Shown here: positions 1-64,000 of the stretch, in pieces
How the letters are laid out: the number at the start of each line of letters is the position of its first letter
Position numbering within the stretch: position 1 is the stretch's first letter
Origin: Lepidodermella squamata
Taxonomy: Eukaryota; Animalia; Gastrotricha
Assembly (NCBI GenBank): GCA_047495785.1
Contig: JBLDXI010000042.1
Span: forward strand, 868,001 to 932,000
DNA length: 64,000 nucleotides
Direction: 5' to 3'
Translations under genes and position numbers: made by a program
The notes under the pieces: generated by a model
The model's database searches: none
Told to the model about the DNA's origin: nothing
What the model saw: the letters and a program-made list of their open reading frames with translations, nothing else

Positions 1-59
1 GATTAGTCTAATAAAGTCTACAGTTAATCCCCGATCAGAAACTGTACTCGTTTCATATA

Positions 60-383
60 CGCAAGAATAAGCTCTTGGTCTTGTTCAGCTCGAAAATGTT
101 TTTGGTTTGGTCTTATAAAACTTGGTTAAAATGTAAACTGCTGCGAGAATACCACCCAGTGTGGCCGAGAATGAAGTGTGTCAGAAACTATGCAGAATTA
201 GGAGCTTTTACCCTATCATCTGAAAAAATAATTGATAAAATAATTGAGCGAAATTGATATCAAAGATTTTGAACTCGTTAACAAGCCTAAACAAGGCTTT
301 ACATTTTCGGTTGGGTACAAAATTGGTTTTAGCCAAAATGACTGGGTGGTATTCTGGAGGCAGTTGGCAGTTTACATTTGAAC
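60..383. repeat. Rearranged relic of the intron/exon-25 boundary of the Cys-module/LamG gene family
   Basis: 215-383 matches 27130-27275, including the acceptor and first bases of the LamG exon of copy C. About 75-160 is the reverse complement of about 27237-27323. Confidence 0.7.
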
Positions 384-859
384 CTAGATCCTTAAAAAAG
401 TGATCTCGGGCTTGCTTTTAGATATGGCTAACCACGCGGATTTCAAATCTCAACACTCAACGCGTTGCTTCTCATAACTAAAAGATACCCTTATTGCAGT
501 TGCTTATAATATATACAGTTTAGTGTAGTTATCCGTTATCTTTCTGGTCGGTCCACCGATGTGGTTGCTTTCGGACATCGGTCGTAACTTACTCATCTAA
601 TTTTTACGATTGATCGTCCTTTTTCAGATCATGGGCCGATGCGCAAGAACAGCTATATGGAGGTTTGTCCTTCTCTTTACTGCACAATTGTTTCTTTATT
701 TTGTCGTACATAAGAGCTTCTGATATTATCACAAAGTTTAACAGTTTATGAATTTTTACCAATGGGTCCTCATTTTACCGGAACGTAATTTACAGTGAGC
801 TGAACCAATCTTTGGAATTTTCCAGTGGCCTGAAAGAAATATCGGATATTTCTTGAACG

Positions 860-1160
860 TCAAGAATGACCAGAATATATGCTTCTGACTAATTCACCAG
901 CAAAACAGCGTAACATTCTCTAGACTCTAGACGATGTAGCGTTCAATTCAGGACTCATCGGGATTCGCCAGAAATTCGTAGAAATATTTAAAAATGACTA
1001 ATTAATGTGAAAGGTGGAACAATTGAGATTTGAGATGAAATATGAATTTTCCATAATTTGTTCGCACATAACCTGACTCTTTCTTTTTCTGGAATTCATC
1101 GAATCAATGGCATTGAACAATCATGGACCGATTTCGAGGCATAAGGCCTGTGGTTCTGTC
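860..1160. repeat. Dispersed repeat; inverted copy at about 16300-16580
   Basis: gaattcatcgaatcaatggcattgaacaatcatggaccgatttcgaggcataaggc matches the reverse complement of gtcttatgccttgaaactggtccgtgattgctcaatgccattaattcgatgaattg. Boundaries are approximate. Confidence 0.7.
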
Positions 1161-1495
1161 AATGCCCGGATGCCCGGAAGTCCAACAACTACAGGGTTCC
1201 TATATATCGACCATATTTTAATGCAATTTGAGCCCATTTTCGGGTCAAAAATGCCCAAAAACAAAAAAGCGTCAGCTAAAGCTCGTCTCGCTCGCGATTT
1301 TTCAGGTAAACTAAAGTCCATGGAAGAAAGCCGCTTGCATTTTGTAACATTGTCAATGTATGAGAAACATATTGCATTGTTTTTATTTCCAAAATTTTTT
1401 TATAGCTCATAAAAAAAAAACATGTTGGTCAAGTTTTTAACTAGGATTAACTTTTCATTGTTCGATAGGGTTCAGCATTGTCGATGGCTATTGTT

Positions 1496-4400
1496 TCAGC
1501 GCATGCCCGGAACTGCGAAAGCGGCACAATTGATCTCGGCCAATCGCAACTCGCTAAAACTGACAATTTGGTTGAAAATGTTCACGCATGACACACTCCC
1601 ATTCAGCTGCTCTAGCGAATTAGACCATGATCTTGTAAAATGACCATCAGGCTGGTAAAATCTAGATTAACAAGAAGCGGAAACTTACCGCCCTAGAATG
1701 AATTGACCACTTTGTGTGACAGGCCGCTGGCCACTACCCACGGTAGTAATCTGGCTGTCGGCACGAAAATACGTTATAGTGCTGGTCTTAGCATGTATGA
1801 TAGCTAGAAACGACCAGCCTTTTTCCACATCAGTGGCGAAACTAAACGTGGATTGACCATAAGCCCGGATTTTGAAGGTTGAATTTTGTTCTGCTGTGAC
1901 TTTGAGTCCCAGAGTTGTTCCATCAGGAGCGAATTCGATTATCGGCATGTTCGATTGGCTTGACAATGTGGTCAAAAACGCGATGGTGAAACTGGTGGTG
2001 GCTAGCTTGACTTTGTCAGCAGTCACAACTATAGGATCAATCGATGAGTAGACGAAGGCAGTGTTCGCTACGCCAAACGGCCCTTCAGTCTGCGCGAGGG
2101 GTGTAATTGGAGGCGTTGCATCGGCTCTAGGTGCCACAACGTCGTTGAAATCGGACACCAGCGGCCATATAGCTATGTTTGATGGCACAACGGTCCTCAA
2201 TGATTCGCGGTGCCAAATTTTACCGGCGTGAATTTGCGCACACTTCTTCCTAACAATCCATAATTGTGGGATTGACAGAGCTCGATCGAAAATCGATAAG
2301 CACGTTATTTGACCTTGAAGACGGTTAGTGGCGCCGAGATTCGCTCCAACATTCATGGTATCGCTCGTAATGACTGGCCGCGATGAATGCGCCGGCACTG
2401 GCCACATAAAACTAACCCTGTCGCAAACAATCGCCATTTGATTCATTGAACTGTCGTATGAGACCGCGATAAAAACCCAAGGTTGATATGCCCCTGTTAG
2501 TGACTTGCAACTGAACGTTGTCGGCGTAGCTGCACTGCCTGTCAACAATCAATTAATATGGATTCGCAGCCATAAAAACTTCGATCAACGCTGTACCCGA
2601 AACCTCATGATTGTGGAATTACAGTGGCGTAACTACATTGTGTGACAACTTGCGCGTTCTAATTTTTTTTTCTCCAAAGCTTTTGTATGGAGAAGTCATG
2701 CACATAGCAAAAAGTGGTCACACAATGTAGGTCTCCCAAACTGGGCGGGAGGAGGGGGGGGGGGCAGCCTTGGGGCCAGCACATCCTTTCTTTTCTACAT
2801 ATTTGCGTATTTTTCAGACCAAAGACTCCCCCCTGTCGTACCCAGTGTGGATTTTTCCAGCCGGGTTGGCCGGTCCCCCCTGCCCCCTAGGTCACGCCCC
2901 TGTGGAATTACAAATTACAAGTATTTGAAAAAGTTCGAAATTGGGTTGTAGCTTCTGTGTACTGTGCCTATTTAGGTAACCTTACCCTATTACATTATTT
3001 TGGACTTCCTGAAGCTATTTCTATGTGTGATCTAGACTTGAGGGGTCAGAAGCTCGCGAGATATCCATGCTTGTTTCCGCGCCGATGGATTCATTTTCAA
3101 TCCGAAGATTTCAAAAATTATAGCTATCCAGAAAAATAGTTTGACAGATATTACAGATGTCTAGAATATCTGGGAGAGTTATGCCCTTTCTATCGCTCAA
3201 GATGTGACTAGGGATGAATTAGCATGTAGGTGGCCATATGAGCCGCCGAGATTAGGAACATAATATTGATTGATCAATCTAATATCCCCCCTAAATCTAG
3301 GATCAATCTAAAATATCTGCGATTGAATATTAAATTTTCTGAGGTCTTTTAAATAATTGTTGAAAATGGGACTTTACGCCAAACTGAACCTGATCAAACA
3401 ATGGTCCGAAGAAGCAAGGCAATCGGCAGACGAACCCGACTGGCAAAAATTCGACACCATGATCGAAGAATTGCAAACCGAGTATGTCGAGCTGCTTGAA
3501 AGCAAGATGCCGCGAATTATCGACACGAGTCGGCGACTGCACAAAGTGGAACAAGAAGACGCCGGTCATTGTGTCGTCGTTCACGGAGTACCCAACACTG
3601 CCGACTACGACAGCGTGTACGCGATCATGACGGACCTATTCGATTCTTTCGACAACTTCGTGCGAATGGGCCAGTCAAAGTCGTTCAAAGTAAGATTTTG
3701 TTCACAAGCAGCAGCTAACCAAGCGATGCGAAGAACGGCAAACAGAACAGATTTCAAGGTCCAACCGTACAAACCACCACATCAAGTGGTCTATGAGACA
3801 AAGCTCCTGGAACTTCGCGAAAAACAGCCAAACAAGGAAGAACTCAAGTTGGTCGGGGCGACACTGATTTACGAGAATGGCGAAGAGTTTGCCCGGTTCG
3901 ATTCCGTCAAGGATCGAATCGTCTTGAAATCCGAGGTGGACAAAAAAGTAGATGAAAACCAGGACAAGGAGGACAAAGAAAACGAGGTCAAAACAAACAA
4001 CAAGGACAAAGAGGTCAAAACGCTAAAGAAAGACAAAACAACAGCCGGTTCAAAGTTCAACCCCAACGACGGATGTTATGGGTGTGGCGAAATCGGTCAT
4101 TTCATTCGCGAATGTCCAAACAACAACACGCAAAAAGGTGGAACTGGACCACGACAACGGAAACAATTCTTCCCACAACAACGAGTTGACCAGCAGTTCA
4201 AACAACAACAACAACGTCAACACAGCCCGCAATTTCCACCCTTTCCGCAACAAAACACGCAGTACATGTACTCGAACTACCAGCAACAGCAACAACAGCC
4301 TCCGCTCAGCATCCCACTCAACCTGTTACCGGCTCTCTTATCGGCATCACTCCAGCCGTACCTCGGTGGCTACAGCCGTTGAAAAATCGAAACGAGAAAC

Positions 4401-7400
4401 TAACAACAATCTTTCAAACAATCGTTTTTTAATTCTGAATCAGGAGGATGGCGATCAGCGAACCACGGAGTCAGCCAAGGTCGTAAGTGAAGAGCCTGCT
4501 AAGCGCGCGCGTTATAAACCTAAATTTGATCAAAACAATCGGCTTTTCAGGACAGTAGCCATGTGCTCTATCAATATGGAAACTCTCACTAACAAAATTT
4601 GGGATTTTGAAGAAGAATGTTCAGAATTCGAAATTGTAGTATTTCAAGAGCACCGAATGAAAGGCCAAGGGAAAATCAATCTCAGTAACGGTACTTTATA
4701 CTATATCGGGGTGAGCAGTGGTAGAGCTCAAGCCGGGTGTGGTATCTACATCAGACGTTGTCATCAAATAAGGGTGATCAAAATTGAATTCGTAAGTGAA
4801 AGGATTCTGGTAGCTAAACTGAAAGTGTTTGGAGAAAATTTCAACATTATCGTGGTTTATGCCCCGGCAAATAACGATCTGGCAAAGCTAGAGGATTTTA
4901 TTACTCAGGTTCAAGATATTTACTATAGGCTAAATACCGGAGGTGGAAAAACGATGTTGATGGGCGATTTAAACGGAAGAATCATGAGCCAGAAAAATTC
5001 CAATAATGTAGGAGACTGGGCTGATAAAGTGGAAAACCCGAAAGGGGATAAATGGCTAAAATTTGCAAGTAGCAACAATTTATGTTTCGCTAATACTTTC
5101 TATCCTAATTGCGGATACACGTGGCGCAGCCGTGATGGTAGAAATAAAACTTTTATTGACTACATTTTAACATCTATACCCGACAGACAACAAATCCATA
5201 AGTGCTACACTATAGAATACCCTATGCTGAAGTCTGACCATCGAATGATTGTGGCGGAATTTAAATTTTATGTCAAAAATATCAAAAAGCCTGCGGACGC
5301 AAATCCAAAGGTGAAAAATCATCTTCTACGTCAAAAACAACACATCTCGACCTTCAATGAGCACCTTGAAAAGGAAAATCTGAACCAAAATATCAGTAAG
5401 GATCAAACTTCGTCTCTTTCACAAATTTATACTAGAGCAAAAACTGCCATACTTAGGGCAGCGAAGGTTACTTGCGGTGTAAACAACTCACGTGTAATGA
5501 AGAAACCGAAACCTCCTTGGTGGTGCCCAGAAGCAAAAGAGGCTATTCAAAAGGCCAAATATGCTTATGGGCAGTACCAAGAAGGGAAGATGAGCTCTGA
5601 GGAAAACAGAAAAGTTCTCCATTGGAAAAACAAAATTCTCGAAAAAGTAAAAAAAGATTTCGAATCCAAGCAATTCAAAGACCTGGATGACCTCCTCAAA
5701 GATGGCCAAGATTGGGAAAATCTTAAGCGGTTTTGGACTAAAATAAAAAACCTCCGAAATCCTAATTCACGAAACAAAAATATAGATAAAATTGAAACTA
5801 TAAACGGAGAAATTGCTACGGAACTCGATCAAATTTTAGAAGCATTAAAAGATTATTTTATGGAATTGCTAGATGGTCAGGAAATTGATGAACTTATCGC
5901 TATTTGTGACAAACACTTGCACCCACCAACAGAAGAACCAGATATGGAAGGAAATAGTTTACCTGTCCCGAATGAAGGTATAAGCTTGGCAGAGTTAAAA
6001 AACGCTATCAAGCATATGAAAAATGGCAAAGCCGCTGGTATTGACGACATAACCCCCGAAATGATCAAGGCCCTTGATGATACAAATATTAATTGGCTCC
6101 ATGATTTATTAAATAAAGCCTGGGTGGATAAGTTAATCCCAGAGGAATGGTCAACTGCCATCATAGTCCCTCTTTATAAAAACAAAGGTGAAAAATCTCA
6201 ATGCAAAAATTATAGAGGTATCTCGCTTTTAAGTATTGTTGGAAAATTATACGCCATCGTGCTAGAAAGAAAACTTAGGAATGTCATAGGGTCAAAAATT
6301 TCCAACAGACAATTCGGATTTCAACCAAGAAAAGGTACCCGAGACTGTATTTATATATTACGCCAAATTATAGAGAAAATTATTCTTCACAACAAACAAC
6401 TTCACTTAGTATTCATCGATCTAGAGAAAGCGTACGACCTTATTGATAGAGACAAAGTTTGGACAACCCTCAAAGACATGGGTGTGAAACCTGATCTGTT
6501 GGAAGCAGTAAAAAGTTTTTATAGCTCAAATAAGGTAGCGGTTAGAGTAGGCGACAAACTCTCAAAATTTTTCCAAACACAAAAAGGTCTGAGACAAGGT
6601 TGCCCGATGTCACCTCTCCTTTTTATAGCCGTGTTTAACAAAGTATGTGAAAAATTATACAACAGCGAAGGAGGATTTCCCCTCGATGAAAAGAAATTAT
6701 TGAATCTTTTGGCTTTTGCCGACGACGGCACGCTTATAGGTATGACTGACGAGGAGATTCGAACTCTCCTTGACATTTTCAATAAGGCATGTATAGAACT
6801 CGGACTTAAAATTAATGTTGCGAAAACCCAATACATGGTTGTAGGAGGCAAAGGAGATGAAGAACTATTTTTAGGTGATCAGAAACTCGAAAAAGTCGAC
6901 TCTTTTAAATATTTAGGAAGCATAATTACTAATGACGGAAAAATGGATAAAGAACTGAACGCTCGAATCGCCAAGGCAGGGAGCTGCTTTGGGGCAATGA
7001 ACAAATTTATGTGCAACAGAGGCCATATAAGTATAGAAACAAAAATGAAGGTTCTAAATTGTGTGATTATTCCTACCATCATGTATGCGTGTGAAACATG
7101 GAATCTAACAGTCGCACAAGAAAATAGCCTGAATGTAATTGAGATGCGATGGCTTCGAACAATTTTGGGCATAAAATTATTGGACTTCATACCTAACTAC
7201 GACCTCAGATTGGTTTGCGGTGGAGTCATAGAGGTCGGAAGGTTGATAGAAAAACAAAGAATGAGATACTTAGGCCACATTATTCGAGAAGATGAATATA
7301 ACGCTAGCAGCTTGACAAACGCAATGCTAAATTGGAATAACCCCGAAAAATGGAAAAAACCCAAAGGCGCACCTAAAACTACCTGGCGTCACGCAATGAA

Positions 7401-10400
7401 TAGAAGCCTCAAAAAAATAGGATTGGTCAAATTACAATACAAAAATATTTATGAAGGACCCCCGAAAGTTGGGAGACCGGCGAAAACAGCGGTCGTGATA
7501 AGGGTTGAAACTAAGGAAGTAGCTGATTGGGAACTGACGCAAATAGCAGCGCGAGATCGCGACGAATGGCGAATGCTAACTTTAACAATAGCGAATTTCG
7601 AATTTCATGCGAAAAGCAGGCTCTTCATGAATGTGACCGATGGCGGCACCCCGTGATCGCTGATCGTCACCCTCCCCTAAACCTTTGCGGTAAAACGGTT
7701 CCTCTTGTTGTGCGAATATTACCATCACAAGCCAACAATGAACCAGCGGAGGAGGAAAAATAAAACTTTTCATTGTTTCATTGTTTTCATTGTTTCATTG
7801 TTTCAATCTAATATTGATTTTTGGATTCTCCGTACTCGATTTAGTATTAGAAAGATCTTCTTGAGAGAACATAACTGCCCAAAGTCATTTGAGGAGCTTC
7901 CATGGCAAGTTAGGACCTAGTTCACCTAGTTCACCCTGTCCTTAGACGAGGGAAGAAGATCTTTTGAGACCAACAGGGTGAGGCTGTTCTCTCGAAAACT
8001 GCTTTATTAAATCGAGTGCGGAGAATCCAAAAATCAATATTAGAAGCTTCCAGCTATTACAGTTAGAGATCGAGAGAGTTCACCAAGATGACCCTAGATC
8101 TCCCCTAAGGGGGTACTAAGGCGTCGGAGGGGCTAAAAAATAAATCTTTCTGACCTCTTGTTTTTTTAACGGTTTCTAGGTAATTTGACCACGCTGAGTT
8201 CAGCGCAATTCACAGAAATGATCCATCCCTCATAGTTTTTGCGCTGCGACGTAGGGACGTAGCCTAGGACGACGCCGCGACTGCGCGCGCGCTCGTTGCC
8301 AAACGAAGAAACAAAATCCCGTTGCTAATGTAAACACAATATTTCTAAAATTCTAAAATCTTTATTATTTTACTTTTTAAATTTGTTTTCAAATGAAAAT
8401 TTAATTTGCAGTGGAAAACATGAACGCGAAATTTGAATTTCTCGTCGTTCACTTTTTTAGGGGGGGGGGCTGCAAAAAAGCTAAAATTCTGTGTGATTTT
8501 CTGAATGTAGGCTCATCATAATTTTAAGAGCCCGGCTTATGAATTTTGAAAAATTTTCGAAAAACTATTTTTTCGACCAAATTGAGGTCTGAGCTAAATT
8601 ACGGAGACCCCCCCCCCCCGTCATGAATTATGCTCCTCAATTTTTGGCGCGAAAAGCTAGAATGGCTGACCATCATGTCAGCCCATTGGTTGAAAATCAG
8701 AGGCTAAGCCTGAGCGCCTACTGGAAGGACTGTTTAGTGTGTTTACCCTGCCTTGAATCCCGCTGCTCTGTGGGTGACCAGTGAAAAATTAGTGATATTT
8801 TTCAAATCTAATAGTGATTTCTTTCGAGGACAAGAACAAATACTACCTGTGTAAATTTGTAAGGCGTTCGACGTAGGATTGTAATAGATTCGGAATAGCG
8901 CTGTGCTTTCGTAGAACTCAATCACTGGTACATCGGATAGAGGGAAATCCGCAAAGCCGACATAGGCAGAGATCGTGAATGAACGGTCGAGGACGATTTT
9001 GCTATCTGACACTTTAAAATAGCCGGCTGAATCGCCCACAGAAAGCGCTGTGTTACGATAGCCGAACGGCCCATAGTCGAACGACATGGAGGAGCTGCCA
9101 ACAATCGAAGCCCCAATATTATTTCCACTAATATCGCTGGCGCCGTAATTCGGCGTGAGAGCGAAGAAAGCCAGGTCCTGTGGCAACCCGAAAGGACGCT
9201 CTAGAAGGAAGTGGAAGAATTTTATTCTCGAAAAGGCACGGTGATGAAACAAACGCACCCTCGTTGCACAGTTCCAAAGAAGCGTAGATGGTATCGCTAT
9301 CTTGCACCTGAGTCATACTATGTTGAATGAGCTCTTAACAACAATTCATGCTCACAAAGTTTTGAGGACAATTGTTCGCCACGGAAACGCACGTAGCCGC
9401 CATCAGAAGTTCATTTGTGCACAGCTTGTACTGAAATATAAATATGAATGAATCAGCTTATCATTTCAAAATTCAAAATTACTTACGGACGACATGCAGG
9501 CGTTGTAATTCCAGGTGAAGGTCCCGTTTCCAAATACAGTTGTCTAAACACAAATAGTTAACAAAAGAAATAAACAGACACTCCTAAGGTGATCACACCG
9601 TGGGCGCTCCTCCCGGGCAAGATGGCGAATCCTGACAGAGTCCAGCGGTAGCGCACAGATAGGCATTCTGAAATTCGATTGAAAAAACTCGTTCGGAATT
9701 TAGTTACCACAGCTCGGTATTACCGCGTTATTGCATGCACTTTCGGACGTGTAAGTAACATTTCCAATCTATCAAAAATGTCGAATTTGGGGAGTTTGCT
9801 ATCACAGGTACTCAAGTTGACTCACACTTATCAGCGGGTTGGGACAAGACTGGCCAGGGAAGCATCCATTGAAGGACTTGTCGCCATTGTAGCAGTGGAA
9901 GTACAACGCATCTGATTTTGAGAAATTTATAAAGAAAAATTCGATATTTTTGTTGAAGATGGGCCTTACTTTTGCAAAAGACGAAAGAATCAAAGTTGAA
10001 GCCAGAAGCACTCGCAATCTATGCAAAACCGAATTCATGACTTGGAAGCTATAGAGTAACACTTACAGTTGGAGTTGGACAATCGGAGCTAATCGGGATG
10101 CAAACTGCCAGCAACTTTGTGTTCGAATCAATGCAGCTCTTATGCTTCCCCTGAGAAAGAATCAAGTGAAAGAATTGCGATAGAAATAAAAGGCAGAGTC
10201 ACCTGAATTGCAGATACACAAGCTTGGAAGTTGGTCGCAAAAGGTCCAGAGTCTGAGCCAACTCTTCCGAACTGTAATATAATATGATGGTTGTAGCAAA
10301 TTATCAACAATGTAGTTATTACGTCGTATTTGCCAGTGCCGCTTGGGCATGATTCAACGCAACTACCTCCGGTTGTAGCATCGTAACACATGCTGATAGA

Positions 10401-12695
10401 CTACTCACGAACAAGAATTCGATATTAAAATAATTTGTAAGAATATGAAAAGCTGAACCCCAGTTTCGCAAGCTGCTTTGGTCGAGAAGACGGTTTGACT
10501 CGGTGTCTAAATAATAATATTTGATTGAATAATACGAGAAAACTGAGATGCTTACATCAGCTCCATCGCAGGCGAGCTGAACAGGCTTGCAGCCAGAAAA
10601 GCTTGTCCCTCCCGAACCGAAACAGCGATGATGTGGGAAGAAAGATTGCGGAGCTGGAAAAACAGAATTCTCTTAATTCGAATATCACTCATCAAGACAA
10701 ACCTGATTCGCATTCGCCAAGGTTCGAAAATGAAACGCCAGTCGAAAATTGGTCGGTACTACCAGCCGGGCAATTAACGCTACCATCTGTAGGTATGCAT
10801 TTGACAAAAGCATAGGTTTGCGAGTTCAAGCAGAATTTATGCGGTTTCTAAAAATAGCAACAAGTGAGAAAAGGCATCAAGCTCTGAAAAGTTACCATGT
10901 AAGATGCGAGATAGCTTAGACATTGAGCGTAATTTGAGCCAAAATTGCTGCCACCATTAAAAGTTGCAACCTTAGAAAAGGCATCAGAGTTGTGATTCAG
11001 AAGAAAATCGCAATCGGAATCCTACCAGGCTCATGGGCGATCTGCATATTGAACGGCACACTAATGATGATGAGGATTTGCAAAGAGCAGCAGGCTGAAT
11101 TAAATGGAGCAACAAGAGCAACAAATTCAATTGAAATTAATGAAATTGATCAACTCACCCCAACAGAGCAGTGTTTCTTGTTGATATAAATTCCACCGCT
11201 GAAAGCCTGAAAGCGAGAAAGCTCTTATTCCGTTTCAAAACAATTTTACATAAGTTTACACCAATAAGCAGGTTAGAAGATGGGAATTTTACCGAAAGGG
11301 GGATATAGGTAAGGGGCCTCCCTTACATCGCCCAAGTTTCCGCAGGGGCAAGGCAAGAAAGCATAAGGGTCCCCCCTGTGGTTAGGCTACGAGCCCCGAG
11401 GGCTCGAAGTAGGGACAGTCCAGCGGAATAGTTTTCAGTTTTTATAAACAAAACAATGGGTTCCGACAAGGTAGCCAATTTTTTCCGCTTGTAAATAGTT
11501 GAGCTATGGGTGAAAATATGCAAGGGACCTACAATCGAACTACTGAGAAAATTTGAAAATTAACCTAACCCTAACCTAACTCTAACTAACCTGATCCTGA
11601 ACTCTGAACGCTAACCCAACCTAACCTGAACCCAGAACCCTAACCATACCTATAACCCTAACCCTAACTCCTTATCATCGTGTTGCCGAAAAACTTGAGT
11701 TTATGATACAAATTGTTAAAGGTTAAATGGAAGAAAGAAAAATTAGTTAAAATTTCAAAATACAATTGGAATAATTTGATATCGGGGCTAACCTGTGTTT
11801 GATTGCGAGTATCGCAGCCCGGATTCGCCAGAAGGCAGCCGGAGAATGACCGATCCGATGTGGAAAAGCATCGAACGTGAGGCGAAAAATCAGAACTCCT
11901 TGCGGCTAAAATGAAGATTAATTCAATTGGCATCAAAAATAATCATTAAAATTGAACCATTTATTTGCTTCAGGCACTCGTTCAAACTGAATATCTGCGT
12001 CAATTCACGCTGAGAAAAATATAATTGGAAATTAGGACAATTAGACTTTTAATCAAAATCTCACCCATTTTTGTGGGCAGTTGCTCTCGAAAGGGACGCA
12101 GGTCTGAGTTGAACCATTCGAGCACATTCGAGCCGGATTTTCCTGTTAAAAAAATTTAATGTCATGAAATTAATTGCCGCAAAAAAACCATGTAAGGCCG
12201 AATTGTGTCGATGCAGGCGTCATAGCGAGTCTTGAATGTCAAACCCGTAAAATTGACATGCTGTTGAAAAATAAATATAATAATATAAAAAAATATTTGA
12301 ACAAAATAGAAAATACCGGAATCTCATCCTTGGAACACGCCAAAATTTGAGGCAGGCATCTCACAGTGAATAGGTTCGCGTTGTAACAGCTGTGGGCCGA
12401 CTGTAATTCAAGTTTTGAGAAAATAGAAAAAATAGTTGGAAAATCAATTATCGATTTTACCCCTTGTTTGCAACTCGCGTAATCAAGCAGTGTAGGGCCG
12501 ATCTTCGAATAAATTTAAACAAATGACAGAGAGAGTTGTGCCAACCTAGTTCCAACCTACCTGGACTTCTTCAAATAGGTTACAATCGAGTCGGCAATCC
12601 TTGAATTCGTCGTCCCATCGCGAGATACATCGCTTATAACAGTCACCACCGCAAATCGCCAGCGTGACAAGCAAAATAGCTTCAAAAAAATTCAT
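1496..12695 (-). CDS. Copy A: secreted protein with signal peptide, 12 four-Cys modules and two LamG/pentraxin-like (ConA-like) domains; 26 exons, about 1019 aa
   Basis: Hand-spliced GT-AG exons: 12695-12561, 12502-12461, 12400-12317, 12260-12189, 12142-12065, 12009-11958, 11905-11793, 11206-11159, 11094-11026, 10970-10896, 10847-10703, 10653-10556, 10506-10459, 10400-10323, 10271-10203, 10150-10067, 10018-9970, 9911-9826, 9768-9724, 9667-9599, 9543-9487, 9430-9356, 9307-9259, 9200-8847, 2538-1689, 1631-1496. Total 3060 nt, in frame. N-terminus MNFFEAILLVTLAICGG. LamG-type motifs FTISAYV, PWVFIAVSYD, GQITCLSIFDRALS. Exons are collinear with copies B and C. Confidence 0.85.
2622..2902. mobile_element. 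Non-autonomous hAT-type MITE (281 bp)
   Basis: Imperfect TIRs CAGTGGCGTAACTA ... TAGGTCACGCCCCTG and a perfect 8-bp TSD TGGAATTA at 2614-2621 and 2903-2910. Confidence 0.85.
3366..4382 (+). CDS. LINE ORF1: coiled-coil-like N-terminus, RRM-like region, one CCHC zinc knuckle, Q-rich tail
   Basis: CYGCGEIGHFIREC knuckle; RRM-like segment CVVVHGVP...FKVRFCSQAAANQAM; first ATG at 3366. Confidence 0.85.
   Translation: MGLYAKLNLIKQWSEEARQSADEPDWQKFDTMIEELQTEYVELLESKMPRIIDTSRRLHKVEQEDAGHCVVVHGVPNTADYDSVYAIMTDLFDSFDNFVRMGQSKSFKVRFCSQAAANQAMRRTANRTDFKVQPYKPPHQVVYETKLLELREKQPNKEELKLVGATLIYENGEEFARFDSVKDRIVLKSEVDKKVDENQDKEDKENEVKTNNKDKEVKTLKKDKTTAGSKFNPNDGCYGCGEIGHFIRECPNNNTQKGGTGPRQRKQFFPQQRVDQQFKQQQQRQHSPQFPPFPQQNTQYMYSNYQQQQQQPPLSIPLNLLPALLSASLQPYLGGYSR
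4078..7656 (+). CDS. LINE ORF2: APE endonuclease plus reverse transcriptase
   Basis: APE motifs FQE, MGDLN, IDYIL, SDH. RT motifs QFGF, FIDLEKAYD, GLRQGCPMSPLLF, FADD, FKYLGS. RTE-like C-terminus YACETW, RYLGHI, ARDRDEWR. True start codon uncertain. Confidence 0.95.
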   Translation: MGVAKSVISFANVQTTTRKKVELDHDNGNNSSHNNELTSSSNNNNNVNTARNFHPFRNKTRSTCTRTTSNSNNSLRSASHSTCYRLSYRHHSSRTSVATAVEKSKRETNNNLSNNRFLILNQEDGDQRTTESAKVVSEEPAKRARYKPKFDQNNRLFRTVAMCSINMETLTNKIWDFEEECSEFEIVVFQEHRMKGQGKINLSNGTLYYIGVSSGRAQAGCGIYIRRCHQIRVIKIEFVSERILVAKLKVFGENFNIIVVYAPANNDLAKLEDFITQVQDIYYRLNTGGGKTMLMGDLNGRIMSQKNSNNVGDWADKVENPKGDKWLKFASSNNLCFANTFYPNCGYTWRSRDGRNKTFIDYILTSIPDRQQIHKCYTIEYPMLKSDHRMIVAEFKFYVKNIKKPADANPKVKNHLLRQKQHISTFNEHLEKENLNQNISKDQTSSLSQIYTRAKTAILRAAKVTCGVNNSRVMKKPKPPWWCPEAKEAIQKAKYAYGQYQEGKMSSEENRKVLHWKNKILEKVKKDFESKQFKDLDDLLKDGQDWENLKRFWTKIKNLRNPNSRNKNIDKIETINGEIATELDQILEALKDYFMELLDGQEIDELIAICDKHLHPPTEEPDMEGNSLPVPNEGISLAELKNAIKHMKNGKAAGIDDITPEMIKALDDTNINWLHDLLNKAWVDKLIPEEWSTAIIVPLYKNKGEKSQCKNYRGISLLSIVGKLYAIVLERKLRNVIGSKISNRQFGFQPRKGTRDCIYILRQIIEKIILHNKQLHLVFIDLEKAYDLIDRDKVWTTLKDMGVKPDLLEAVKSFYSSNKVAVRVGDKLSKFFQTQKGLRQGCPMSPLLFIAVFNKVCEKLYNSEGGFPLDEKKLLNLLAFADDGTLIGMTDEEIRTLLDIFNKACIELGLKINVAKTQYMVVGGKGDEELFLGDQKLEKVDSFKYLGSIITNDGKMDKELNARIAKAGSCFGAMNKFMCNRGHISIETKMKVLNCVIIPTIMYACETWNLTVAQENSLNVIEMRWLRTILGIKLLDFIPNYDLRLVCGGVIEVGRLIEKQRMRYLGHIIREDEYNASSLTNAMLNWNNPEKWKKPKGAPKTTWRHAMNRSLKKIGLVKLQYKNIYEGPPKVGRPAKTAVVIRVETKEVADWELTQIAARDRDEWRMLTLTIANFEFHAKSRLFMNVTDGGTP
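7807..8044. mobile_element. Inverted-repeat (MITE-like) element at the LINE insertion site
   Basis: Arms of about 37 bp (7807-7843 and 8008-8044, TCTAATATTGATTTTTGGATTCTCCG(T/C)ACTCGATTTA) with one mismatch. Confidence 0.75.
8160..8290. repeat. Dispersed MITE-like repeat; second copy at about 15400-15545
   Basis: Shared ggtttctaggtaatt.ga.ca.gctgagttcagcgca...catagtt.ttgcgct. The second copy contains the hairpin tgcgctagagcatagagga...tcctctatgctctagcgca. Confidence 0.65.
11561..11671. repeat. Degenerate TAACC/TAACCC simple repeat in intron 7 of copy A
   Basis: taacctaaccctaacctaac...taaccctaaccctaactcc. Confidence 0.85.
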
Positions 12696-14518
12696 AATAA
12701 TATTTACGGTTGAAAAATTGAAGAATGACAAGCTGTATGGAAAATGCGAATTTTTCGTGATTTTCGATGACACGTGGCGCAGAAGCTGCGTTCATCTGCG
12801 CCGTGCCACTGCGTACAAAAAATTATGTGAATGAATTTTACGATATCAAAAGTCTGACGTTAAGTTGGATCCCAAAATAGTTTTCCATTTTTTTGTCTAT
12901 GGTCTATGATTTATGTTATCAAAAATATTAAGCGGCATTGTTTTATGCCACAGCGTCCATCCAAAAGAAAAATAACGTTTCTGAAAATAATATTAAAAAT
13001 TGAACTTTCAAATTTTAAAATCAAAACTTCAAAATCCAAAAAAATTGAAAATTGTTGACAAAAAGTAATAATTAAAATTTAGATAATTAAAAAATTAAAT
13101 CATGACAACATTATTAAAATGGGCATTTCAGAAAAAAATTGTGGAATTTTTTGGTTATTTCGAAAATGGAAAAATGGAAATATATTAAACTGTTGTTGAG
13201 CGGATTATAACAGATTTTTTATACCTGAAAATCAAAATGTTCAACCGAAAAGTCGATTTTCGAAAAATATTTGAAGATTGCAAATAAAATTGCGATTTCT
13301 TGTTTTTCGGACATTTTTCGAGAATTTCAATGATAATCATCCTCCTATAGCCTCTGAAAATTTGAATTGGAATAGCATTTTTCTTAAATTCAAAACTTTC
13401 GAGTATGTCCCGGAATATTTTTCATGTTTATTTTTTTATTATTTTTTATTCTAGTTTTTTGAAATATGGAATTCTGTTCTGCTTGAATAGTTTCACCTAT
13501 CAAACACGTTCACGCTCATCTACTTATAGTGGTGATGGGATGATGTTTCTACACTCTTAATTTATCCACGGTTCTGACCATTAGAAAAGGAGCTAAATTG
13601 AGCTAAATCCATCAATGAGCGCGAAATTTGAATCAAATCGACCGAAATCAAAAGAAATTAGGTTAAAATTCATAAATTCAGTAATTAACCTGAAGCGAAA
13701 TCAGCGCGCCCTGCGGTATTAACTGAATGCACCTTAAAATCCCCATCAATTGCCGAATAATCAGAGGTTAGAGCAACAAAATCTCATATTCAGATCTCAA
13801 GAAAAATATCTCCTCGATTTTAGAGACAAAAATTGAGAAATTAGGAGGAATGATGAGGCGACGTGGTTCCGTGTCCAGCTTTGTTTCGTAACAATAGGCT
13901 GTCCCTAGGAATTTTCATTTTACAGCGTTAGATGTCTTTATAGGACTCGAGTCTCAGAATTTCTCCGAAGTACTTATTAACACCAAGCGTTAAAATTTAT
14001 TTTTGTGGATATTCAACGCCCTGATTTCTAGGCTGAGTTCCCCGTTGACGAAATATAACTAAATTCGTCTACGCGCCTGTGTATTTGAACGGAAAAAGAC
14101 CGCTCTCTCCGGGGTCAGGACCGTTGATTTCATAACAGTGTAAATGCTTCAGCCTATCCGTATTCATAAAGTCTTAAAAGTGTACGCCGTTTTCGTAGCG
14201 GTTTAAATAAGGGATACAGTGCTCCCTCGTTAGTGGCACTCTCCTTAAAAGAACTCCCTCGTTTGTAGACCGTAATTTTGGACCCCGCTTAATTAATTAG
14301 CTGTAAATTTTAAAATTATATAAAAAATAATTATTTGATAGATTAAAAAATTGAGCGTGAAAAATTAAAATAATAAAGCTGTTCTTGTGGCTTTCAAATG
14401 ACTATGATTATGCAACAGAGTGTGTGGATTAGCTGCCACCCAAGTCGTGCTGCGAGTCGTCCTGCTTTTTTAGTTGAAATTCCACCAGAAGTTACGCCAG
14501 TTCACCAGAAAACAATTA

Positions 14519-15278
14519 CCGTAACGAGTGGTAACTTTGGACAAAACGTGTTTTTCGAACCTTAAAAATCAGCCTGTGCTCCTAAATTTCTGAAATTTTT
14601 ACCAAAGGTGGGGACGGTGATTCTTGAATTTACTGCAAATTCTAGAAATTTTAAGAATTTTACCTGACCTTTGGCTAATTAATATGTGTTCCGGTAACCT
14701 TGGACAATTAGAGGGTAATTTTGGACACTCATTTGCATATGCAATTTCATTGCAATTTCATTGTGAATTATCTGTTTTTCATAGTTTTTCATTTAATCTT
14801 GGGTCAGACTTCGAAAAAAATTATGAACAGATGGTGCATCATCTGTTTCTCGGAAATTCAATAAAAATACGTTTCTGCGCAGCAGCATACTTAACCCGTC
14901 CAAAAGTGTCCAAAATTACCCCAATTTTCACCTGTTTTTCAGGTTAATGTCCTGCTAAAACGCGTCGACGGATTGTTATTTTTTCTTCGATTATAGGGAG
15001 AGTAAAGATAGGAGAATACTCATGCCAATTTTTATTGAAAACTGTTCGATAGAAAGACAGAAGGGGGGTCCCAAAACGGCACCCAAAGTCTAACTGCTTG
15101 CAACTTTTTCTGAAATCCGATTTCAGCTCCAATCGTCTTGATTTTTATTTCAAATGAAAGCTGAGGAGACGGAGAATTTTATGCAAAAACCCCCATGATT
15201 TAAACGTTCAAGCCTGAAAAGCTGAACACCTGCAAAGCCGAAAGTGTCCGAAGTTACCACAATCATCACACGTTACGG
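14519..15278. mobile_element. Non-autonomous DNA transposon with TA TSD (Tc1/mariner-pogo type)
   Basis: TA|CCGTAACG..GGTAACTTTGGACA ... TGTCCGAAGTTACC..CGTTACGG|TA, with internal repeats of ggtaac(t/c)ttggaca. Confidence 0.7.
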
Positions 15279-15973
15279 TAGTAATTCGTTTCAATATCTA
15301 TAAAAATGCCCGTCTATCTTTTTCAATCTTTATGATTTGCAGATTTTTCTGAGATCATTAGCTGATCAATTATACACCCATTGAACTAGTAAAATCCATG
15401 ATTTTTCAATGGTTTCTAGGTAATTCGATCATGCTGAGTTCAGCGCACTTGACAGAACCACTCCACCAATCATAGTTCTTGCGCTAGAGCATAGAGGATG
15501 TCCGGTCGCCGCGTCGCCAGACCTCCTCTATGCTCTAGCGCAAAAACTACGAACATTCAAAATTCCCCCATTAATGCGTTGCCATAGAAAATATTTTAGA
15601 AATTTTTAAATTGTGTGAGTTTTATTTATTTTAATATTTTAATATCTGTTTTATTAAACTTAAGTGAAGAAATTGGGGGAAACCGCGGAATTATTGAATT
15701 TTTACCCTGCCCGTTTCTAATTGGGGTTTACAAATGTGCCGATTTTCGATAGTCTACAGGCCTGATCTACCGTGAAACTGGCTGCCACTACTCTACGATT
15801 TCATCGCTCAACGCCCTGGCAATTTTCTGGGTTTTTCACAACTTTTAATCATTCGATTTTGACTTTGAACTCCCGAGGAGGGGCGGCGGGAGCTTCCTGC
15901 CCGACCGATTTTTTACGTTGCTCTGATCTTAATAGGCAAGTCGAATGAAAATCAGATCACGCCTGAGAAGATA

Positions 15974-16247
15974 TGTAACATATGTATATATTAGTGAGCA
16001 TATTAGTGTTCTCGCCGCTTGGTTGCGCGCCCGCCTCGGAGTGGCGCGCACGCTTTAATTGCGTCTGTTCGCTATTGGTGCGCTCTATAACTGTACAGCG
16101 TTATGATTGGTTAGAACCGTTCTGGAAACTTCTATACCCTTGTTCTAGTATATTCGATTCCCGCCATATAACCATATATAAAGTCACTGATTTATCGGAA
16201 TAAATAAGATTGAAGTTTGCTCACTAGTCGTGTGTTTAATTCTTACA
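15974..16247 (+). mobile_element. Solo LTR (274 bp), Gypsy-like
   Basis: TGT...ACA termini, 4-bp TSD GATA on both sides, internal TATATAAA followed by AATAAA. Confidence 0.8.
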
Positions 16248-16980
16248 GATACAAATTTATCCATTCAATCGAAACACCTATCGAATCGTTCCCTGTTGAT
16301 GGAACCACACGTCTTATGCCTTGAAACTGGTCCGTGATTGCTCAATGCCATTAATTCGATGAATTGAAAAAAGAGTCAGATTAACCGCGAATAATTATCG
16401 AAAATACATACATATTTCATCTCAATTGTTTTAAATTTCATATTGATTATTTCAAATTATTTAAATAATTCTACGAATTTTAGGCGAAGCATGAGTTCTG
16501 AATTGAACACTGAATTGTCTTGAGAATGTTAGGCTGAATATGCTGGTGATTTTTTAAGAAGTATTCTGGTCAATCTTGACCAAGGTGATTGATTTTTTGA
16601 GCTGTTATTTCAAATGGAATTATTTTGCGAAATCGGACGAGCTGGGCATTTTTGTAGTCAATTGTAATAATGAGATTCCAGGTTTTGTTTTCAATCTGAG
16701 TTCGTTAACCCCAGGCAGGACTTGAAATCAGAGTAAAAAAAACAAGGCTAACCAGTCAAATCAAAGCCGCCCTGGCACTTATGCGACGAACTTATGATTC
16801 ATAGCGTTATCGTTTCACAGCCTTCAGCGAGCGAAATTTGTAATGACACGTAATCCGTGTCCGTCTCTTTCGTGATAATACGACGAATTGACTATTGCGA
16901 AACTTTAGGCTAGGCCGGCAAACATGCCCGCTGAAGCCGGACGACTGATCCAGCCGGCGGACGTGATCGTATTTAATATA

Positions 16981-17247
16981 CCCGTCTGATCAGCCAATCA
17001 GCGTCGTTTGGAAAACAGGTGGCCCAGAATCGGCCCAGAAGTCCCTACCACCGGCACCCTTGGGACTTATACTGTATATATTTGATACATTCATTGATTT
17101 GAACATATAACTTTGTAAAAATGCACCATTTTTACGCATCCGCCCAATGGAGAGATGCGGTATTAGTCAGACGGCAATATCCATTTTCCGCGCCGTCTAA
17201 TTCGGCCGCCTGTTTTCCAAACAACGCCGTTTGGCTGATCAGACGGG
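16981..17247. mobile_element. MITE with TIRs of about 40 bp and TA flanks
   Basis: CCCGTCTGATCAGCCAA..GTTTGGAAAACAGG ... CCTGTTTTCCAAAC..TTGGCTGATCAGACGGG. Confidence 0.75.
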
Positions 17248-17391
17248 TATTAAATTTTATTAAATCATGTCTGAGCTTTGATCAGCCGTCTAAATAATAT
17301 CACTACATGATTATCTATCTCTCACACAATGTTAAACACGAGATTAGTGAGCAGTTCAAGAACTCATAGGTCGTATGCATTGATAGTTGAG

Positions 17392-20300
17392 TTAGCGCAT
17401 TTCAGGAATCGAGAAGGCGGCGCAATTGATTTCGACGATGCGCAGCTGGTTCGACGTCAGAGCTGCATTGAACATGTTCACGCAACCAAATCTTCCAAGG
17501 TACGTGGTTGACGTTTCATTCCATGAACTTGGAAAAAGATCGAGGGAAACCATAAAGCAAGAGGAAAGTGCGAATACTTACCGTGCAAAGCCGAGTTGCC
17601 CGCTGCCAGTAACAGGTCGATTGGCGTTTGAAGTAGTAGCACCTCTTCGATCGCAAGTAAAAGTAGCTGAAGTGGTGTTAGCGTCATAAGTCAATGCCAC
17701 AAAACGCCAATTGAAAGTAAGAAAGCAGGCGGCCGGAATCTGGCCGGAGCTGAATATCCTGGCGAAGAAGTTCGGACCTGCATCCCCATGGATTCTCAAA
17801 CCTTGAGTCGTTCCATTTGGAGCGTATTCTAAGACTGTTTTGGTAGAAGTCGCGATCGTGGCGAAAAAGGCGATAGTGAAACTGCCGGTGCTGAACTTGA
17901 TCTTTTCGGCAGACACACTGATAGGATCTGTTGAGTTATAATAAAACGCCGTGTTCGCTAAGCCAAATGGCCCAGAAGCCAGCGGGAAAGCCGCGGTGCG
18001 GGTCGTAAAATTGGCCCTGGGATCGACTAAATCATTCAAATCCGAAACCAACGGCCAACTGGCTATGGTAGACGGGAGTAGAGCGCTCAAGTTTTCATGA
18101 GACCACGTTTTGCCAGCCTGAATCTGAAGGCACTTCTTCCGAACAATCCACAGCTGCTTCACCGTGAGGGCGTATTTGAAAACCGACAGGCATGACAGTT
18201 GACCAGCCAAGCTGACAGAGTTGTCGAAATTTCGTCCAACTTTCATCTTCGTGCTGGTTACTGGCGGTGTAGCGAGACTGAACGAAGCTGTTTGGCTGTC
18301 GCAAACTGCTGTTAATTCGCTTGAATTTCTATCGTATGAAGCAGCGATGAAGACCCATGATTGAATCGCGCTACTGACAGATAAACAGCCGAGAGAAATT
18401 TTAATGCTGGAGTTACCTGAAAACGACAAATAATGTTGTGATAAGTGAACATGTATGTCCGAGAATTGTGAAGCTTTTTCCCAATCCCAAATTGGCCAAT
18501 TTTTGTCCCAATGAGCCATACCAAGGATTTATCGGCTGTGCAATTTTCCATCCAACCAGAATCCGACCAGTCAATAACTCAGCTGAAAATGCTTTTTCTA
18601 TTGCCCTAAAGCTGGAATTATTCCTCCAAAATAATGTCCGAATGTCTCTTAAGTTCCAACCCCAATTTTGATGCCTTATTGAGAGAGAATTGATTAGAGC
18701 CCTTCAATCACTCTGCTAGCATGGCCTGGTCTGTGACCAAAGCAGAAGATTGAAACATTTCTTTTGTACAATTTTCCGCTCAACAATTAAAAAACCAGAA
18801 GTGAATTTCGATTTTGCGATATTTTAGTTATTTTTACGAATTATGGAGAGATATTCGAGTTCTAGGGGTAATCTGATGCGCTGAACACGCTGAGCACATC
18901 AGTTTTTATCCTGGGAGTATCGATTTTCGATAATACTGTGAATGATTCATTTTTTTCGAATTTGCCCGAATCTTACTTGGCAAATGAACCTTCACGCTAA
19001 GAATCAAAGCTGATTATCATAACTAATGCAACTCCCGTTCTTGTAGCTGATCTTTGTGCCAACACGTTCAGCTAGGACGACATATTCCTTGTGATGTCTT
19101 ACTATCTAACCGTCGGATATGTCTGTTTACTTAAAACCGCGGTTTTTATTCAACCGTTTTATACCAGTTTATACCAGCACCGGTTTCAACTGGTGGGAAC
19201 TTGTTTGAGTTTAAACCGAATACCCTGAAAGTTCCATCCGATCGCTTTGTTTTATCCTTTTTCATTATTTTTTCAAATGATTACTAACTTATTTTGAAAC
19301 GAAGGTGTACCGGCCAATATTTAATGGATAGGTGCAAAATCGATTTCAGAGAAATTTATAAAAACTGAATAAAACTAAATAACCTAAAAAAAAAATAAAA
19401 CCATAGAGAACGTCGTGATCTATGAATGAAACCAAACTCAACTATTCTCTCGCTAACGATCTTCATGAAAAATTCGCCCAAATAAATGCAAAGAGTGAAA
19501 CACGTTAACACACAATTAGATCCGAACAAATTCTCACCTCTTAATATGGTCATGCTGTTCGTGAATGGGTTGTAATAAATTCCGAACAGGGCTGAATTCT
19601 CGTAGAACTCAATTATCGGATACACAATGCTGGAGGTTGCTGGGAAACGGACGTAGAGAGATATGGCAAATGACGAGTTGCTGAGGTCGAGCTTGTTGTT
19701 GGTCACATCCAGATAACCAGCCGTTGAGTTGAGAGTGAGCGAGGAGGCTGGAAAATCGAACGGGCCAGTGCTGTAAACAGCATTTTGTATAGTACCGCTG
19801 ATTTGATTCCCGCTGATATCATTCACGCCGTAAGTCTGAGTGAGAGGGAGAAACATCAAGTCTAGTGGTAGTCCGAAAGCAGTCTCTGAAATGAAAAGAT
19901 GTCAAATGACATTTCGAGTCTGGAATTCGAAAAACTCACGCTGCTTGCATAGCTCCAAACTGCTATAAGGCGAATTGATTGATGGTGTCTGAATTCGTAA
20001 GAAATATGACAAAAGTGTCACCCACCGATTTGAAACTTACCCAATCTTGAGGGCAGTTGCCTGATAGGCATTTAGCGGCCATCAGCAGCTGATTAGTGCA
20101 CAGGTTGTACTGTTTATTGAAAAATAAAACAAAATATGTATCAACTTAGCAATAGTCGTAAAAAAATCGATAATTCCTAAAATTTCCCAAACAATTTTAC
20201 CAGCATAGCTGCTAAGCAGGCTGCGTAATTGTCGTAGTAACTCTCATTCGCATAAACGCCAGACTAGAAAAAAGCCTTGATTGAACAAATTCGCTTCAAC

Positions 20301-23103
20301 TATATCAAATGAACCGTTGACATTCCTTGCGGACAAGTAGGCGAATCTTGGCACACTCCAGCTGAAGCACATTGATAGGCGCTCTATAAAGAACGGAATG
20401 TGAAGCGTATAGGCAAAAAGTAAAATTCGTACCGATGTCACGCAGGCGCTCCCAGACGAATATGTAACACCTCCAATCTGCAAAATAGCAAAAAATATAA
20501 ATCTACCAAAAGTTGCCAACAGCTAACATTGACTAGGGGATTCGGACAAGATGGACCAACATAGCAGCCTTTGTAAGCCGTAGCGTTATCGTAACAGTGA
20601 ACGTATTCGATAGCTGGTAAACAAGACTCAATAAATCGAGCAAGTCTTAGCTTTAAACCAACATTTGCAAATATTGAATGAGTCATAAACAAGCCCATCT
20701 GAGCTAGCGATCTGGAAAATGTGATCCTGGAGATTAGGAAGCTTAACATTGAGTCGAATACTCACAGTCGGAGCTGGACAAGTCGTATTGACGGGGACGC
20801 AAATGGACAGGAAATTAGTATTCGATTCGAAGCATCTTTTATGCTTTCCCTTTAAAAACAAAGAAAAATGACGAGGTGATGAGATCAACTTTCTTACCTG
20901 GACCGAAGCTACACATGTTTGAAAGTTAGTCGCAAATTGCGTCGAGCTAGATCCAATGCTTCCGAACTGAAAAGTTTAAAACAGTTTGAACGACCCTGAA
21001 ATCTGAAATTCCACAATAATAGCCAACAATATTATTTTCAACAAAAACGAAAATAAAATGAAAATAATTAAATTTTTGAATGTCCTAAAATTATATTATA
21101 CGTCAAATTTCCCGGTTCCGTTCGAGCATGAATCAATGCAGCTACCACCGGTTGTAGAATCGTAGCACATGTTGATTGACTGTCGAAACAAAAGATTTGA
21201 AAAACTCAAAATTGCGGAGACTCAAAACAACTGACCCCAGCTTCACAAGATGATTTCGTCGAGAATACTATCGCACCAGGTTTCTATGTATTACAGATTT
21301 TGATATGTGGGAAGGGGATATTTCAGAAAAAATTCACGTCAGTTCCGTCGCATGCGAGCTGAGCAGGCTTGCAACCGGGAAATGCCATCCCTGCTGAGCC
21401 GAAGCAGCGCCGATGTGGAAAGAAGGACTGCGGGGCTGGGAAACAATGAAATTGATTCTAATTAAGTTGTAAATTCTAGTTTAAAAACCTGATTGGCATT
21501 CTCCGAGGTTTGAGAACGTAACATCAGTAGAAAATTGGTTGGTACTACCAGCTAGGCAACTTTCGCTGCCATCATTTGGTATACATTTGACCAGCGAATA
21601 GGTTTGCGAGTTCAAGCAGAATTGATGCGGTTTCTAAATGTCGTAAAATAATTTAAAAAAAAATAAGGAAATTATTTATATTTTCCTTGTATATCGGGAG
21701 ATAGCTCAGGCACTGTGCATAATTCGTACCGAAATCGCTAACGCTGTTGAAAGTTGTAACCTGGAACGAGCAATATAAATACGAGCAATGCTGATCCGAT
21801 TAATTCCCGACCAGACTCATCGGCGACCGACATATTCCACGGCAAAGTAAATCTGATGCGGATTTGCACAGAGCGGCTGGCTGTAATCGATAATATTCAT
21901 AACTAGGTTCAACTTAGCCACCGCAACCAACCCCAGCAGTGCAATGTGTTTTGTCGATATAGATTCCGCCGCTGAAATCCTGGAAGAAAGAATTTAATTA
22001 AATGAATTAACTAATAAAATTTAATTTCAAATTTATTATTAAATATTACTATTAATTTTCAAATAATTGATTAATTGATTGAATTTATTTATTTTTAATT
22101 TATTTCAATCTATTATTTTCCAGTAGAAGATTAAAAACAACCAAACATGGAAATTAAGCTTCAAAACCTATTAGTTCAAGAATGAATTTTAGTTTAGCCA
22201 AATAGACACACCTGTGACTGCGTCGATTCGTTGCATCCTGGTTTAGCCAACAGGCAACCAGCAAACGATCGATCCGTCCTGGAGAAGCATCGCACGTGGG
22301 GCGAATAATCAGGGCTTTTCACAGCTAAACACCAATTAGAAATTAGAAATGATTTGTGTTCAATCGGAAAAATTGAATTCGCAACCATTGATTCGCGATA
22401 GGCAGTCAGTCAAAGTTATTATGTTGTTCAATTCCCCCTGAAACATGTATGAATAATTGCGAAATTGAGACAGCCAGTAAAGGGTTAAATTCTAACCCAG
22501 CCATTCGGGCATTGACCATCCATTGGGACACAGGTCAGAGCAGAGCTATTACCGCTGGGTTGTCCTGTATGGAAAAGGTTCTCATTTAAAGTCATTGAAA
22601 CGCGAAAAGCAAACCATATACGGTCGAATCGTGGCGATGCAGGCGTCATATCTTGGCTTGAATTTCAGACCCGTAAAATTCAAATACTGTTGAGAATCAA
22701 ATAAATTTCTAAATTTTTTCTTTACTAATAAAAAATTACCGGGACTTCCTCCTTTGAACAAGAAACCAATTGAGGGAGGCATCTCAGAGTGAACAGCTTC
22801 GGGTTGTAGCAGCTGCGAGCTGACTGAATTGCAGGGTTGGTGATAATGTTTACGAAAATCCTCAGCTCAACTTACGCCTTGTGTACAACTAGTGGAATCA
22901 GGAAGCGCTGGGCCCAGCTATTCGCATTTGTATTGAAAGAGAAGCTGAGTTTTAAAGATCCAGCTTACCTGGACCTCTTCGAATAGGTCACAGTCAGGTT
23001 TGCAGTCGACGAATGCGTCGTTCAATCGAGAAACACATCGCTTGAAGCAGCCAACGCTGCTAAAAGCGAGCGTGGCTAGAAAAAGGGTTAATAAAAAATT
23101 CAT
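17392..23103 (-). pseudogene. Copy B of the Cys-module/LamG gene (12 modules); probable pseudogene or splice-rescued allele
   Basis: Exon-for-exon paralog of copy A (MNFLLTLFLATLAFSSVGCFKRC... ending INCAAFSIPEMR*). Exon 5 (22564-22497) is 68 nt versus 78 nt, a frameshift. The exon-10 donor at 21685 reads GA instead of GT. Confidence 0.75.
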
Positions 23104-24490
23104 AATAATTTTCGCAATACAAATTTTTTGAATGAACAATTTTGTAACTGTCGTTGAAGTCACGTATTTTTTCAAATGTGACGTTGCTCAGTCGCGTGCT
23201 GGGAAAAAGAGATGCTCTCATTTCCGATGACACTGAATTTCTCGAACTGTATTCAAGACCAGTAGACCATAAAAAAGTCAGCAAATAAAAACTCCAATAA
23301 TTCGTAACTACCAAAGGGCGAGGGTCGGTTACAGGCCTACGGAGCAACATTGATGAAACTAACATTGCTAGAAAGCCCGGGATCAGCTGCGTACAAATAT
23401 ATGGTCAACAGTTTGGTCAGAGCCACTTGGACAGGTGAACAAATTCATCAGAAGTGACCAAAAACGCTAAAATGCCATAAAAAGGGCATTTTCCTACATT
23501 TGAGCGATTCTAAGGGGCACAGGAAAGGACTCGAGTTCCTAATTCATTTTTAGATGGCCCAGCAGACCTGACTTCCTTATTTTTTTCTTTTTGCTGGGGG
23601 TCTGATCTCTCCAGTTTTTTCGAATATTTTTCGCGAATGATGGAAAATGTTTGAAATTTTTAATTTTGGATTGGAGGCGTTGCATAGGTTTTTGGCTAGA
23701 AGCCAAGGCATAGACAACACTGGAACAGATAGAACGCCATCAATCTTTCCATAATGAATTTATTCGAGCTTAATTTATAACAGATGATGATGAAATAATT
23801 TTGTGTGTAAAATCTCATAAATTCTACTACTCAGTGTCCTAAGGCAACTAATCACGGCGGTGATTGACTGATCGTTAAATGTTTTCAATAAACGACATCC
23901 CTGTCTTGTTTGCTCTATTGCCTAACAAGAGGAGACGGACGTACGAGCGGCCGTTCTTCATTTTTCGTGACCTGCTCCACGGTAGCAAATTACGATTTGC
24001 CCGTATGTAATTTATAAATTTGGGAACTTATCAGGAATTTGTTCCGTTACGTGCGACTTCGCATTGGCGTTCGGCGAGCCTTTTCCAATGTGTTCCCCGG
24101 TGTCGTTTTGGCCGGGTGTTTCTCATGCAGAATCTGCTGTAAAATGTATCTTTTTGTGATTTCGCTTAATGTGATCTATGATATTTTTAGACAAAGTCGA
24201 GCGGCCTTTATCCGGTCTACCTCCGCGAAAGAAGCGTCCGTCCAGCGGTCCGGTTCCTCGGTGCCTTAGCCTACCTACGTGTCGAACTTGTTCCGTTTTG
24301 GCGAATCGCTTTAATACTAGTGACCTCAGATTACGATTTCCTATCCTTGAAACCATTTACAGATATTTTGCTATTTGCTAGGTTCTACATAGGCACCATA
24401 GATGAATTAGGGAGTTTTACGAATCGTAGATTCGCAGCAGACACCTGGAAGCTAACTATTTGCTAACTGTTGAAAAACAATTTGCAATAC

Positions 24491-24494
<4 letters not shown>

Positions 24495-24538
<44 letters not shown>
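24495..24538. repeat. (GA)n microsatellite
   Basis: Perfect GA run of about 22 units. Confidence 0.95.
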
Positions 24539-24540
<2 letters not shown>

Positions 24541-24626
24541 ATCAGCGGGTCCTTGAGCGCCTTTCCCGTAGTGACGCCACGGTGGAAGCCTTGCATGGTA
24601 CTTGACCCGTAGCTCTAGGAATTCAC

Positions 24627-24690
24627 CCAGTGTTTCTTGTCGATGTAGATTCCACCGCTGAAAGCCTGGAAGCCAGAAAAGCTCTCATTA
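24627..24690 (-). pseudogene. Isolated relic of exon 8 of the Cys-module gene
   Basis: cag|AFSGGIYIDKKHW|gtgaat versus copy A AFSGGIYINKKHCSVG|gtgagt; the flanking intron is also similar to 11207-11230. Confidence 0.75.
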
Positions 24691-25045
24691 TATGGGCCAT
24701 TTCAAATTATTTGTTTCATAATTTTACATGAATAAGCAAGTAAGGAATATTCAAGTTAAACGTGATTGATGGTAAATATGAAAACACTTTGTTATTGCAT
24801 TTTTTTTTAATTTGAAATTCCGGTCCGCTTGAATGGTTTCACAATAAACACGTTCACACTCATATTTTTTAGTTATGATGTGATTTTGCCGACTTTTATT
24901 CGTCAAAATCACTCAAATCTGCAACAGAAAATGGCGAATCAAACATTTCGGCTCTCCTTGAAAATTACATCTAGAATCATCGGAATGTAAAAAAACCGAG
25001 ACACAAAAAATTGTTTGAATTTATTCGCAATTTCACATTTTTTTA

Positions 25046-25513
25046 TCACGCTCGCATTTGTTTCCGGTCTTTTTCAGGTATCGCAATTTTGCGCGGCAGG
25101 TGATACGGCGCCAGTCGCTCGCCCTCCCACCCGTCCTTGTAGCAATAGGCCGGGCTCAGGATGACTGTCGGCGCATAGTCGACCAAATACCGGTTCAAAT
25201 GCGACTCTTCGTGGTGCTTCGCAATCACCCCATTTTTGTCATCAACTTTTATCGACTCGACCAACGCCTGCCACAGCTCGACCACTCGACCAGCCCGCCC
25301 GCCGTAGAACGCGCCGTCGTAGTAGATCCAGCCCTTTTCCGGCGGGATATAGGCCGAGGATGTTTCGTTCTTTTCGTACGTTACGTAGTTCGTAGTTCGA
25401 TTACGGTTGAACATCCAGTAGTTTTGAGTAGCGACCAGATCGCCGAGAATTTCAGGCCCAACTTCATCGACTACGTACATGTCAGCGTCCATCGAGAAGA
25501 AAAAATCATGTTT
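25046..25513 (-). CDS. Orphan duplicate of the GT6 catalytic exon 2 (intact ORF and acceptor, no adjacent exon 1)
   Basis: Highly similar to 37721-37260; motifs DAD, YYDGAFYGG, HHEESHLNRY; own AATAAA at 25025-25020. Confidence 0.75.
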   Translation of the reverse strand, partial: KHDFFFSMDADMYVVDEVGPEILGDLVATQNYWMFNRNRTTNYVTYEKNETSSAYIPPEKGWIYYDGAFYGGRAGRVVELWQALVESIKVDDKNGVIAKHHEESHLNRYLVDYAPTVILSPAYCYKDGWEGERLAPYHLPRKIAIPEKDRKQMRA

Positions 25514-26098
25514 CTAAAATAAACAAGAAATATGGAAAAAAATGAATTTTTAAAAAATTTCAAAATACTATTTTTCGACTCCAGGCACTTCGCTGGCCAT
25601 TTCTGGCTATCAGTTTCAAAATTTAGATAGTCGAAGAGTAAGTGAAATTCTGCCCTTCACGACCATGTACCTGCTATACAGCCGATAAAAACTGTCACTG
25701 CAACAGCAGCACAGACTGACGGTTCAAATTCGAAAGATTAGTAAATTTGTTGGAAAATTTGCTTATGGAAGAATTTTTAATTAAAAATGTGAAGAACTTC
25801 GTCAGCTTTTTAATGGCTTAATTGTTCAGTGTCTTGATTATTTAACTACGCGTGGATAAAACGCTACACTTCAAAAATTGTTTCATCAAATTTATTGCTG
25901 CGTGGCGCGGAAACACCATGGACCTAGAGCTTTCTGATTATCGATGATAACACGAGATAATGCATTATTTTATTTCCTATAAGTTATCGGACTTTTCCAT
26001 TAAATTGCATTTAGATTAACCTGAAGCTTTCATGGATTCAAGTTAGAATAATTAATTAATTAGGAGTCAGTAACGACTGTGGGTCGAAAGTTGTTGCT

Positions 26099-29000
26099 TT
26101 AGCGCATGCCCGGAACTGCGAAGGCGGCGCAATTGATCTCGACGATTCGCATCTGGCCGAAAGTGAGAACTTGGTTGAATATGTTCAAGCAATTCATACC
26201 AACATAGAGTAGATCTTGCGGATTTGCCCAAGATCTGACAAAAGGATGATCAACCGGTTACAGTTAGCTGCTTAAAGAATAGAAACTTACCGCCCTATAA
26301 TGAACTGACCACTTTTCGTAATGGGCCGCATACCACTCCCTATCTCGCGACCCTTGCCGTCGGCATAGAAGCTCAGCTTATCGCCGTTCGCATCGAGCGT
26401 GGCTGCTAGAAACAACCATGTAGATTGTAATGAACTGGAAATGGAAGTTGTTGAATTTTCGCCATACGGCCGGATGCTATAAGAGGCAATTGATTCTGCT
26501 ATGAGTTTAAGTCCCAGCGTCGCTGCGTCAGGGGCGTATTCAAGTATCGGCTCGTTTGGATATAAAGCCCGCATCGTTAACATTGCGATAGTGAAACTAC
26601 CGTTGTCCAGTTTCACTTTGTCCGCGGTCACAACTATAGGATCAGAATATCTGAAAAAGAATGCCGTTTTCTGTCCGCCAAAGGGCCCAGAAATATGCAT
26701 TAGCGTCGTGTTAGCGTTTGGGGGCGTTGCGTCGGCTCTAGGATCGACAACATCGTTGAAATCCGACACTAATGGCCAAATAGCTATGTTTGAAGGCAGA
26801 AGGGTGGTCAATGCTTCGGGAAGCCAAGTTTTGCCGGCGTGAATTTGCAGACACTTCTTCCTCAAAATCCACAATTGTTCGTACGATAAAGCTTTATCGC
26901 AAATCGATGCACACGTTATTTGACCCGGAAGACTCACGTCGTTGGCGAAATTCCTGGAAAATTTGATCTTACTGCTCGTAATGACTGTTGAACGACGCGA
27001 AAAATCAGAGACTTTGTCGCAAATTGCAGCTAAAAATTGAGTTGTTTCATTGTAAGTGACGGCGATAAAGACCCATGGCTGAGATGCCCCATTTAATGCA
27101 GCGCAGATGACCACCCTCGCAGCAGCCGCATCATCTGAAAAAATAATTGAGCGAAATTGATATCAAAGAATTTGAACTAGCCTAAAAAAAGCTTTGAATT
27201 TGCGGTTGGATCCAAAATTGGTTTTAGCCAAAATGACTGGGTGGTATTCTGGAAGCAGTTTACATTTGAACCTCTAGTCTTATAAGACCAAACCAAAAAT
27301 ATGTTTGGTCTAAACAAAACCAAGAGCCTATTAGTCTTGCGTAAACAACTATGGTCAAGAATAGTGGCAACGGGGCCGGACGTCAACTTCAAGGGCTGCA
27401 AGCAGACGGCAGACTTGCTGGAAATTCGTCTCGTTTCGAGCGATAAATCGGATCACCTCTGTAAGATGTTGGCATTGGACGGAGCCAAAGTCATTCCGCA
27501 ACGACCGGCCAAATGCCGAATCGCTCGGGCCATTTTTGAACGCCGTTACGTCATCTCTCATCGAGGCTGCTAGGTCATCGCCTATTAGCCGACATCAGAC
27601 CCTGTCCTTAGTTGTATTCTTAGTCTTGGATCGGTATAGAGTACGCGTTACTTCATATATGCAAACTGTGTTGAACTGGTCCGTATTCACGTGAGTTCTA
27701 ATATCGTTTCTAGAACTCGGGTTTTTTCTCGTTCATGAGAAGCTGAAGCCCGATTTAAGTAAAAAATACCGCTCATACGCTATCAATACGCCCTTCTTAC
27801 CATGCCATAGTGCTGCCGTTTCTACGATGATTCGAGCGGTATTACAGACAAGGCTTTTAGGTTTACATCCCGTTAGGTCTTTACATCAATAAAACCGCTT
27901 CGAGAATACCACCCACTATTGATTTCAACCAGCAAAAAGCGAGAAAAATTTTGGAGAATGGACACTCTCCACAAAAAAATGCTATCCAAAATCCAAAACC
28001 TATGAAAATTGACGATACAGCGGGCTAAATTTGAATTTTCTTGTCCCACGTGGCCGAGCTGGGGGATGATACCCTCCATCCCCCTGAAAGTCGCACACTG
28101 GGCTTAAAATCCTCACTACCATCAATATATAAAATATCCGCTTTAATTTTATAATTTTAACTTCATTTCAAAAATGAATTTTCTTTGCGATTCTGGAATG
28201 AAAATGTAGATGGCCAGAGGGCTTTTCTCGTGGTTGCAAGGTGTTTACCTTGAGGTAAACATTATCAATCTAGCTTTGCTACCGGAAGCGGAGCGGAAGC
28301 GGAGCGGAACACCATGGGTCGCAGATGTTCAGCTGAATCATGAAAAAAGGTCCGAATTTCGGTGGGAAAGTAAACAAAGAAATTTATTTTTCTTCGATCG
28401 ATATCGTTAAATTAGAGCTGGTTCTCTCAAGTTTGTTGATTGAACCAGAAAGAAAATATTACAGCGAACAAGGTGGTTATTTTTTCGTGATTTAAAGATT
28501 TTTTTAAATTGCTCAAAATGTCCTTTATAGTTTTTGAGCTTGCAAATAAAATGAAAATACCATTACTTTTAATTTGGACACCTAAGCCACTAGCCACACA
28601 TGTGATTCACGCGCAAGGTTCACGCCGTAGTCTGGTTCAGATTCATGCGCATGAATCATGTGTTTCTTTGCTAACAAGCGAAAAGTAATGGTATTTTCCC
28701 ACCGAGAATCCTCAATAATGTTTTAAAATTCAGTAAAAAATCGTTGAAGGTCAAACTTGGGCTCAAAAGGAAGCTCACCCCCAGCCGCGATTAGATCCAT
28801 CGACAATCGTTTCAATTTCACTTTCATTCTTGTCGATTTCCCATTTTATTTGCAAGCTCAAAAACTATAAAGGACATTTTGAGCAATTTAAAAAATCTTT
28901 AAATCACGAAAAAATAACCACCTTGTTCGCTGTAATATTTTCTTTCTGGTTCCATCAACAAACTTGAGAGAACCAGCTCTAATTTAACGATATCGATCGA

Positions 29001-32000
29001 AGAAAAATAAATTTCTTTGTTTACTTTCCCACCGAAATTCGGACCTTTTTTCATGATTCAGCTGAACATCTGCGACCCATGGTGTTCCGCTCTTTTCTCG
29101 TGAGTAGTCAGTCTATCTTAAATTATGTCTATGGTCGCAGCCCAGTTTTTCAATAGTTTTTCTCGCTCCGCTCGAAAACATTCAAATTTGCTAGCACATT
29201 CCCTTCTCGCTACGCTCGACTCATCTCGCTTTGCTCGATCGAAAACCTTGCCCAGTGATGCTCGCTTTGCTCGCGTTTCGCGGCAGGGCAAGGGTTTCGG
29301 TCGCTGAAATGCATTGCTCGCTTCGCTCGCATCTTTTACAAAATCCAGATTACAAGTGTTATTATGTAACGGTAGTTTTTCGGTAGTACAGAAATATTCG
29401 TATTATGAGCAACAAGCAACGAACGCTAACCGCGTGACAGTGTGCGAAGTAGAATTCGAGAGCTGATGTGTTTTCTACTTGTTCTCTAAGACCCGGCCGA
29501 AGAAACCAAAGGGCTGTGGTTTTTTCAGCCTACCTTTGGTTGGAGTCCAGGAGCTGGGGTGTCGCGCCCCTGTCGCACCCTGCCTCGTGATCTACAAGCA
29601 AGATCTAAACTTAGTCTTACTATTGGACTTTTCTTTTCGAGGATTTGGCGGCCAGAAATTTTCGCGGATCGCCTCACCTACCGCCAAATGGGAAATTTGT
29701 TTTGAAAATAGGGTACCCGGGCCCTAATTCACGGAATTTTAAGAGGTGAAATTCTGATTATCTGTCGCCTTAATTGGGGCCATTTTCCGAGTTCAAACAA
29801 ATCAATGAATACTATGTCGTACCGCTATCATTACGTTAACCCAAATGCAATATGCCCAAGATGGCGATATATGTTATTAGGGTTATTATTAGGTTATTAT
29901 TAGGTAACCCATTTGAAATAGATGGCTGTTTATAATCTATAACGACAACGCATTGCACAATGACGCCTAATTAGCTGATGCGATGACGCATTTCTATCTT
30001 CTGGAAAATTGATTCATTTTTCTATTCTATTTTAAATGCCAAGACCCTTACTGCCTCGTGACGCTGCTGTGACGAACGACTTGTTCTCAGGCTGGTAGGA
30101 TTACAGGTTTTTCTGCAGATCGTAAGCACAACGCGCAACATGAGACAGTTTTTCTGTGTCGCTTAAGGCAAGCTGAAATACCGAGAAGCTGAGAGGAGAG
30201 ATGCGGATAACTCGCATGTCTTGATCTGAGAAGGCTTTATCGAACGAGCGAAGAAGTATCACAAAGAAAACAGCTACGCTGGAAGTACGGCGGTGATGAA
30301 TTTCTTCAAGCAACGATACTTTGTCGTACCCAGAAAGCCAATCGAAGAGATGGTGGCCATCCTGTATCAGCGGCAAAAGGCAACCGAAGCTGGCTTCCAA
30401 ATAATGATGGAAGCTGGCGGATGGAAGCCAATGATGGCAGACGGCTTGTGAAATCGACGACGAATTGTTTGTTCTGTTGGTGAAAGTGTCGGCACGGGCC
30501 ATGCATAGCCAAACGCAACAAACATCTCGAGAAGATTGAATCTAGGAAGCTGAACCTTAGGAAAGGAGGAGTTTATCAGGTCATTTCTTTTGACATCGTT
30601 TACAGGCAGCGAAGAAGCGAACGTTGAATTTGAAAACGTCAGCGATGATCCGACAATAATGAAGAGGATCGCAACGACCGTCTTCGGGTTTACCGAAGTA
30701 ACTGAAGGGCAATTTTCATTTCGTCGCCTATAAACTTGACAACCGATCGCTCGGGCAATAATATCCCGCCAATTCGTGCTCGATCGGTTTACTTCGAGAA
30801 TTATTTGAAGAATCGGATGTCTGCTAAATACATCTGGCAAGCAAAGGTTCGAATGAAAGCCGACCCCAAGGTTGGTGACTTCGTTGTGATTCCTATCTCA
30901 AAGTGATCCGAAAAACTGCTTGGCGATAGTCGTCTCTATCAAAAATTTGGGTACACGAGTAGGTATCATTGATGCTAATTTTGGCATGTACGAACTTCGC
31001 ACTGGAGTGTTCGCAAATGACAGGGTGATTTTCAACCGGCCGCTGTCCTTGCAAGAAAAATGGCCTCGAGTGTGCAATGAAATGTCATCCGGAGATGGCT
31101 TGCAATAACAAGACCTTAGCACAGAAAGCTGAAGAGAAGGCAGGCGGAAAAGCTGGATTACAGTCAAGAAATTCAATTAGGGTTTATTCCGAAATTATTG
31201 CCTCTTGATGTAGCGTTTTAGCTAATAATTATTAGCCAAGTTATTAAATTGTTTATCAAGTAGGTTTTTAGAGCAATTGTTCCTTAGGGTAACCCAATTC
31301 CCAATTGGGGCGGATATAGCACATTGGTACGACAAATATACATGATCAATAAATGAAGAATGAATCAGAAGGCTTACCCGTAAATATTCTCAGCTGGTTC
31401 TTCGCAGGATTGTAATGTATTCGGAAAAGCGCCGTGTTGTCGTAGAACTCAAAGATTGGAATGTCTGTATCAGGGAAATCCACGAAGGCAGCATAAACAG
31501 AGACTGTGAATGAACTATTGGGAACGAGCTTGCTGCTTGCCACCTCAAAATAGCCGGTTGAATTTCCAACAGAAAGCGCTGTATTAGAGTAGTCGAACGG
31601 CCCGCTTACGAACGACAGGGAGGAGCCACCAATGAACGCTGATGTAAGATTATTTTCATTGATATCACGAATGCCGTATTCTTGCGCGAGAGGGAAGAAA
31701 GCTAGGCTGCGGGGTAAGTTGAAAGGAGTCACTGTAAGAAGAATGTTTTTCTTAGAAAAAGCAATTGATCAAATAAACGAACGTTGATTGCATTCTTCCA
31801 AGGTGGTGTACGTGGTACTATTGGCTTGTGTCTAAGTAATGGAATGCTGACATGATATAAACTCGGATTAGCAAGACGTCGCTCTCACCCAATTTTGCGG
31901 ACAGTTTTCCGCCGAGGAAACGCAAGTAGCCTCCATCAGCAGCTTATTCGTGCAGAGCTTGTACTGAAATAATTATAAGTAATGATAATCCAGGATGGTC

Positions 32001-35000
32001 AAGCAGCTAAGGGCTACAATTTAAAAATTCTTTTACATTTCCAATACAGTGTGGTCTGATACTAGTGCAGGGGGCGAGGTTCATTCATGTTTTTTAATGA
32101 GGAGCTTGGAAAAATTGAAATTTTTTAAGAATTGCGACAATGGAAAGGCAAATATTTAAATTCTTCAATTTTTCCAAGCTCCTCATTAAAAAACATGAAT
32201 GAACTTCGCCCCCTGCGCAAGTATCAGACCACACTGTAGTCGAATTCTAAAGAAATTCTGAAATTCTTCTCAGTTTATCGAATGCAAAGTTTTCGAAACA
32301 AGTACCTGGATATCTGTTGCCTCAGTCTTGCAGGCATTGTGATTTTCTCTGAAAGACGTCGAGTTGCCGCCATAGCCGTAGATTTTAACCTGACATCAAG
32401 CAATTGCGTTACGAATCCGAAATCTAATTAAATGGCTCGCTTACCCGGGTACCACTCGTGAAAATGCCATAGCACTGTTTGCCATTGCTTGTGACACATT
32501 GGGCGGCTCTCTGGTGGAGAAATATCGTATCAAATGTGATCGGAAGTCAAAGCCAATTAGCCTTATAAATCATAAAAATTTCTTATATAATCATGTTATC
32601 AGAATTTGATTGTTGAACAAAAGCGAATTCCAGCTTAATACATTTAATGAAATTGAAAAAGTCGAAAGTTGATCTGGAAACAATCTTTTACCCCTCTTAA
32701 GCAGTTTGCTCTGTTGGTGAACGTCGCAGATGAAAATTCTCGAGTTTCAGATCCAACCTGACAGCCCGTTGTCTCGAGGCGGCAATCAATGAAGCTGCCG
32801 TTAGACGAGCTGAAGCACCTGACATGCGGTTTCTCACTGTCCGGAACTTGAACTACACCGTACAGCATGAACAAGATTCAATAATTACAAAAATCGAATA
32901 TAAACTCACGTGAAGTCCCAGAGATGCACAGGCTTAAATTAGAGTATGGGCTGCCATCATCGAGCTATAAAAAATTGGAGGAAAATTAAGATCAGCTAGG
33001 TGAATGTAAATTGCTTCAAACCCAGTTCTCAGGACAGGTGGAGTTGATTGGAACACATGTCTTCACCACTCCGTTGTCTTTGCATCGTTTGAAAGTTTGA
33101 TTCTGAACACATTGAGAAAATTTACTAAATATTTACTATTTTAGCGCGATTAATTTACCGCGAATTTCGATCTCGCGCTATTGCAAGCGGCTAAGCTGTC
33201 TTTCAGCGTGGTATTCCTGAACCAATCAAGCTAAAAAATATAATTAAATTAAATTAAAACCCAGTATCCAGCGGATAGAGCAGGAGATTTGCCTCGATTT
33301 CACTATCAGCAGCTGGCTCGCCACTCAAGTTACAGTTGCCAAGGCCAGGATTGCAACGTGTTGTTAGGGCGCCGTATTTGTAGCACATTTTAGCATTCTA
33401 TTTTAGAGATTGATAACATTAGCATTATAGACACCTGAATTTCAGATATCTTACCCCTGATCGGCACGTTGCTAGATCAGCGAACAAAGGGCCCCACTAG
33501 ATTAAAAAATTGAATGAAAAATTGATTAATATAATAATTTAAATAGAGCATCCCGCCCTAAATTCGGCCACTGTTTTGGGTTTTCCTAGTTTGCCAGCCA
33601 TGTGAATTTTTAGAAAATATTTGGCAAAGACAGACTTATAGATGAGTTCTTGGGCTACCGAATGCTGGTTTTCACGCCGGACGATTTTATTTTGAATTAT
33701 GGTGTGCTTTTATTTTAAATTTTTTAGTGTGCTTCACTTTTCACTTTTTAGTGGCATCATTGGAACGACGTCAAGATCAGGCAGCTACCACCCAGGCTCG
33801 TTTGGAAATACCAAAAAGCTGATTGGCAAAAGATACGAAAACAGGTGGCCAACAAGTTGAGGAAGCACGAGGTGGATCGACCATCTGCAGAAAGCCTGGC
33901 GAACAGGACTTTGGAAACAATTATTCGAAGCATGCGCGACAACATCCCGAGGGAGGTGTTAAAGCACACCGAATCCTCGGTACCGTGGTGGAACGATGAA
34001 TGTCTGCAAATGTTCCAGGAGATGAACGAGAGCCTCGACAAAGACAGGGAGGAAGAATTACGGCGAAGAATCGATGAGGTTCATGAAGACTACAAGCGAT
34101 CGCTCAAAAATAAACTCACCAAACGGATATTCCTCCGAAACGATATCACTAGCTCATACGGCAAGTACAGCTCGCTGTAAAACCACACACAGGGAGAATT
34201 CCGCCGCTAGAGAATGGAGAGGATGACTCAGGGCGAATTCTGCTGATCACGAACGATGTAGAGAAAGCTGAATTGCTGGTCGAGTCGAAGATGAATCTGC
34301 CTAAAGGCATGGGGGAATGGAATGATGATTGCGAGCCTGCGACTATCCTATTGGAAATAAAGGTCGAACAACGAAACATTAAGGACGAACTGAAATCCTT
34401 GAATCTCGGAAAATCCCCTGGACCCAGCGGTATCGGGCCAATCCCGCTTCGAAAGCTAGCCAACTGGATAGCGGCTCCTCTAACGACGCTGTGGCAGAAA
34501 ATGCTGGAGGAAGGGGTTTGGTCATCACCATTCAAAATGGTCCATATCTGCCCAATAAACAAAAAAAATCAAAATCAGATAAGGCCAATTATCGCCCGGT
34601 TGGAATGGGCGAGATAATCGGCAAGGTCTTCGAACGAATTGTAGCGGCTGAAAACGGCAAAAGCGAACAGAGTCATCCCTACCGACCAAGCAGCTTTCAT
34701 GGCCGGTTGTAGCACTAGCGATACGCAATTCGCAGTGGTGATCGACATATTATCGGCATTTAACAACCGAGAAATCTTCATACTTCGCCAAACCGACGTA
34801 AGTGGTGCTTTCGATCGTGTTGACCGCCCACTTCTGCTTGAAATCCTGTGGAGATGCGGCATAAGAGGGAAAGTCCATAAATTACTGAACGTTTTTTCCG
34901 AGTTCTAGTCGCCGGAGCAGCGTCAAGTCTCAGGCAAGAAGATGCCGGCATCTGCCAAGGCAGCGCCCTCGGCCCCACGTTATGGTTGATCTTCTATTCG

Positions 35001-36172
35001 GGAATCTACCGGGCGGCCTCTCGGGCCTTGAAGGCCTCGGAAACTTACACCTTCGCCGACGATTTTAACCTTGGAGGAGATGAAATCCAACTAGTCGAAG
35101 GAGGGGAAGAGATGGCCATGGCATGGGCGGCTTCACACAGGGTTTCGATGGGCCCAAAAAAGCGCGTTGACACGGTCTTCATTTACCCTCGCTCGAATGA
35201 AGCCTCGCGGGTGCCGAGAAGCAAGAAAAGCCAACGACAAATCAGCCAACAACTACCGTTCTACTAGGCCTTACACTTGACTCGGGGCTGACGGGCCGAG
35301 CTGGAAGTCGCCCACTGCCGCCGCTGACAACAAACATCAAGAAGATCGGCAACTCGTCACCAGTTTCAACTTCGAATCCACTCGAGATTCGGCGGCGAAC
35401 ACTCAAAAGCTCCAATCGAGCCATACGCTCGCCTCCTATAGTTCATTGAAGCCTGGAAAACTCCATCGTAACGTATTCCCGCAGCGTATAAACATTAATC
35501 TATTCAAGCGTGAAACTAACACTCTAGGCTTGCCATAAGATCGCTTAAATCAAGGCTGAACATTGTTTTGTAAATAATAAAAAAATGGCTAATTTTGTAG
35601 TTCACCTATACTCCTGGCCGGAATTAGGGATCCGTGTGCCCTAATTTCGGCCACCTCGTCCAGGTACCTTAAATTTGATACCGTTAAATTCGTCTCGACA
35701 AGCTGAGTAAGGAAATCGCCCTTTTATCTTTACCTGGGAGCCTTCCCTTTACGACGTGATGCCTGAAGCTCTGGTGATTATGGTAACAAAGCACTCAAGA
35801 AACGACATGAGCACCAGCATTAAGAATTATTTTTGTGGGCGACGTAAATTAAGGGTAATTTAATTTAAATTCAAGTGAAGACTAATTTCTAAGAGAAATA
35901 TTTAGTATATGAAACTGAGAGGTCAAATTTTTAATGCGGATCATAATTTCAATGTTCCATTTCCATCGATGATATCAAAAGTTGTTGAATTAAATTGACT
36001 TAAATGTAACAAATACCTGATATTCGGTAATAGGATCACAGGTTGGGTTGTTATCGCGGCAAGAAGTAAATGCGTTGTTGGTCACTTGGAAGCATCGCTT
36101 GAAAACCTGGCCCGATGCCTGGCCGATGAACCCGAACAAAATAACGAGAATTATTAAAATAAAGCTTCTCAT
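26099..36172 (-). CDS. Copy C: signal peptide, 6 four-Cys modules and two LamG-like domains (14 exons)
   Basis: Exons 36172-36017, 33496-33455, 33397-about 33261 (boundary uncertain), about 33230-33159, 33102-33022, 32964-32910, 32852-32692, 32510-32445, 32389-32306, 31963-31889, 31831-31783, 31731-31378, 27134-26291, 26234-26099. Ends INCAAFAVPGMR*, as copy A does. Confidence 0.75.
28233..29091. mobile_element. Foldback/MULE-like non-autonomous element with TIRs of about 250 bp
   Basis: 28302-about 28552 and about 28842-29092 are near-perfect inverted arms. Direct repeat CTTTTCTCGTG at 28222-28232 and 29092-29102. Nested inner inverted repeat at 28554-28570 and 28681-28697. Confidence 0.85.
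29440..29580. repeat. Dispersed repeat; inverted copy at about 36755-36910
   Basis: gtgtgcgaagtag...gttttctacttgtt.tctaagaccc.gcc...gagctggggtgtcgcg is shared in opposite orientation. Confidence 0.7.
30100..31180 (+). mobile_element. Highly decayed LTR-retrotransposon (BEL/Pao-like) integrase-region remnant
   Basis: Broken plus-strand peptides YHKENSYAGSTAVMNFFKQRYFVV (integrase Zn-binding-like) and PKVGDFVVIP...YELRTG...NRPL (Pao C-terminus-like), with many stops. Confidence 0.4.
32047..32236. mobile_element. Tc1/mariner-type MITE (190 bp)
   Basis: TA|CAGTGTGGTCTGATAC...GTATCAGACCACACTG|TA, TIRs of about 70 bp. Confidence 0.9.
33757..35586 (+). mobile_element. Decayed, 5'-truncated LINE (RT fragments) in intron 1 of copy C
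   Basis: Frameshifted pieces WKYQKADW, PWWNDEC, KSPGPSGI, NYRPV, DVSGAFDRV, CQGSALGP, YTFADD; A-rich 3' end near 35580. Confidence 0.85.
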
Positions 36173-37259
36173 TGCTTTTCGAAAAAATAAGTGCTTAATG
36201 ACGTGAAAGAGTCGAACAATTTTTTAATATCACGTATTTTTGCCTGTTCTGTTGCTCGCGCCAGATTTCATGTGTGAAAAGACACGCATGAGTTTGAAAA
36301 ACAAAAACAATAAACAAATCTCATTGAACCCTGACAGGGTCAGCCGCAGCGTTTTTTCACATAATCGATTTTAACAAGACGTCTATTTCCAGATCAGACT
36401 CCAATAACATGTTATTGAAACTGAAATTGAAATTGAGAGTTTTGGCTTCTCTCCCCCGCAACTAATCGTCTGTATCTTCTCGGTTTTTGAGAAAGGCGAA
36501 GGAAAGATAGCAAACCAAAGATAGCATTTTATTTAAAATAAATAAATAAACAATATCAAATAAATTTAATAGAGATGATTTAATCGCAATCAAAAGCATG
36601 GCTTCCTATGGGTAACTCGCCCTGATAAATAAATTTGATCCCAACAGTCTTTCGTACTATGATGTGTCGTAGGGGTTTATCAAATTCCATTTCGAATTAC
36701 ACCAGTTTGTTTCTATCAAATTCGATAAACTCCTTTGCAGGGTTCGAAGTAAAGGGGTGCTCGGGTGTCGCGACACCCCAGCTCCGGGTAAATCCAAAAC
36801 CAGAGGAAGGCTGAAAAATACACAGGGAGCGACTCTTTGTTTTCTTTGGCTGGGTCTTAGAAAACAAGTAGAAAACGCCTCAGCTCCCGGATCCTACTTC
36901 GCACACTGCTCCTTTGAGATTTTTTCGAACGAGTGTGCTAATTGCACTCACGCACGGGTGCCCCGATAAACTCGAAAATTTAATCTCAAGCATCCGATCT
37001 TTTGCGATTGCTTAAGCTCTCTTTCGTTAGAAGTGATAAAGCTTCTAAAGTTTGCAATAAGATATCAGCGAATGTGACAGTATATTTCAGCATTTACGGT
37101 AACAGTCAAAAAGGGGCCCTTTTTTCTTGCATCACACCAAAAGGGTGAATACGCACTAATATCATATTGTCTTTTTGTCTTGGATAGAATCCCTCTATCG
37201 TAAGGCGCGTCTCATTGACATTTCACCATTTTATTTTAATAATTTTCCACAAACATCGA

Positions 37260-38543
37260 TTACGCTCGCATTTGTTTCCGGTCTTTTTCAGGTATCGCAA
37301 TTTTGCGCGGCAGGTGATACGGCGCCAGTCGCTCGCCCTCCCACCCGTCCTTGTAGCAATAGGCCGGGCTCAGGATAACTGTCGGCGCATAGTCGACCAA
37401 ATACCGGTTCAAATGCGACTCTTCGTGGTGCTTCGCAATCACCCCGTTGTCGTCATCAATTTTTATCGACTCGACCAACGCCCGCCACAGCTCGATCACT
37501 CGGCCAGCCCGCCCACCGTAGAACGCGCCGTCGTAGTAGATCCAGCCCTTTTCGGGCGGGATATAGGCGCAGGATGTTTCGTTCTTTTCGTACGTTAGTT
37601 CGGTTCGATTGCGGTTGAACATCCAGTAGTTTTGGGTAGCCACGAGATCGCCGAGAATTTCAGGCCCAACTTCATCGACTACGTACATGTCAGAGTCCAT
37701 CGAGAAGAAAAAATCATTTTTCTAAAATAAACAAGAAAAATGGGAAAAATTAAATTTTATTGGAAATTATAAAAATTAAATTTCGAAAAAATTATTTTGA
37801 AATTTCAAAAAAAAAATAATTTTTCGGTAAATTTTCAATGTCAATAAATTTAAAACCCGTTTTTTCCAAAATATTCGAAGATTCATATTTTTGATCGAAT
37901 TTTTCAAAATTTTACAAAAAATTTCGAATTATTTTTCAAAAATTTTCAAATTATTTTTTCCAATTTTTTGCCCTTCAACACATTTTCTCAATTTTATGGA
38001 CTATTTTCAAAAATAAATTGACCAATTTAATGTGATTTTGTCAACATTTTTTCTTACCTCGTTTAACTGATCGTTCAAGCATCGATTAAGATAAATCTCG
38101 GGCCGTTTCATCGAATCATGCGGCCATCCGAGTCGTTGTTGGAAAACCAGCGTAACATCCTCGCCAAGGTGATCCATTTGATCTGTGAACACGTAGAAAT
38201 GCAGCCGAGCGTGACCACGCAGCATAAATTGCCTCGCCGTAGCTATTAACCGGCGTGTAAAATCGAAATACCGCCCCGTTGCCATGACAAAAATTGCAAC
38301 TCGAGGTAGATCGGGCGATTTTTCATCAATTTTTTTCGAAATTAATTCGGAAATGCTGATCGATGGGAAAAATTGGGCGCATATCTTTTTCAGCTCCGAT
38401 TCGCTCGAATCACTCGAATATTGATCGGGTGATTTGCCAACCAGTTGGCTGAGGCAGAAAATTAGCAACAGGGCCGATGTGGCGATTGATAAAGCTAAGC
38501 TAAGCCAGTTTCGGCTTAGTCGGGCGTAGAAGCTCACATTCAT
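37260..38543 (-). CDS. GT6-family (ABO / alpha-1,3-Gal/GalNAc transferase-like) glycosyltransferase, type II membrane protein, 315 aa
   Basis: Exons 38543-38058 and 37721-37260. TM segment WLSLALSIATSALLLIFCL. Motifs ATGRY, FYVFTD, GWPHDSMKR, MDSDM (DXD), AYIPPEKG, YYDGAFYGG, EESHLNRY, LSPAY. Confidence 0.92.
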
Positions 38544-38796
38544 TATAGTTGAATCGTGATTTTTTTCATTCAAAGAAATGTTGGAAAAATCAACGTGGAA
38601 TTTTTTTGCGTAAATCGTCGCGTGCTCAATAATTTATTCTCGTTCACGCGAACAAACAAAAATTTTCGAAAAATAATCTGAGGAAAATCTGAAATTTAAC
38701 ATTTTTACGAGAATAAGGATTCCTATCATTTAGGTATAGCTTCAATTAATTAATCACTGAAAATTATTTAAAAAAATCGATTATTGCTTTGGTTTA

Positions 38797-40124
38797 TTAT
38801 TCGGTTGGGTTATCGATTAGGCCAAATCCTTTAATTGCTTCACTTAATTTCGCCGCGACCTCAATTGAAGTTCCACGAAGTTCCGGTTCGATCTTTTCCA
38901 ACTCGATGCCAAATTTTCTCCCATCTTAAAACGGGACAAAAAAATTAGGCAAATAATTCGAAAAAAATAAAATAAATTACGCGCTATCAAGTCGATTTTC
39001 ACGATTCGGCCATTTTCAAAATCGATTTTTCCGGCCCAAGATAATGGGTAGACATAGCCGTTAGGATACGCCAAATAGCCGCTGATTTCATCTGAATCAT
39101 CGCCTGCCCCACGAATCGTTAGGATCAAGCCATTTTCAAATCTCGAAAATATGAAAAATCGATTTTCGATAATCGAATTTTCGAAAATTCTAACGCCGCG
39201 AAGTATCAGCTCTAAAGTTTCTGATTCCACCTCAATTGTTCCTCTCATCTCTCCAGTTTGTTCGAATATTTTTCGCGAAGTATCGAAAATATTCGAAATT
39301 TTCAATTTTGGACTGGCGGCGTTGCATAGATTTTTGGCAAGAAGCCAAGGGCTGTAATCAACCGAGTGATCGCTCGGATCGGTGAGAGCTTTGAACCAAA
39401 ATCGAAGCGTTACTGGGATGAATTCATCCTGGCCGGTTTGACGCTGCTCGTTTTTCATGAGGCCGGCATAGACGATGCGATATTTTCGAACTGCGTCAAT
39501 TTGCCAGATCCTGAGCCCACCGGCTGCTATTTTTCTTCCATCATCTATGCACATTAAATTAGCAATATTTATTGAAATTTCATAAAATGATAAGGAAAAT
39601 TGCGTAAAGCATCCAATGTCGAATTGAAAAATATTTTAAAAATTTCAATGAAACGGGAAGCTAATTTTGAAAAATTTTCAAAAAAATTCAAAAAATGTCA
39701 AATTTAAATTTTGAAATTTTTGAAAAATTAGGAAATTATTTTTTGAAAAATTAGAAAATATTTTTCCATTAATACCTGGCTGGGCTGTTTCGTCGTCAAT
39801 TGCTCTCCAATCAAGCGTGAATCGTCGCCCATCAGCGAGCCTCAACATCATGATGACATCAACTTTTCCAACCTGGCTTCGTTTCACAGCTAGGTTGATA
39901 ATATTCCCAAATTTATCGCAGCCACAAAATTGCAGAAATTTAGCTCGCCCGTTGGGGAAACCAGCTAAATGTTGTTGTTGTATTTCGATCTCCGGCCGTT
40001 GCCTTCGCTGAATCCTGCGCCAAGTTTTAAATATTGCCAATAGATTGAAGATAATGAGCCGTGTTAATATTCGAAATTTGTTGCAAATAACAACAAAGGC
40101 CAGAGTAAGGAATATACAAATCAT
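38797..40124 (-). CDS. Membrane-anchored protein, probably with an AttH/tocopherol-cyclase-like fold (recalled resemblance to the N-terminal region of animal 'PEP-synthase-like' proteins)
   Basis: Exons 40124-39776, 39544-about 38981, about 38923-38797. Hydrophobic N-terminus. Motifs MMLRLADG, AGGLRIWQIDAVRKYRIVYAG, FEQTGEMRGTIEV, GYLAYPNG. Fold assignment is from recalled similarity only. Confidence 0.6.
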
Positions 40125-41035
40125 TCTGAAAATTTGAATTTATGCAAATATTCAGTCAAATTGAAAAAAGGAAATTTCAAATTTTCGGAAATTTCAATTT
40201 TTAGAAAATTTGATCGGGCTGTTCAATAAAATTACCCTTAGTTATATTAAAGATCCCGAACAACTGGGATTCATGAGGATTAAAAAATATTTCCCGAAAA
40301 ATTCGCCTTCGATTTTAAAAATTTCAGAAGCTTCGAGAAAGCTCATAAAAATTGAAATTAAAGCTGTAACGGGGTCAGTCGAGCATGTCCAATTAGCTCG
40401 AATTTTACTCGACTCGATTTAGACGAATTCGATTTTATATTAAAAAAATCGGAATATTTAATGCTCTTGATTGAAAATTCGAGGGAATTTTTTGAAATTC
40501 TAATTTAAAATTATTCGTAAAAATAAAGAAAATTTGAATTAAAACCGAATTAAATTCGATACAATTTCGGACGCTCATATTTGATTTGTCATCGTAAGTT
40601 TCAACATTCGCCCTTTGAAATTAAAATTTAATTTAACGGAAATTATGAAGAAATAGTTTAATTTTTACAAAAAAAATGTATTTGGCTATTTTCCAAAAAA
40701 TCATCGCCTCGAGTTTGATGTCAAACGAAAGCTGATGAACGGGAGAATTTCATCGCGGCTACCGCCGTCTAAATCTAATTTTGGCTGGGCAATTGTCCGT
40801 TGCCTGCGAAAAGTTTTCAGAAACGTTCTAAATCCTTCTGAATCCGACACGTTGAGCGACGAAATGCAATAAAAATCGGTGCCAAAATGAGTCTATAATT
40901 CTCCACGTGATACCTCAATCTTGTTTATCTAGTAATAAACGCGACGTAACGCAACACCTTGCCGTAATAAATAGAGCTATTGACAAAATAGTTGTCTAAA
41001 AACGGCTTAAATCAGTGCAAAGTATATTTTCCGCC

Positions 41036-43010
41036 ATGTTTGTTGAAATTTTCGCAATTTTAATTATTGCGCTAATAATATGTTTCGCATTATATCGAAA
41101 ATTAATTGCGCATCGATGGCTGGCAAATGCCGGCATCCCAGGCCCACAGCCGCACTGGCTCTACGGCAATTTACGCGAGTTATGGTCGACCGATAAACGG
41201 CATGAGATTTTTAGAAAATGGGCTGAAGAATACGGACCCGTTTTTGGCTATTACGAAGGCGGCAATCCTGTTGTTGTGTTCAACCGACTTGAAGATATCG
41301 AAGATATTTCAATTGCTAAATATGACACTTTTCAAGGCCATTACGTATCTGTTCTACAGGTAAATCCAAAATCAAATTTTTCAGATTGAAATTATCACAA
41401 GATTTTTTTTAATTTTTAAATTTCAAAAAATTTCAAAATTCTCAAATTTGAAGTGAATTTTACTAATTGCTGTTTTCTTAAAATTTTTGCGATTTATTTT
41501 TAGAATTTCATGAGTGAATTGAAAATTCAAGTTTTAAAATAATTTTTTTTTGAAATTTTCAGCCAGACCAACAGACCGATATGGAAAGCAGTATATTTCG
41601 GCCGAATCTGTTCTTAGGAACGGGCAATTTTCGGCGGCTTCACCGGCGATGCGTGACCGAGCTATTCACCGTACCTCGCTTCAAATTGATTTTGCCGCTT
41701 TTCGACTCGGCTTTGCAACAATTGGTCGCAGTTCTGCGCTCAAAGGCTCAATCTGGAACCGAATTCGATATTCTCGACGTTTTCGAACGATTTTCTATGG
41801 TAAGAAAATTTAATTAAATATAAAATCATTTATTTGTGAAAAATTTGAAAAAAAAACTAAAAATTCTATTTTTTAATTTTTTGTTTCATTTTAAATGTAA
41901 AAATGTAAAAACAAAATTCAAATTTTAGAAAATATTAGAGAATTCGCATGATATTATTTAGAAATTTTAGAAAAATTTAAAAAAATATGTTTCTAAGTAT
42001 TTTTCTAATTTTCCAAGGATGTAATGGGAACGGCAACAGCTAGCATCGAAATAGGCTGCCTGGCTAAAATTAACGAGGACAGCAAACTCATCGATAATGT
42101 GCGATCAGTCATGCGTGAAAATGTCGAAATCAGCCGTGTCGAGAAATTTTTCATGATTTTCTACGACATTCTTTATTGGCTAATTCCTTACTTCAAACGC
42201 TTCATCGAATTTCTTAACCGTGATTTTCACATCGTGAGCCGTCACAAAATTTGGGACATTTGCTACAACGTCGTAAATCGAAGGCTGGACCAAGGCTTGG
42301 AGGAAAGATCCGACTGGCTGAATTGGCTACTGCAAGATTCGATCACGGAAAAAGAATTAACTAGAGAAGAAATTGCTGGAATTTGCATGCTATTTTTCGT
42401 CGCTGGATCCTCAACAACATCGGCTGGAATAACGTTCATAACGCATCTTCTAGCTCGAAATCCTCGAATTCAGGCCAAAATTTACGAGGAAATTTCGAAA
42501 ATTCCGAAAGGTGATTTTGTGGATAGGGTGACACAAAATACGTACCTGGAGTGGGTTTGCGAGGAAGCGATGCGAATTCACGCCGTCACGCATGGTTCAC
42601 TGAACCGTATCGTTTTATCGCAAAATCTCGAGGTGAATGGCGTGAAAATTCCGAAAAATTGCCGTCACGTTTTCATGGATACTTGGCGCATTCATTTCGA
42701 TTCGAAAATCTGGGGCCCAGTCGACCCGATTCAATTCTACCCGGAACGGTTTAGCCCGGAATATTTGGCGGCTAACCCGCGGCCTTCGACGGTGTTTCTC
42801 GCCTTTGGCATCGGGCCAGGAATGTGTATCGGCAAGAAATTTGGCATTTTTGAGATGAAACTAGCGATTGCAAGTGTTGTGAAGAATTTTGTTATTGTAA
42901 CCGGGAGTAATGAGGACATTTCTGTTAGATCTGTGCCGGTTTATCAGCCTTCTGATGGCTTGCTAGTGAAACTGATTCCACGGGGAATGACGGCTACTTT
43001 TAATGTTTAA
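41036..43010 (+). CDS. Microsomal cytochrome P450 (CYP3-clan-like), 517 aa
   Basis: Exons 41036-41359, 41563-41799, 42018-43010. N-terminal anchor, PGPQPHWLYGN, I-helix AGSSTT, EAMR, PERF, heme loop FGIGPGMCIG. Confidence 0.95.
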
Positions 43011-44094
43011 TGACAGTTCAGCAAACAGAAATGAGCAGTGAAAATTTGTTAAATTTACCGAAAGATGATAATTTAAAAAATCGGGAAAATTTTCAAAAAA
43101 TTTCAAAATTTCAAATTTTAAATTTCAAAATTTCAACAATGTACGACAACAAATATTTGTTGGGTTTTCCAAAATTCTAAGAACATTTCAATTTTGTAAG
43201 AAAAAATATGAAACATACGAATATTTTTCAAAATTTCAAAATCTCAAAATTTCAAAATTTCAAAAGGAATGCAAAATGTTTGTAAAATGTAAAATTTCAG
43301 AAAATACGGGCCTTGTGTTTTAGCGGGCAGATTTGTACAATTTTTAGTGCTGAATTGATTGGCAAGAACTCGTTTTTTTTAATTTCCCTCAATTTAAAAT
43401 TTTCTTATTCATCATTCTTACCTTTCCCCAAAGTTTTCAAGATTTTTTCTAGTTTTTTGCTTAAATATGTATTCTTCTTAATTTAGCCTTTAAGATACCA
43501 GTTTTCCAGAAGTTTTTCAGAAAATTTTGTTTCCAACTCAGGGAATTACTATTTTTACGATTAAAGGAGCATTTTGAATTTTTTGGGCTCAAAAATTGAA
43601 ATAATTTAATAAACGCTCAAAATGTTGACATTTGAAACCTCCTGGTGAGAAAAATGGTCCCTTGGCAACCCGTTGCTATGTATTAGCGTATTTTTTTCTT
43701 CGCTTTCCATCTCCATCTGATGAGTATAAAAAAGGCTAAATTAAGGAATTAAATCATGAAAATATCTCATAAATCGAATCATCAATCCTCTGAATCGTAG
43801 AATTATGGCTGCAGCAACTCTATAAAATAAAATTAATTTAATAAAATTAATATTTTCATCTAATTTTCAATTTAAATTCAAATTTAAATTTAATTTTTAA
43901 ATTTGTTTTTGCTGTCTCTACTATAATTCGAGACATCCTTTGCATTTTTTTAATTTTCTGTATCATGTTTTATAATCGGCTTCAATTATGAAATAAACAA
44001 TGAATGATTTATTCAAACAACAGCAATGATACAAATGAAAAAAGGGTTTATTGTTCATAAACAAGTTTTTTTCCCAGTTTCCTATTTCCCAGGT

Positions 44095-46503
44095 TCAGGC
44101 AGCACTCTTCGGCCATTTCCCCATCCAAACTGGGAAATAAATAACGGCAAACGCCGTAATCGAATAGACAATTACACACGCCTCAAGCGCGACCAACTGG
44201 TCCATCCACGACGACATGATGACAATAATTAGCACGCCAGCGCACAGTATGGTGACGCATAGAATCGACACAATGCGATAGCACGCAACATCGATTTGGT
44301 ACTCGACCGATTTCGGCAGGGCCTTGACCTGGTACGCGTAGAAGGCGCTCAAAATCATGAAAATAACATTCAACCCGGTAAAGGCGCCGGCAACAGGTGA
44401 TAAAATCGACGAATAACACCGATGCGACACCAAAATGTAGTACTCATCCAGGTCGAAATCGAACATAACCCCACTCCTCTCGGTTATAATTTGAATTGGC
44501 TCGTAAAAATGGAGAAAAATCAGAACGGCAACGCAGATTATGAAGGTAACCCCGGTTAGGATGACCGTGTATTTCCCAACATCTTTCGATGCCAGGGATT
44601 TAGCTAAGGACCTCCTCCTAGGCTGCGGAGCTGGGTCACTGCTTGTCGAAGCTCTCGAACCTCCCTGGACCGTCATGCTAGTTTGGAGCGCGGCTTTTGC
44701 AGCTGCAGCTTGCTTTTTGTCCGTAGGCACCACTGTGGTATGGGCCAGGCCGTAGTAGATGTGGCCAGGCAGCGTGAAAGACCTAGCGCAAATCGCAGCG
44801 TTGATGATTGAGAACCCTAGAACTGGCATAATGGCTAGCCACGGGCAAACCATGTCGTTATCTGCGAAAGCTTCGATTACAACCCCTGAATCTAGGATCA
44901 AACAACCGATTGCGATTAGGCTAGATCCGATAAGGTCGAAGTAAGGATTCGGCCCGATTTTCATTGTTAGAAGGCTGAAACCGACCTTGGCGAGACAAAT
45001 CAGTTTCCCAAGCATCAGGAGCAACGAAACTGCTGAAATCACTGATTTGTTGCTTAGGGGCAAATCGGCGCTGTACAACGCAATATTCGATAGATCTTTA
45101 GGCGGTAGGCCGGATTTCGTAAAGAAAACCGGTGGCTTCGGGTTCTTCTTATAAGGGCCAATTGCGAAGTTTTCAATGTTCAAATCAGCTGTTGTAGCGT
45201 TCAGTTTATAGATGTTGTAGATATGCTGAAAATCTCCGTTTAAGAACTGAGAGACAGACTGATTCTCGGAATCGACCTCTAGGCGTTGAGATAGGAACAA
45301 CCGGCCCGATCTAACGCTGATAAAATCCAACTCCGAAGCAGCTTTGTACAACAACGGCTCAGCAATAGCCGTGCGATCAGCGTAGTCTCTCAGCGTCATG
45401 TTGTAGCTAGCTTGGAGGTATCGCTCAGTTCTGTTCAGGGTTAGGAGAGCTGCTGTTACAATGTCCTGACATGCGTATCGGTTGAAAAATCCGCCAAGGG
45501 TCATGTAACGAGGCCCGAGGGCTGCGATTAATCGCCTATCGACATCCTGAGCTGTGTAGCCTAAACTACCCGGCCCGTCGTAGTCGCCGAATAGCCGTGT
45601 CAATCCGATCCAGAAGGTTATTTTCAACTGCTCGTAAACCATCTGTGGCGGGGAGCATTCTCTCGGGAATGGCAGAATTCTGGGATCTATCGGGAAGTAG
45701 CAGCTAACGCTGAATAGGAACAGGTAACTCGGCGCAGACATTCCGGCGAGATAGGCCTGGCATAGAACTCGCATGCAGAAACCATAGGGAGACGAAGCGA
45801 AGGCTACAACAAATACTCTAGCGTCACTTGCCTTCATATCGTACGCGAAATCAGGCTTCGTGAAATCGACGTCTGTTATCAGAATCGGCACCTGAATTCC
45901 GTTGCTTGTGAAGCTCGATGCTAGCTGTTTCGCGAGGGTGTAGTCCACAGCGGCTGTTGAAGTTATTATGCCAACCTGCTGCCATTTCCCGATGCTTTTG
46001 ATGAAGCGTAAATACGCGAAAATCGTGTTCTCAACGGGTAGCTGCGGCCGTTGTAGTGCGATATGCCGTTCGCGAGGCACTGTTAGCGTTATCGAGGAAC
46101 AGCCCAAGGTGTAAACGATCGATTTGTATGCCTTGACAACAGGCGTGTAAAACTGGCAATTTGTGGGCGAGCCCAGCAGTACAGGCGCTAGGATGGTGTT
46201 ATTTTGCGGCACGGACTGAAAATTTTCGACAAAGCTGACGAAATTTTTCGGTATCACATCACCAGTAGCGGCTTCGTCCAACTCGACGATTTCGATCTCG
46301 TAGCTGGGCAGTAGGTTGCCGCGTTTATTTACATCCTCGATGGTCAAATTGTAAACGGCCGAGCAAATTGGGCTCAGATTTAGCGGCGCGCTTTTGCCGA
46401 TGAAGGCGATAAACAGCAACTTTGTCCTCGGTGATTGCGTAGCGTTCTGCGCGAATCCAAGGCTTACATAGCTCAGTAGCAAAAAACCGCGGAAGTTGAA
46501 CAT
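44095..46503 (-). CDS. Intronless divergent class C GPCR (GABA-B-like: Venus-flytrap domain plus 7TM), 802 aa
   Basis: Signal peptide; LTIEDVNKRGNLLPSYEIE, WQQVGII, DARVFVV, VLCQAYLAGM, PPKD; seven hydrophobic segments; no Cys-rich linker. Confidence 0.85.
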   Translation of the reverse strand: MFNFRGFLLLSYVSLGFAQNATQSPRTKLLFIAFIGKSAPLNLSPICSAVYNLTIEDVNKRGNLLPSYEIEIVELDEAATGDVIPKNFVSFVENFQSVPQNNTILAPVLLGSPTNCQFYTPVVKAYKSIVYTLGCSSITLTVPRERHIALQRPQLPVENTIFAYLRFIKSIGKWQQVGIITSTAAVDYTLAKQLASSFTSNGIQVPILITDVDFTKPDFAYDMKASDARVFVVAFASSPYGFCMRVLCQAYLAGMSAPSYLFLFSVSCYFPIDPRILPFPRECSPPQMVYEQLKITFWIGLTRLFGDYDGPGSLGYTAQDVDRRLIAALGPRYMTLGGFFNRYACQDIVTAALLTLNRTERYLQASYNMTLRDYADRTAIAEPLLYKAASELDFISVRSGRLFLSQRLEVDSENQSVSQFLNGDFQHIYNIYKLNATTADLNIENFAIGPYKKNPKPPVFFTKSGLPPKDLSNIALYSADLPLSNKSVISAVSLLLMLGKLICLAKVGFSLLTMKIGPNPYFDLIGSSLIAIGCLILDSGVVIEAFADNDMVCPWLAIMPVLGFSIINAAICARSFTLPGHIYYGLAHTTVVPTDKKQAAAAKAALQTSMTVQGGSRASTSSDPAPQPRRRSLAKSLASKDVGKYTVILTGVTFIICVAVLIFLHFYEPIQIITERSGVMFDFDLDEYYILVSHRCYSSILSPVAGAFTGLNVIFMILSAFYAYQVKALPKSVEYQIDVACYRIVSILCVTILCAGVLIIVIMSSWMDQLVALEACVIVYSITAFAVIYFPVWMGKWPKSAA

Positions 46504-47125
46504 ATTTGAAATTATTCCTAGTAAAAAAGAAGGTAAATTGGTTTTTTTAAGAATCAGTCCGTTTCTAACTGAACTTTCAGGTAATCCATCTACTAGTCCC
46601 GTTGAGAAATGTTAAACTTGCCGTAAAATATGTCTTTGTTTGTTAGGTGATATTTCACACTTTTGTACTTTACGGCGGAGTCGATTTACGGCGGATGTTT
46701 TTGCTGAACTGCAGACCACATAAAAAAAGAAGGCACGATAAGAGACTGGACACTCGGGCCATCTCCATACTGCCATCTCCTTAGGCGCATTTTCAAGGAA
46801 ATTTTCAAAAAAATACGGATTCCGACCCCAAGTTAGGCAGGCCAATGTGGGAAATACCAAAATGACCACAGGAGACCCTTTGGGCATAAAATTCAGGCCC
46901 GAAATTGCACCCTAGTTCGCGGATCCTACATCACGCAATGCATTCTGATTTCTGATTCCAAGGCAGGCACTCAAAGTTTTAACAACCGTGAGGTTTTGGA
47001 GGAATGTTACGCTACATAATTAAATAATGGTTCATTATGGTCTCTTATTATTTATCTATGTTGTATGCCAATAAAGGATTTAAGCCTTTAGGGTATGAGC
47101 ATTGTATTTAACCTAAATAATGGCC

Positions 47126-47379
47126 AAACCGTGAGGGTCACAATCTATCATCATATATCAATCGATTGCTATAATCAAGGGCTATCGATTGGTGCCCGAT
47201 CGAATTCCGCGAGGAACTTCTAGAAATATGATTTTTGCCTTCAAAGTTAAAAATTGTGCGTTTTTGGGCCAAAACTTGACCCTGAATGTGCCGCGCGGAC
47301 TTCGATTTGGCACCAATCGATAGTCCTTGATTATAGTAATCGATTGATAAATGATGATAGATTGTGACCCTCACGGTTT
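47126..47379. mobile_element. MITE with TIRs of about 85 bp
   Basis: AAACCGTGAGGGTCACAATCTATCATCAT... and ...ATGATGATAGATTGTGACCCTCACGGTTT. Confidence 0.85.
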
Positions 47380-48965
47380 AGCTGCGATGACAGTTTGAAA
47401 TATCGCTTATCCCGGATAGGTTTAAGCCTGTGCCGTATAAGCTTAGATCCTCTAAAGGCGTACAACATCTATAAAATGTATATAGTAGTCTACACGAGTA
47501 TTCCTCTGCATTGCGATGAACTAGGCTAAAAGGACTATTTTACTCCAATTTTTTCCTTGAGCTAATCTTGAACAGGAAATTAAGCAGGATCATCGCTATG
47601 GCGGATACCGGCTGATAATAGCATCTCGTCTGAGTTGCAGGAAATTACTAATCCTGCCGCTGCGCAGCTTTCCGTGTGCACGGGCAACGGAGGTGGCGCA
47701 TTGACACTTACGAGCGATTGTCACAGATAGCTACAACGGCAAAGGTCGAAGGAGACAATGTATGAGAACTCAGAATTCCATATAAGGGGTCACCTTCTCC
47801 CACCAAGATTAATAGTAGCTGTAAAAACTAGCTTTCCACAGTGAATTTATTCGAGCGGAATTTGCAAAGAGTGCAGCACGCGACCACTTTTACTGCCAAA
47901 ATTTAAGTGTGATTATCTGCACATTATAAGTGTAATTAATTTCCAAAGTAAGAAAGCCCACAGGTACTTCTTTCTAACATTTTGGATTTCTGCTCATAAA
48001 TACCAGCAGCGGCCCTCTATCTAATGATAACAGGCTTCTGTTCCCAAATGAATAATTTGCTAAAATACGCAGAAAAGTGACATAATTGCTTTATTTCGGC
48101 AAAATTGTCAATCTTCAGCCACGGTTGGTTCTTTCGGGATTTTTTTAATTTAAAAAATAGTTAAAATAGTAATAAAATTCATTTTTATTTTCCTAGTTTT
48201 TAGGCTCGAAGAAATGTCGCACGGCCGAATCGGAAAAATCAAGATAAATTTTTTTACCGACAAATTGTATATTGTATATCGCCGGATAGAGAAAGTCCTC
48301 AATTAAACAATTAAACAATGAATAAAAGTTTTGAAACAAGTTCTCAATGAGCTAACTATTTCAACATTTTCAAAAAATTTCCGGGAGAGCCAACCACGGC
48401 AGAAGGATGACAATTATGCCAAAATTCAACAGTTACTCCTCGGCGAATTTCGTGTATGATATGAGTAAAAAAGATCTGACCAATTACAAGAGCCCTGCGG
48501 TTTATATCGAGATTCTATATACAGAGATTGCAAGGTAACATTTTGATGAATGCACTAAGCCTAAAGCTCATTTTGCCCGTAGATGTTTATCCGAAACGCA
48601 GACACGATTTCCTATGCTTTGCTGTTAGCTGAGATGTTTCCTTCCTATTATCGAGTAATAAACCAAGTTATTTTCAACAGTTTATTAAATAAAAAAAAAT
48701 TTGAATCAGGATATTTCGCAGGATGCCCCTTTTATCTCATTAACTAAACTCAGACGATGTAAACTCGGAAATTAAAACCCAAAAAATGTACCTCGTAAAC
48801 ATAATTTTATTAAATAGACAATATATTTAGTCCTGAATCCGAGAAACCAGGACATTTTGAAGACAATTCAACGGGTGAAAAGCATTAAGGGCGAAGCAGG
48901 GAGAAAATAGGGGTTGGGTGTGGGAGAGGGGGAGTGGCAAACGAGTTCGTTGTTCATTTTCATCA

Positions 48966-49994
48966 TTATTTAGCCATTTTGCGCAGCAGGAGAAACAAAT
49001 TCCCACCAGCACTTGCATAAGCTTTCGGATCTTGCTTAACCAGCTCGACACAACGGGACGTCAATTCGCTGAGAATCTTAGCCTTATCCAAATCCGGGCG
49101 TAGAGATGCGATAAATGTCGGCTCAAGAATCGCCAAAAGTTGATGAATAAATTGTCTCGCAAATCGGTCAGCGTCCTTGTGAACACAATACTCCTCGTAC
49201 ATCCTGGTAGGAGATCCCGCTACTTCCTGGATAGCAACAACCTGCAAGCTGGTTTCAGCCAAAACCTGCTGCTCGGTCAGTTCGGCAATAGTCCTGACGT
49301 ACATGGGGAAATTCACGTTCAGCAAGTCGTCGTCAGTCAGTTCGGCGCCTTTCATCGAATAAAGAGCCTTCTCGAAGACCTGGGCGATTCGCTCAGGCTG
49401 GTGGATGCAGTGAACAAACAAAATTCCGCCATCGACGAGTTCGCGCGATCTCGACGTGAGAAAGTTACGCCAATCTTCACGCGCAGTTGTAGAGAACGCT
49501 TCCTTCTCCTCCAGGCTACTAAATTCGTCGAAGAAGCATTGATTTTTCAGTTTTATCGGAATTTTCGACAGCCAGTGCACCGCATGCGTTGAAATTCCGA
49601 TGTGAAGCGTGTTGCTAGGTAGAATTTGCTTGGTGAAGCTATTTCCGCTGGCCAACGCGAAGACGTTATCATGCTGTTTCAAGTACGACGCAGCGTTGTT
49701 AATCAGATACTCAAAAGCTGTCGTCCAAGCATTCGATGGCAGGTCGTTGTGGACAACCGTGATAGGAATCTGCCCGAATCTCTGCCGTAGTTCGCGTATG
49801 ATCAGCGAAACGTATCGCCCGCTTTGCGCAGCCGTGCTGCAGCCGAAATCTGCGAGCAGCGCGGATTCAAGGCTAGTCTTATCGAGTTCTTGCGCAGCTT
49901 TTCGGATGATGGCTTCAGCTTGGCTGTACAACGACCGCTGAACATCGGAGCTTGCGTTGTAGTCAGCCCGCATAGCAGCTCGGCTCGCTTCCAT
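48966..49994 (-). CDS. Intronless SABATH-family (Methyltransf_7) SAM-dependent small-molecule methyltransferase, 342 aa
   Basis: ADFGCS, HNDLPSNAW, GNSF..QILP, STHAVHWLS, DWRNFLTSRSREL..GG, FPMYVRT. Confidence 0.92.
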   Translation of the reverse strand: MEASRAAMRADYNASSDVQRSLYSQAEAIIRKAAQELDKTSLESALLADFGCSTAAQSGRYVSLIIRELRQRFGQIPITVVHNDLPSNAWTTAFEYLINNAASYLKQHDNVFALASGNSFTKQILPSNTLHIGISTHAVHWLSKIPIKLKNQCFFDEFSSLEEKEAFSTTAREDWRNFLTSRSRELVDGGILFVHCIHQPERIAQVFEKALYSMKGAELTDDDLLNVNFPMYVRTIAELTEQQVLAETSLQVVAIQEVAGSPTRMYEEYCVHKDADRFARQFIHQLLAILEPTFIASLRPDLDKAKILSELTSRCVELVKQDPKAYASAGGNLFLLLRKMAK

Positions 49995-50899
49995 GGATGG
50001 GATTTCACAATTTCAGAAAATTATTCTTGGCCTTTAACGCTCAGCCCTCATGGTTACTGGTCACGCGTAGCGAGTGGAGTGGAGGTGCGAACTTCACACC
50101 TGAAGCGCCCGCCAAGACTCAGGTGGCTGTGATAAATAGCCCCAATTAACACGGAGACCTAACCATCTGACGCTGATTATACTTATTTACATCCATAAAT
50201 TACCTCAACTAAATTGAAAAAAACTTGAAATCGAGCTGGCGGGTGCGTAAACTCAGGAGGTAGCATTTGGGCTCGGAGATCCTTGAAAGCTTCACTTGGA
50301 TGACAATGACGCAACTTGTAAACGTTCGAAAACGATTGGAAAATCAATCCGTTTACTTCGATGTACGAAATGTGAAATAACGCAATCAATCAGTGCGGCG
50401 TAGATCAGTGAAACAGGCCTCAATCAAATCAAATCAAAGTTTATGGCGGTGAAGTGTTGTAGTTTTAAGCTGGGTATCTCAGTGTGCGGAAATTAGATCT
50501 CTTGAATTTCCATAGTTCAAGTGAATTTCAGAAAAATTCCTTACCGCAATCGTAGCTGAAGGTTATGCGAAATTGGAAGCTTACAGTTACTTTTGCAAGC
50601 GTTGATTGGTTGTTTCTCAAAAGCATCCGGCGCCTCAAGAGCCGCGGCATCGTTTCTTCATGAAGAGGTGTGATAACATTTCACGTGTGAAAAAGTGTAT
50701 TTTGTCGCGGTAGCACCTTAAGTTATTATCTTACTTCATGACGAAAATTACATTAGACAATACATTTTATCCCCCTCATCATTGCTACCGAGTGAAAGTC
50801 TGCTAATGGCTTGTTAAAATGAATAGAAAATTATGGAAAAATTAGGAGACATTTTATTCAGCGAGGAAAATATCTCCATAAGTAAATATCGAGTTTAAG

Positions 50900-52850
50900 A
50901 TGAAAATAGCAATGTTTTATATCTTTAATTACCAATTTTGTATTGACCGTTGACAAGTGAAGACTGGGGCTTGACTAGCCCTGCTAAAAAAAATCCGATA
51001 AAGCCTTTTAACAGGATGATGTCTTCCAACCTCAAATCCTGTAAAATGAGAACTTTCAATAAAAATCGCGGACAGAATTTTCGTCACCAATTTTTTCTCT
51101 CGCACCCAATTCAAATGAAAATTTGAGGGAAGTTTACCGCAGACTAGATCTATCGACTGGTGAAAGCACTTTAAAACATTCCTCATGGTTGAAATGTTAT
51201 TGAAAAAATGCGATGCAAACAAAATATTACGCATACTTTAGCTAACTTCGGAAAAATGAAATTTATTCAGTATTTTATTAACCCTTTCAATTATTTTAGC
51301 AGAACATTTTATGAAACTAACCAAAAGCAACAATTGCAACCCAGCCTTCTCGGGTTACATCATTGATCAGTCCTGGCAAGAGTCTCTTATTCCAGAATCT
51401 TCTTGAATAAAAAATTGCATACCACAATCCAATCCATGGTTCCAAAAATTTCAAGTTCAAGTTTAGTCCAAGATTAAGTCAAAAGGGACAGGTTCAAAAG
51501 GTTTAAAACGCAATTTTTAATGGATGTTCCAATAGAAAACTGGTCCAAGGTTCATATGAAATCTCTCCGTTTGACTCGTGGCATCTCATTCGAGGAGGAA
51601 CAAACCGCCAAAATCAACAGCAGTCAGATTTTCGATATTCGCAAATTTCAACCATCATGAGGGTCGCATCTAAGTTGTCATCTACATCCTGGGCTGAGTG
51701 GCCTAGACTACCCGTCGTAGTCGCCGAACAACCGAGTCATGCCGTCAATGAACTCAAGGTCCGCTTTAATCAGCAAGGAGCGTTTGAACAACGCTTTAGC
51801 AGTTCATTAGCTTCAGTCGGATCGGAGCATTTTCAATTTTTGTGAGTGCCCATGGGTGTAGATTGTAGATTCAGGAAAAATTGGGCGCAAAATTCTCTAC
51901 GGTTGTGCCCTCGTCTGGGTCTGCGGATTCCTCTCATGGCCATAGTCTGGCAGTAAATCATTAGCGAAACTTCGAGAAAATTTGGCATCTCTACGATTAT
52001 TTCTAAATGAAAAAAAACGAATGGGCAGAGGTTCTAGTGCGTTTTTAGATGAAATTTCACACATTAGCGGATGTTTTTGGAATTTGCAGACTACAAAAAA
52101 CAAGACAAATTTCCTTTTTTGTTTTGACACGTTCAAGTGCTTCAAACTTCATGACAAGTAATTTAAGCATGTTCTTCCTGCAGTTTAATACGCGACACGG
52201 GTTCAGGAAAATAACTCAAAATGTCACATTTGTGACCAAACCTCGGTACCTCGGTAAAAAGAATATACTGATATTTCGGCCCCGGACAATAAATTGCTAC
52301 ATAGAATCTGACAATTTCAATCTTCTTCCACATTATAAGGCTATTTATAGCTGGTCAAATATGGTTAATTCTAATTCTATGGTACTTGGTTCGGCCAAGA
52401 GTAGGGGATGGAGCTGAAAATTATTCTGTAGCTGTTATGCAACTCGAGCGAAAAAACTTAAACGTCGATCCTGAGCATCTCCCGAAATTATTACGCAATG
52501 CTTCTACTCGATTCAAGTCATCCAAGCTTCTATTTTGTTGGCCCCGATTACCATTTAAGTCATTCAAGCTTAAGATTTCGGGTGACCCTTCAACTGAAAA
52601 CTTGATTCTATTATGATGGAATAACAACTCCGGAGAAGGGTGATTCATTAGGCCTACGGCAGAGGAAGAACCCATCCTGTCGCATAGAAATGTAATCCGG
52701 TAAGTGCTAGTTTTATACGTCAACATTATGAAGCGAAAATCACCTGACACGTGACCGCATTCTGGGAGGAGCCAAACGCCCTGACGAAAAAAGCCAGGCC
52801 AGTATGCGCCACAAATTTCCATTCGATCGATCCACATGTGACATTGAGTT
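50900..52850 (-). pseudogene. Decayed paralog of the class C GPCR
   Basis: Broken minus-strand peptides match the 802-aa GPCR in the same order: LMIYCQTMAMRGIRRP ~ MRVLCQAYLAGMSAP; CSDPTEANELLK ~ CSPPQMVYEQLK; GSLGHSAQDVD ~ GSLGYTAQDVD. Many stops and frameshifts; limits approximate. Confidence 0.55.
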
Positions 52851-53056
52851 ACCCTTGAAGTTGGTTGCGATTTTCAACACCACCACAAAATTAGTGTAGT
52901 ATAAGTTAGTTGCTTTCAAAATATGCTTGTTATTACTTGGAATCCTGTTTATTACTTCGTGAATTTAATTTTCCCTGATGATGCGCTAGTTTTTCTGGCA
53001 CACGCTTCGAATATCAAAAGTCAGAACGAAAGAAGAAGCTTTTAACCTGATTTTAA

Positions 53057-54971
53057 TTAAATCAAATTCGTCCATCGATCACGAAGCGTGTCATACATAG
53101 GATCGACCGGGAAGTCATCAAAAGCACATTCATCTCGTTTTTCATACAGCGACATGAACCGCCGACCCGGTACGAGGCTCATGCGAGCTGGCGAGATGCC
53201 AAAACCACTGAAGCTGAACACCAGCCGATGCATTTTCGTTAGAAACAACCAATCAACGTAGGTTTTCGCCGCCTTATGCCAGTTTCCATCAGGATTTTCA
53301 CCTGAAATCATTAAAATCTTGTCGATATGACTCGGCTCCATATCCACCCTGAGTAGCTTCACAACTTTCAAATTGCTTTTCGAGAATAAGGCGGTGAAAT
53401 TCGATTGAAATGCAGACCAAGCATTGTTATCGTCCGTGGTAACGAAGACAGTGTAATTTGTTGTTTGATTGACAGCATCCGAGTCGATTAGCCGCTTAGT
53501 TTCGTCGACAAAGCACTTGACGTAGTTGGGCTTGAACACATTGAAGCCGTCAACAGCTACGAATTAGAGAAAAACATGAGAAAACACAGTAAAGAGCCCA
53601 AAACTCGAGGTTTCAAAGGTATTTGGGTCAGATTCCAACATTATGACCTAGAGATTACCAAGGTAAATAGCTTGGTGCTGAGGTAAACATCGGTTGCTAT
53701 GGAAGCTGTGTGTTGCTACGCAAAAGTCTATATTGAAGCCGTGAAAAGCTCCAGAGTTACCGAGCAAAAAAAGAAAGCTAGGATCTGGGATCCAACGACT
53801 ACAAATACCAGCTATTTGGAAACTTTGTCTAATAGGTCAACCTTTCCTAAATGATCCTGTTTGACAGGTCAAAGCTGTTAGAGATTGGTTTCCAAGGTAC
53901 CGTTGCTAAGGTAAACAACTTACTATAAACACGAATTTGAACACCAATTTTGCGCGAATCAGCCCAGAATTCATGCCCAACTGATCCTAATATAACATTG
54001 TCGAACAGCCGTTGAAGCTTTTGTTTAGGCCGCGAAAACAAGACCCGCAACGCCGCAGCTATTGTCGCACGATGGTCAATATTGCCATATTTGAAAATAC
54101 TCGGCATAACCATCATCAACCGATCCATGAAATATTTGTTATGAAACAACGCATCCAGGCCGATGTAACGATTCAGCATGACATTCAAGTTGGGCACATC
54201 GTGGAGAGCTGGATAGAAGTCTGGCTCTTCGATTGTTTCGATTAAAGGTTCAGACGGGACTTCATCGCTGTGTAGCAGCCATTCTGAGGATTGTTCCGCT
54301 TGACTGACTTTCGTCGCGAAATCAAACCCTGGGTAGAGATTCTCATTCACGTTGAAGAATTTCGAAATATCACCAGGTCCAGGCCAATCGAAGCGGAAAA
54401 TTCGGTTGGTGGCTACGGCCAGGTAAAACCCGAAAACAGTACCACGAAGCCAGTCGCCCAAGCCGTAACAGCTGACCGATTTGATTTTGCAATCTTTTGG
54501 AGGGTTTTTCCGGTAGACAAAGAACAACTCGTCGTAACAGGTAAGATTTTTCGGAAAGTTGCAGGTCGATGTGACGAAACGAGGTCGAAATCGGGTTAGC
54601 TTGGCATAGGAAGCGAATTTTCGAAAGTAATTTTCTTGGAGTTCAGAGACGATTTCCTCGACGCGCCGATTCAATTCTGGATCTATGGCGTGTTCTTCGT
54701 AATTTTCGAACTGGGGCCTTTCATCGAAGCTCGTTATATCCTCTTCGTCAGAAATATTAAAACTCTGAAAAATGATCTGAAAATTTCTCGTAAAATGAAA
54801 AATAATCTGAAATACTACCATGGATTGAGAAGCATTTCCTGCTTGCGAATTGAAATACTTGAGGTCTTCGGGAGCTTTCCATTTCCACAGTGTTAAAATA
54901 AGAAAGACACATACGAGGGATAGGGCTAACTTGGCGGCATTAACCCAGCATTTAGGTCTAAACCTAGTCAT
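53057..54971 (-). CDS. Type II membrane fucosyltransferase of the alpha-1,2/alpha-1,6/O-FucT superfamily (GT11/GT23/GT37-like)
   Basis: Exons 54971-54819, 54764-53924, 53874-53842, 53556-53057. Motifs GLGDWLRG, IGVQIR (I), VFVTTDD (II), DWLFL...SGFG (III). N-terminal TM. Confidence 0.82.
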
Positions 54972-55701
54972 AATTTCATGCGTAAATTTATATCCATCAA
55001 AAACATTATTTTAATCATTGAATGAGCACGCGTTTTAATCAATTTTTTCCACGCTCAAGTTGTTGTGAAAGCAGTTTGTTACACATTTTTCCATTGAATA
55101 ATTTAGCTGGGATAATTCAGTGATTTTTGTTTACGCTGATCGATCGATATTATTGATTGGTTAGCTGTTCATCTGATCACATCTTAATCTGGTCATATCT
55201 TAATCTGCTGTTGAAGATGCTGGGATGAGCACATGGTGCGATCGTCAATCCTGAACATTCCAAGGATCCCAAATTGCTAAATTTTTAAATTTTATCTGAT
55301 TCTTGTGGGTTTCTGGGTTTTCTTGCAACGACTTCTCGAGTTGGAGCTGCGTTACCCCCGATACCTAGGCGCTTGGTAAATAAGCACCCAACGCTGCTCG
55401 AATTGACCTGGGTTAGATTCATTCGAAGATGGGCTAAGATGATGAATTGTTTTCAGAGCCATTTCAGCGATTAGCGATCGGATAGGCAGCAGCCTAGGTA
55501 CGTGTAACTTTTTCAATGTTTTCAGGGCCTTGAAATGTTGTTGAAATTTCCGACACCTAATACTTGAAGTACCAAACGCCGAAACTAAAAATAATAATCC
55601 ACCATCGAGGCGTATTTCCCACCACCTTGAAACATTTTTTGAGAATAATATAGATCGACATAATGGGATATCATTTTATGTGTTATTCTTTTCGCAGTTG
55701 T

Positions 55702-56057
55702 TTACGAGCTCTTTTTGTTCTTGCTTTGCTGTGGCTTCAATGCGAACAGGTGGGTACCGCTTGGGACAGGAATCTGCGTGGCGGTGCAGGCATTATAAAG
55801 GCGGCACGAGTTTGCCGGCCCAACTTCGAAGGCGGAACAGTTGCCAGTACAGCTTTTGAGACATGTATAAAATCGAGGCCTATTGACAACTTTTGGAGTT
55901 TCCTCGCATGTTTTCAACTTTCGCGCGAAATCACTCAAATTTCCTGCGTGGTAACGTCAGAAATAATGAAGAGCAGGCAAGAAATTCAAGACTTACTAGC
56001 ATGTACAGCAACGAAGCAGGCTAGAACTAAGATCAGAGCAAGACCTAAGGCTTTCAT
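55702..56057 (-). CDS. Small secreted PAN/apple-like domain protein, 100 aa
   Basis: Exons 56057-55997 (MKALGLALILVLACFVAVHA) and 55943-55702 (TC...CLKSCTGNCSAF...CRLYNAC, 6 Cys). Confidence 0.8.
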
Positions 56058-56100
56058 AGTAAGTAAGATACTCGAAGTGGAAGTTAAAATTAAGAATTAT

Positions 56101-56301
56101 GAAATGAGCTGGTAGCGCTATGGGCCCTGAAAACGGGTGCGCAAATGTTAACAGCTGTCGCGAACCTACGGCGAATACTTTACGGCGGATATTAGAGGTT
56201 GGTTTTTTTTCATGTTGGCAAGCTAAAATGAATGCTGCAAGCGCGAAAGAAGTTGCCTTCCGTGTGGATTCACGACAGCCGTAGCGCTACCAGCTCACTT
56301 C
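56101..56301. repeat. Short inverted-repeat element just upstream of the PAN gene; related motif at about 63520
   Basis: GAAATGAGCTGGTAGCGCTA ... TAGCGCTACCAGCTCACTTC. Confidence 0.65.
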
Positions 56302-57014
56302 ACCATATTTTATTTGAAATTTGATATCAATATTTTACTGGACTGCAGGCTCCAACTGTTTCTACGATAGCCGATACCATTTGATGAATGCTTTCGATGC
56401 GCGAAAATCTGGATTCAGTGGCTAGTGGCTACCAAACTTTCAAATTTCATTCTAGAGTCTCTTTCACGACTTCTGAAAATGCTAGAGAAGAGCCCAAGCG
56501 CTCCAAAGCACCAAAGACAGCTCCGGTGCTTGTTTTCATTTTAATGACTTACATCTCTTTGCCTGCCTTCGCCCTCTTCAAAACCGGAAACGGTAATGAC
56601 GCTTAGTCATGGAGAGGCTAAAAAAATAAAACTATTATTATTACATCGAAAATGGGTTTCAGATTTGGAATGAGCGCGAAAAACTGCATTAGACCATGCA
56701 ATGAACTCGAATTTGAACAAAATGTCGTAAGCTAAGGTTTTCACTTGTCGCGGCTCATTTTAATAATTCTACGAATTTCATGCGAAGAATTATCGCGCTC
56801 CATCTCCCGCAAAAAAGCTTATTACAGGCCTCGCTAAATTTGGGGATTAGTTCGAAGATGACGTATTTCCCACCACCTTGAAACACTTTTATTTGAGAAT
56901 AAAATAGATCGATATATTATAGACAATAGGATTTTATTATGTTTAATATTCAATGCGAACTTTCACCATTTAGTTTAATGTTAATATTTCACAGTTGCCC
57001 GCGTCTTGGATTTG

Positions 57015-57336
57015 TTATACCTTCACGAAAAGGTCGGTAAATATTTGAACATTGGTCTTGGTGCGGGTGCAGGCTGGATAATGGCGACAGACTCCTTTAA
57101 GATCCACGTGGAAGGCGGCGCAACCAGCATTACAGCTTTGGGAACATGGTAAAAACGACATCCCTCTAACCTCTTTGATAGGCTTCTCCTGACACGTGTA
57201 GATGCTCCGCTGGTAATTAGGGAACGCTGAATGGGAAAAAATCCGACAATGTTAACAAGTGTTATAACTCGAGACTTACCTCGCACAGCAGCGAAAAGAT
57301 TAGAATTACGATCAGAGAAATAGCTAGGGTCTGCAT
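57015..57336 (-). pseudogene. PAN/apple-like mini-gene with a -1 frameshift in the signal-peptide exon
   Basis: Exon 2 (57226-57015) is intact: TCQEKP...CSQSCNAGCAAF...CRHYPAC. Exon 1 (57336-57280) is 57 nt and ends in phase 0, where phase 1 is needed. Confidence 0.7.
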
Positions 57337-58680
57337 AGTTCGGCATAGTTACCCCACAGTTCGGCAGGCCAGAGTGAGAAAAACCCAAAAAATCACAGGG
57401 GGTGCCCTTTGGTTTTTCATAAAATTGTGGCCCGAAGATAGTTCGAGGATTTTACTTCGCGCACTCGAAGCATGGATTCGCCTTTTGCCGTACCGAGGAT
57501 GTATTTCGTATAGATTTAGGCCGAAAACGTTGTAGTACCGTGCAAGCTCGCAGTGGCTTTTTCTGTGCTCATTCCAACCTTATTAGGGTCAAGTCTCGCA
57601 AATGCCATTCCCTATCGAAAGCGGGACGTAAAAACCCAACATTCGCGATTCGCAACGTAAATCCAACAGAGCTGGAAAACTTGCAAAAATGTCGCACCTG
57701 GTGCGTGGGCAATTTTCAGGAAAGTAGGAAATTTTTAAGGTAGGAAACCTTTCCATATTCTCACGCAAGGCAGCGCCTAGCGAACGACGAGCTGTAGTTG
57801 TAGCCTAGTCACAGTATCGGCAACCACGCGCTGGCTAATGGCTAACGGAGAACGCAGCGGTACTGGGAGTTGAAGAGGCTCAGTTCGTGGAAGATCGGGG
57901 TCGAATTGCCCGATGTCAGGCCATTGCAGCCTAACAGCAAAGGAGCAGCATGAGTCCATGAACGAAATAACAGTAAACCATAAACAACCTGGACGAAGAC
58001 GTAGGAGTGCGCGACAGGCGTGCGGGGACTGAGCACACGGCTTGCATAGGTTTTTTTTCCGCACACACAGACGCGAACGGCGACAGTATGGGGGTTCCCT
58101 CCGGCATTAGATATTTGGAATCAGCATGAAAAATTGAGGTAGACCCCCAATTAGCGCGCAATTAGCAGCCAAATTCACGAAGAAATCGACTAATTGTTGA
58201 ATTTAGAAAAGATGAAAAGTTCTGAATGTCGACAATCTATCGGAATTCTCGCTCTCGATGACACTTTCTTTGGCCTTCTTGATTGGCTTGAATACTTCAA
58301 TCCAGCTTGACACTCTCGATTAAGATGACATTTTGACATTTTGAGTGCAACGGATTATAAGAATTGATCATAAGACTAAGATTCTTAATTAGCTTGAAAA
58401 TGAAACACAGCGAAAAATGCAGCCCAATTTTCTCGAGTTCTTGTTCCGTGTTAACGTACTCAGTGGCATTTCCGCCAATCTATTCATAGGAATGGCTTTT
58501 TCCAGGTAGTATAAACAATGCGTGACGCAGATGAACATACAAACAAGTAAAATACGCAGCGACAAAACAAGAAGTTAATAACATGTTATTGGTGCTATAT
58601 ATCTGATGAGAGAAGGATATTACGAGCTATCACCAATTCTTTATTGACAGCTGCAAAACGTAACGGACTAGAGGTTTGCC

Positions 58681-58687
58681 TATAAAA
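58681..58687 (+). promoter_or_regulatory. TATA box of the PAN gene at 58777
   Basis: TATAAAA about 95 nt upstream of the ATG. Confidence 0.6.
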
Positions 58688-58776
58688 CCGAGGCGGCAAA
58701 GCGCTCACAAACAGTATTCGTTTTCGATATTTCTTGATCTCTCACTATCATCATCCACCATCATCCGCAATCGGCA

Positions 58777-59160
58777 ATGCAGTCTAAGGTTGTTTTCTTG
58801 CTAGCTATCGTCGTACTGGCTGTTGCCTGCATTCAGCAAGCGAGCGCCGCACCCAAAACAACCAAACGCACAATCAGTAATAATGAACATGTGTGGAGCG
58901 AAAGCTAGCTAATTGATATTTTTTCTTATTTCACAGCCAACATGAGCTACTTCACGAAGGAAGACACTTACTGCAAGGGCGAGTATCGTCGCGTGAAGGC
59001 ATGGGGCGATGACGAGTGTGCCAGGGAGTGCAGAATCGACCACGCGGGCTGTGTCGCGTTTTTCTACAATGATTTGATGTGTCTCTTGTACAAGGAATGC
59101 GTACCTGGCGCCAAGGTCAGGGGCACGATCTTCACATACAGGATGATCAAGCAAGGCTGA
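58777..59160 (+). CDS. Small secreted PAN/apple-like domain protein, 107 aa
   Basis: Exons 58777-58876 (MQSKVVFLLAIVVLAVACIQQASA) and 58937-59160 (YC...CARECRIDHAGCVAFFYNDLMCLLYKEC); AATAAA near 59301. Confidence 0.85.
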
Positions 59161-59502
59161 AAACCCTGCGAAGAAGAGCAAAAGCTGGTGAGCTGACGTG
59201 AGAAGAGACTTGCATGGGATGCCATACACACCGTTTATTCTGATTGCTGTGTTCTATATCTCTGAAATTTATGGATTGATGGCATTGATGGAACCCGAGG
59301 AATAAATTATTCTACTTATTAACATTTCCGACATTCATTATTCCTAACAATTTTGTTGACATTTTGGAGGAAATCGAAATAGGGCAAAACGTTTCCAAAG
59401 TGTCCACCTGGTTTACATCGCGCTTAAACATTATTACAGTTAAAGTTGTCTAAGCCGGGCTCGGATCGCGCCAGGCAAAATGGTCCGGTTTAGACTTATA
59501 AT

Positions 59503-59650
59503 ATATGTTAGAACACCGAGTTTTGATTCTAATCGAGAAAACGCGTAATTAGTAGAATTTTTAATAATCTCGAGTAAACGAAGACGAGTCGAAGTTTACG
59601 AGAGGGAGCGTTTTCGAGATTAGGATTAAAACGAGTGATCTAACATTATT
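59503..59650. mobile_element. Degenerate MITE-like inverted repeat, followed by (CTTCTACGCCGT)x3 at about 59673-59707
   Basis: atgttagaacaccgagttttgattctaatcgagaaaacgc and gcgttttcgagattaggattaaaacgagtgatctaacat. Confidence 0.6.
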
Positions 59651-60174
59651 AGAGCACGGCTTCTAATGTTCACTTCTACGCCGTCTTCTACGCCGTCTTC
59701 TACGCCGAACATTACTTCTTCTTAGCATTATTTGTTCGCGCATTGATCGCGCAATTATTCCAGTTTTTAGTTAACCGAATTACTGAAGCCCATATTTGTA
59801 CTATAATTTCAACAAAGAAGACTAATTTGAATTGAAGAAAAACGGGAGCAATTTTGAGCTGTTTTTATGGAGATTAAAGAAATCTAAATTTGCAAGAAAA
59901 TTCGAAAAATTGCGCGTGCAATTATTTAAAAGTGAAAAAGAAAGAAGACGGGATGCGCAATAGAGATGAGCCTAAATAATAAATGGCGCGAGCGAGTGCG
60001 TTTTGTAGGAAATTTCAAATTTGGTGCGTAGGAAGTTCTGCATGTTTTCCAGCTCTGAAATCCAACACGCTTAGAATGGTACTCGCTACGTTACCCTGAT
60101 AGGCTTGTGACGGGGAACTCCCGTTGTCGCGGGTCGCGGGTCATGTTCGTGTTCTGTCGGTCTGTCAAAAAGCA

Positions 60175-60660
60175 TCAGTATAGGTGTTGAAAATGAGTCC
60201 CCTCGCCGACGACTGTTAGATCGTCAGCATAGGCGTCTAGGGAACAGCCGGGGGCATTCGGCGCAGTTAGAAGGTCAGCAGTGCACACGATGTATAGTAG
60301 GGGCGACAGGGGCGACCCTTGCGGGACCCCGCAGTTCAGTCCGCTGTTGGCTGAGGAAGCCGGCGACGCGCGCTTGAAGCTTCCGGTCGCGCAGGAAATC
60401 GGTAAGCCAGGCGGCCAGGTTTCGAGGTAGAGGCAGTTCGGTGAGTTTGAAGGCAAGGCCGGCACTCCACACGGAATCGTACGCCGCCTGTACGTCAAGG
60501 CCGATGACCTTACGGTTACGCGACCGGCCGAGGTGGACGCGGTGCGCGATTCGCAGCGGTACGTCCGGAGCGGATCGGTGAGCACGAAACGCGTACTGGT
60601 TGTCAGGCATTAGGCTGAGATCCTCTAGGAACCCACCCAACCAGCGCGCGATGATTCTTC
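60175..60660 (-). mobile_element. LINE reverse transcriptase fragment, frameshifted
   Basis: NQYAFR, LDVQAAYDSVW, WLTDFLRDR, GVPQGSPLSPLLY and YADD spread over two frames; GC-rich. Confidence 0.9.
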
Positions 60661-62090
60661 ACGCGCGATTGAATATTCTGAATAATTTGCCTTTTGTAAA
60701 AAATTAAATGAAATAAGAGCGCGAAAATTTAATGAGATGATTCACCTGCGACCTAACTGAAAATAAATTGATTTTGAAATTGCCATTTTTCATGTTCACA
60801 TTATTAAGCCGCAGGAGCCACTCCAAATGCCGTGAATTTGAGGCTAGTTGACAACAGTATTGAATAAAATCAATTAACCTATGGTTAAAATTTATTGATG
60901 AGTGACATCGTCAAGACTGGACGTGGCCTATTAAACCGATCTAATTTATGTCCTCTTTTGCGTGCGACCTAGGCGATCCTCGGAATTGCGTGTGACCCTC
61001 TTAATTACTGTCTGCGACCTAAAATTGGGTCGCCGACCCTGTTTTGGTAACCTATGCCCAATTGTACCGAGGATTGTAGATACGGGCATGGTCAGAAGCA
61101 GACCAGTTGGCTTTTTACATGAATGGGTGCGCGATGGCGGCGTGTTGAAGGAGCACGAGTTAAATTCAATACGTATTGCGCTTAACAAGTTGTTTGCAAC
61201 TATGCATGAGAATATTAAAGGAAATTTTATAACTGAATGCAGTGCTCCGAGTACGGGGGGTAAGGGGGGTAAACAAACCCCCCTGGCGTTCGGAAATTTC
61301 TGAAAATCCTAAGGGTCCCCAATCTTGGTGAGAATCCAGATGACGTGCATCACTGGTTTTGGATCTGTTTACTTTCTTAGCAAATCACCACAAATATTGC
61401 AAGCAATTTTAACAATCTTAGCTAAGACAATTGAGAAGATTTGCATGGCTTCAGTCCAATTCTTGATGCTAAAAGGCCGGTTGTTTGCTCAGTTGCTACG
61501 TTTTCTTGTCAATTTTACTATACTACAGAAAATATTCAGCGGAGCTAGGTGCATAAATGACTAAACGAAATTCGTTGGAAAATTAATTAGCATGGAGAAC
61601 ATTAAACAAATTGCGACAACCATTCGTCCGTAAATTTATCACGGTTTTGATGTAGTAACTTCTAGTCATAACTTCAGTGCGCGAAAGAGAAAAGGGGGTA
61701 TCGTACCTCGTGAGCCAGATCGCAAGACCTCACCAACACAGGTCCGAGGATTCCCTAATCAGTTTCCTAATCAAATTTAGCTACTATTCATACTAGGTTG
61801 ATTATAATGGATACAACTGGCTGAATTTGTACATTACCACTCTCTTCTACCAAGCTTTTCACCTTGGGATTTGGGATGCTTCTTCGACATCTGTGGGAAA
61901 TCGTTTAATCACGTTATCCACAGAACTGGAGTTCATAAGAGAGCTGCATTTGTGGGATCAGCTCAGGTCAAATGAAGAACCACCTCAACTGAGCATGAGA
62001 ATCTTGAAATAATTCCCACCACCTTAGATCACATTTATTGGAAGCAACACTCATATATATGGAGGTAAATAACAGGATGTCACATCGTTC

Positions 62091-62511
62091 CTAAATAATC
62101 AGGAGCAGTTCCCATTGTTCATTTTCGACCATTTTTCGACTTTCTGCTCGGCTCTTTAAATTTGATGAAAACAACGTTGTTTTTCGGCACCTTGGTGCCC
62201 GTTCCGTCCAGGTTTTAAATCTACGGCAAATTTGGGTGGTATTGTATTGGAAGGCTGAGCAGCCTCCATCGCCTGAACAGGTTTGCATGCAGACTTGCAG
62301 CTTTGCGGCTCTTGTTTCTTTCACCGGCGATTCCTTGCACAAGTAGTGGACTTGCCTGTAACCAGGGTAGTAAGAATCACCAACTAGAGGAACAATCAAA
62401 ATAACAAATGTCGATAGGAATGCATTAAGTTGAGACTTACACTGAGCATTTACAGCAGCGAAGCAGGATAGAACTGCGATCAGAGCAACAGCTATCAGCT
62501 ATGGTCTGCAT
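62091..62511 (-). pseudogene. PAN/apple-like mini-gene with a +1 frameshift after codon 3-4
   Basis: The ATG at 62511 is out of frame with LIAVALIAVLSCFAAVNAQ. Exon 2 from 62383 reads LCKESP...CMQTCSGDGGCSAFQYNTTQICRRF, with Trp at the sixth Cys position. Confidence 0.7.
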
Positions 62512-64000
62512 AGTCGGTAAGATATTCAAAGTGTAAGGGGGAATATGATATAGACCTCTTGAAGTTGCCGATATTTCGAACGACGCAATTTCAACGAATA
62601 GAATGATGAACTAGCGGAAGCATTGTTCAACACTTGCGTTACTGCATTTTTCATTTTTCGATCAGCCCAGACAAATTTGAAGAAATGAAAGCTTTCAAGC
62701 TGAAGTCGAACCTGAGAAGATGGCAGAAAAACACAATCGAAAGCATGGTGAGATTATGGATTCTGGAGCTCCCGAGGATAAACGAATTTCTTCGATTAAG
62801 AAAAAGAGCCCAAAATGGCGAGAAAACTTTGGCGATAAGTATATGTGCTGGGAACAAAATGCATTTGCTGATTGTTACCAGGCTCGGAATAATTCACCCG
62901 AATTTGCTGAGCAGACGATTTCTTGGTAGTTACCTCGTTTCATATGGACGCCGCCATTTACAAAGTCAGTCAAAGATCAAAGAACTTCTCAATTTTGACG
63001 CCGAGGTGATAGGAATCATGGGTTCATCTAGCCTTTTGAAATGGGGTAAAATGGACCTCTGAAGCTAAAAAATAGCCAACACGCTCGAAATTTGGGGATG
63101 GGTAGCAAAATCTTTAGGATTTTCCACAAAAAGGGTCTAAAGTCTTGCCTTGCCTTGCCAAAAAGACGGCTTTTCCAGACGTTACTCGTTACTCCGATGT
63201 TGGTTGTTGCATTCGGTCCGAATGGTTGTTACATTGTGTAACATGCTGTACCTAATTGATTTTCTGGAAACGCTTGTTAATAGTTGCTTTCATTCGTTTT
63301 CCATCATTGTTGTGAGGCTGTTAAAAATTCGCTGACTGGCAAAGGCTTCATCCATTGCTACAACCCCCTCTCCGTCCTCTCACCGTTTTGCTCTCAGTTG
63401 ATGCTTATTTACCCATTGGCTAGACGTGTTTTGAAAATTTTCTCTAAGGATGTACTGCACCGCCGTAGTCAGTCTGGGTTCACGACAGCTGATATCATTC
63501 GTGAACCCGTTTTCAGGGCTCGCAGCGCTACCAGCTCATTTCATCTTTTTTCATTTCGACATTAACTTACCGAATTCGCAGGTCATAGCCACTTTAACTT
63601 CACGCCTCCTATTAACATTTTCTATGTCGATTACACTTCCGAGGAATACTGAGGAAAGAAAATGCCCCAGTCTGATCGAAGTCGGTGTGTGAAGCTTACG
63701 GTAATGCTATGGATCTTTCACATTTTCTTGACTGGACCTCTCTAGTATAGTTTATTGTGTGTGTACAGCAGTGCGAATACAGGAACTGGCTAACTATTCT
63801 TTCATTTTCAACTAGATATTAAACGTTGATAATTTTGGTTGAATTTCAAAATCATGATTAAGCTAGCTCTACTCATCGTTGTAATGGTAACATTGATAAA
63901 GATTCACTTTTATCTTTGTTCATCTCATTGCTTTTCAGGCTATCGTTGCTAAGGATGCCCTGGCAGAGACTAGAACCGTTGGTCAGCCATGCAAAACTAG

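Follow-up and report, generated by a model that had tools for sequence, protein, structure and literature searches.

The stretch of DNA analysed here, hereafter the window, is 64 kb long, and its minus strand carries three secreted LamG genes, a GT6 gene, an extra GT6 exon and a fucosyltransferase-like gene, all of them present as claimed by the first-pass annotation made from the letters alone. The features of the window are as follows.

1499..12695, minus strand: LamG-1 (Pfam Laminin_G_3 E 6e-8, paralogue alignments, signal peptide)
3357..7656, plus strand: LINE retrotransposon in a LamG-1 intron (Pfam zf-CCHC, Exo_endo_phos, RVT_1)
17395..23103, minus strand: LamG-2 (Pfam Laminin_G_3 E 1e-7, paralogue alignments, signal peptide)
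25046..25550, minus strand: copy of the GT6 terminal exon, B' (Pfam GT6 E 1e-33, 94% DNA identity to exon B)
26099..36172, minus strand: LamG-3 (Pfam Laminin_G_3 E 1.5e-7, atlas features, splice sites and phases, signal peptide)
37215..38543, minus strand: intact GT6 (ABO-family) glycosyltransferase gene (Pfam GT6 E 5e-35, PDB ABO E 2e-24, splice sites)
41015..43010, plus strand: cytochrome P450 gene with several exons (Pfam p450 E 2e-48, 4e-10 and 4.5e-4 on three ORFs)
44095..46503, minus strand: class-C GPCR, a single 802-codon ORF (Pfam ANF_receptor E 5e-12)
48966..49994, minus strand: SABATH-type SAM-dependent carboxyl methyltransferase, a single 342-codon ORF (Pfam Methyltransf_7 E 4e-35)
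53057..54971, minus strand: fucosyltransferase-like type-II membrane protein gene (splice sites, alignment with relatives, fold model of the relative P0003)

Between GT6 and the fucosyltransferase-like gene, over ~15 kb, lie three unrelated genes on which the first-pass annotation was silent, namely those for the P450, the class-C GPCR, whose 7tm_3 match (E 7e-6) is under the Pfam gathering score, and the SABATH methyltransferase, for which an exact look-up of the protein found no identical record. GT6 and LamG-3, on the other hand, share a strand, and only ~1 kb separates the 3' end of GT6 from LamG-3 downstream of it, a spacing closer than random scatter.

The GT6 gene is composed of exon A (38058-38543), which encodes a type-II membrane anchor and the N-terminal half, and exon B (37260-37721), which contains DSD, HEESHLN and the stop codon. 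The intron between them (37722-38057) has GT..AG splice sites in phase 0, and AATAAA is found near 37229, with the transcript end near 37215. Against the family profile (CAZy family 6; Pfam PF03414), for which the cut-off is 25 bits, exon B scored 121 bits and copy B' 117 bits, and exon A alone fell narrowly under the cut-off with 24.4 bits. Comparison with solved members gave an E of 2e-24 (89 bits) for human ABO and of ~1e-21 for bovine alpha3GalT. DSD was aligned to D211-V-D213 of ABO and HEESHLN to HDESHLN, so that the counterpart of Glu303 is kept. Judged from its sequence, the product is predicted to be a Golgi-type, metal-dependent retaining alpha-1,3-glycosyltransferase.

Of the ABO residues H233, T245, W300, E303 and D326, which we take to be the contacts to the fucosylated (H) acceptor, the counterparts in GT6 are N, T, H, E and K by a gap-free alignment (4y62 numbering); the ABO-type acceptor set is thus not present as such, with three of the five contacts (H233, W300 and D326) being different. 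These changes lower the case for an ABO-like acceptor, and a fucosylated acceptor may still be used. With respect to the donor, ABO positions 266 and 268 are occupied by Asp and Ala in GT6. GalNAc transfer by GT6 enzymes requires Gly at 266 or 268 (PMC4692239) and, because Gly is found at neither position, the donor is more likely to be UDP-Gal than UDP-GalNAc.

In contigs of the runs X2 and X3, which are transcript-like by appearance, the run type (RNA or DNA) being a guess, the coverage of GT6 was confined to its exons, with 37717 joined to 38057 in one X2 contig; GT6 appears to be transcribed and spliced. A comparison with organism B revealed 15 synonymous and 7 non-synonymous differences, and the gene is, as far as these counts indicate, under purifying selection. 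GT6 genes were not found in invertebrates according to a paper of 2014 (PMC3961637), and the GT6 described here is an invertebrate one that bears an intron, seems to be spliced in transcript-like contigs and would be under selection.

The extra exon, B' (25046-25513), has an intact frame of 148-155 codons with a DAD motif, a TGA stop and AATAAA ~25 bases downstream, and it retains a 3' splice site in phase 0, consisting of a polypyrimidine tract with AG. Its similarity to the exon B region (37259-37758) comprises the exon and 37 intron bases and ends at the stop codon. The divergence between the two corresponds to a dS of 0.124 and a dN of 0.033 (dN/dS 0.27), with a sole indel that is in frame, and no second exon A for B' was found in the window by tblastn. 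Some contigs of X2 and X3 contain B'-like letters, but B' expression was rejected as the explanation, since the 6-base insertion of B' is missing from them; given that exon A is also represented by a divergent contig, another allele or a paralogue would account for them. Copy B' is located 0.6 kb downstream of LamG-3, between LamG-3 and LamG-2, and to this extent the interleaving of GT6 with the LamG genes, as had been proposed, stands, but it rests on a 506-base copy of one exon. Over these 506 bases, the DNA identity to exon B is 94%, compared with 42-52% identity among the LamG paralogues, and the ages of copying are therefore very different. The LamG genes would have arisen by an old tandem duplication, and the copy of ~500 bases from the last exon of GT6 would be much younger.

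The three LamG genes share a plan of a signal peptide, a stalk of cysteine modules, a double LamG head and a short last exon with the stop codon. In LamG-1, the ATG is at ~12695, the mini-exons for the stalk are at ~9.3-12.7 kb, and the first-LamG exon (8746-9312) is followed by the large exon (1688-2548) and the last exon (1499-1666). The corresponding parts of LamG-2 are at ~23103, ~20.0-22.9 kb, 19359-19901, 17581-18528 and 17395-17577, and those of LamG-3 at ~36172, ~32.6-35 kb, 31349-31768, 26290-27133 (or up to 27162) and ~26099-26233. The first exons encode the hydrophobic signal peptides MNFFEAILLVTLAICGG in LamG-1, MNFLLTLFLATLAFSSVG in LamG-2 and MRSFILIILVILFGFIGQASG in LamG-3, and the upstream (first-LamG) exons are homologous across all three genes. 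The matches to Pfam PF13385 Laminin_G_3, a concanavalin-A-like jelly roll, were of 33.4, 32.3 and 32.2 bits for the three genes (cut-off 27.6). For LamG-3, the atlas features reached 0.98 to Laminin_G_3 clusters, in which 48 of its 60 matches fall. The first LamG of each head had no Pfam match and was assigned from the sequence pattern only. Neither Pfam nor the atlas features gave a pentraxin or lectin-specific family for the LamG domains, the matches being to generic Laminin_G_3, and such a match is not diagnostic of sugar binding. The stalk consists of small four-cysteine modules of an unrecognised type. Most likely, the three paralogues are secreted extracellular binding proteins, as is suggested by their predicted architecture. 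They resemble the collectins and ficolins, which are stalked secreted lectins, in being secreted and in having a repetitive stalk that ends in globular binding-type domains, and differ from them in that the stalk is made of four-cysteine modules, not collagen, and the heads are two Laminin_G_3 domains. The X2 and X3 contigs over LamG-3 exons were rejected as evidence of LamG-3 expression, as they are only 86-90% alike and hence derived from paralogues. A chimeric transcript of LamG-3 and GT6 was also rejected because the donor of the LamG-3 large exon is in phase 2 and the acceptor of B' in phase 0.

The fucosyltransferase-like gene encodes a type-II membrane protein of ~515 residues in two exons. 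Exon 1 (53924-54971) contains the anchor, GLGDWLRG and ...IGVQIRVY, and is separated by an intron (53557-53923) from exon 2 (53057-53556), which contains FVTTDD and SFSGFG and aligns to the C-terminal half of the relatives, the window protein being alignable along the whole family. The exons had no match in Pfam, even at E 10, and no sequence match in PDB. Among 1.84 billion proteins, 15 relatives were found, from animal-like and protist-like sources. The relative L001 has a two-exon structure that matches that of the window gene, and the sole close relative is on a 1.9-kb contig. The relatives matched Pfam XG_FTase at the CGGFGDRxRG motif with 12.5-17 bits, which is under the cut-off of 23.4, and none of the named families (Glyco_transf_11, FUT8_N_cat, O-FucT and XG_FTase) was reached by the window gene, which is a member of an almost unpopulated family. 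Word-index protein searches with exon 1 of this gene, with GT6 exon A and with a LamG large exon were all blank, a result that is weakly informative given the length window of the tool.

A fold model was obtained for the relative P0003, not for the window protein itself, from alignment A4 (pLDDT 78.7, pTM 0.82). Its best structural match in PDB was AtFUT1, the GT37 xyloglucan alpha-1,2-fucosyltransferase (5KOE, 5KOP), with a Z of 21.4 (293 residues aligned, rmsd 3.8; Foldseek E 5e-11), followed by FUT8 (17.5), NodZ (16.5), POFUT2 (14.6) and POFUT1 (14.4), and then by GT9 (10.2). A GT-B variant fold is common to the model and the solved fucosyltransferases. The family differs from AtFUT1, however, in that the sequence identity is 15-18%, there is no match at the Pfam threshold and 15 members are detectable. 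IGVQIR, with the motif I arginine for GDP-fucose binding, is kept in 13 of 14 alignment rows, the window copy included; the likeness of FVTTDD and SFSGFG to motifs II and III was judged by eye alone. In the window copy, the family-invariant R of 'GDR' is replaced by W, and SFSGF is found where the family has SRSGF. The wider clan also includes enzymes for other sugars, such as the plant GT106 rhamnosyltransferases, which carry the O-FucT Pfam domain. The model points to a putative Golgi-type GT-B enzyme that would represent an orphan family, structurally nearest GT37, in the alpha-1,2/alpha-1,6/O-fucosyltransferase superfamily. This superfamily comprises GT11, GT23, GT37, GT65 and GT68 (Martinez-Duncker 2003, as cited in PMC8439653). 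The gene identities of the first-pass annotation are accordingly borne out at the family or superfamily level, through Pfam GT6, Laminin_G_3 and the superfamily fold of a relative, but there is no named family for the fucosyltransferase-like gene.

In five of the relatives, the protein is extended at the N-terminus by ~320 residues; this extension contains an 'FFGGS'-type motif, and its language-model features are GT-A-like. It was considered as a GT6-like domain, which is not claimed here: hhalign against exon B placed 'FFGGS..FC' on the 'FYGGR' site of GT6 with a non-significant E of 0.15, and against exon A the E was 0.82, there was no Pfam match, and the AlphaFold model was poor (pLDDT 35), so that the GT-A features alone are in favour. 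A GT-A-like extension in these relatives is a lead only. In the contigs of the protist-like relatives L002-L004, no GT6 neighbour was found, and there was one weak GT32-like neighbour (E 0.002).

What suggests a joint role of GT6, the fucosyltransferase-like enzyme and the LamG proteins as 'writer and reader' of a sugar is solely the closeness of the genes. We lean slightly toward the view that the window is rich in gene families and that three of these, each expanded in the lineage, would have members side by side here rather than form one demonstrated functional unit, because the P450, GPCR and SABATH methyltransferase genes are interposed, with the P450 on the other strand, because the LamG domains match generic Laminin_G_3 only, because the LamG genes and the GT6 exon were copied at times far apart, and because the contigs of the protist-like relatives show no GT6 neighbour. 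The position of LamG-3, with GT6 ~1 kb upstream and B' 0.6 kb downstream, is nevertheless tighter than would be expected from random scatter. The LamG genes may be linked to the two enzyme genes by chance, and a function of the LamG proteins as readers of the product is unsupported, whereas the two enzymes may well belong to one pathway. It is conceivable, though rather unlikely, that the two form a pair of writers, in which the fucosyltransferase-like enzyme and then GT6 would act on one glycan to give a Fuc/Gal-capped, blood-group-like epitope, with the LamG genes as bystanders and the 15-kb linkage as what is left of an association of both families across the genome. The nearest solved fold of the P0003 model, AtFUT1, would fit such a pair, as AtFUT1 is an alpha-1,2-fucosyltransferase that acts on galactose, and so would the transcription and purifying selection of GT6 and the GT-A-like extension that hhalign places on the 'FYGGR' site in the five relatives. 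That placement is non-significant and does not extend to exon A, however, and the low pLDDT of the extension and its lack of a Pfam GT6 match, the changed ABO contacts, the W for R and SFSGF for SRSGF in the window copy and the three intervening genes all count against the pair. A full system, in which the double-LamG proteins bind the glycan for self, symbiont or surface recognition, is improbable: it draws on adjacency, a common strand and the flanking of GT6 sequences by LamG genes on both sides, but these are outweighed by the Laminin_G_3 matches that are not diagnostic of sugar binding, the old LamG duplications as opposed to the young GT6 exon copy (dS 0.12), the three genes between the enzymes, the single-exon nature of the interleaving and the N, H and K at H233, W300 and D326.

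With regard to B', GT6 might have two alternative last exons, such that the phase-0 donor of exon A at 38058 would be spliced either to B (37721) or to B' (25513, phase 0), a possibility that we regard as doubtful and that is independent of the other readings. The splice to B' would span 12.5 kb containing LamG-3, and it would yield two enzyme forms that differ in the half with DxD and the acceptor loop. The signals that such an exon needs (open frame, polypyrimidine tract with AG, stop and nearby AATAAA) are all kept in B', the similarity to B covers no more than the exon with its 37 intron bases and ends with the stop codon, the dN/dS of 0.27 goes with an in-frame indel, and several of the differences fall in the loop aligned to ABO 233-245. 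The counts are small, however, with ~23 changes between B and B', of which those polarised to the B' branch are ~3 synonymous and 3 non-synonymous, and a young dead fragment may stay open by chance. That the GT6 unit reaches over LamG-3 via B', with the nested LamG protein binding the glycans of two GT6 forms with different acceptor loops, is highly improbable; if true, it would be a physically coupled glycan writer and reader module in an animal.

In the human ABO/H pathway, FUT1/FUT2 (GT11) are followed by ABO (GT6), and the fucosyltransferase and ABO loci are on different chromosomes. The window resembles this system in having a GT6 with DxD and the Glu303 counterpart, at 89 bits to ABO, and a fucosyltransferase-like gene of the same superfamily nearby, and differs in that this gene is not GT11 (no Pfam match, nearest fold GT37) and in that GT6 has N, H and K for H233, W300 and D326, with Asp at 266 and Ala at 268. 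In the O-antigen cluster of E. coli O86, the GT6 WbnI and the alpha-1,2-fucosyltransferase WbnK are linked and make a blood-group-B-like epitope; this bacterial operon has no lectin linked to it, and its fucosyltransferase is of GT11. It is a precedent for GT6 and fucosyltransferase genes linked in one locus, but the genes here are eukaryotic, have introns and are 15 kb apart with unrelated genes between them. If GT6 and the fucosyltransferase-like enzyme do build a blood-group-like epitope, such glycans would have arisen independently outside vertebrates, and recognition of the epitope by the secreted LamG proteins next door, if it occurs, would amount to a rare linked writer and reader pair in an animal.

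As a separate observation, the LINE inside the LamG-1 intron, which is absent from the first-pass annotation, is intact, with two ORFs: ORF1 has a zinc knuckle, and ORF2 an endonuclease and a reverse transcriptase (RVT_1 E 5e-37).

The window has a G+C content of ~41% without strand skew and is eukaryotic and invertebrate-like. A Pfam scan of its open frames, combined with a self-comparison of the window at the DNA and protein levels, gave the following features.

1.5-12.7 kb, minus strand: LamG-1
3357-7656, plus strand: intact LINE, in a LamG-1 intron
17.4-23.1 kb, minus strand: LamG-2
25046-25513, minus strand: isolated copy of the last GT6 exon (B')
26.1-36.2 kb, minus strand: LamG-3
37215-38543, minus strand: complete GT6 gene
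38844-40124, minus strand: two open frames upstream of GT6, no family match
41.0-43.0 kb, plus strand: multi-exon cytochrome P450
44095-46503, minus strand: class-C GPCR, single exon
48966-49994, minus strand: SABATH methyltransferase, single exon
53057-54971, minus strand: fucosyltransferase-like gene, two exons

The first-pass annotation had proposed a blood-group-like locus, in which a fucosyltransferase and a GT6 would act as glycan writers and LamG proteins as readers. The fucosyltransferase, the GT6, the second GT6 exon and the three LamG genes that it listed were all found, and the open-frame map placed every one of them on the minus strand as claimed, but the P450, GPCR and SABATH genes between GT6 and the fucosyltransferase-like gene had been omitted.

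The GT6 gene, a member of the ABO family, consists of exon A, which codes for a membrane anchor with a short tail and for the N-terminal half of the catalytic domain, and ends in GAG followed by GTAAGA (38058), and exon B, which starts after TTATTTTAG (37721), the junction being in phase 0. Its identity as a GT6 was borne out by exon B, which scored 121 bits against Pfam GT6 and was aligned without gaps to human ABO (E 2e-24), with the DxD motif of ABO facing DSD and the counterpart of Glu303 kept in HEESHLN. Among the acceptor contacts of ABO, which we take to be H233, T245, W300, E303 and D326, T245 and E303 are retained, whereas H233, W300 and D326 are replaced by N, H and K. The contact residues lend no support to an H acceptor of the ABO type, and would still be compatible with a fucosylated one. 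Positions 266 and 268 (ABO numbering) are Asp and Ala, and because GalNAc transfer by GT6 requires Gly at one of them (PMC4692239), the donor is likelier to be UDP-Gal than UDP-GalNAc. According to a paper of 2014, GT6 had not been found in invertebrates (PMC3961637).

Contigs assembled from two public runs, X2, which carries the same organism label, and X3, which comes from a second organism (organism B) and is RNA by guess only, were placed on the stretch 33000-38700. Over the GT6 gene they cover only the two exons; one X2 contig crosses the intron, joining 37717 to 38057, and X3 contigs end at 37215, about ten bases (9-14) past an AATAAA. The listed differences between the window GT6 and X3 comprise 15 synonymous and 7 non-synonymous ones. 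Because of the exon-only contigs, the intron-crossing join and the 15 versus 7 differences, the GT6 gene appears to be transcribed and spliced, and it is constrained. X2 also contained two GT6 transcript versions over 37228-38565, one identical to the window and the other 4-5% different in both exons, with letters in common with organism B and with B', which points to a divergent allele or to another GT6 paralogue. Between GT6 and LamG-3, the segment 36629-37010 was matched by up to 100 different contigs from the genome's own DNA run and is a high-copy repeat; similar pile-ups were observed at 33573-33763 and 35483-35864. The minus-strand frames upstream of GT6 (38844-40124) are AT-rich, have 236 and 148 codons, and gave no family match.

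The presence of a second GT6 exon was confirmed at 25046-25513 by an intact frame and by similarity to exon B, which starts 37 bases inside the intron and stops exactly at the stop codon. In B', the 3' splice site and the stop are retained and the frame, which includes a DAD motif, is open; an AATAAA follows ~25 bases downstream. Comparison with exon B yielded a dS of 0.124 and a dN of 0.033, resulting in a ratio of 0.27; the intron portion differs at 4 of 37 bases, and the sole indel, of six bases, is in frame. B' could be an alternative last exon of the GT6 gene, spliced across 12.5 kb containing LamG-3, and the exon A donor, being in phase 0, is compatible with it; we consider this doubtful, and B' would otherwise be a young dead fragment. 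A tblastn search found no second exon A within the window. A chimera of LamG-3 and GT6 was rejected as out of frame because the donor of the LamG-3 large exon is in phase 2. A stretch of ~110-150 bases of the frames upstream of GT6 recurs on the minus strand at 23542-23759 (71-87% in protein translations); this copy, at 23.5-23.76 kb, sits between B' and LamG-2, and the order here, B' followed by this stretch, is opposite to that at the full GT6 gene.

In the fucosyltransferase-like gene, exon 1 opens with a type-II anchor, and its last residues, ...IGVQIRVY, precede a GTAAGT donor; exon 2, preceded by a TAG acceptor, contains FVTTDD and SFSGFG. Neither exon matched Pfam or a PDB sequence, and a word search gave no match; an exhaustive search of 1.84 billion representatives returned only 15 relatives, with no named protein among them. 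Because the closest relative, a 1.9-kb Logan contig, has both exons (40% and 33% identity) and the intron at the same place, the gene model is confirmed. The other relatives are on compact, protist-like metagenome contigs, and exon 2 was aligned to the C-terminal half of the family. An AlphaFold model was obtained for one relative, P0003, rather than for the window protein, with the family alignment as input (pLDDT 78.7). Its best match was Arabidopsis FUT1 (Foldseek E 5e-11; Z 21.4 over 293 residues), followed by FUT8 (Z 17.5), NodZ (16.5), POFUT2 (14.6) and POFUT1 (14.4), with a clear fall thereafter to heptosyltransferases (Z ~10). Since the modeled fold matches these enzymes with a drop behind them, it assigns the family to the alpha-1,2/alpha-1,6/O-fucosyltransferase superfamily in its published definition (PMC8439653), with GT37 nearest, and the earlier fucosyltransferase assignment is thus supported at the superfamily level. 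The window copy has W in place of the R of 'GDR', which is R in 13 of 13 relatives, and SFSGF where most relatives, the closest included, have SRSGF. On the protist-like metagenome contig L004, the gene directly after the relative P0020 (11282-12301, plus strand) has a weak match, under the cut-off, to the DXD glycosyltransferase family Gly_transf_sug (E 0.002).

In five relatives, 645-802 residues long, the N-terminus is extended by ~320 residues. A conserved 'F(F)GGS..FC' motif in this extension was aligned by hhalign exactly with the GT6 'FYGGR' site, at a non-significant E of 0.15. The extension gave nothing against GT6 exon A in hhalign and no match in Pfam, and its structure model failed (pLDDT 35); its Atlas features pointed toward GT-A families (0.88 for GT6). 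A GT6-like extension is a lead only, and for the GT6 and fucosyltransferase-like genes of the window to be a writer pair is plausible, though less likely than not.

The large exons of the three paralogous LamG genes (1688-2548, 17581-18528 and 26290-27162) share 42-52% identity over ~287 residues. The C-terminal half of each matched Laminin_G_3 above the Pfam gathering score, in agreement with the Atlas features (0.98), and the domain is completed by a short, stop-terminated last exon. Because an upstream exon common to all three genes (8746-9312, 19359-19901 and 31349-31768) has the pattern of a LamG domain start, with residues 1-95 of the large exon supplying the rest of that domain, the head is predicted to be a double LamG, its first domain from the pattern only. 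Small cysteine-rich exons lie still further upstream. A hydrophobic signal peptide opens the first exon in 3/3 genes, and no C-terminal membrane anchor was found in them; these findings, together with the Laminin_G_3 matches, bear out the description as three secreted LamG-fold genes. The LINE (3357-7656, plus strand) consists of a zinc-knuckle ORF1 and an endonuclease/reverse transcriptase ORF2 (1192 codons), both open, and looks recently active. A LamG-3 intron contains a 252-base inverted repeat with 99% identical arms (28302-28553 and 28842-29092) separated by 290 bases, probably a small DNA transposon.

The LamG genes are tied to the enzyme genes by position only, and a Laminin_G_3 match is no predictor of sugar binding. 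The LamG genes diverged long ago and the GT6 exon was copied recently, so that, judging from their divergence, the two were not duplicated together. Taken together, we lean toward a reading in which independently expanded families would be co-located, with the enzyme pair possibly related in function and a reader role of the LamG genes unsupported.

As for the remaining genes, the intronless SABATH-type carboxyl methyltransferase (48966-49994, minus strand; Pfam Methyltransf_7, E 4e-35) lies in an animal-like genome, and such enzymes are known mostly from plants; this exact protein had no record in the public collection. The GPCR (44095-46503, minus strand) is a single frame of 802 codons with an ANF-receptor ligand-binding domain and a 7tm_3 match under the gathering score. 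A reverse-transcriptase fragment was found at 60175-60585 on the minus strand (RVT_1, E 1e-7), and further short open frames at 55-64 kb, similar to each other, are probably decayed retroelements.

What the first reader, a model, noticed from the sequence alone, without database searches (positions are those of the whole stretch)
1496..36172. Tandem secreted-lectin-like family that varies by whole triplets and can be spliced combinatorially
Seen: copies A and B have 4 triplets. Copy C has exactly 2 (modules 1-5 joined to module 12), so the triplet register is kept. Fifteen exons of copy A are 42-84 nt, multiples of 3 and phase 0-0, so each could be skipped in frame. Further relics lie at 60-383 and 24627-24690. 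Established: symmetric micro-exons generate isoform diversity in schistosome MEG genes, and birth-and-death arrays are typical of invertebrate immune, adhesive and mucus proteins. Inference: a diversifying recognition or adhesion protein system.
Basis: partly seen in the sequence, partly recalled or inferred. Interest (0 to 1): 0.8.

Follow-up and report, generated by a model that had tools for sequence, protein, structure and literature searches.

The report
Three stalk-and-head secreted lectin-like genes
Three neighbouring genes of an unidentified invertebrate encode secreted proteins with a rod of small four-cysteine modules (in blocks of three) ending in two lectin-fold domains; the copies differ by whole blocks and by swapped halves, so their variety is made in the DNA, and I found no evidence for variety made by splicing.

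Summary
Three minus-strand paralogues lie exactly at 1496-36172.

- **Copy A** is intact: 26 exons, 1019 aa, all introns GT-AG. It has exactly 15 phase 0-0 exons of 42-84 nt.
- **Copy B** has the same 26 exons. In this assembly it carries a 10-nt frameshifting deletion and a GA donor. Another public run holds 10 nt at the deletion site that restore the frame.
- **Copy C** has two triplets instead of four, in register.

Each protein has a signal peptide, then a stalk of 4-Cys modules of three recurring types (X-Y-Z), then two complete Laminin_G_3 domains.

- Each skippable exon encodes half a module, with 1 or 3 cysteines.
- Introns are minimal (46-64 nt) and unconserved.
- The few public cDNA contigs join neighbouring exons as predicted, with no skipping.

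Diversity is visible at the DNA level instead. A shares its stalk with B (64% aa) but its heads with C (55%). The A/C similarity starts at one intron, as unequal crossing-over would give. dN/dS is below 1 throughout (stalk 0.18, heads 0.28-0.46).

This scan has already noted the same stalk family on other DNA of this genome. The head has only remote public relatives (best 26% identity).

The parts
1496..12695 (-). Gene A, intact: 26 exons, 1019 aa, made of signal peptide, CX3C...CX3C cap, 11.5 four-Cys modules (4 triplets) and 2 LamG_3 domains
   Evidence: Exon model with all GT-AG introns and an open CDS. Pfam PF13385 scores 33.4 bits against a cut-off of 27.6 on the big 3' ORF.
9259..12695 (-). 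Gene A stalk exons E1-E23. Sizes are 135; 42, 84, 72, 78, 52|113; 48, 69, 75, 145|98; 48, 78, 69, 84, 49|86; 45, 69, 57, 75, 49| ('|' marks a phase-1 intron). Introns are 46-64 nt except one of 586 nt.
8847..9200 (-). Gene A exon 24: N-terminal half of LamG domain 1, entered through a phase-1 intron
   Evidence: After splicing, LamG1 (residues 577-793) aligns over its full length with LamG_3 repeats of a Lingula protein.
1496..2538 (-). Gene A exons 25 (2538-1689) and 26 (1631-1496): rest of LamG1 and all of LamG2, then the stop codon
   Evidence: ESM Atlas features score 0.98 to Laminin_G_3 clusters.
3357..7656 (+). LINE-type retrotransposon with a zf-CCHC ORF and a 1192-aa endonuclease/RT ORF, inside gene A's 6.3-kb intron 24 and antisense to the gene
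   Evidence: ORFs; zf-CCHC; RT and endonuclease families in its relatives.
17392..23103 (-). Gene B: the same 26-exon plan as A. It is open throughout except for two lesions in this assembly.
22497..22564 (-). Gene B exon 5 is 68 nt instead of 78. The 10-nt deletion between 22552 and 22553 shifts the frame. A contig of run X2 carries 10 extra bases there, and they restore the frame and the module's first b-half cysteine.
   Evidence: table 4.
21684..21685 (-). Gene B intron 10 begins GA where A has GT. No canonical in-frame alternative keeps the module.
26099..36172 (-). Gene C: 14 exons and about 752-765 aa, with 2 triplets plus 2 LamG_3 domains. TE debris lies in intron 1 (36016-33497) and in the intron before E25 (31377-27135).
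33159..33397 (-). Gene C exons 3 and 4. There is no GT at the conserved donor (GCTGCT). A GT donor after 33261 joined to an AG acceptor before 33216 (44-nt intron) keeps the frame and all cysteines.
31889..31963 (-). Gene C exon 'E22', the second half of its fifth module. The A-like part of C starts here. A/C DNA similarity begins at 31971 in C and 9438 in A, just upstream of this exon's acceptor.
24628..24744 (-). Relic: a copy of gene A's exon 8 with its acceptor and about 70 nt of upstream intron. It is truncated after 13 codons, and the Cys codon is changed to Trp.
58..385 (.). Non-coding relic: an 83% identical copy of the last ~150 nt of gene C's intron before E25 plus about 7 nt of the exon, with an inverted second piece

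Best explanation
This is a tandem array of three paralogous genes for secreted stalk-and-head proteins.

Architecture (shown). A signal peptide and a short Cys cap are followed by a disulfide-rich rod built from one unrecognised 40-55-aa four-Cys module. The module comes in three subtypes arranged as X-Y-Z super-repeats. The protein ends in two ConA-like (Laminin_G_3) domains. Almost every module is encoded by a pair of mini-exons, a one-Cys half and a three-Cys half, separated by minimal introns. The Z module of each triplet is split by a phase-1 intron, and the heads are attached across a phase-1 intron.

Source of variation (inferred). Variation among copies arises in the DNA, by unequal crossing-over between equivalent introns of different triplets and by recombination between paralogues. 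This changes stalk length in steps of three modules and recombines stalks with heads. Copy C is best read as a divergent stalk (M1 to the first half of M5) joined to an A-like M11b-M12a-LamG-LamG tail. Copies are also lost: one exon relic survives, and B has a frameshifted allele that is polymorphic.

Function (inferred, not shown). The protein is probably a soluble multivalent binding protein. The LamG heads would recognise a glycan or protein ligand, and the rigid stalk would set reach or spacing. An odd cysteine count may allow disulfide-linked oligomers. This would place it in recognition, agglutination or matrix assembly.
For: Shown:
- Three collinear copies.
- A complete canonical model for A and equivalent exon plans in B and C.
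- The only strongly hydrophobic stretch is N-terminal.
- Period-3 module types.
- PF13385 above its cut-off in all three copies. The spliced A and B proteins align as two complete ~175-215-aa domains with LamG_3 proteins; for C only the second domain aligned. Atlas features score 0.98.
- Mosaic identities: stalk A-B 63.5% against A-C 38%; heads A-C 54.5% against A-B 43.5%. The DNA breakpoint lies at the E22 acceptor.
- Purifying selection: dN/dS 0.18 in the stalk and 0.28-0.46 in the heads.
- A relic exon and a polymorphic 10-nt indel in B.
- Spliced cDNA contigs of family members join E9|E10, E10|E11 and Ya|Yb exactly as modelled.

Notes from this scan on other DNA of the genome report the same stalk with other heads. 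I did not test those.
Against: - No ligand, expression site or protein data exist.
- Pfam and exhaustive searches could only be run on contiguous exons, not on the spliced stalk.
- dS between A and B is near saturation, so their ratios are rough.
- The direction of the recombination (which copy is the recombinant, and whether 2 or 4 triplets is ancestral) is not resolved by three sequences.
- B may be a null allele, and C's exon 3/4 junction is unverified.
Confidence: 0.6

Rival explanations
1. The symmetric mini-exons are cassette exons, skipped in many combinations to give a repertoire of isoforms from each gene, as in schistosome micro-exon genes.
For: In copy A, 15 exons are phase 0-0 and multiples of 3. 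Whole modules (pairs of exons) or whole triplets could be removed in frame while keeping cysteine parity. MEGs do use symmetric small exons for protein variation (PMC4350168). Public data here are contigs, which drop rare variants.
Against: - Each symmetric exon holds 1 or 3 of a module's 4 cysteines.
- Symmetry follows from repeat duplication in any case.
- Introns are 46-64 nt and 37-68% identical between A and B, with no conserved elements.
- cDNA contigs show neighbouring exons joined, and no exon-skipping joint was listed among those shown.
- Exon sizes are conserved one-for-one between A and B at dS above 1.
- Exons are 42-151 nt, and the symmetric ones make up 32% of the CDS, unlike MEGs.
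Confidence: 0.1
2. The proteins are structural or adhesive extracellular material (mucus, cuticle, egg coat or glue). Repeat number would tune mechanical length, and the LamG domains would cross-link matrix components rather than recognise foreign targets.
For: The architecture is a secreted, Cys-rich rod, with 30-33% Ser/Thr/Pro/Gly and 5-9 N-glycosylation sequons in the stalk. LamG domains are common in matrix proteins (general knowledge). The stalk is under purifying selection. A GT6 glycosyltransferase gene is the immediate neighbour.
Against: There are no low-complexity or mucin-like tracts. The heads evolve faster than the stalk and have localised patches with pN/pS near 1, which fits ligand-facing surfaces better than scaffolding. 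No expression data exist.
Confidence: 0.25
3. The cluster is largely decaying. Only relics of a once larger array remain, and B (and perhaps C) are pseudogenes of no present function.
For: B has a frameshift and a GA donor. C lacks the conserved E3 donor and one cysteine in E9. There are relic fragments and TEs in the introns.
Against: - A is fully intact.
- B is open in all 26 exons apart from the two lesions, and another run has 10 nt at the deletion site that restore the frame.
- C is open with a canonical alternative junction.
- dN/dS is well below 1.
- Family transcripts exist.
Confidence: 0.05

Closest known systems
Schistosome micro-exon genes (MEGs)
   Same: Both encode secreted products. 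Both have runs of small symmetric exons, so exon loss keeps the frame, and both occur as gene families.
   Different: MEG exons are much smaller and make up most of the CDS. Their products are small, unstructured peptides, and alternative splicing has been demonstrated (PMC4350168). Here the exons are 42-151 nt and encode halves of disulfide modules. The symmetric ones are 32% of a 1019-aa protein with lectin-fold heads. No alternative splicing was seen. MEGs appear restricted to flatworms, whereas this genome's P450 matches rotifers best.
Selectins and other lectins on a stalk of repeated 4-Cys (CCP/sushi) modules (from my own knowledge)
   Same: Both have a lectin-type head on a rod of small 4-Cys modules. 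Paralogues differ in module number, modules sit on their own exons, and the head is joined through a phase-1 boundary.
   Different: The module here matches no Pfam family in the pieces I could test. It is split over two exons and is organised in X-Y-Z triplets. The head is C-terminal and of LamG_3 type, not an N-terminal C-type lectin domain. There is no membrane anchor.
Collectins and ficolins (from my own knowledge)
   Same: Both are soluble and built as N-terminal Cys region, then stalk, then C-terminal recognition head. This is a likely model for how the present proteins work.
   Different: Their stalk is a collagen triple helix and their heads are C-type lectin or fibrinogen domains. Oligomerisation here is only guessed, from an odd cysteine count.
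Multi-LamG_3 proteins of other invertebrates, e.g. Lingula anatina XP_013404145.1
   Same: This is the closest public sequence to the heads, with four Laminin_G_3 domains (E = 9.5e-9).
   Different: Identity is only 26%. It was found by a search with the head alone, and Pfam finds only LamG_3 and Pentaxin in it, so it offers no evidence of a shared stalk.
Other members of the same stalk family in this genome (scan notes s1-421451, s1-374052, s1-410401 and others)
   Same: They are reported to have the same unrecognised 4-Cys stalk, the same tandem arrangement and a secreted product. Stalks of six modules are reported there.
   Different: They are reported to carry other heads (C-type lectin, CBM42-like, EGF). 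Here all three heads are double LamG, and two copies have twelve module positions. I did not re-examine those loci.

Membership tests
Laminin_G_3 / ConA-like lectin-glucanase superfamily (heads) | Match to the Pfam PF13385 profile above its gathering score | tested here: met
   A scores 33.4 bits, B 32.3 and C 32.2 against a cut-off of 27.6, on the large 3' ORFs.
Laminin_G_3 / ConA-like lectin-glucanase superfamily (heads) | Complete domain of about 150-215 aa, not a fragment | tested here: met
   After splicing, A residues 577-793 and 831-1004 (and the equivalent parts of B) align end to end with LamG_3 domains of P0001, P0003 and P0004. For C only the second domain (561-736) aligned. Atlas features score 0.98, with 31 of 40 hits in LamG_3 clusters.
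Laminin_G_3 / ConA-like lectin-glucanase superfamily (heads) | Beta-sandwich jelly-roll fold | not tested
   Each domain is split by an intron, so no contiguous reference could be folded.
Lectin (carbohydrate-binding protein) | Demonstrated or residue-level predicted sugar binding | not testable with these tools
   LamG_3 domains bind varied ligands, so 'lectin-like' refers to the fold only.
Micro-exon genes (MEG type) | Most of the coding region is made of very small symmetric exons | tested here: not met
   The smallest exon is 42 nt. The 15 symmetric exons sum to 993 of 3060 nt, or 32%. The definition is from PMC4350168.
Micro-exon genes (MEG type) | Isoform pools produced by alternative use of the symmetric exons | tested here: inconclusive
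   Only short contigs of one RNA-like run were available. They show consecutive exons joined and no skipping among the joints listed (20 were found, 15 shown). Contigs hide rare forms.
Secreted protein | N-terminal signal peptide and no other membrane span | tested here: met
   The highest 19-residue hydropathy windows are at residues 1-6 in all three proteins, and nowhere else reaches those values. No dedicated signal-peptide predictor was available.
Birth-and-death tandem gene family | Tandem paralogues of unequal divergence together with pseudogenes or relics | tested here: met
   Three copies at 33-64% aa identity, a relic of exon 8, a polymorphic frameshift in B and mosaic stalk/head histories.
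Known Cys-repeat domains (EGF, CCP, TSP1, LDLa and others) for the stalk module | Profile match of the module | tested here: inconclusive
   Ten contiguous stalk pieces of 26-53 aa gave no Pfam match better than E = 0.046. A 53-aa piece gave no Atlas hit. A whole module or the whole stalk has no contiguous reference and was not searched.

The most novel reading that the evidence does not exclude
Whole modules or whole X-Y-Z triplets, rather than single half-module exons, are optionally spliced out. Each gene would then yield stalks of several lengths, giving a MEG/Dscam-like isoform repertoire outside flatworms and arthropods. The polymorphic lesions in B would be tolerated because the damaged exons can be skipped.
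Probability: 0.08. Interest if true: 0.75.

Novelty: new variant of a known kind. Interest (0 to 1): 0.38.

Why it matters
The locus is a clean natural example of how a modular extracellular protein family diversifies. Mini-exon pairs encode an unrecognised disulfide module, and a three-module super-repeat sets the step size of length change. Recombination at equivalent introns mixes stalks and heads.

If the heads prove to be pattern-recognition domains, the family would be a lineage-specific soluble receptor system in a poorly sampled invertebrate lineage. The neighbouring copies, with one intact and one broken allele of B, would allow direct tests of copy-number and allele effects.

The attractive idea of combinatorial splicing remains only a possibility.

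Tried and rejected
1. **Isoforms from public reads.** Both run searches and the single read-laying run (6000 letters) gave only Logan contigs. X1 proved to hold spliced cDNA of family members but carries no isoform information.

2. **Larvacean/oikosin idea.** It was prompted by short introns, by a GA donor in B and an apparent GC donor in C, and by the oikosin literature. I dropped it. The P450 exon in the window matches rotifer CYP3045 proteins best, at 32-34%. C also has a canonical GT-AG alternative. B's GA donor is therefore more likely a lesion than a lineage habit.

3. **Taxon from the LINE ORF.** The best relative is only 30% identical, so this was uninformative.

4. **Word-index protein search with A's exon 25.** It found nothing. 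The exhaustive search found five remote LamG_3 proteins only.

5. **Pfam and Atlas on stalk pieces.** They found nothing usable.

6. **Reading C as a simple deletion derivative of A or B.** I rejected this because C's stalk is only 33-38% identical to theirs while its heads are closest to A's.

7. **Literature searches** for a described family of this architecture found none. This was a limited search, not proof of absence.

8. **Whole-protein tools.** The spliced proteins have no reference, so I did not submit them to Pfam, structure prediction or PDB searches.
Full report
**What is there**

The window is eukaryotic, about 41% GC, with many short introns. Self-comparison at DNA and translated level shows three collinear paralogous units on the minus strand, at roughly 1.5-12.7 kb (A), 17.4-23.1 kb (B) and 26.1-36.2 kb (C). 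The large 3' ORFs of all three match Pfam Laminin_G_3 (PF13385) above its gathering score.

**Gene models**

I aligned the minus strands of A and B, read the exons by eye and verified them by script.

- **Gene A** (12695..1496) has 26 exons, 25 GT-AG introns and an open CDS of 3060 nt (1019 aa).
- **Stalk exon sizes** are 135; 42, 84, 72, 78, 52|113; 48, 69, 75, 145|98; 48, 78, 69, 84, 49|86; 45, 69, 57, 75, 49|. The bar marks a phase-1 intron. LamG exons of 354, 850 and 136 nt follow.
- **Introns** are 46-64 nt, apart from one of 586 nt that holds degenerate TTAGGG-like repeats and a 6.3-kb intron that holds a LINE.
- **Ends.** The finding's coordinates are A's stop codon and C's start codon.

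**Protein architecture**

- **N-terminus.** Each protein starts with a hydrophobic N-terminus, and no other hydrophobic span reaches those values. A short cap follows, with CX3C...CX3C in A and B.
- **Stalk.** The stalk is built of 40-55-aa four-Cys modules. Each is encoded by a one-Cys exon followed by a three-Cys exon.
- **Module types.** Modules fall into three types that recur in the order X-Y-Z. Within A, and within B, same-type modules score higher than different-type ones (p = 5e-6 and 1e-5).
- **Phase-1 introns.** The Z module is always the one split by a phase-1 intron. The last Z module is only its first half, after which a phase-1 intron leads into the heads.
- **Heads.** Once spliced, A and B show two complete LamG_3 domains (A residues about 577-793 and 831-1004). 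They align end to end with LamG_3 domains of remote relatives; for C only the second domain aligned in this test.

**Copies B and C**

*Gene B* (23103..17392) has the same 26 exons, with nearly identical sizes. In this assembly it carries two lesions.

- A 10-nt deletion in exon 5 shifts the frame.
- Intron 10 begins GA instead of GT. No canonical in-frame splice rescues that junction.

Elsewhere all of B's exons are open. A contig of public run X2 carries 10 extra bases exactly at the deletion site, and they restore the frame and the missing cysteine (table 4). The frameshift is therefore polymorphic. X2 shares 99% of sampled words with A's region but only 65% with B's. B's region is thus much more divergent between the two sources.

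*Gene C* (36172..26099) has 14 exons and two triplets.

- Its modules match A's M1, M2, M3 and M4 best.
- Its fifth module has a second half of A's M11 type, at 61% identity over the whole module.
- It then has the M12 half-module.
- Exons 7 and 8 are fused, and one cysteine is missing in exon 9.
- The conserved donor of exon 3 is absent. However, a GT donor 53 nt downstream joined to an AG acceptor inside exon 4 gives a 44-nt intron that keeps the frame and all cysteines.

**Relics**

At 24630-24668 there is a truncated copy of exon 8 with its acceptor. Its Cys codon has become Trp. The stretch at 58-385 is 83% identical to the last ~150 nt of C's intron before exon 25, plus about 7 nt of exon, with an inverted second piece. 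It contains no coding part. Scan notes place further family members just before the window's start.

**Evolutionary pattern**

| Comparison | Stalk aa identity | Head aa identity |
|---|---|---|
| A-B | 63.5% | 43.5% |
| A-C | 38% | 54.5% |
| B-C | 33% | 43% |

A and B are close in the stalk, where modules at the same position are 49-78% identical. C's stalk is distant from both. In the heads, A is closest to C, with dS 0.76.

A/C DNA similarity begins just upstream of the acceptor of exon 22 (9438 in A, 31971 in C). That point lies in the intron inside a Y module. Recombination between the equivalent introns of module 5 and module 11 would give exactly C's structure and keep the triplet register. 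I infer this; it is not shown. Which copy is the recombinant, and whether two or four triplets is ancestral, remain open. Scan notes report six-module stalks elsewhere in the genome.

Nei-Gojobori dN/dS values:

| Region | Pair | dN/dS |
|---|---|---|
| Stalk | A-B | 0.18 |
| Heads | A-B | 0.28 |
| Heads | A-C | 0.46 |

Two windows have pN/pS near 1, one in each LamG domain (A residues 720-779 and 920-959), in both comparisons. Selection is therefore purifying overall, weaker on the heads, with possible variable patches.

**Splicing and expression**

Only contigs were available. Run X1 covers mainly exons. Three of its features read as spliced cDNA:

- a joint that removes intron 10;
- loose ends that translate to the end of exon 9 joined to the start of exon 10;
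- the end of a Y first-half exon joined to an exon-22-type second half.

These contigs come from family members 88-99% identical to B. The family is therefore transcribed, and the modelled junctions are used. Nothing can be said about isoforms from these data.

Four points weigh against regulated combinatorial splicing.

- Every symmetric exon carries 1 or 3 of a module's 4 cysteines.
- Exon symmetry is the expected by-product of repeat duplication.
- Introns are of near-minimal length.
- Introns are only 37-68% identical between A and B, against 49-82% for exons.

**Relatives and taxon**

- The word-index search with A's 282-aa exon 25 found nothing.
- An exhaustive HMMER scan of 1.84 billion representatives found five proteins at E up to 1e-3. 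The best is a Lingula protein with four LamG_3 domains, at 26% identity.
- Ten stalk pieces gave no meaningful Pfam match, and a 53-aa piece gave no Atlas hit.
- The window's P450 exon matches rotifer CYP3045 proteins best, at 32-34%.
- The LINE's best relative is only 30% identical.

The animal therefore belongs to a poorly sampled lineage, possibly near rotifers. I found no paper describing such a family. This scan has already noted the same stalk family, with other heads, on other DNA of this genome.

**Verdict**

The family, its triplet-wise variation and its birth-and-death dynamics are real. The proposed mechanism of combinatorial splicing is unsupported and structurally unlikely at the single-exon level, though it has not been formally tested. 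Diversity is demonstrably produced by recombination and duplication in the DNA. Function, whether soluble recognition or matrix binding, is inferred from the architecture only.

Noticed in passing
window 25045-25550 and 37259-37758: A 500-bp direct duplication, 94% identical, brackets gene C. It is the C-terminal catalytic exon of a GT6 (ABO-type) glycosyltransferase (PF03414, E = 1e-33). The full gene lies at about 37260-38573, and the copy at 25046-25492 is an isolated fragment. A further fragment at 23601-23708 matches 39243-39350 at 89%, out of order, which suggests a complex segmental rearrangement around B and C.
   Followed up: partly
window 3357-7656 (+): An apparently intact LINE sits antisense inside gene A's intron 24. 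It has a zinc-knuckle ORF (341 aa) and an overlapping 1192-aa endonuclease/RT ORF. Its closest public relative is only 30% identical.
   Followed up: partly
window about 11555-11670 (minus strand, gene A intron 7): A degenerate tract of TTAGGG-like telomeric repeats lies inside the one long stalk intron of A. It is absent from B's equivalent intron.
   Followed up: no
window 28302-28553 / 28842-29092 and about 32040-32240: Two hairpin elements lie in gene C's introns. One is a 252-bp inverted repeat at 99% identity. The other is a MITE-like palindrome between C's exons 'E10/21' and 'E22'.
   Followed up: no
window 48966-49994 (-): A single-exon 342-aa gene of the SAM-dependent carboxyl methyltransferase family (PF03492, E = 4e-35), a family best known from plants. 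It is a possible horizontal acquisition.
   Followed up: no
window 52421-52837 (-): A 138-aa ORF with weak similarity (32% over 57 aa, E = 1e-3) to the second LamG domain of gene B. It has no Pfam match and may be a divergent LamG exon of another gene.
   Followed up: partly
window 21770/22209 (gene B): One contig of run X2 joins these two points and skips 438 nt, which hold exons 8 and 9 and the introns around them. Only 29 nt match on the shorter side. It could be a paralogue or allele lacking one X module, or a chance join. This is unexplained.
   Followed up: no
window 44095-46503 (-) and 41015-43010 (+): An 802-aa single-exon class-C GPCR (ANF_receptor plus 7tm_3) and a cytochrome P450 whose best matches are rotifer CYP3045 proteins. 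The P450 is the only taxonomic hint in the window.
   Followed up: partly
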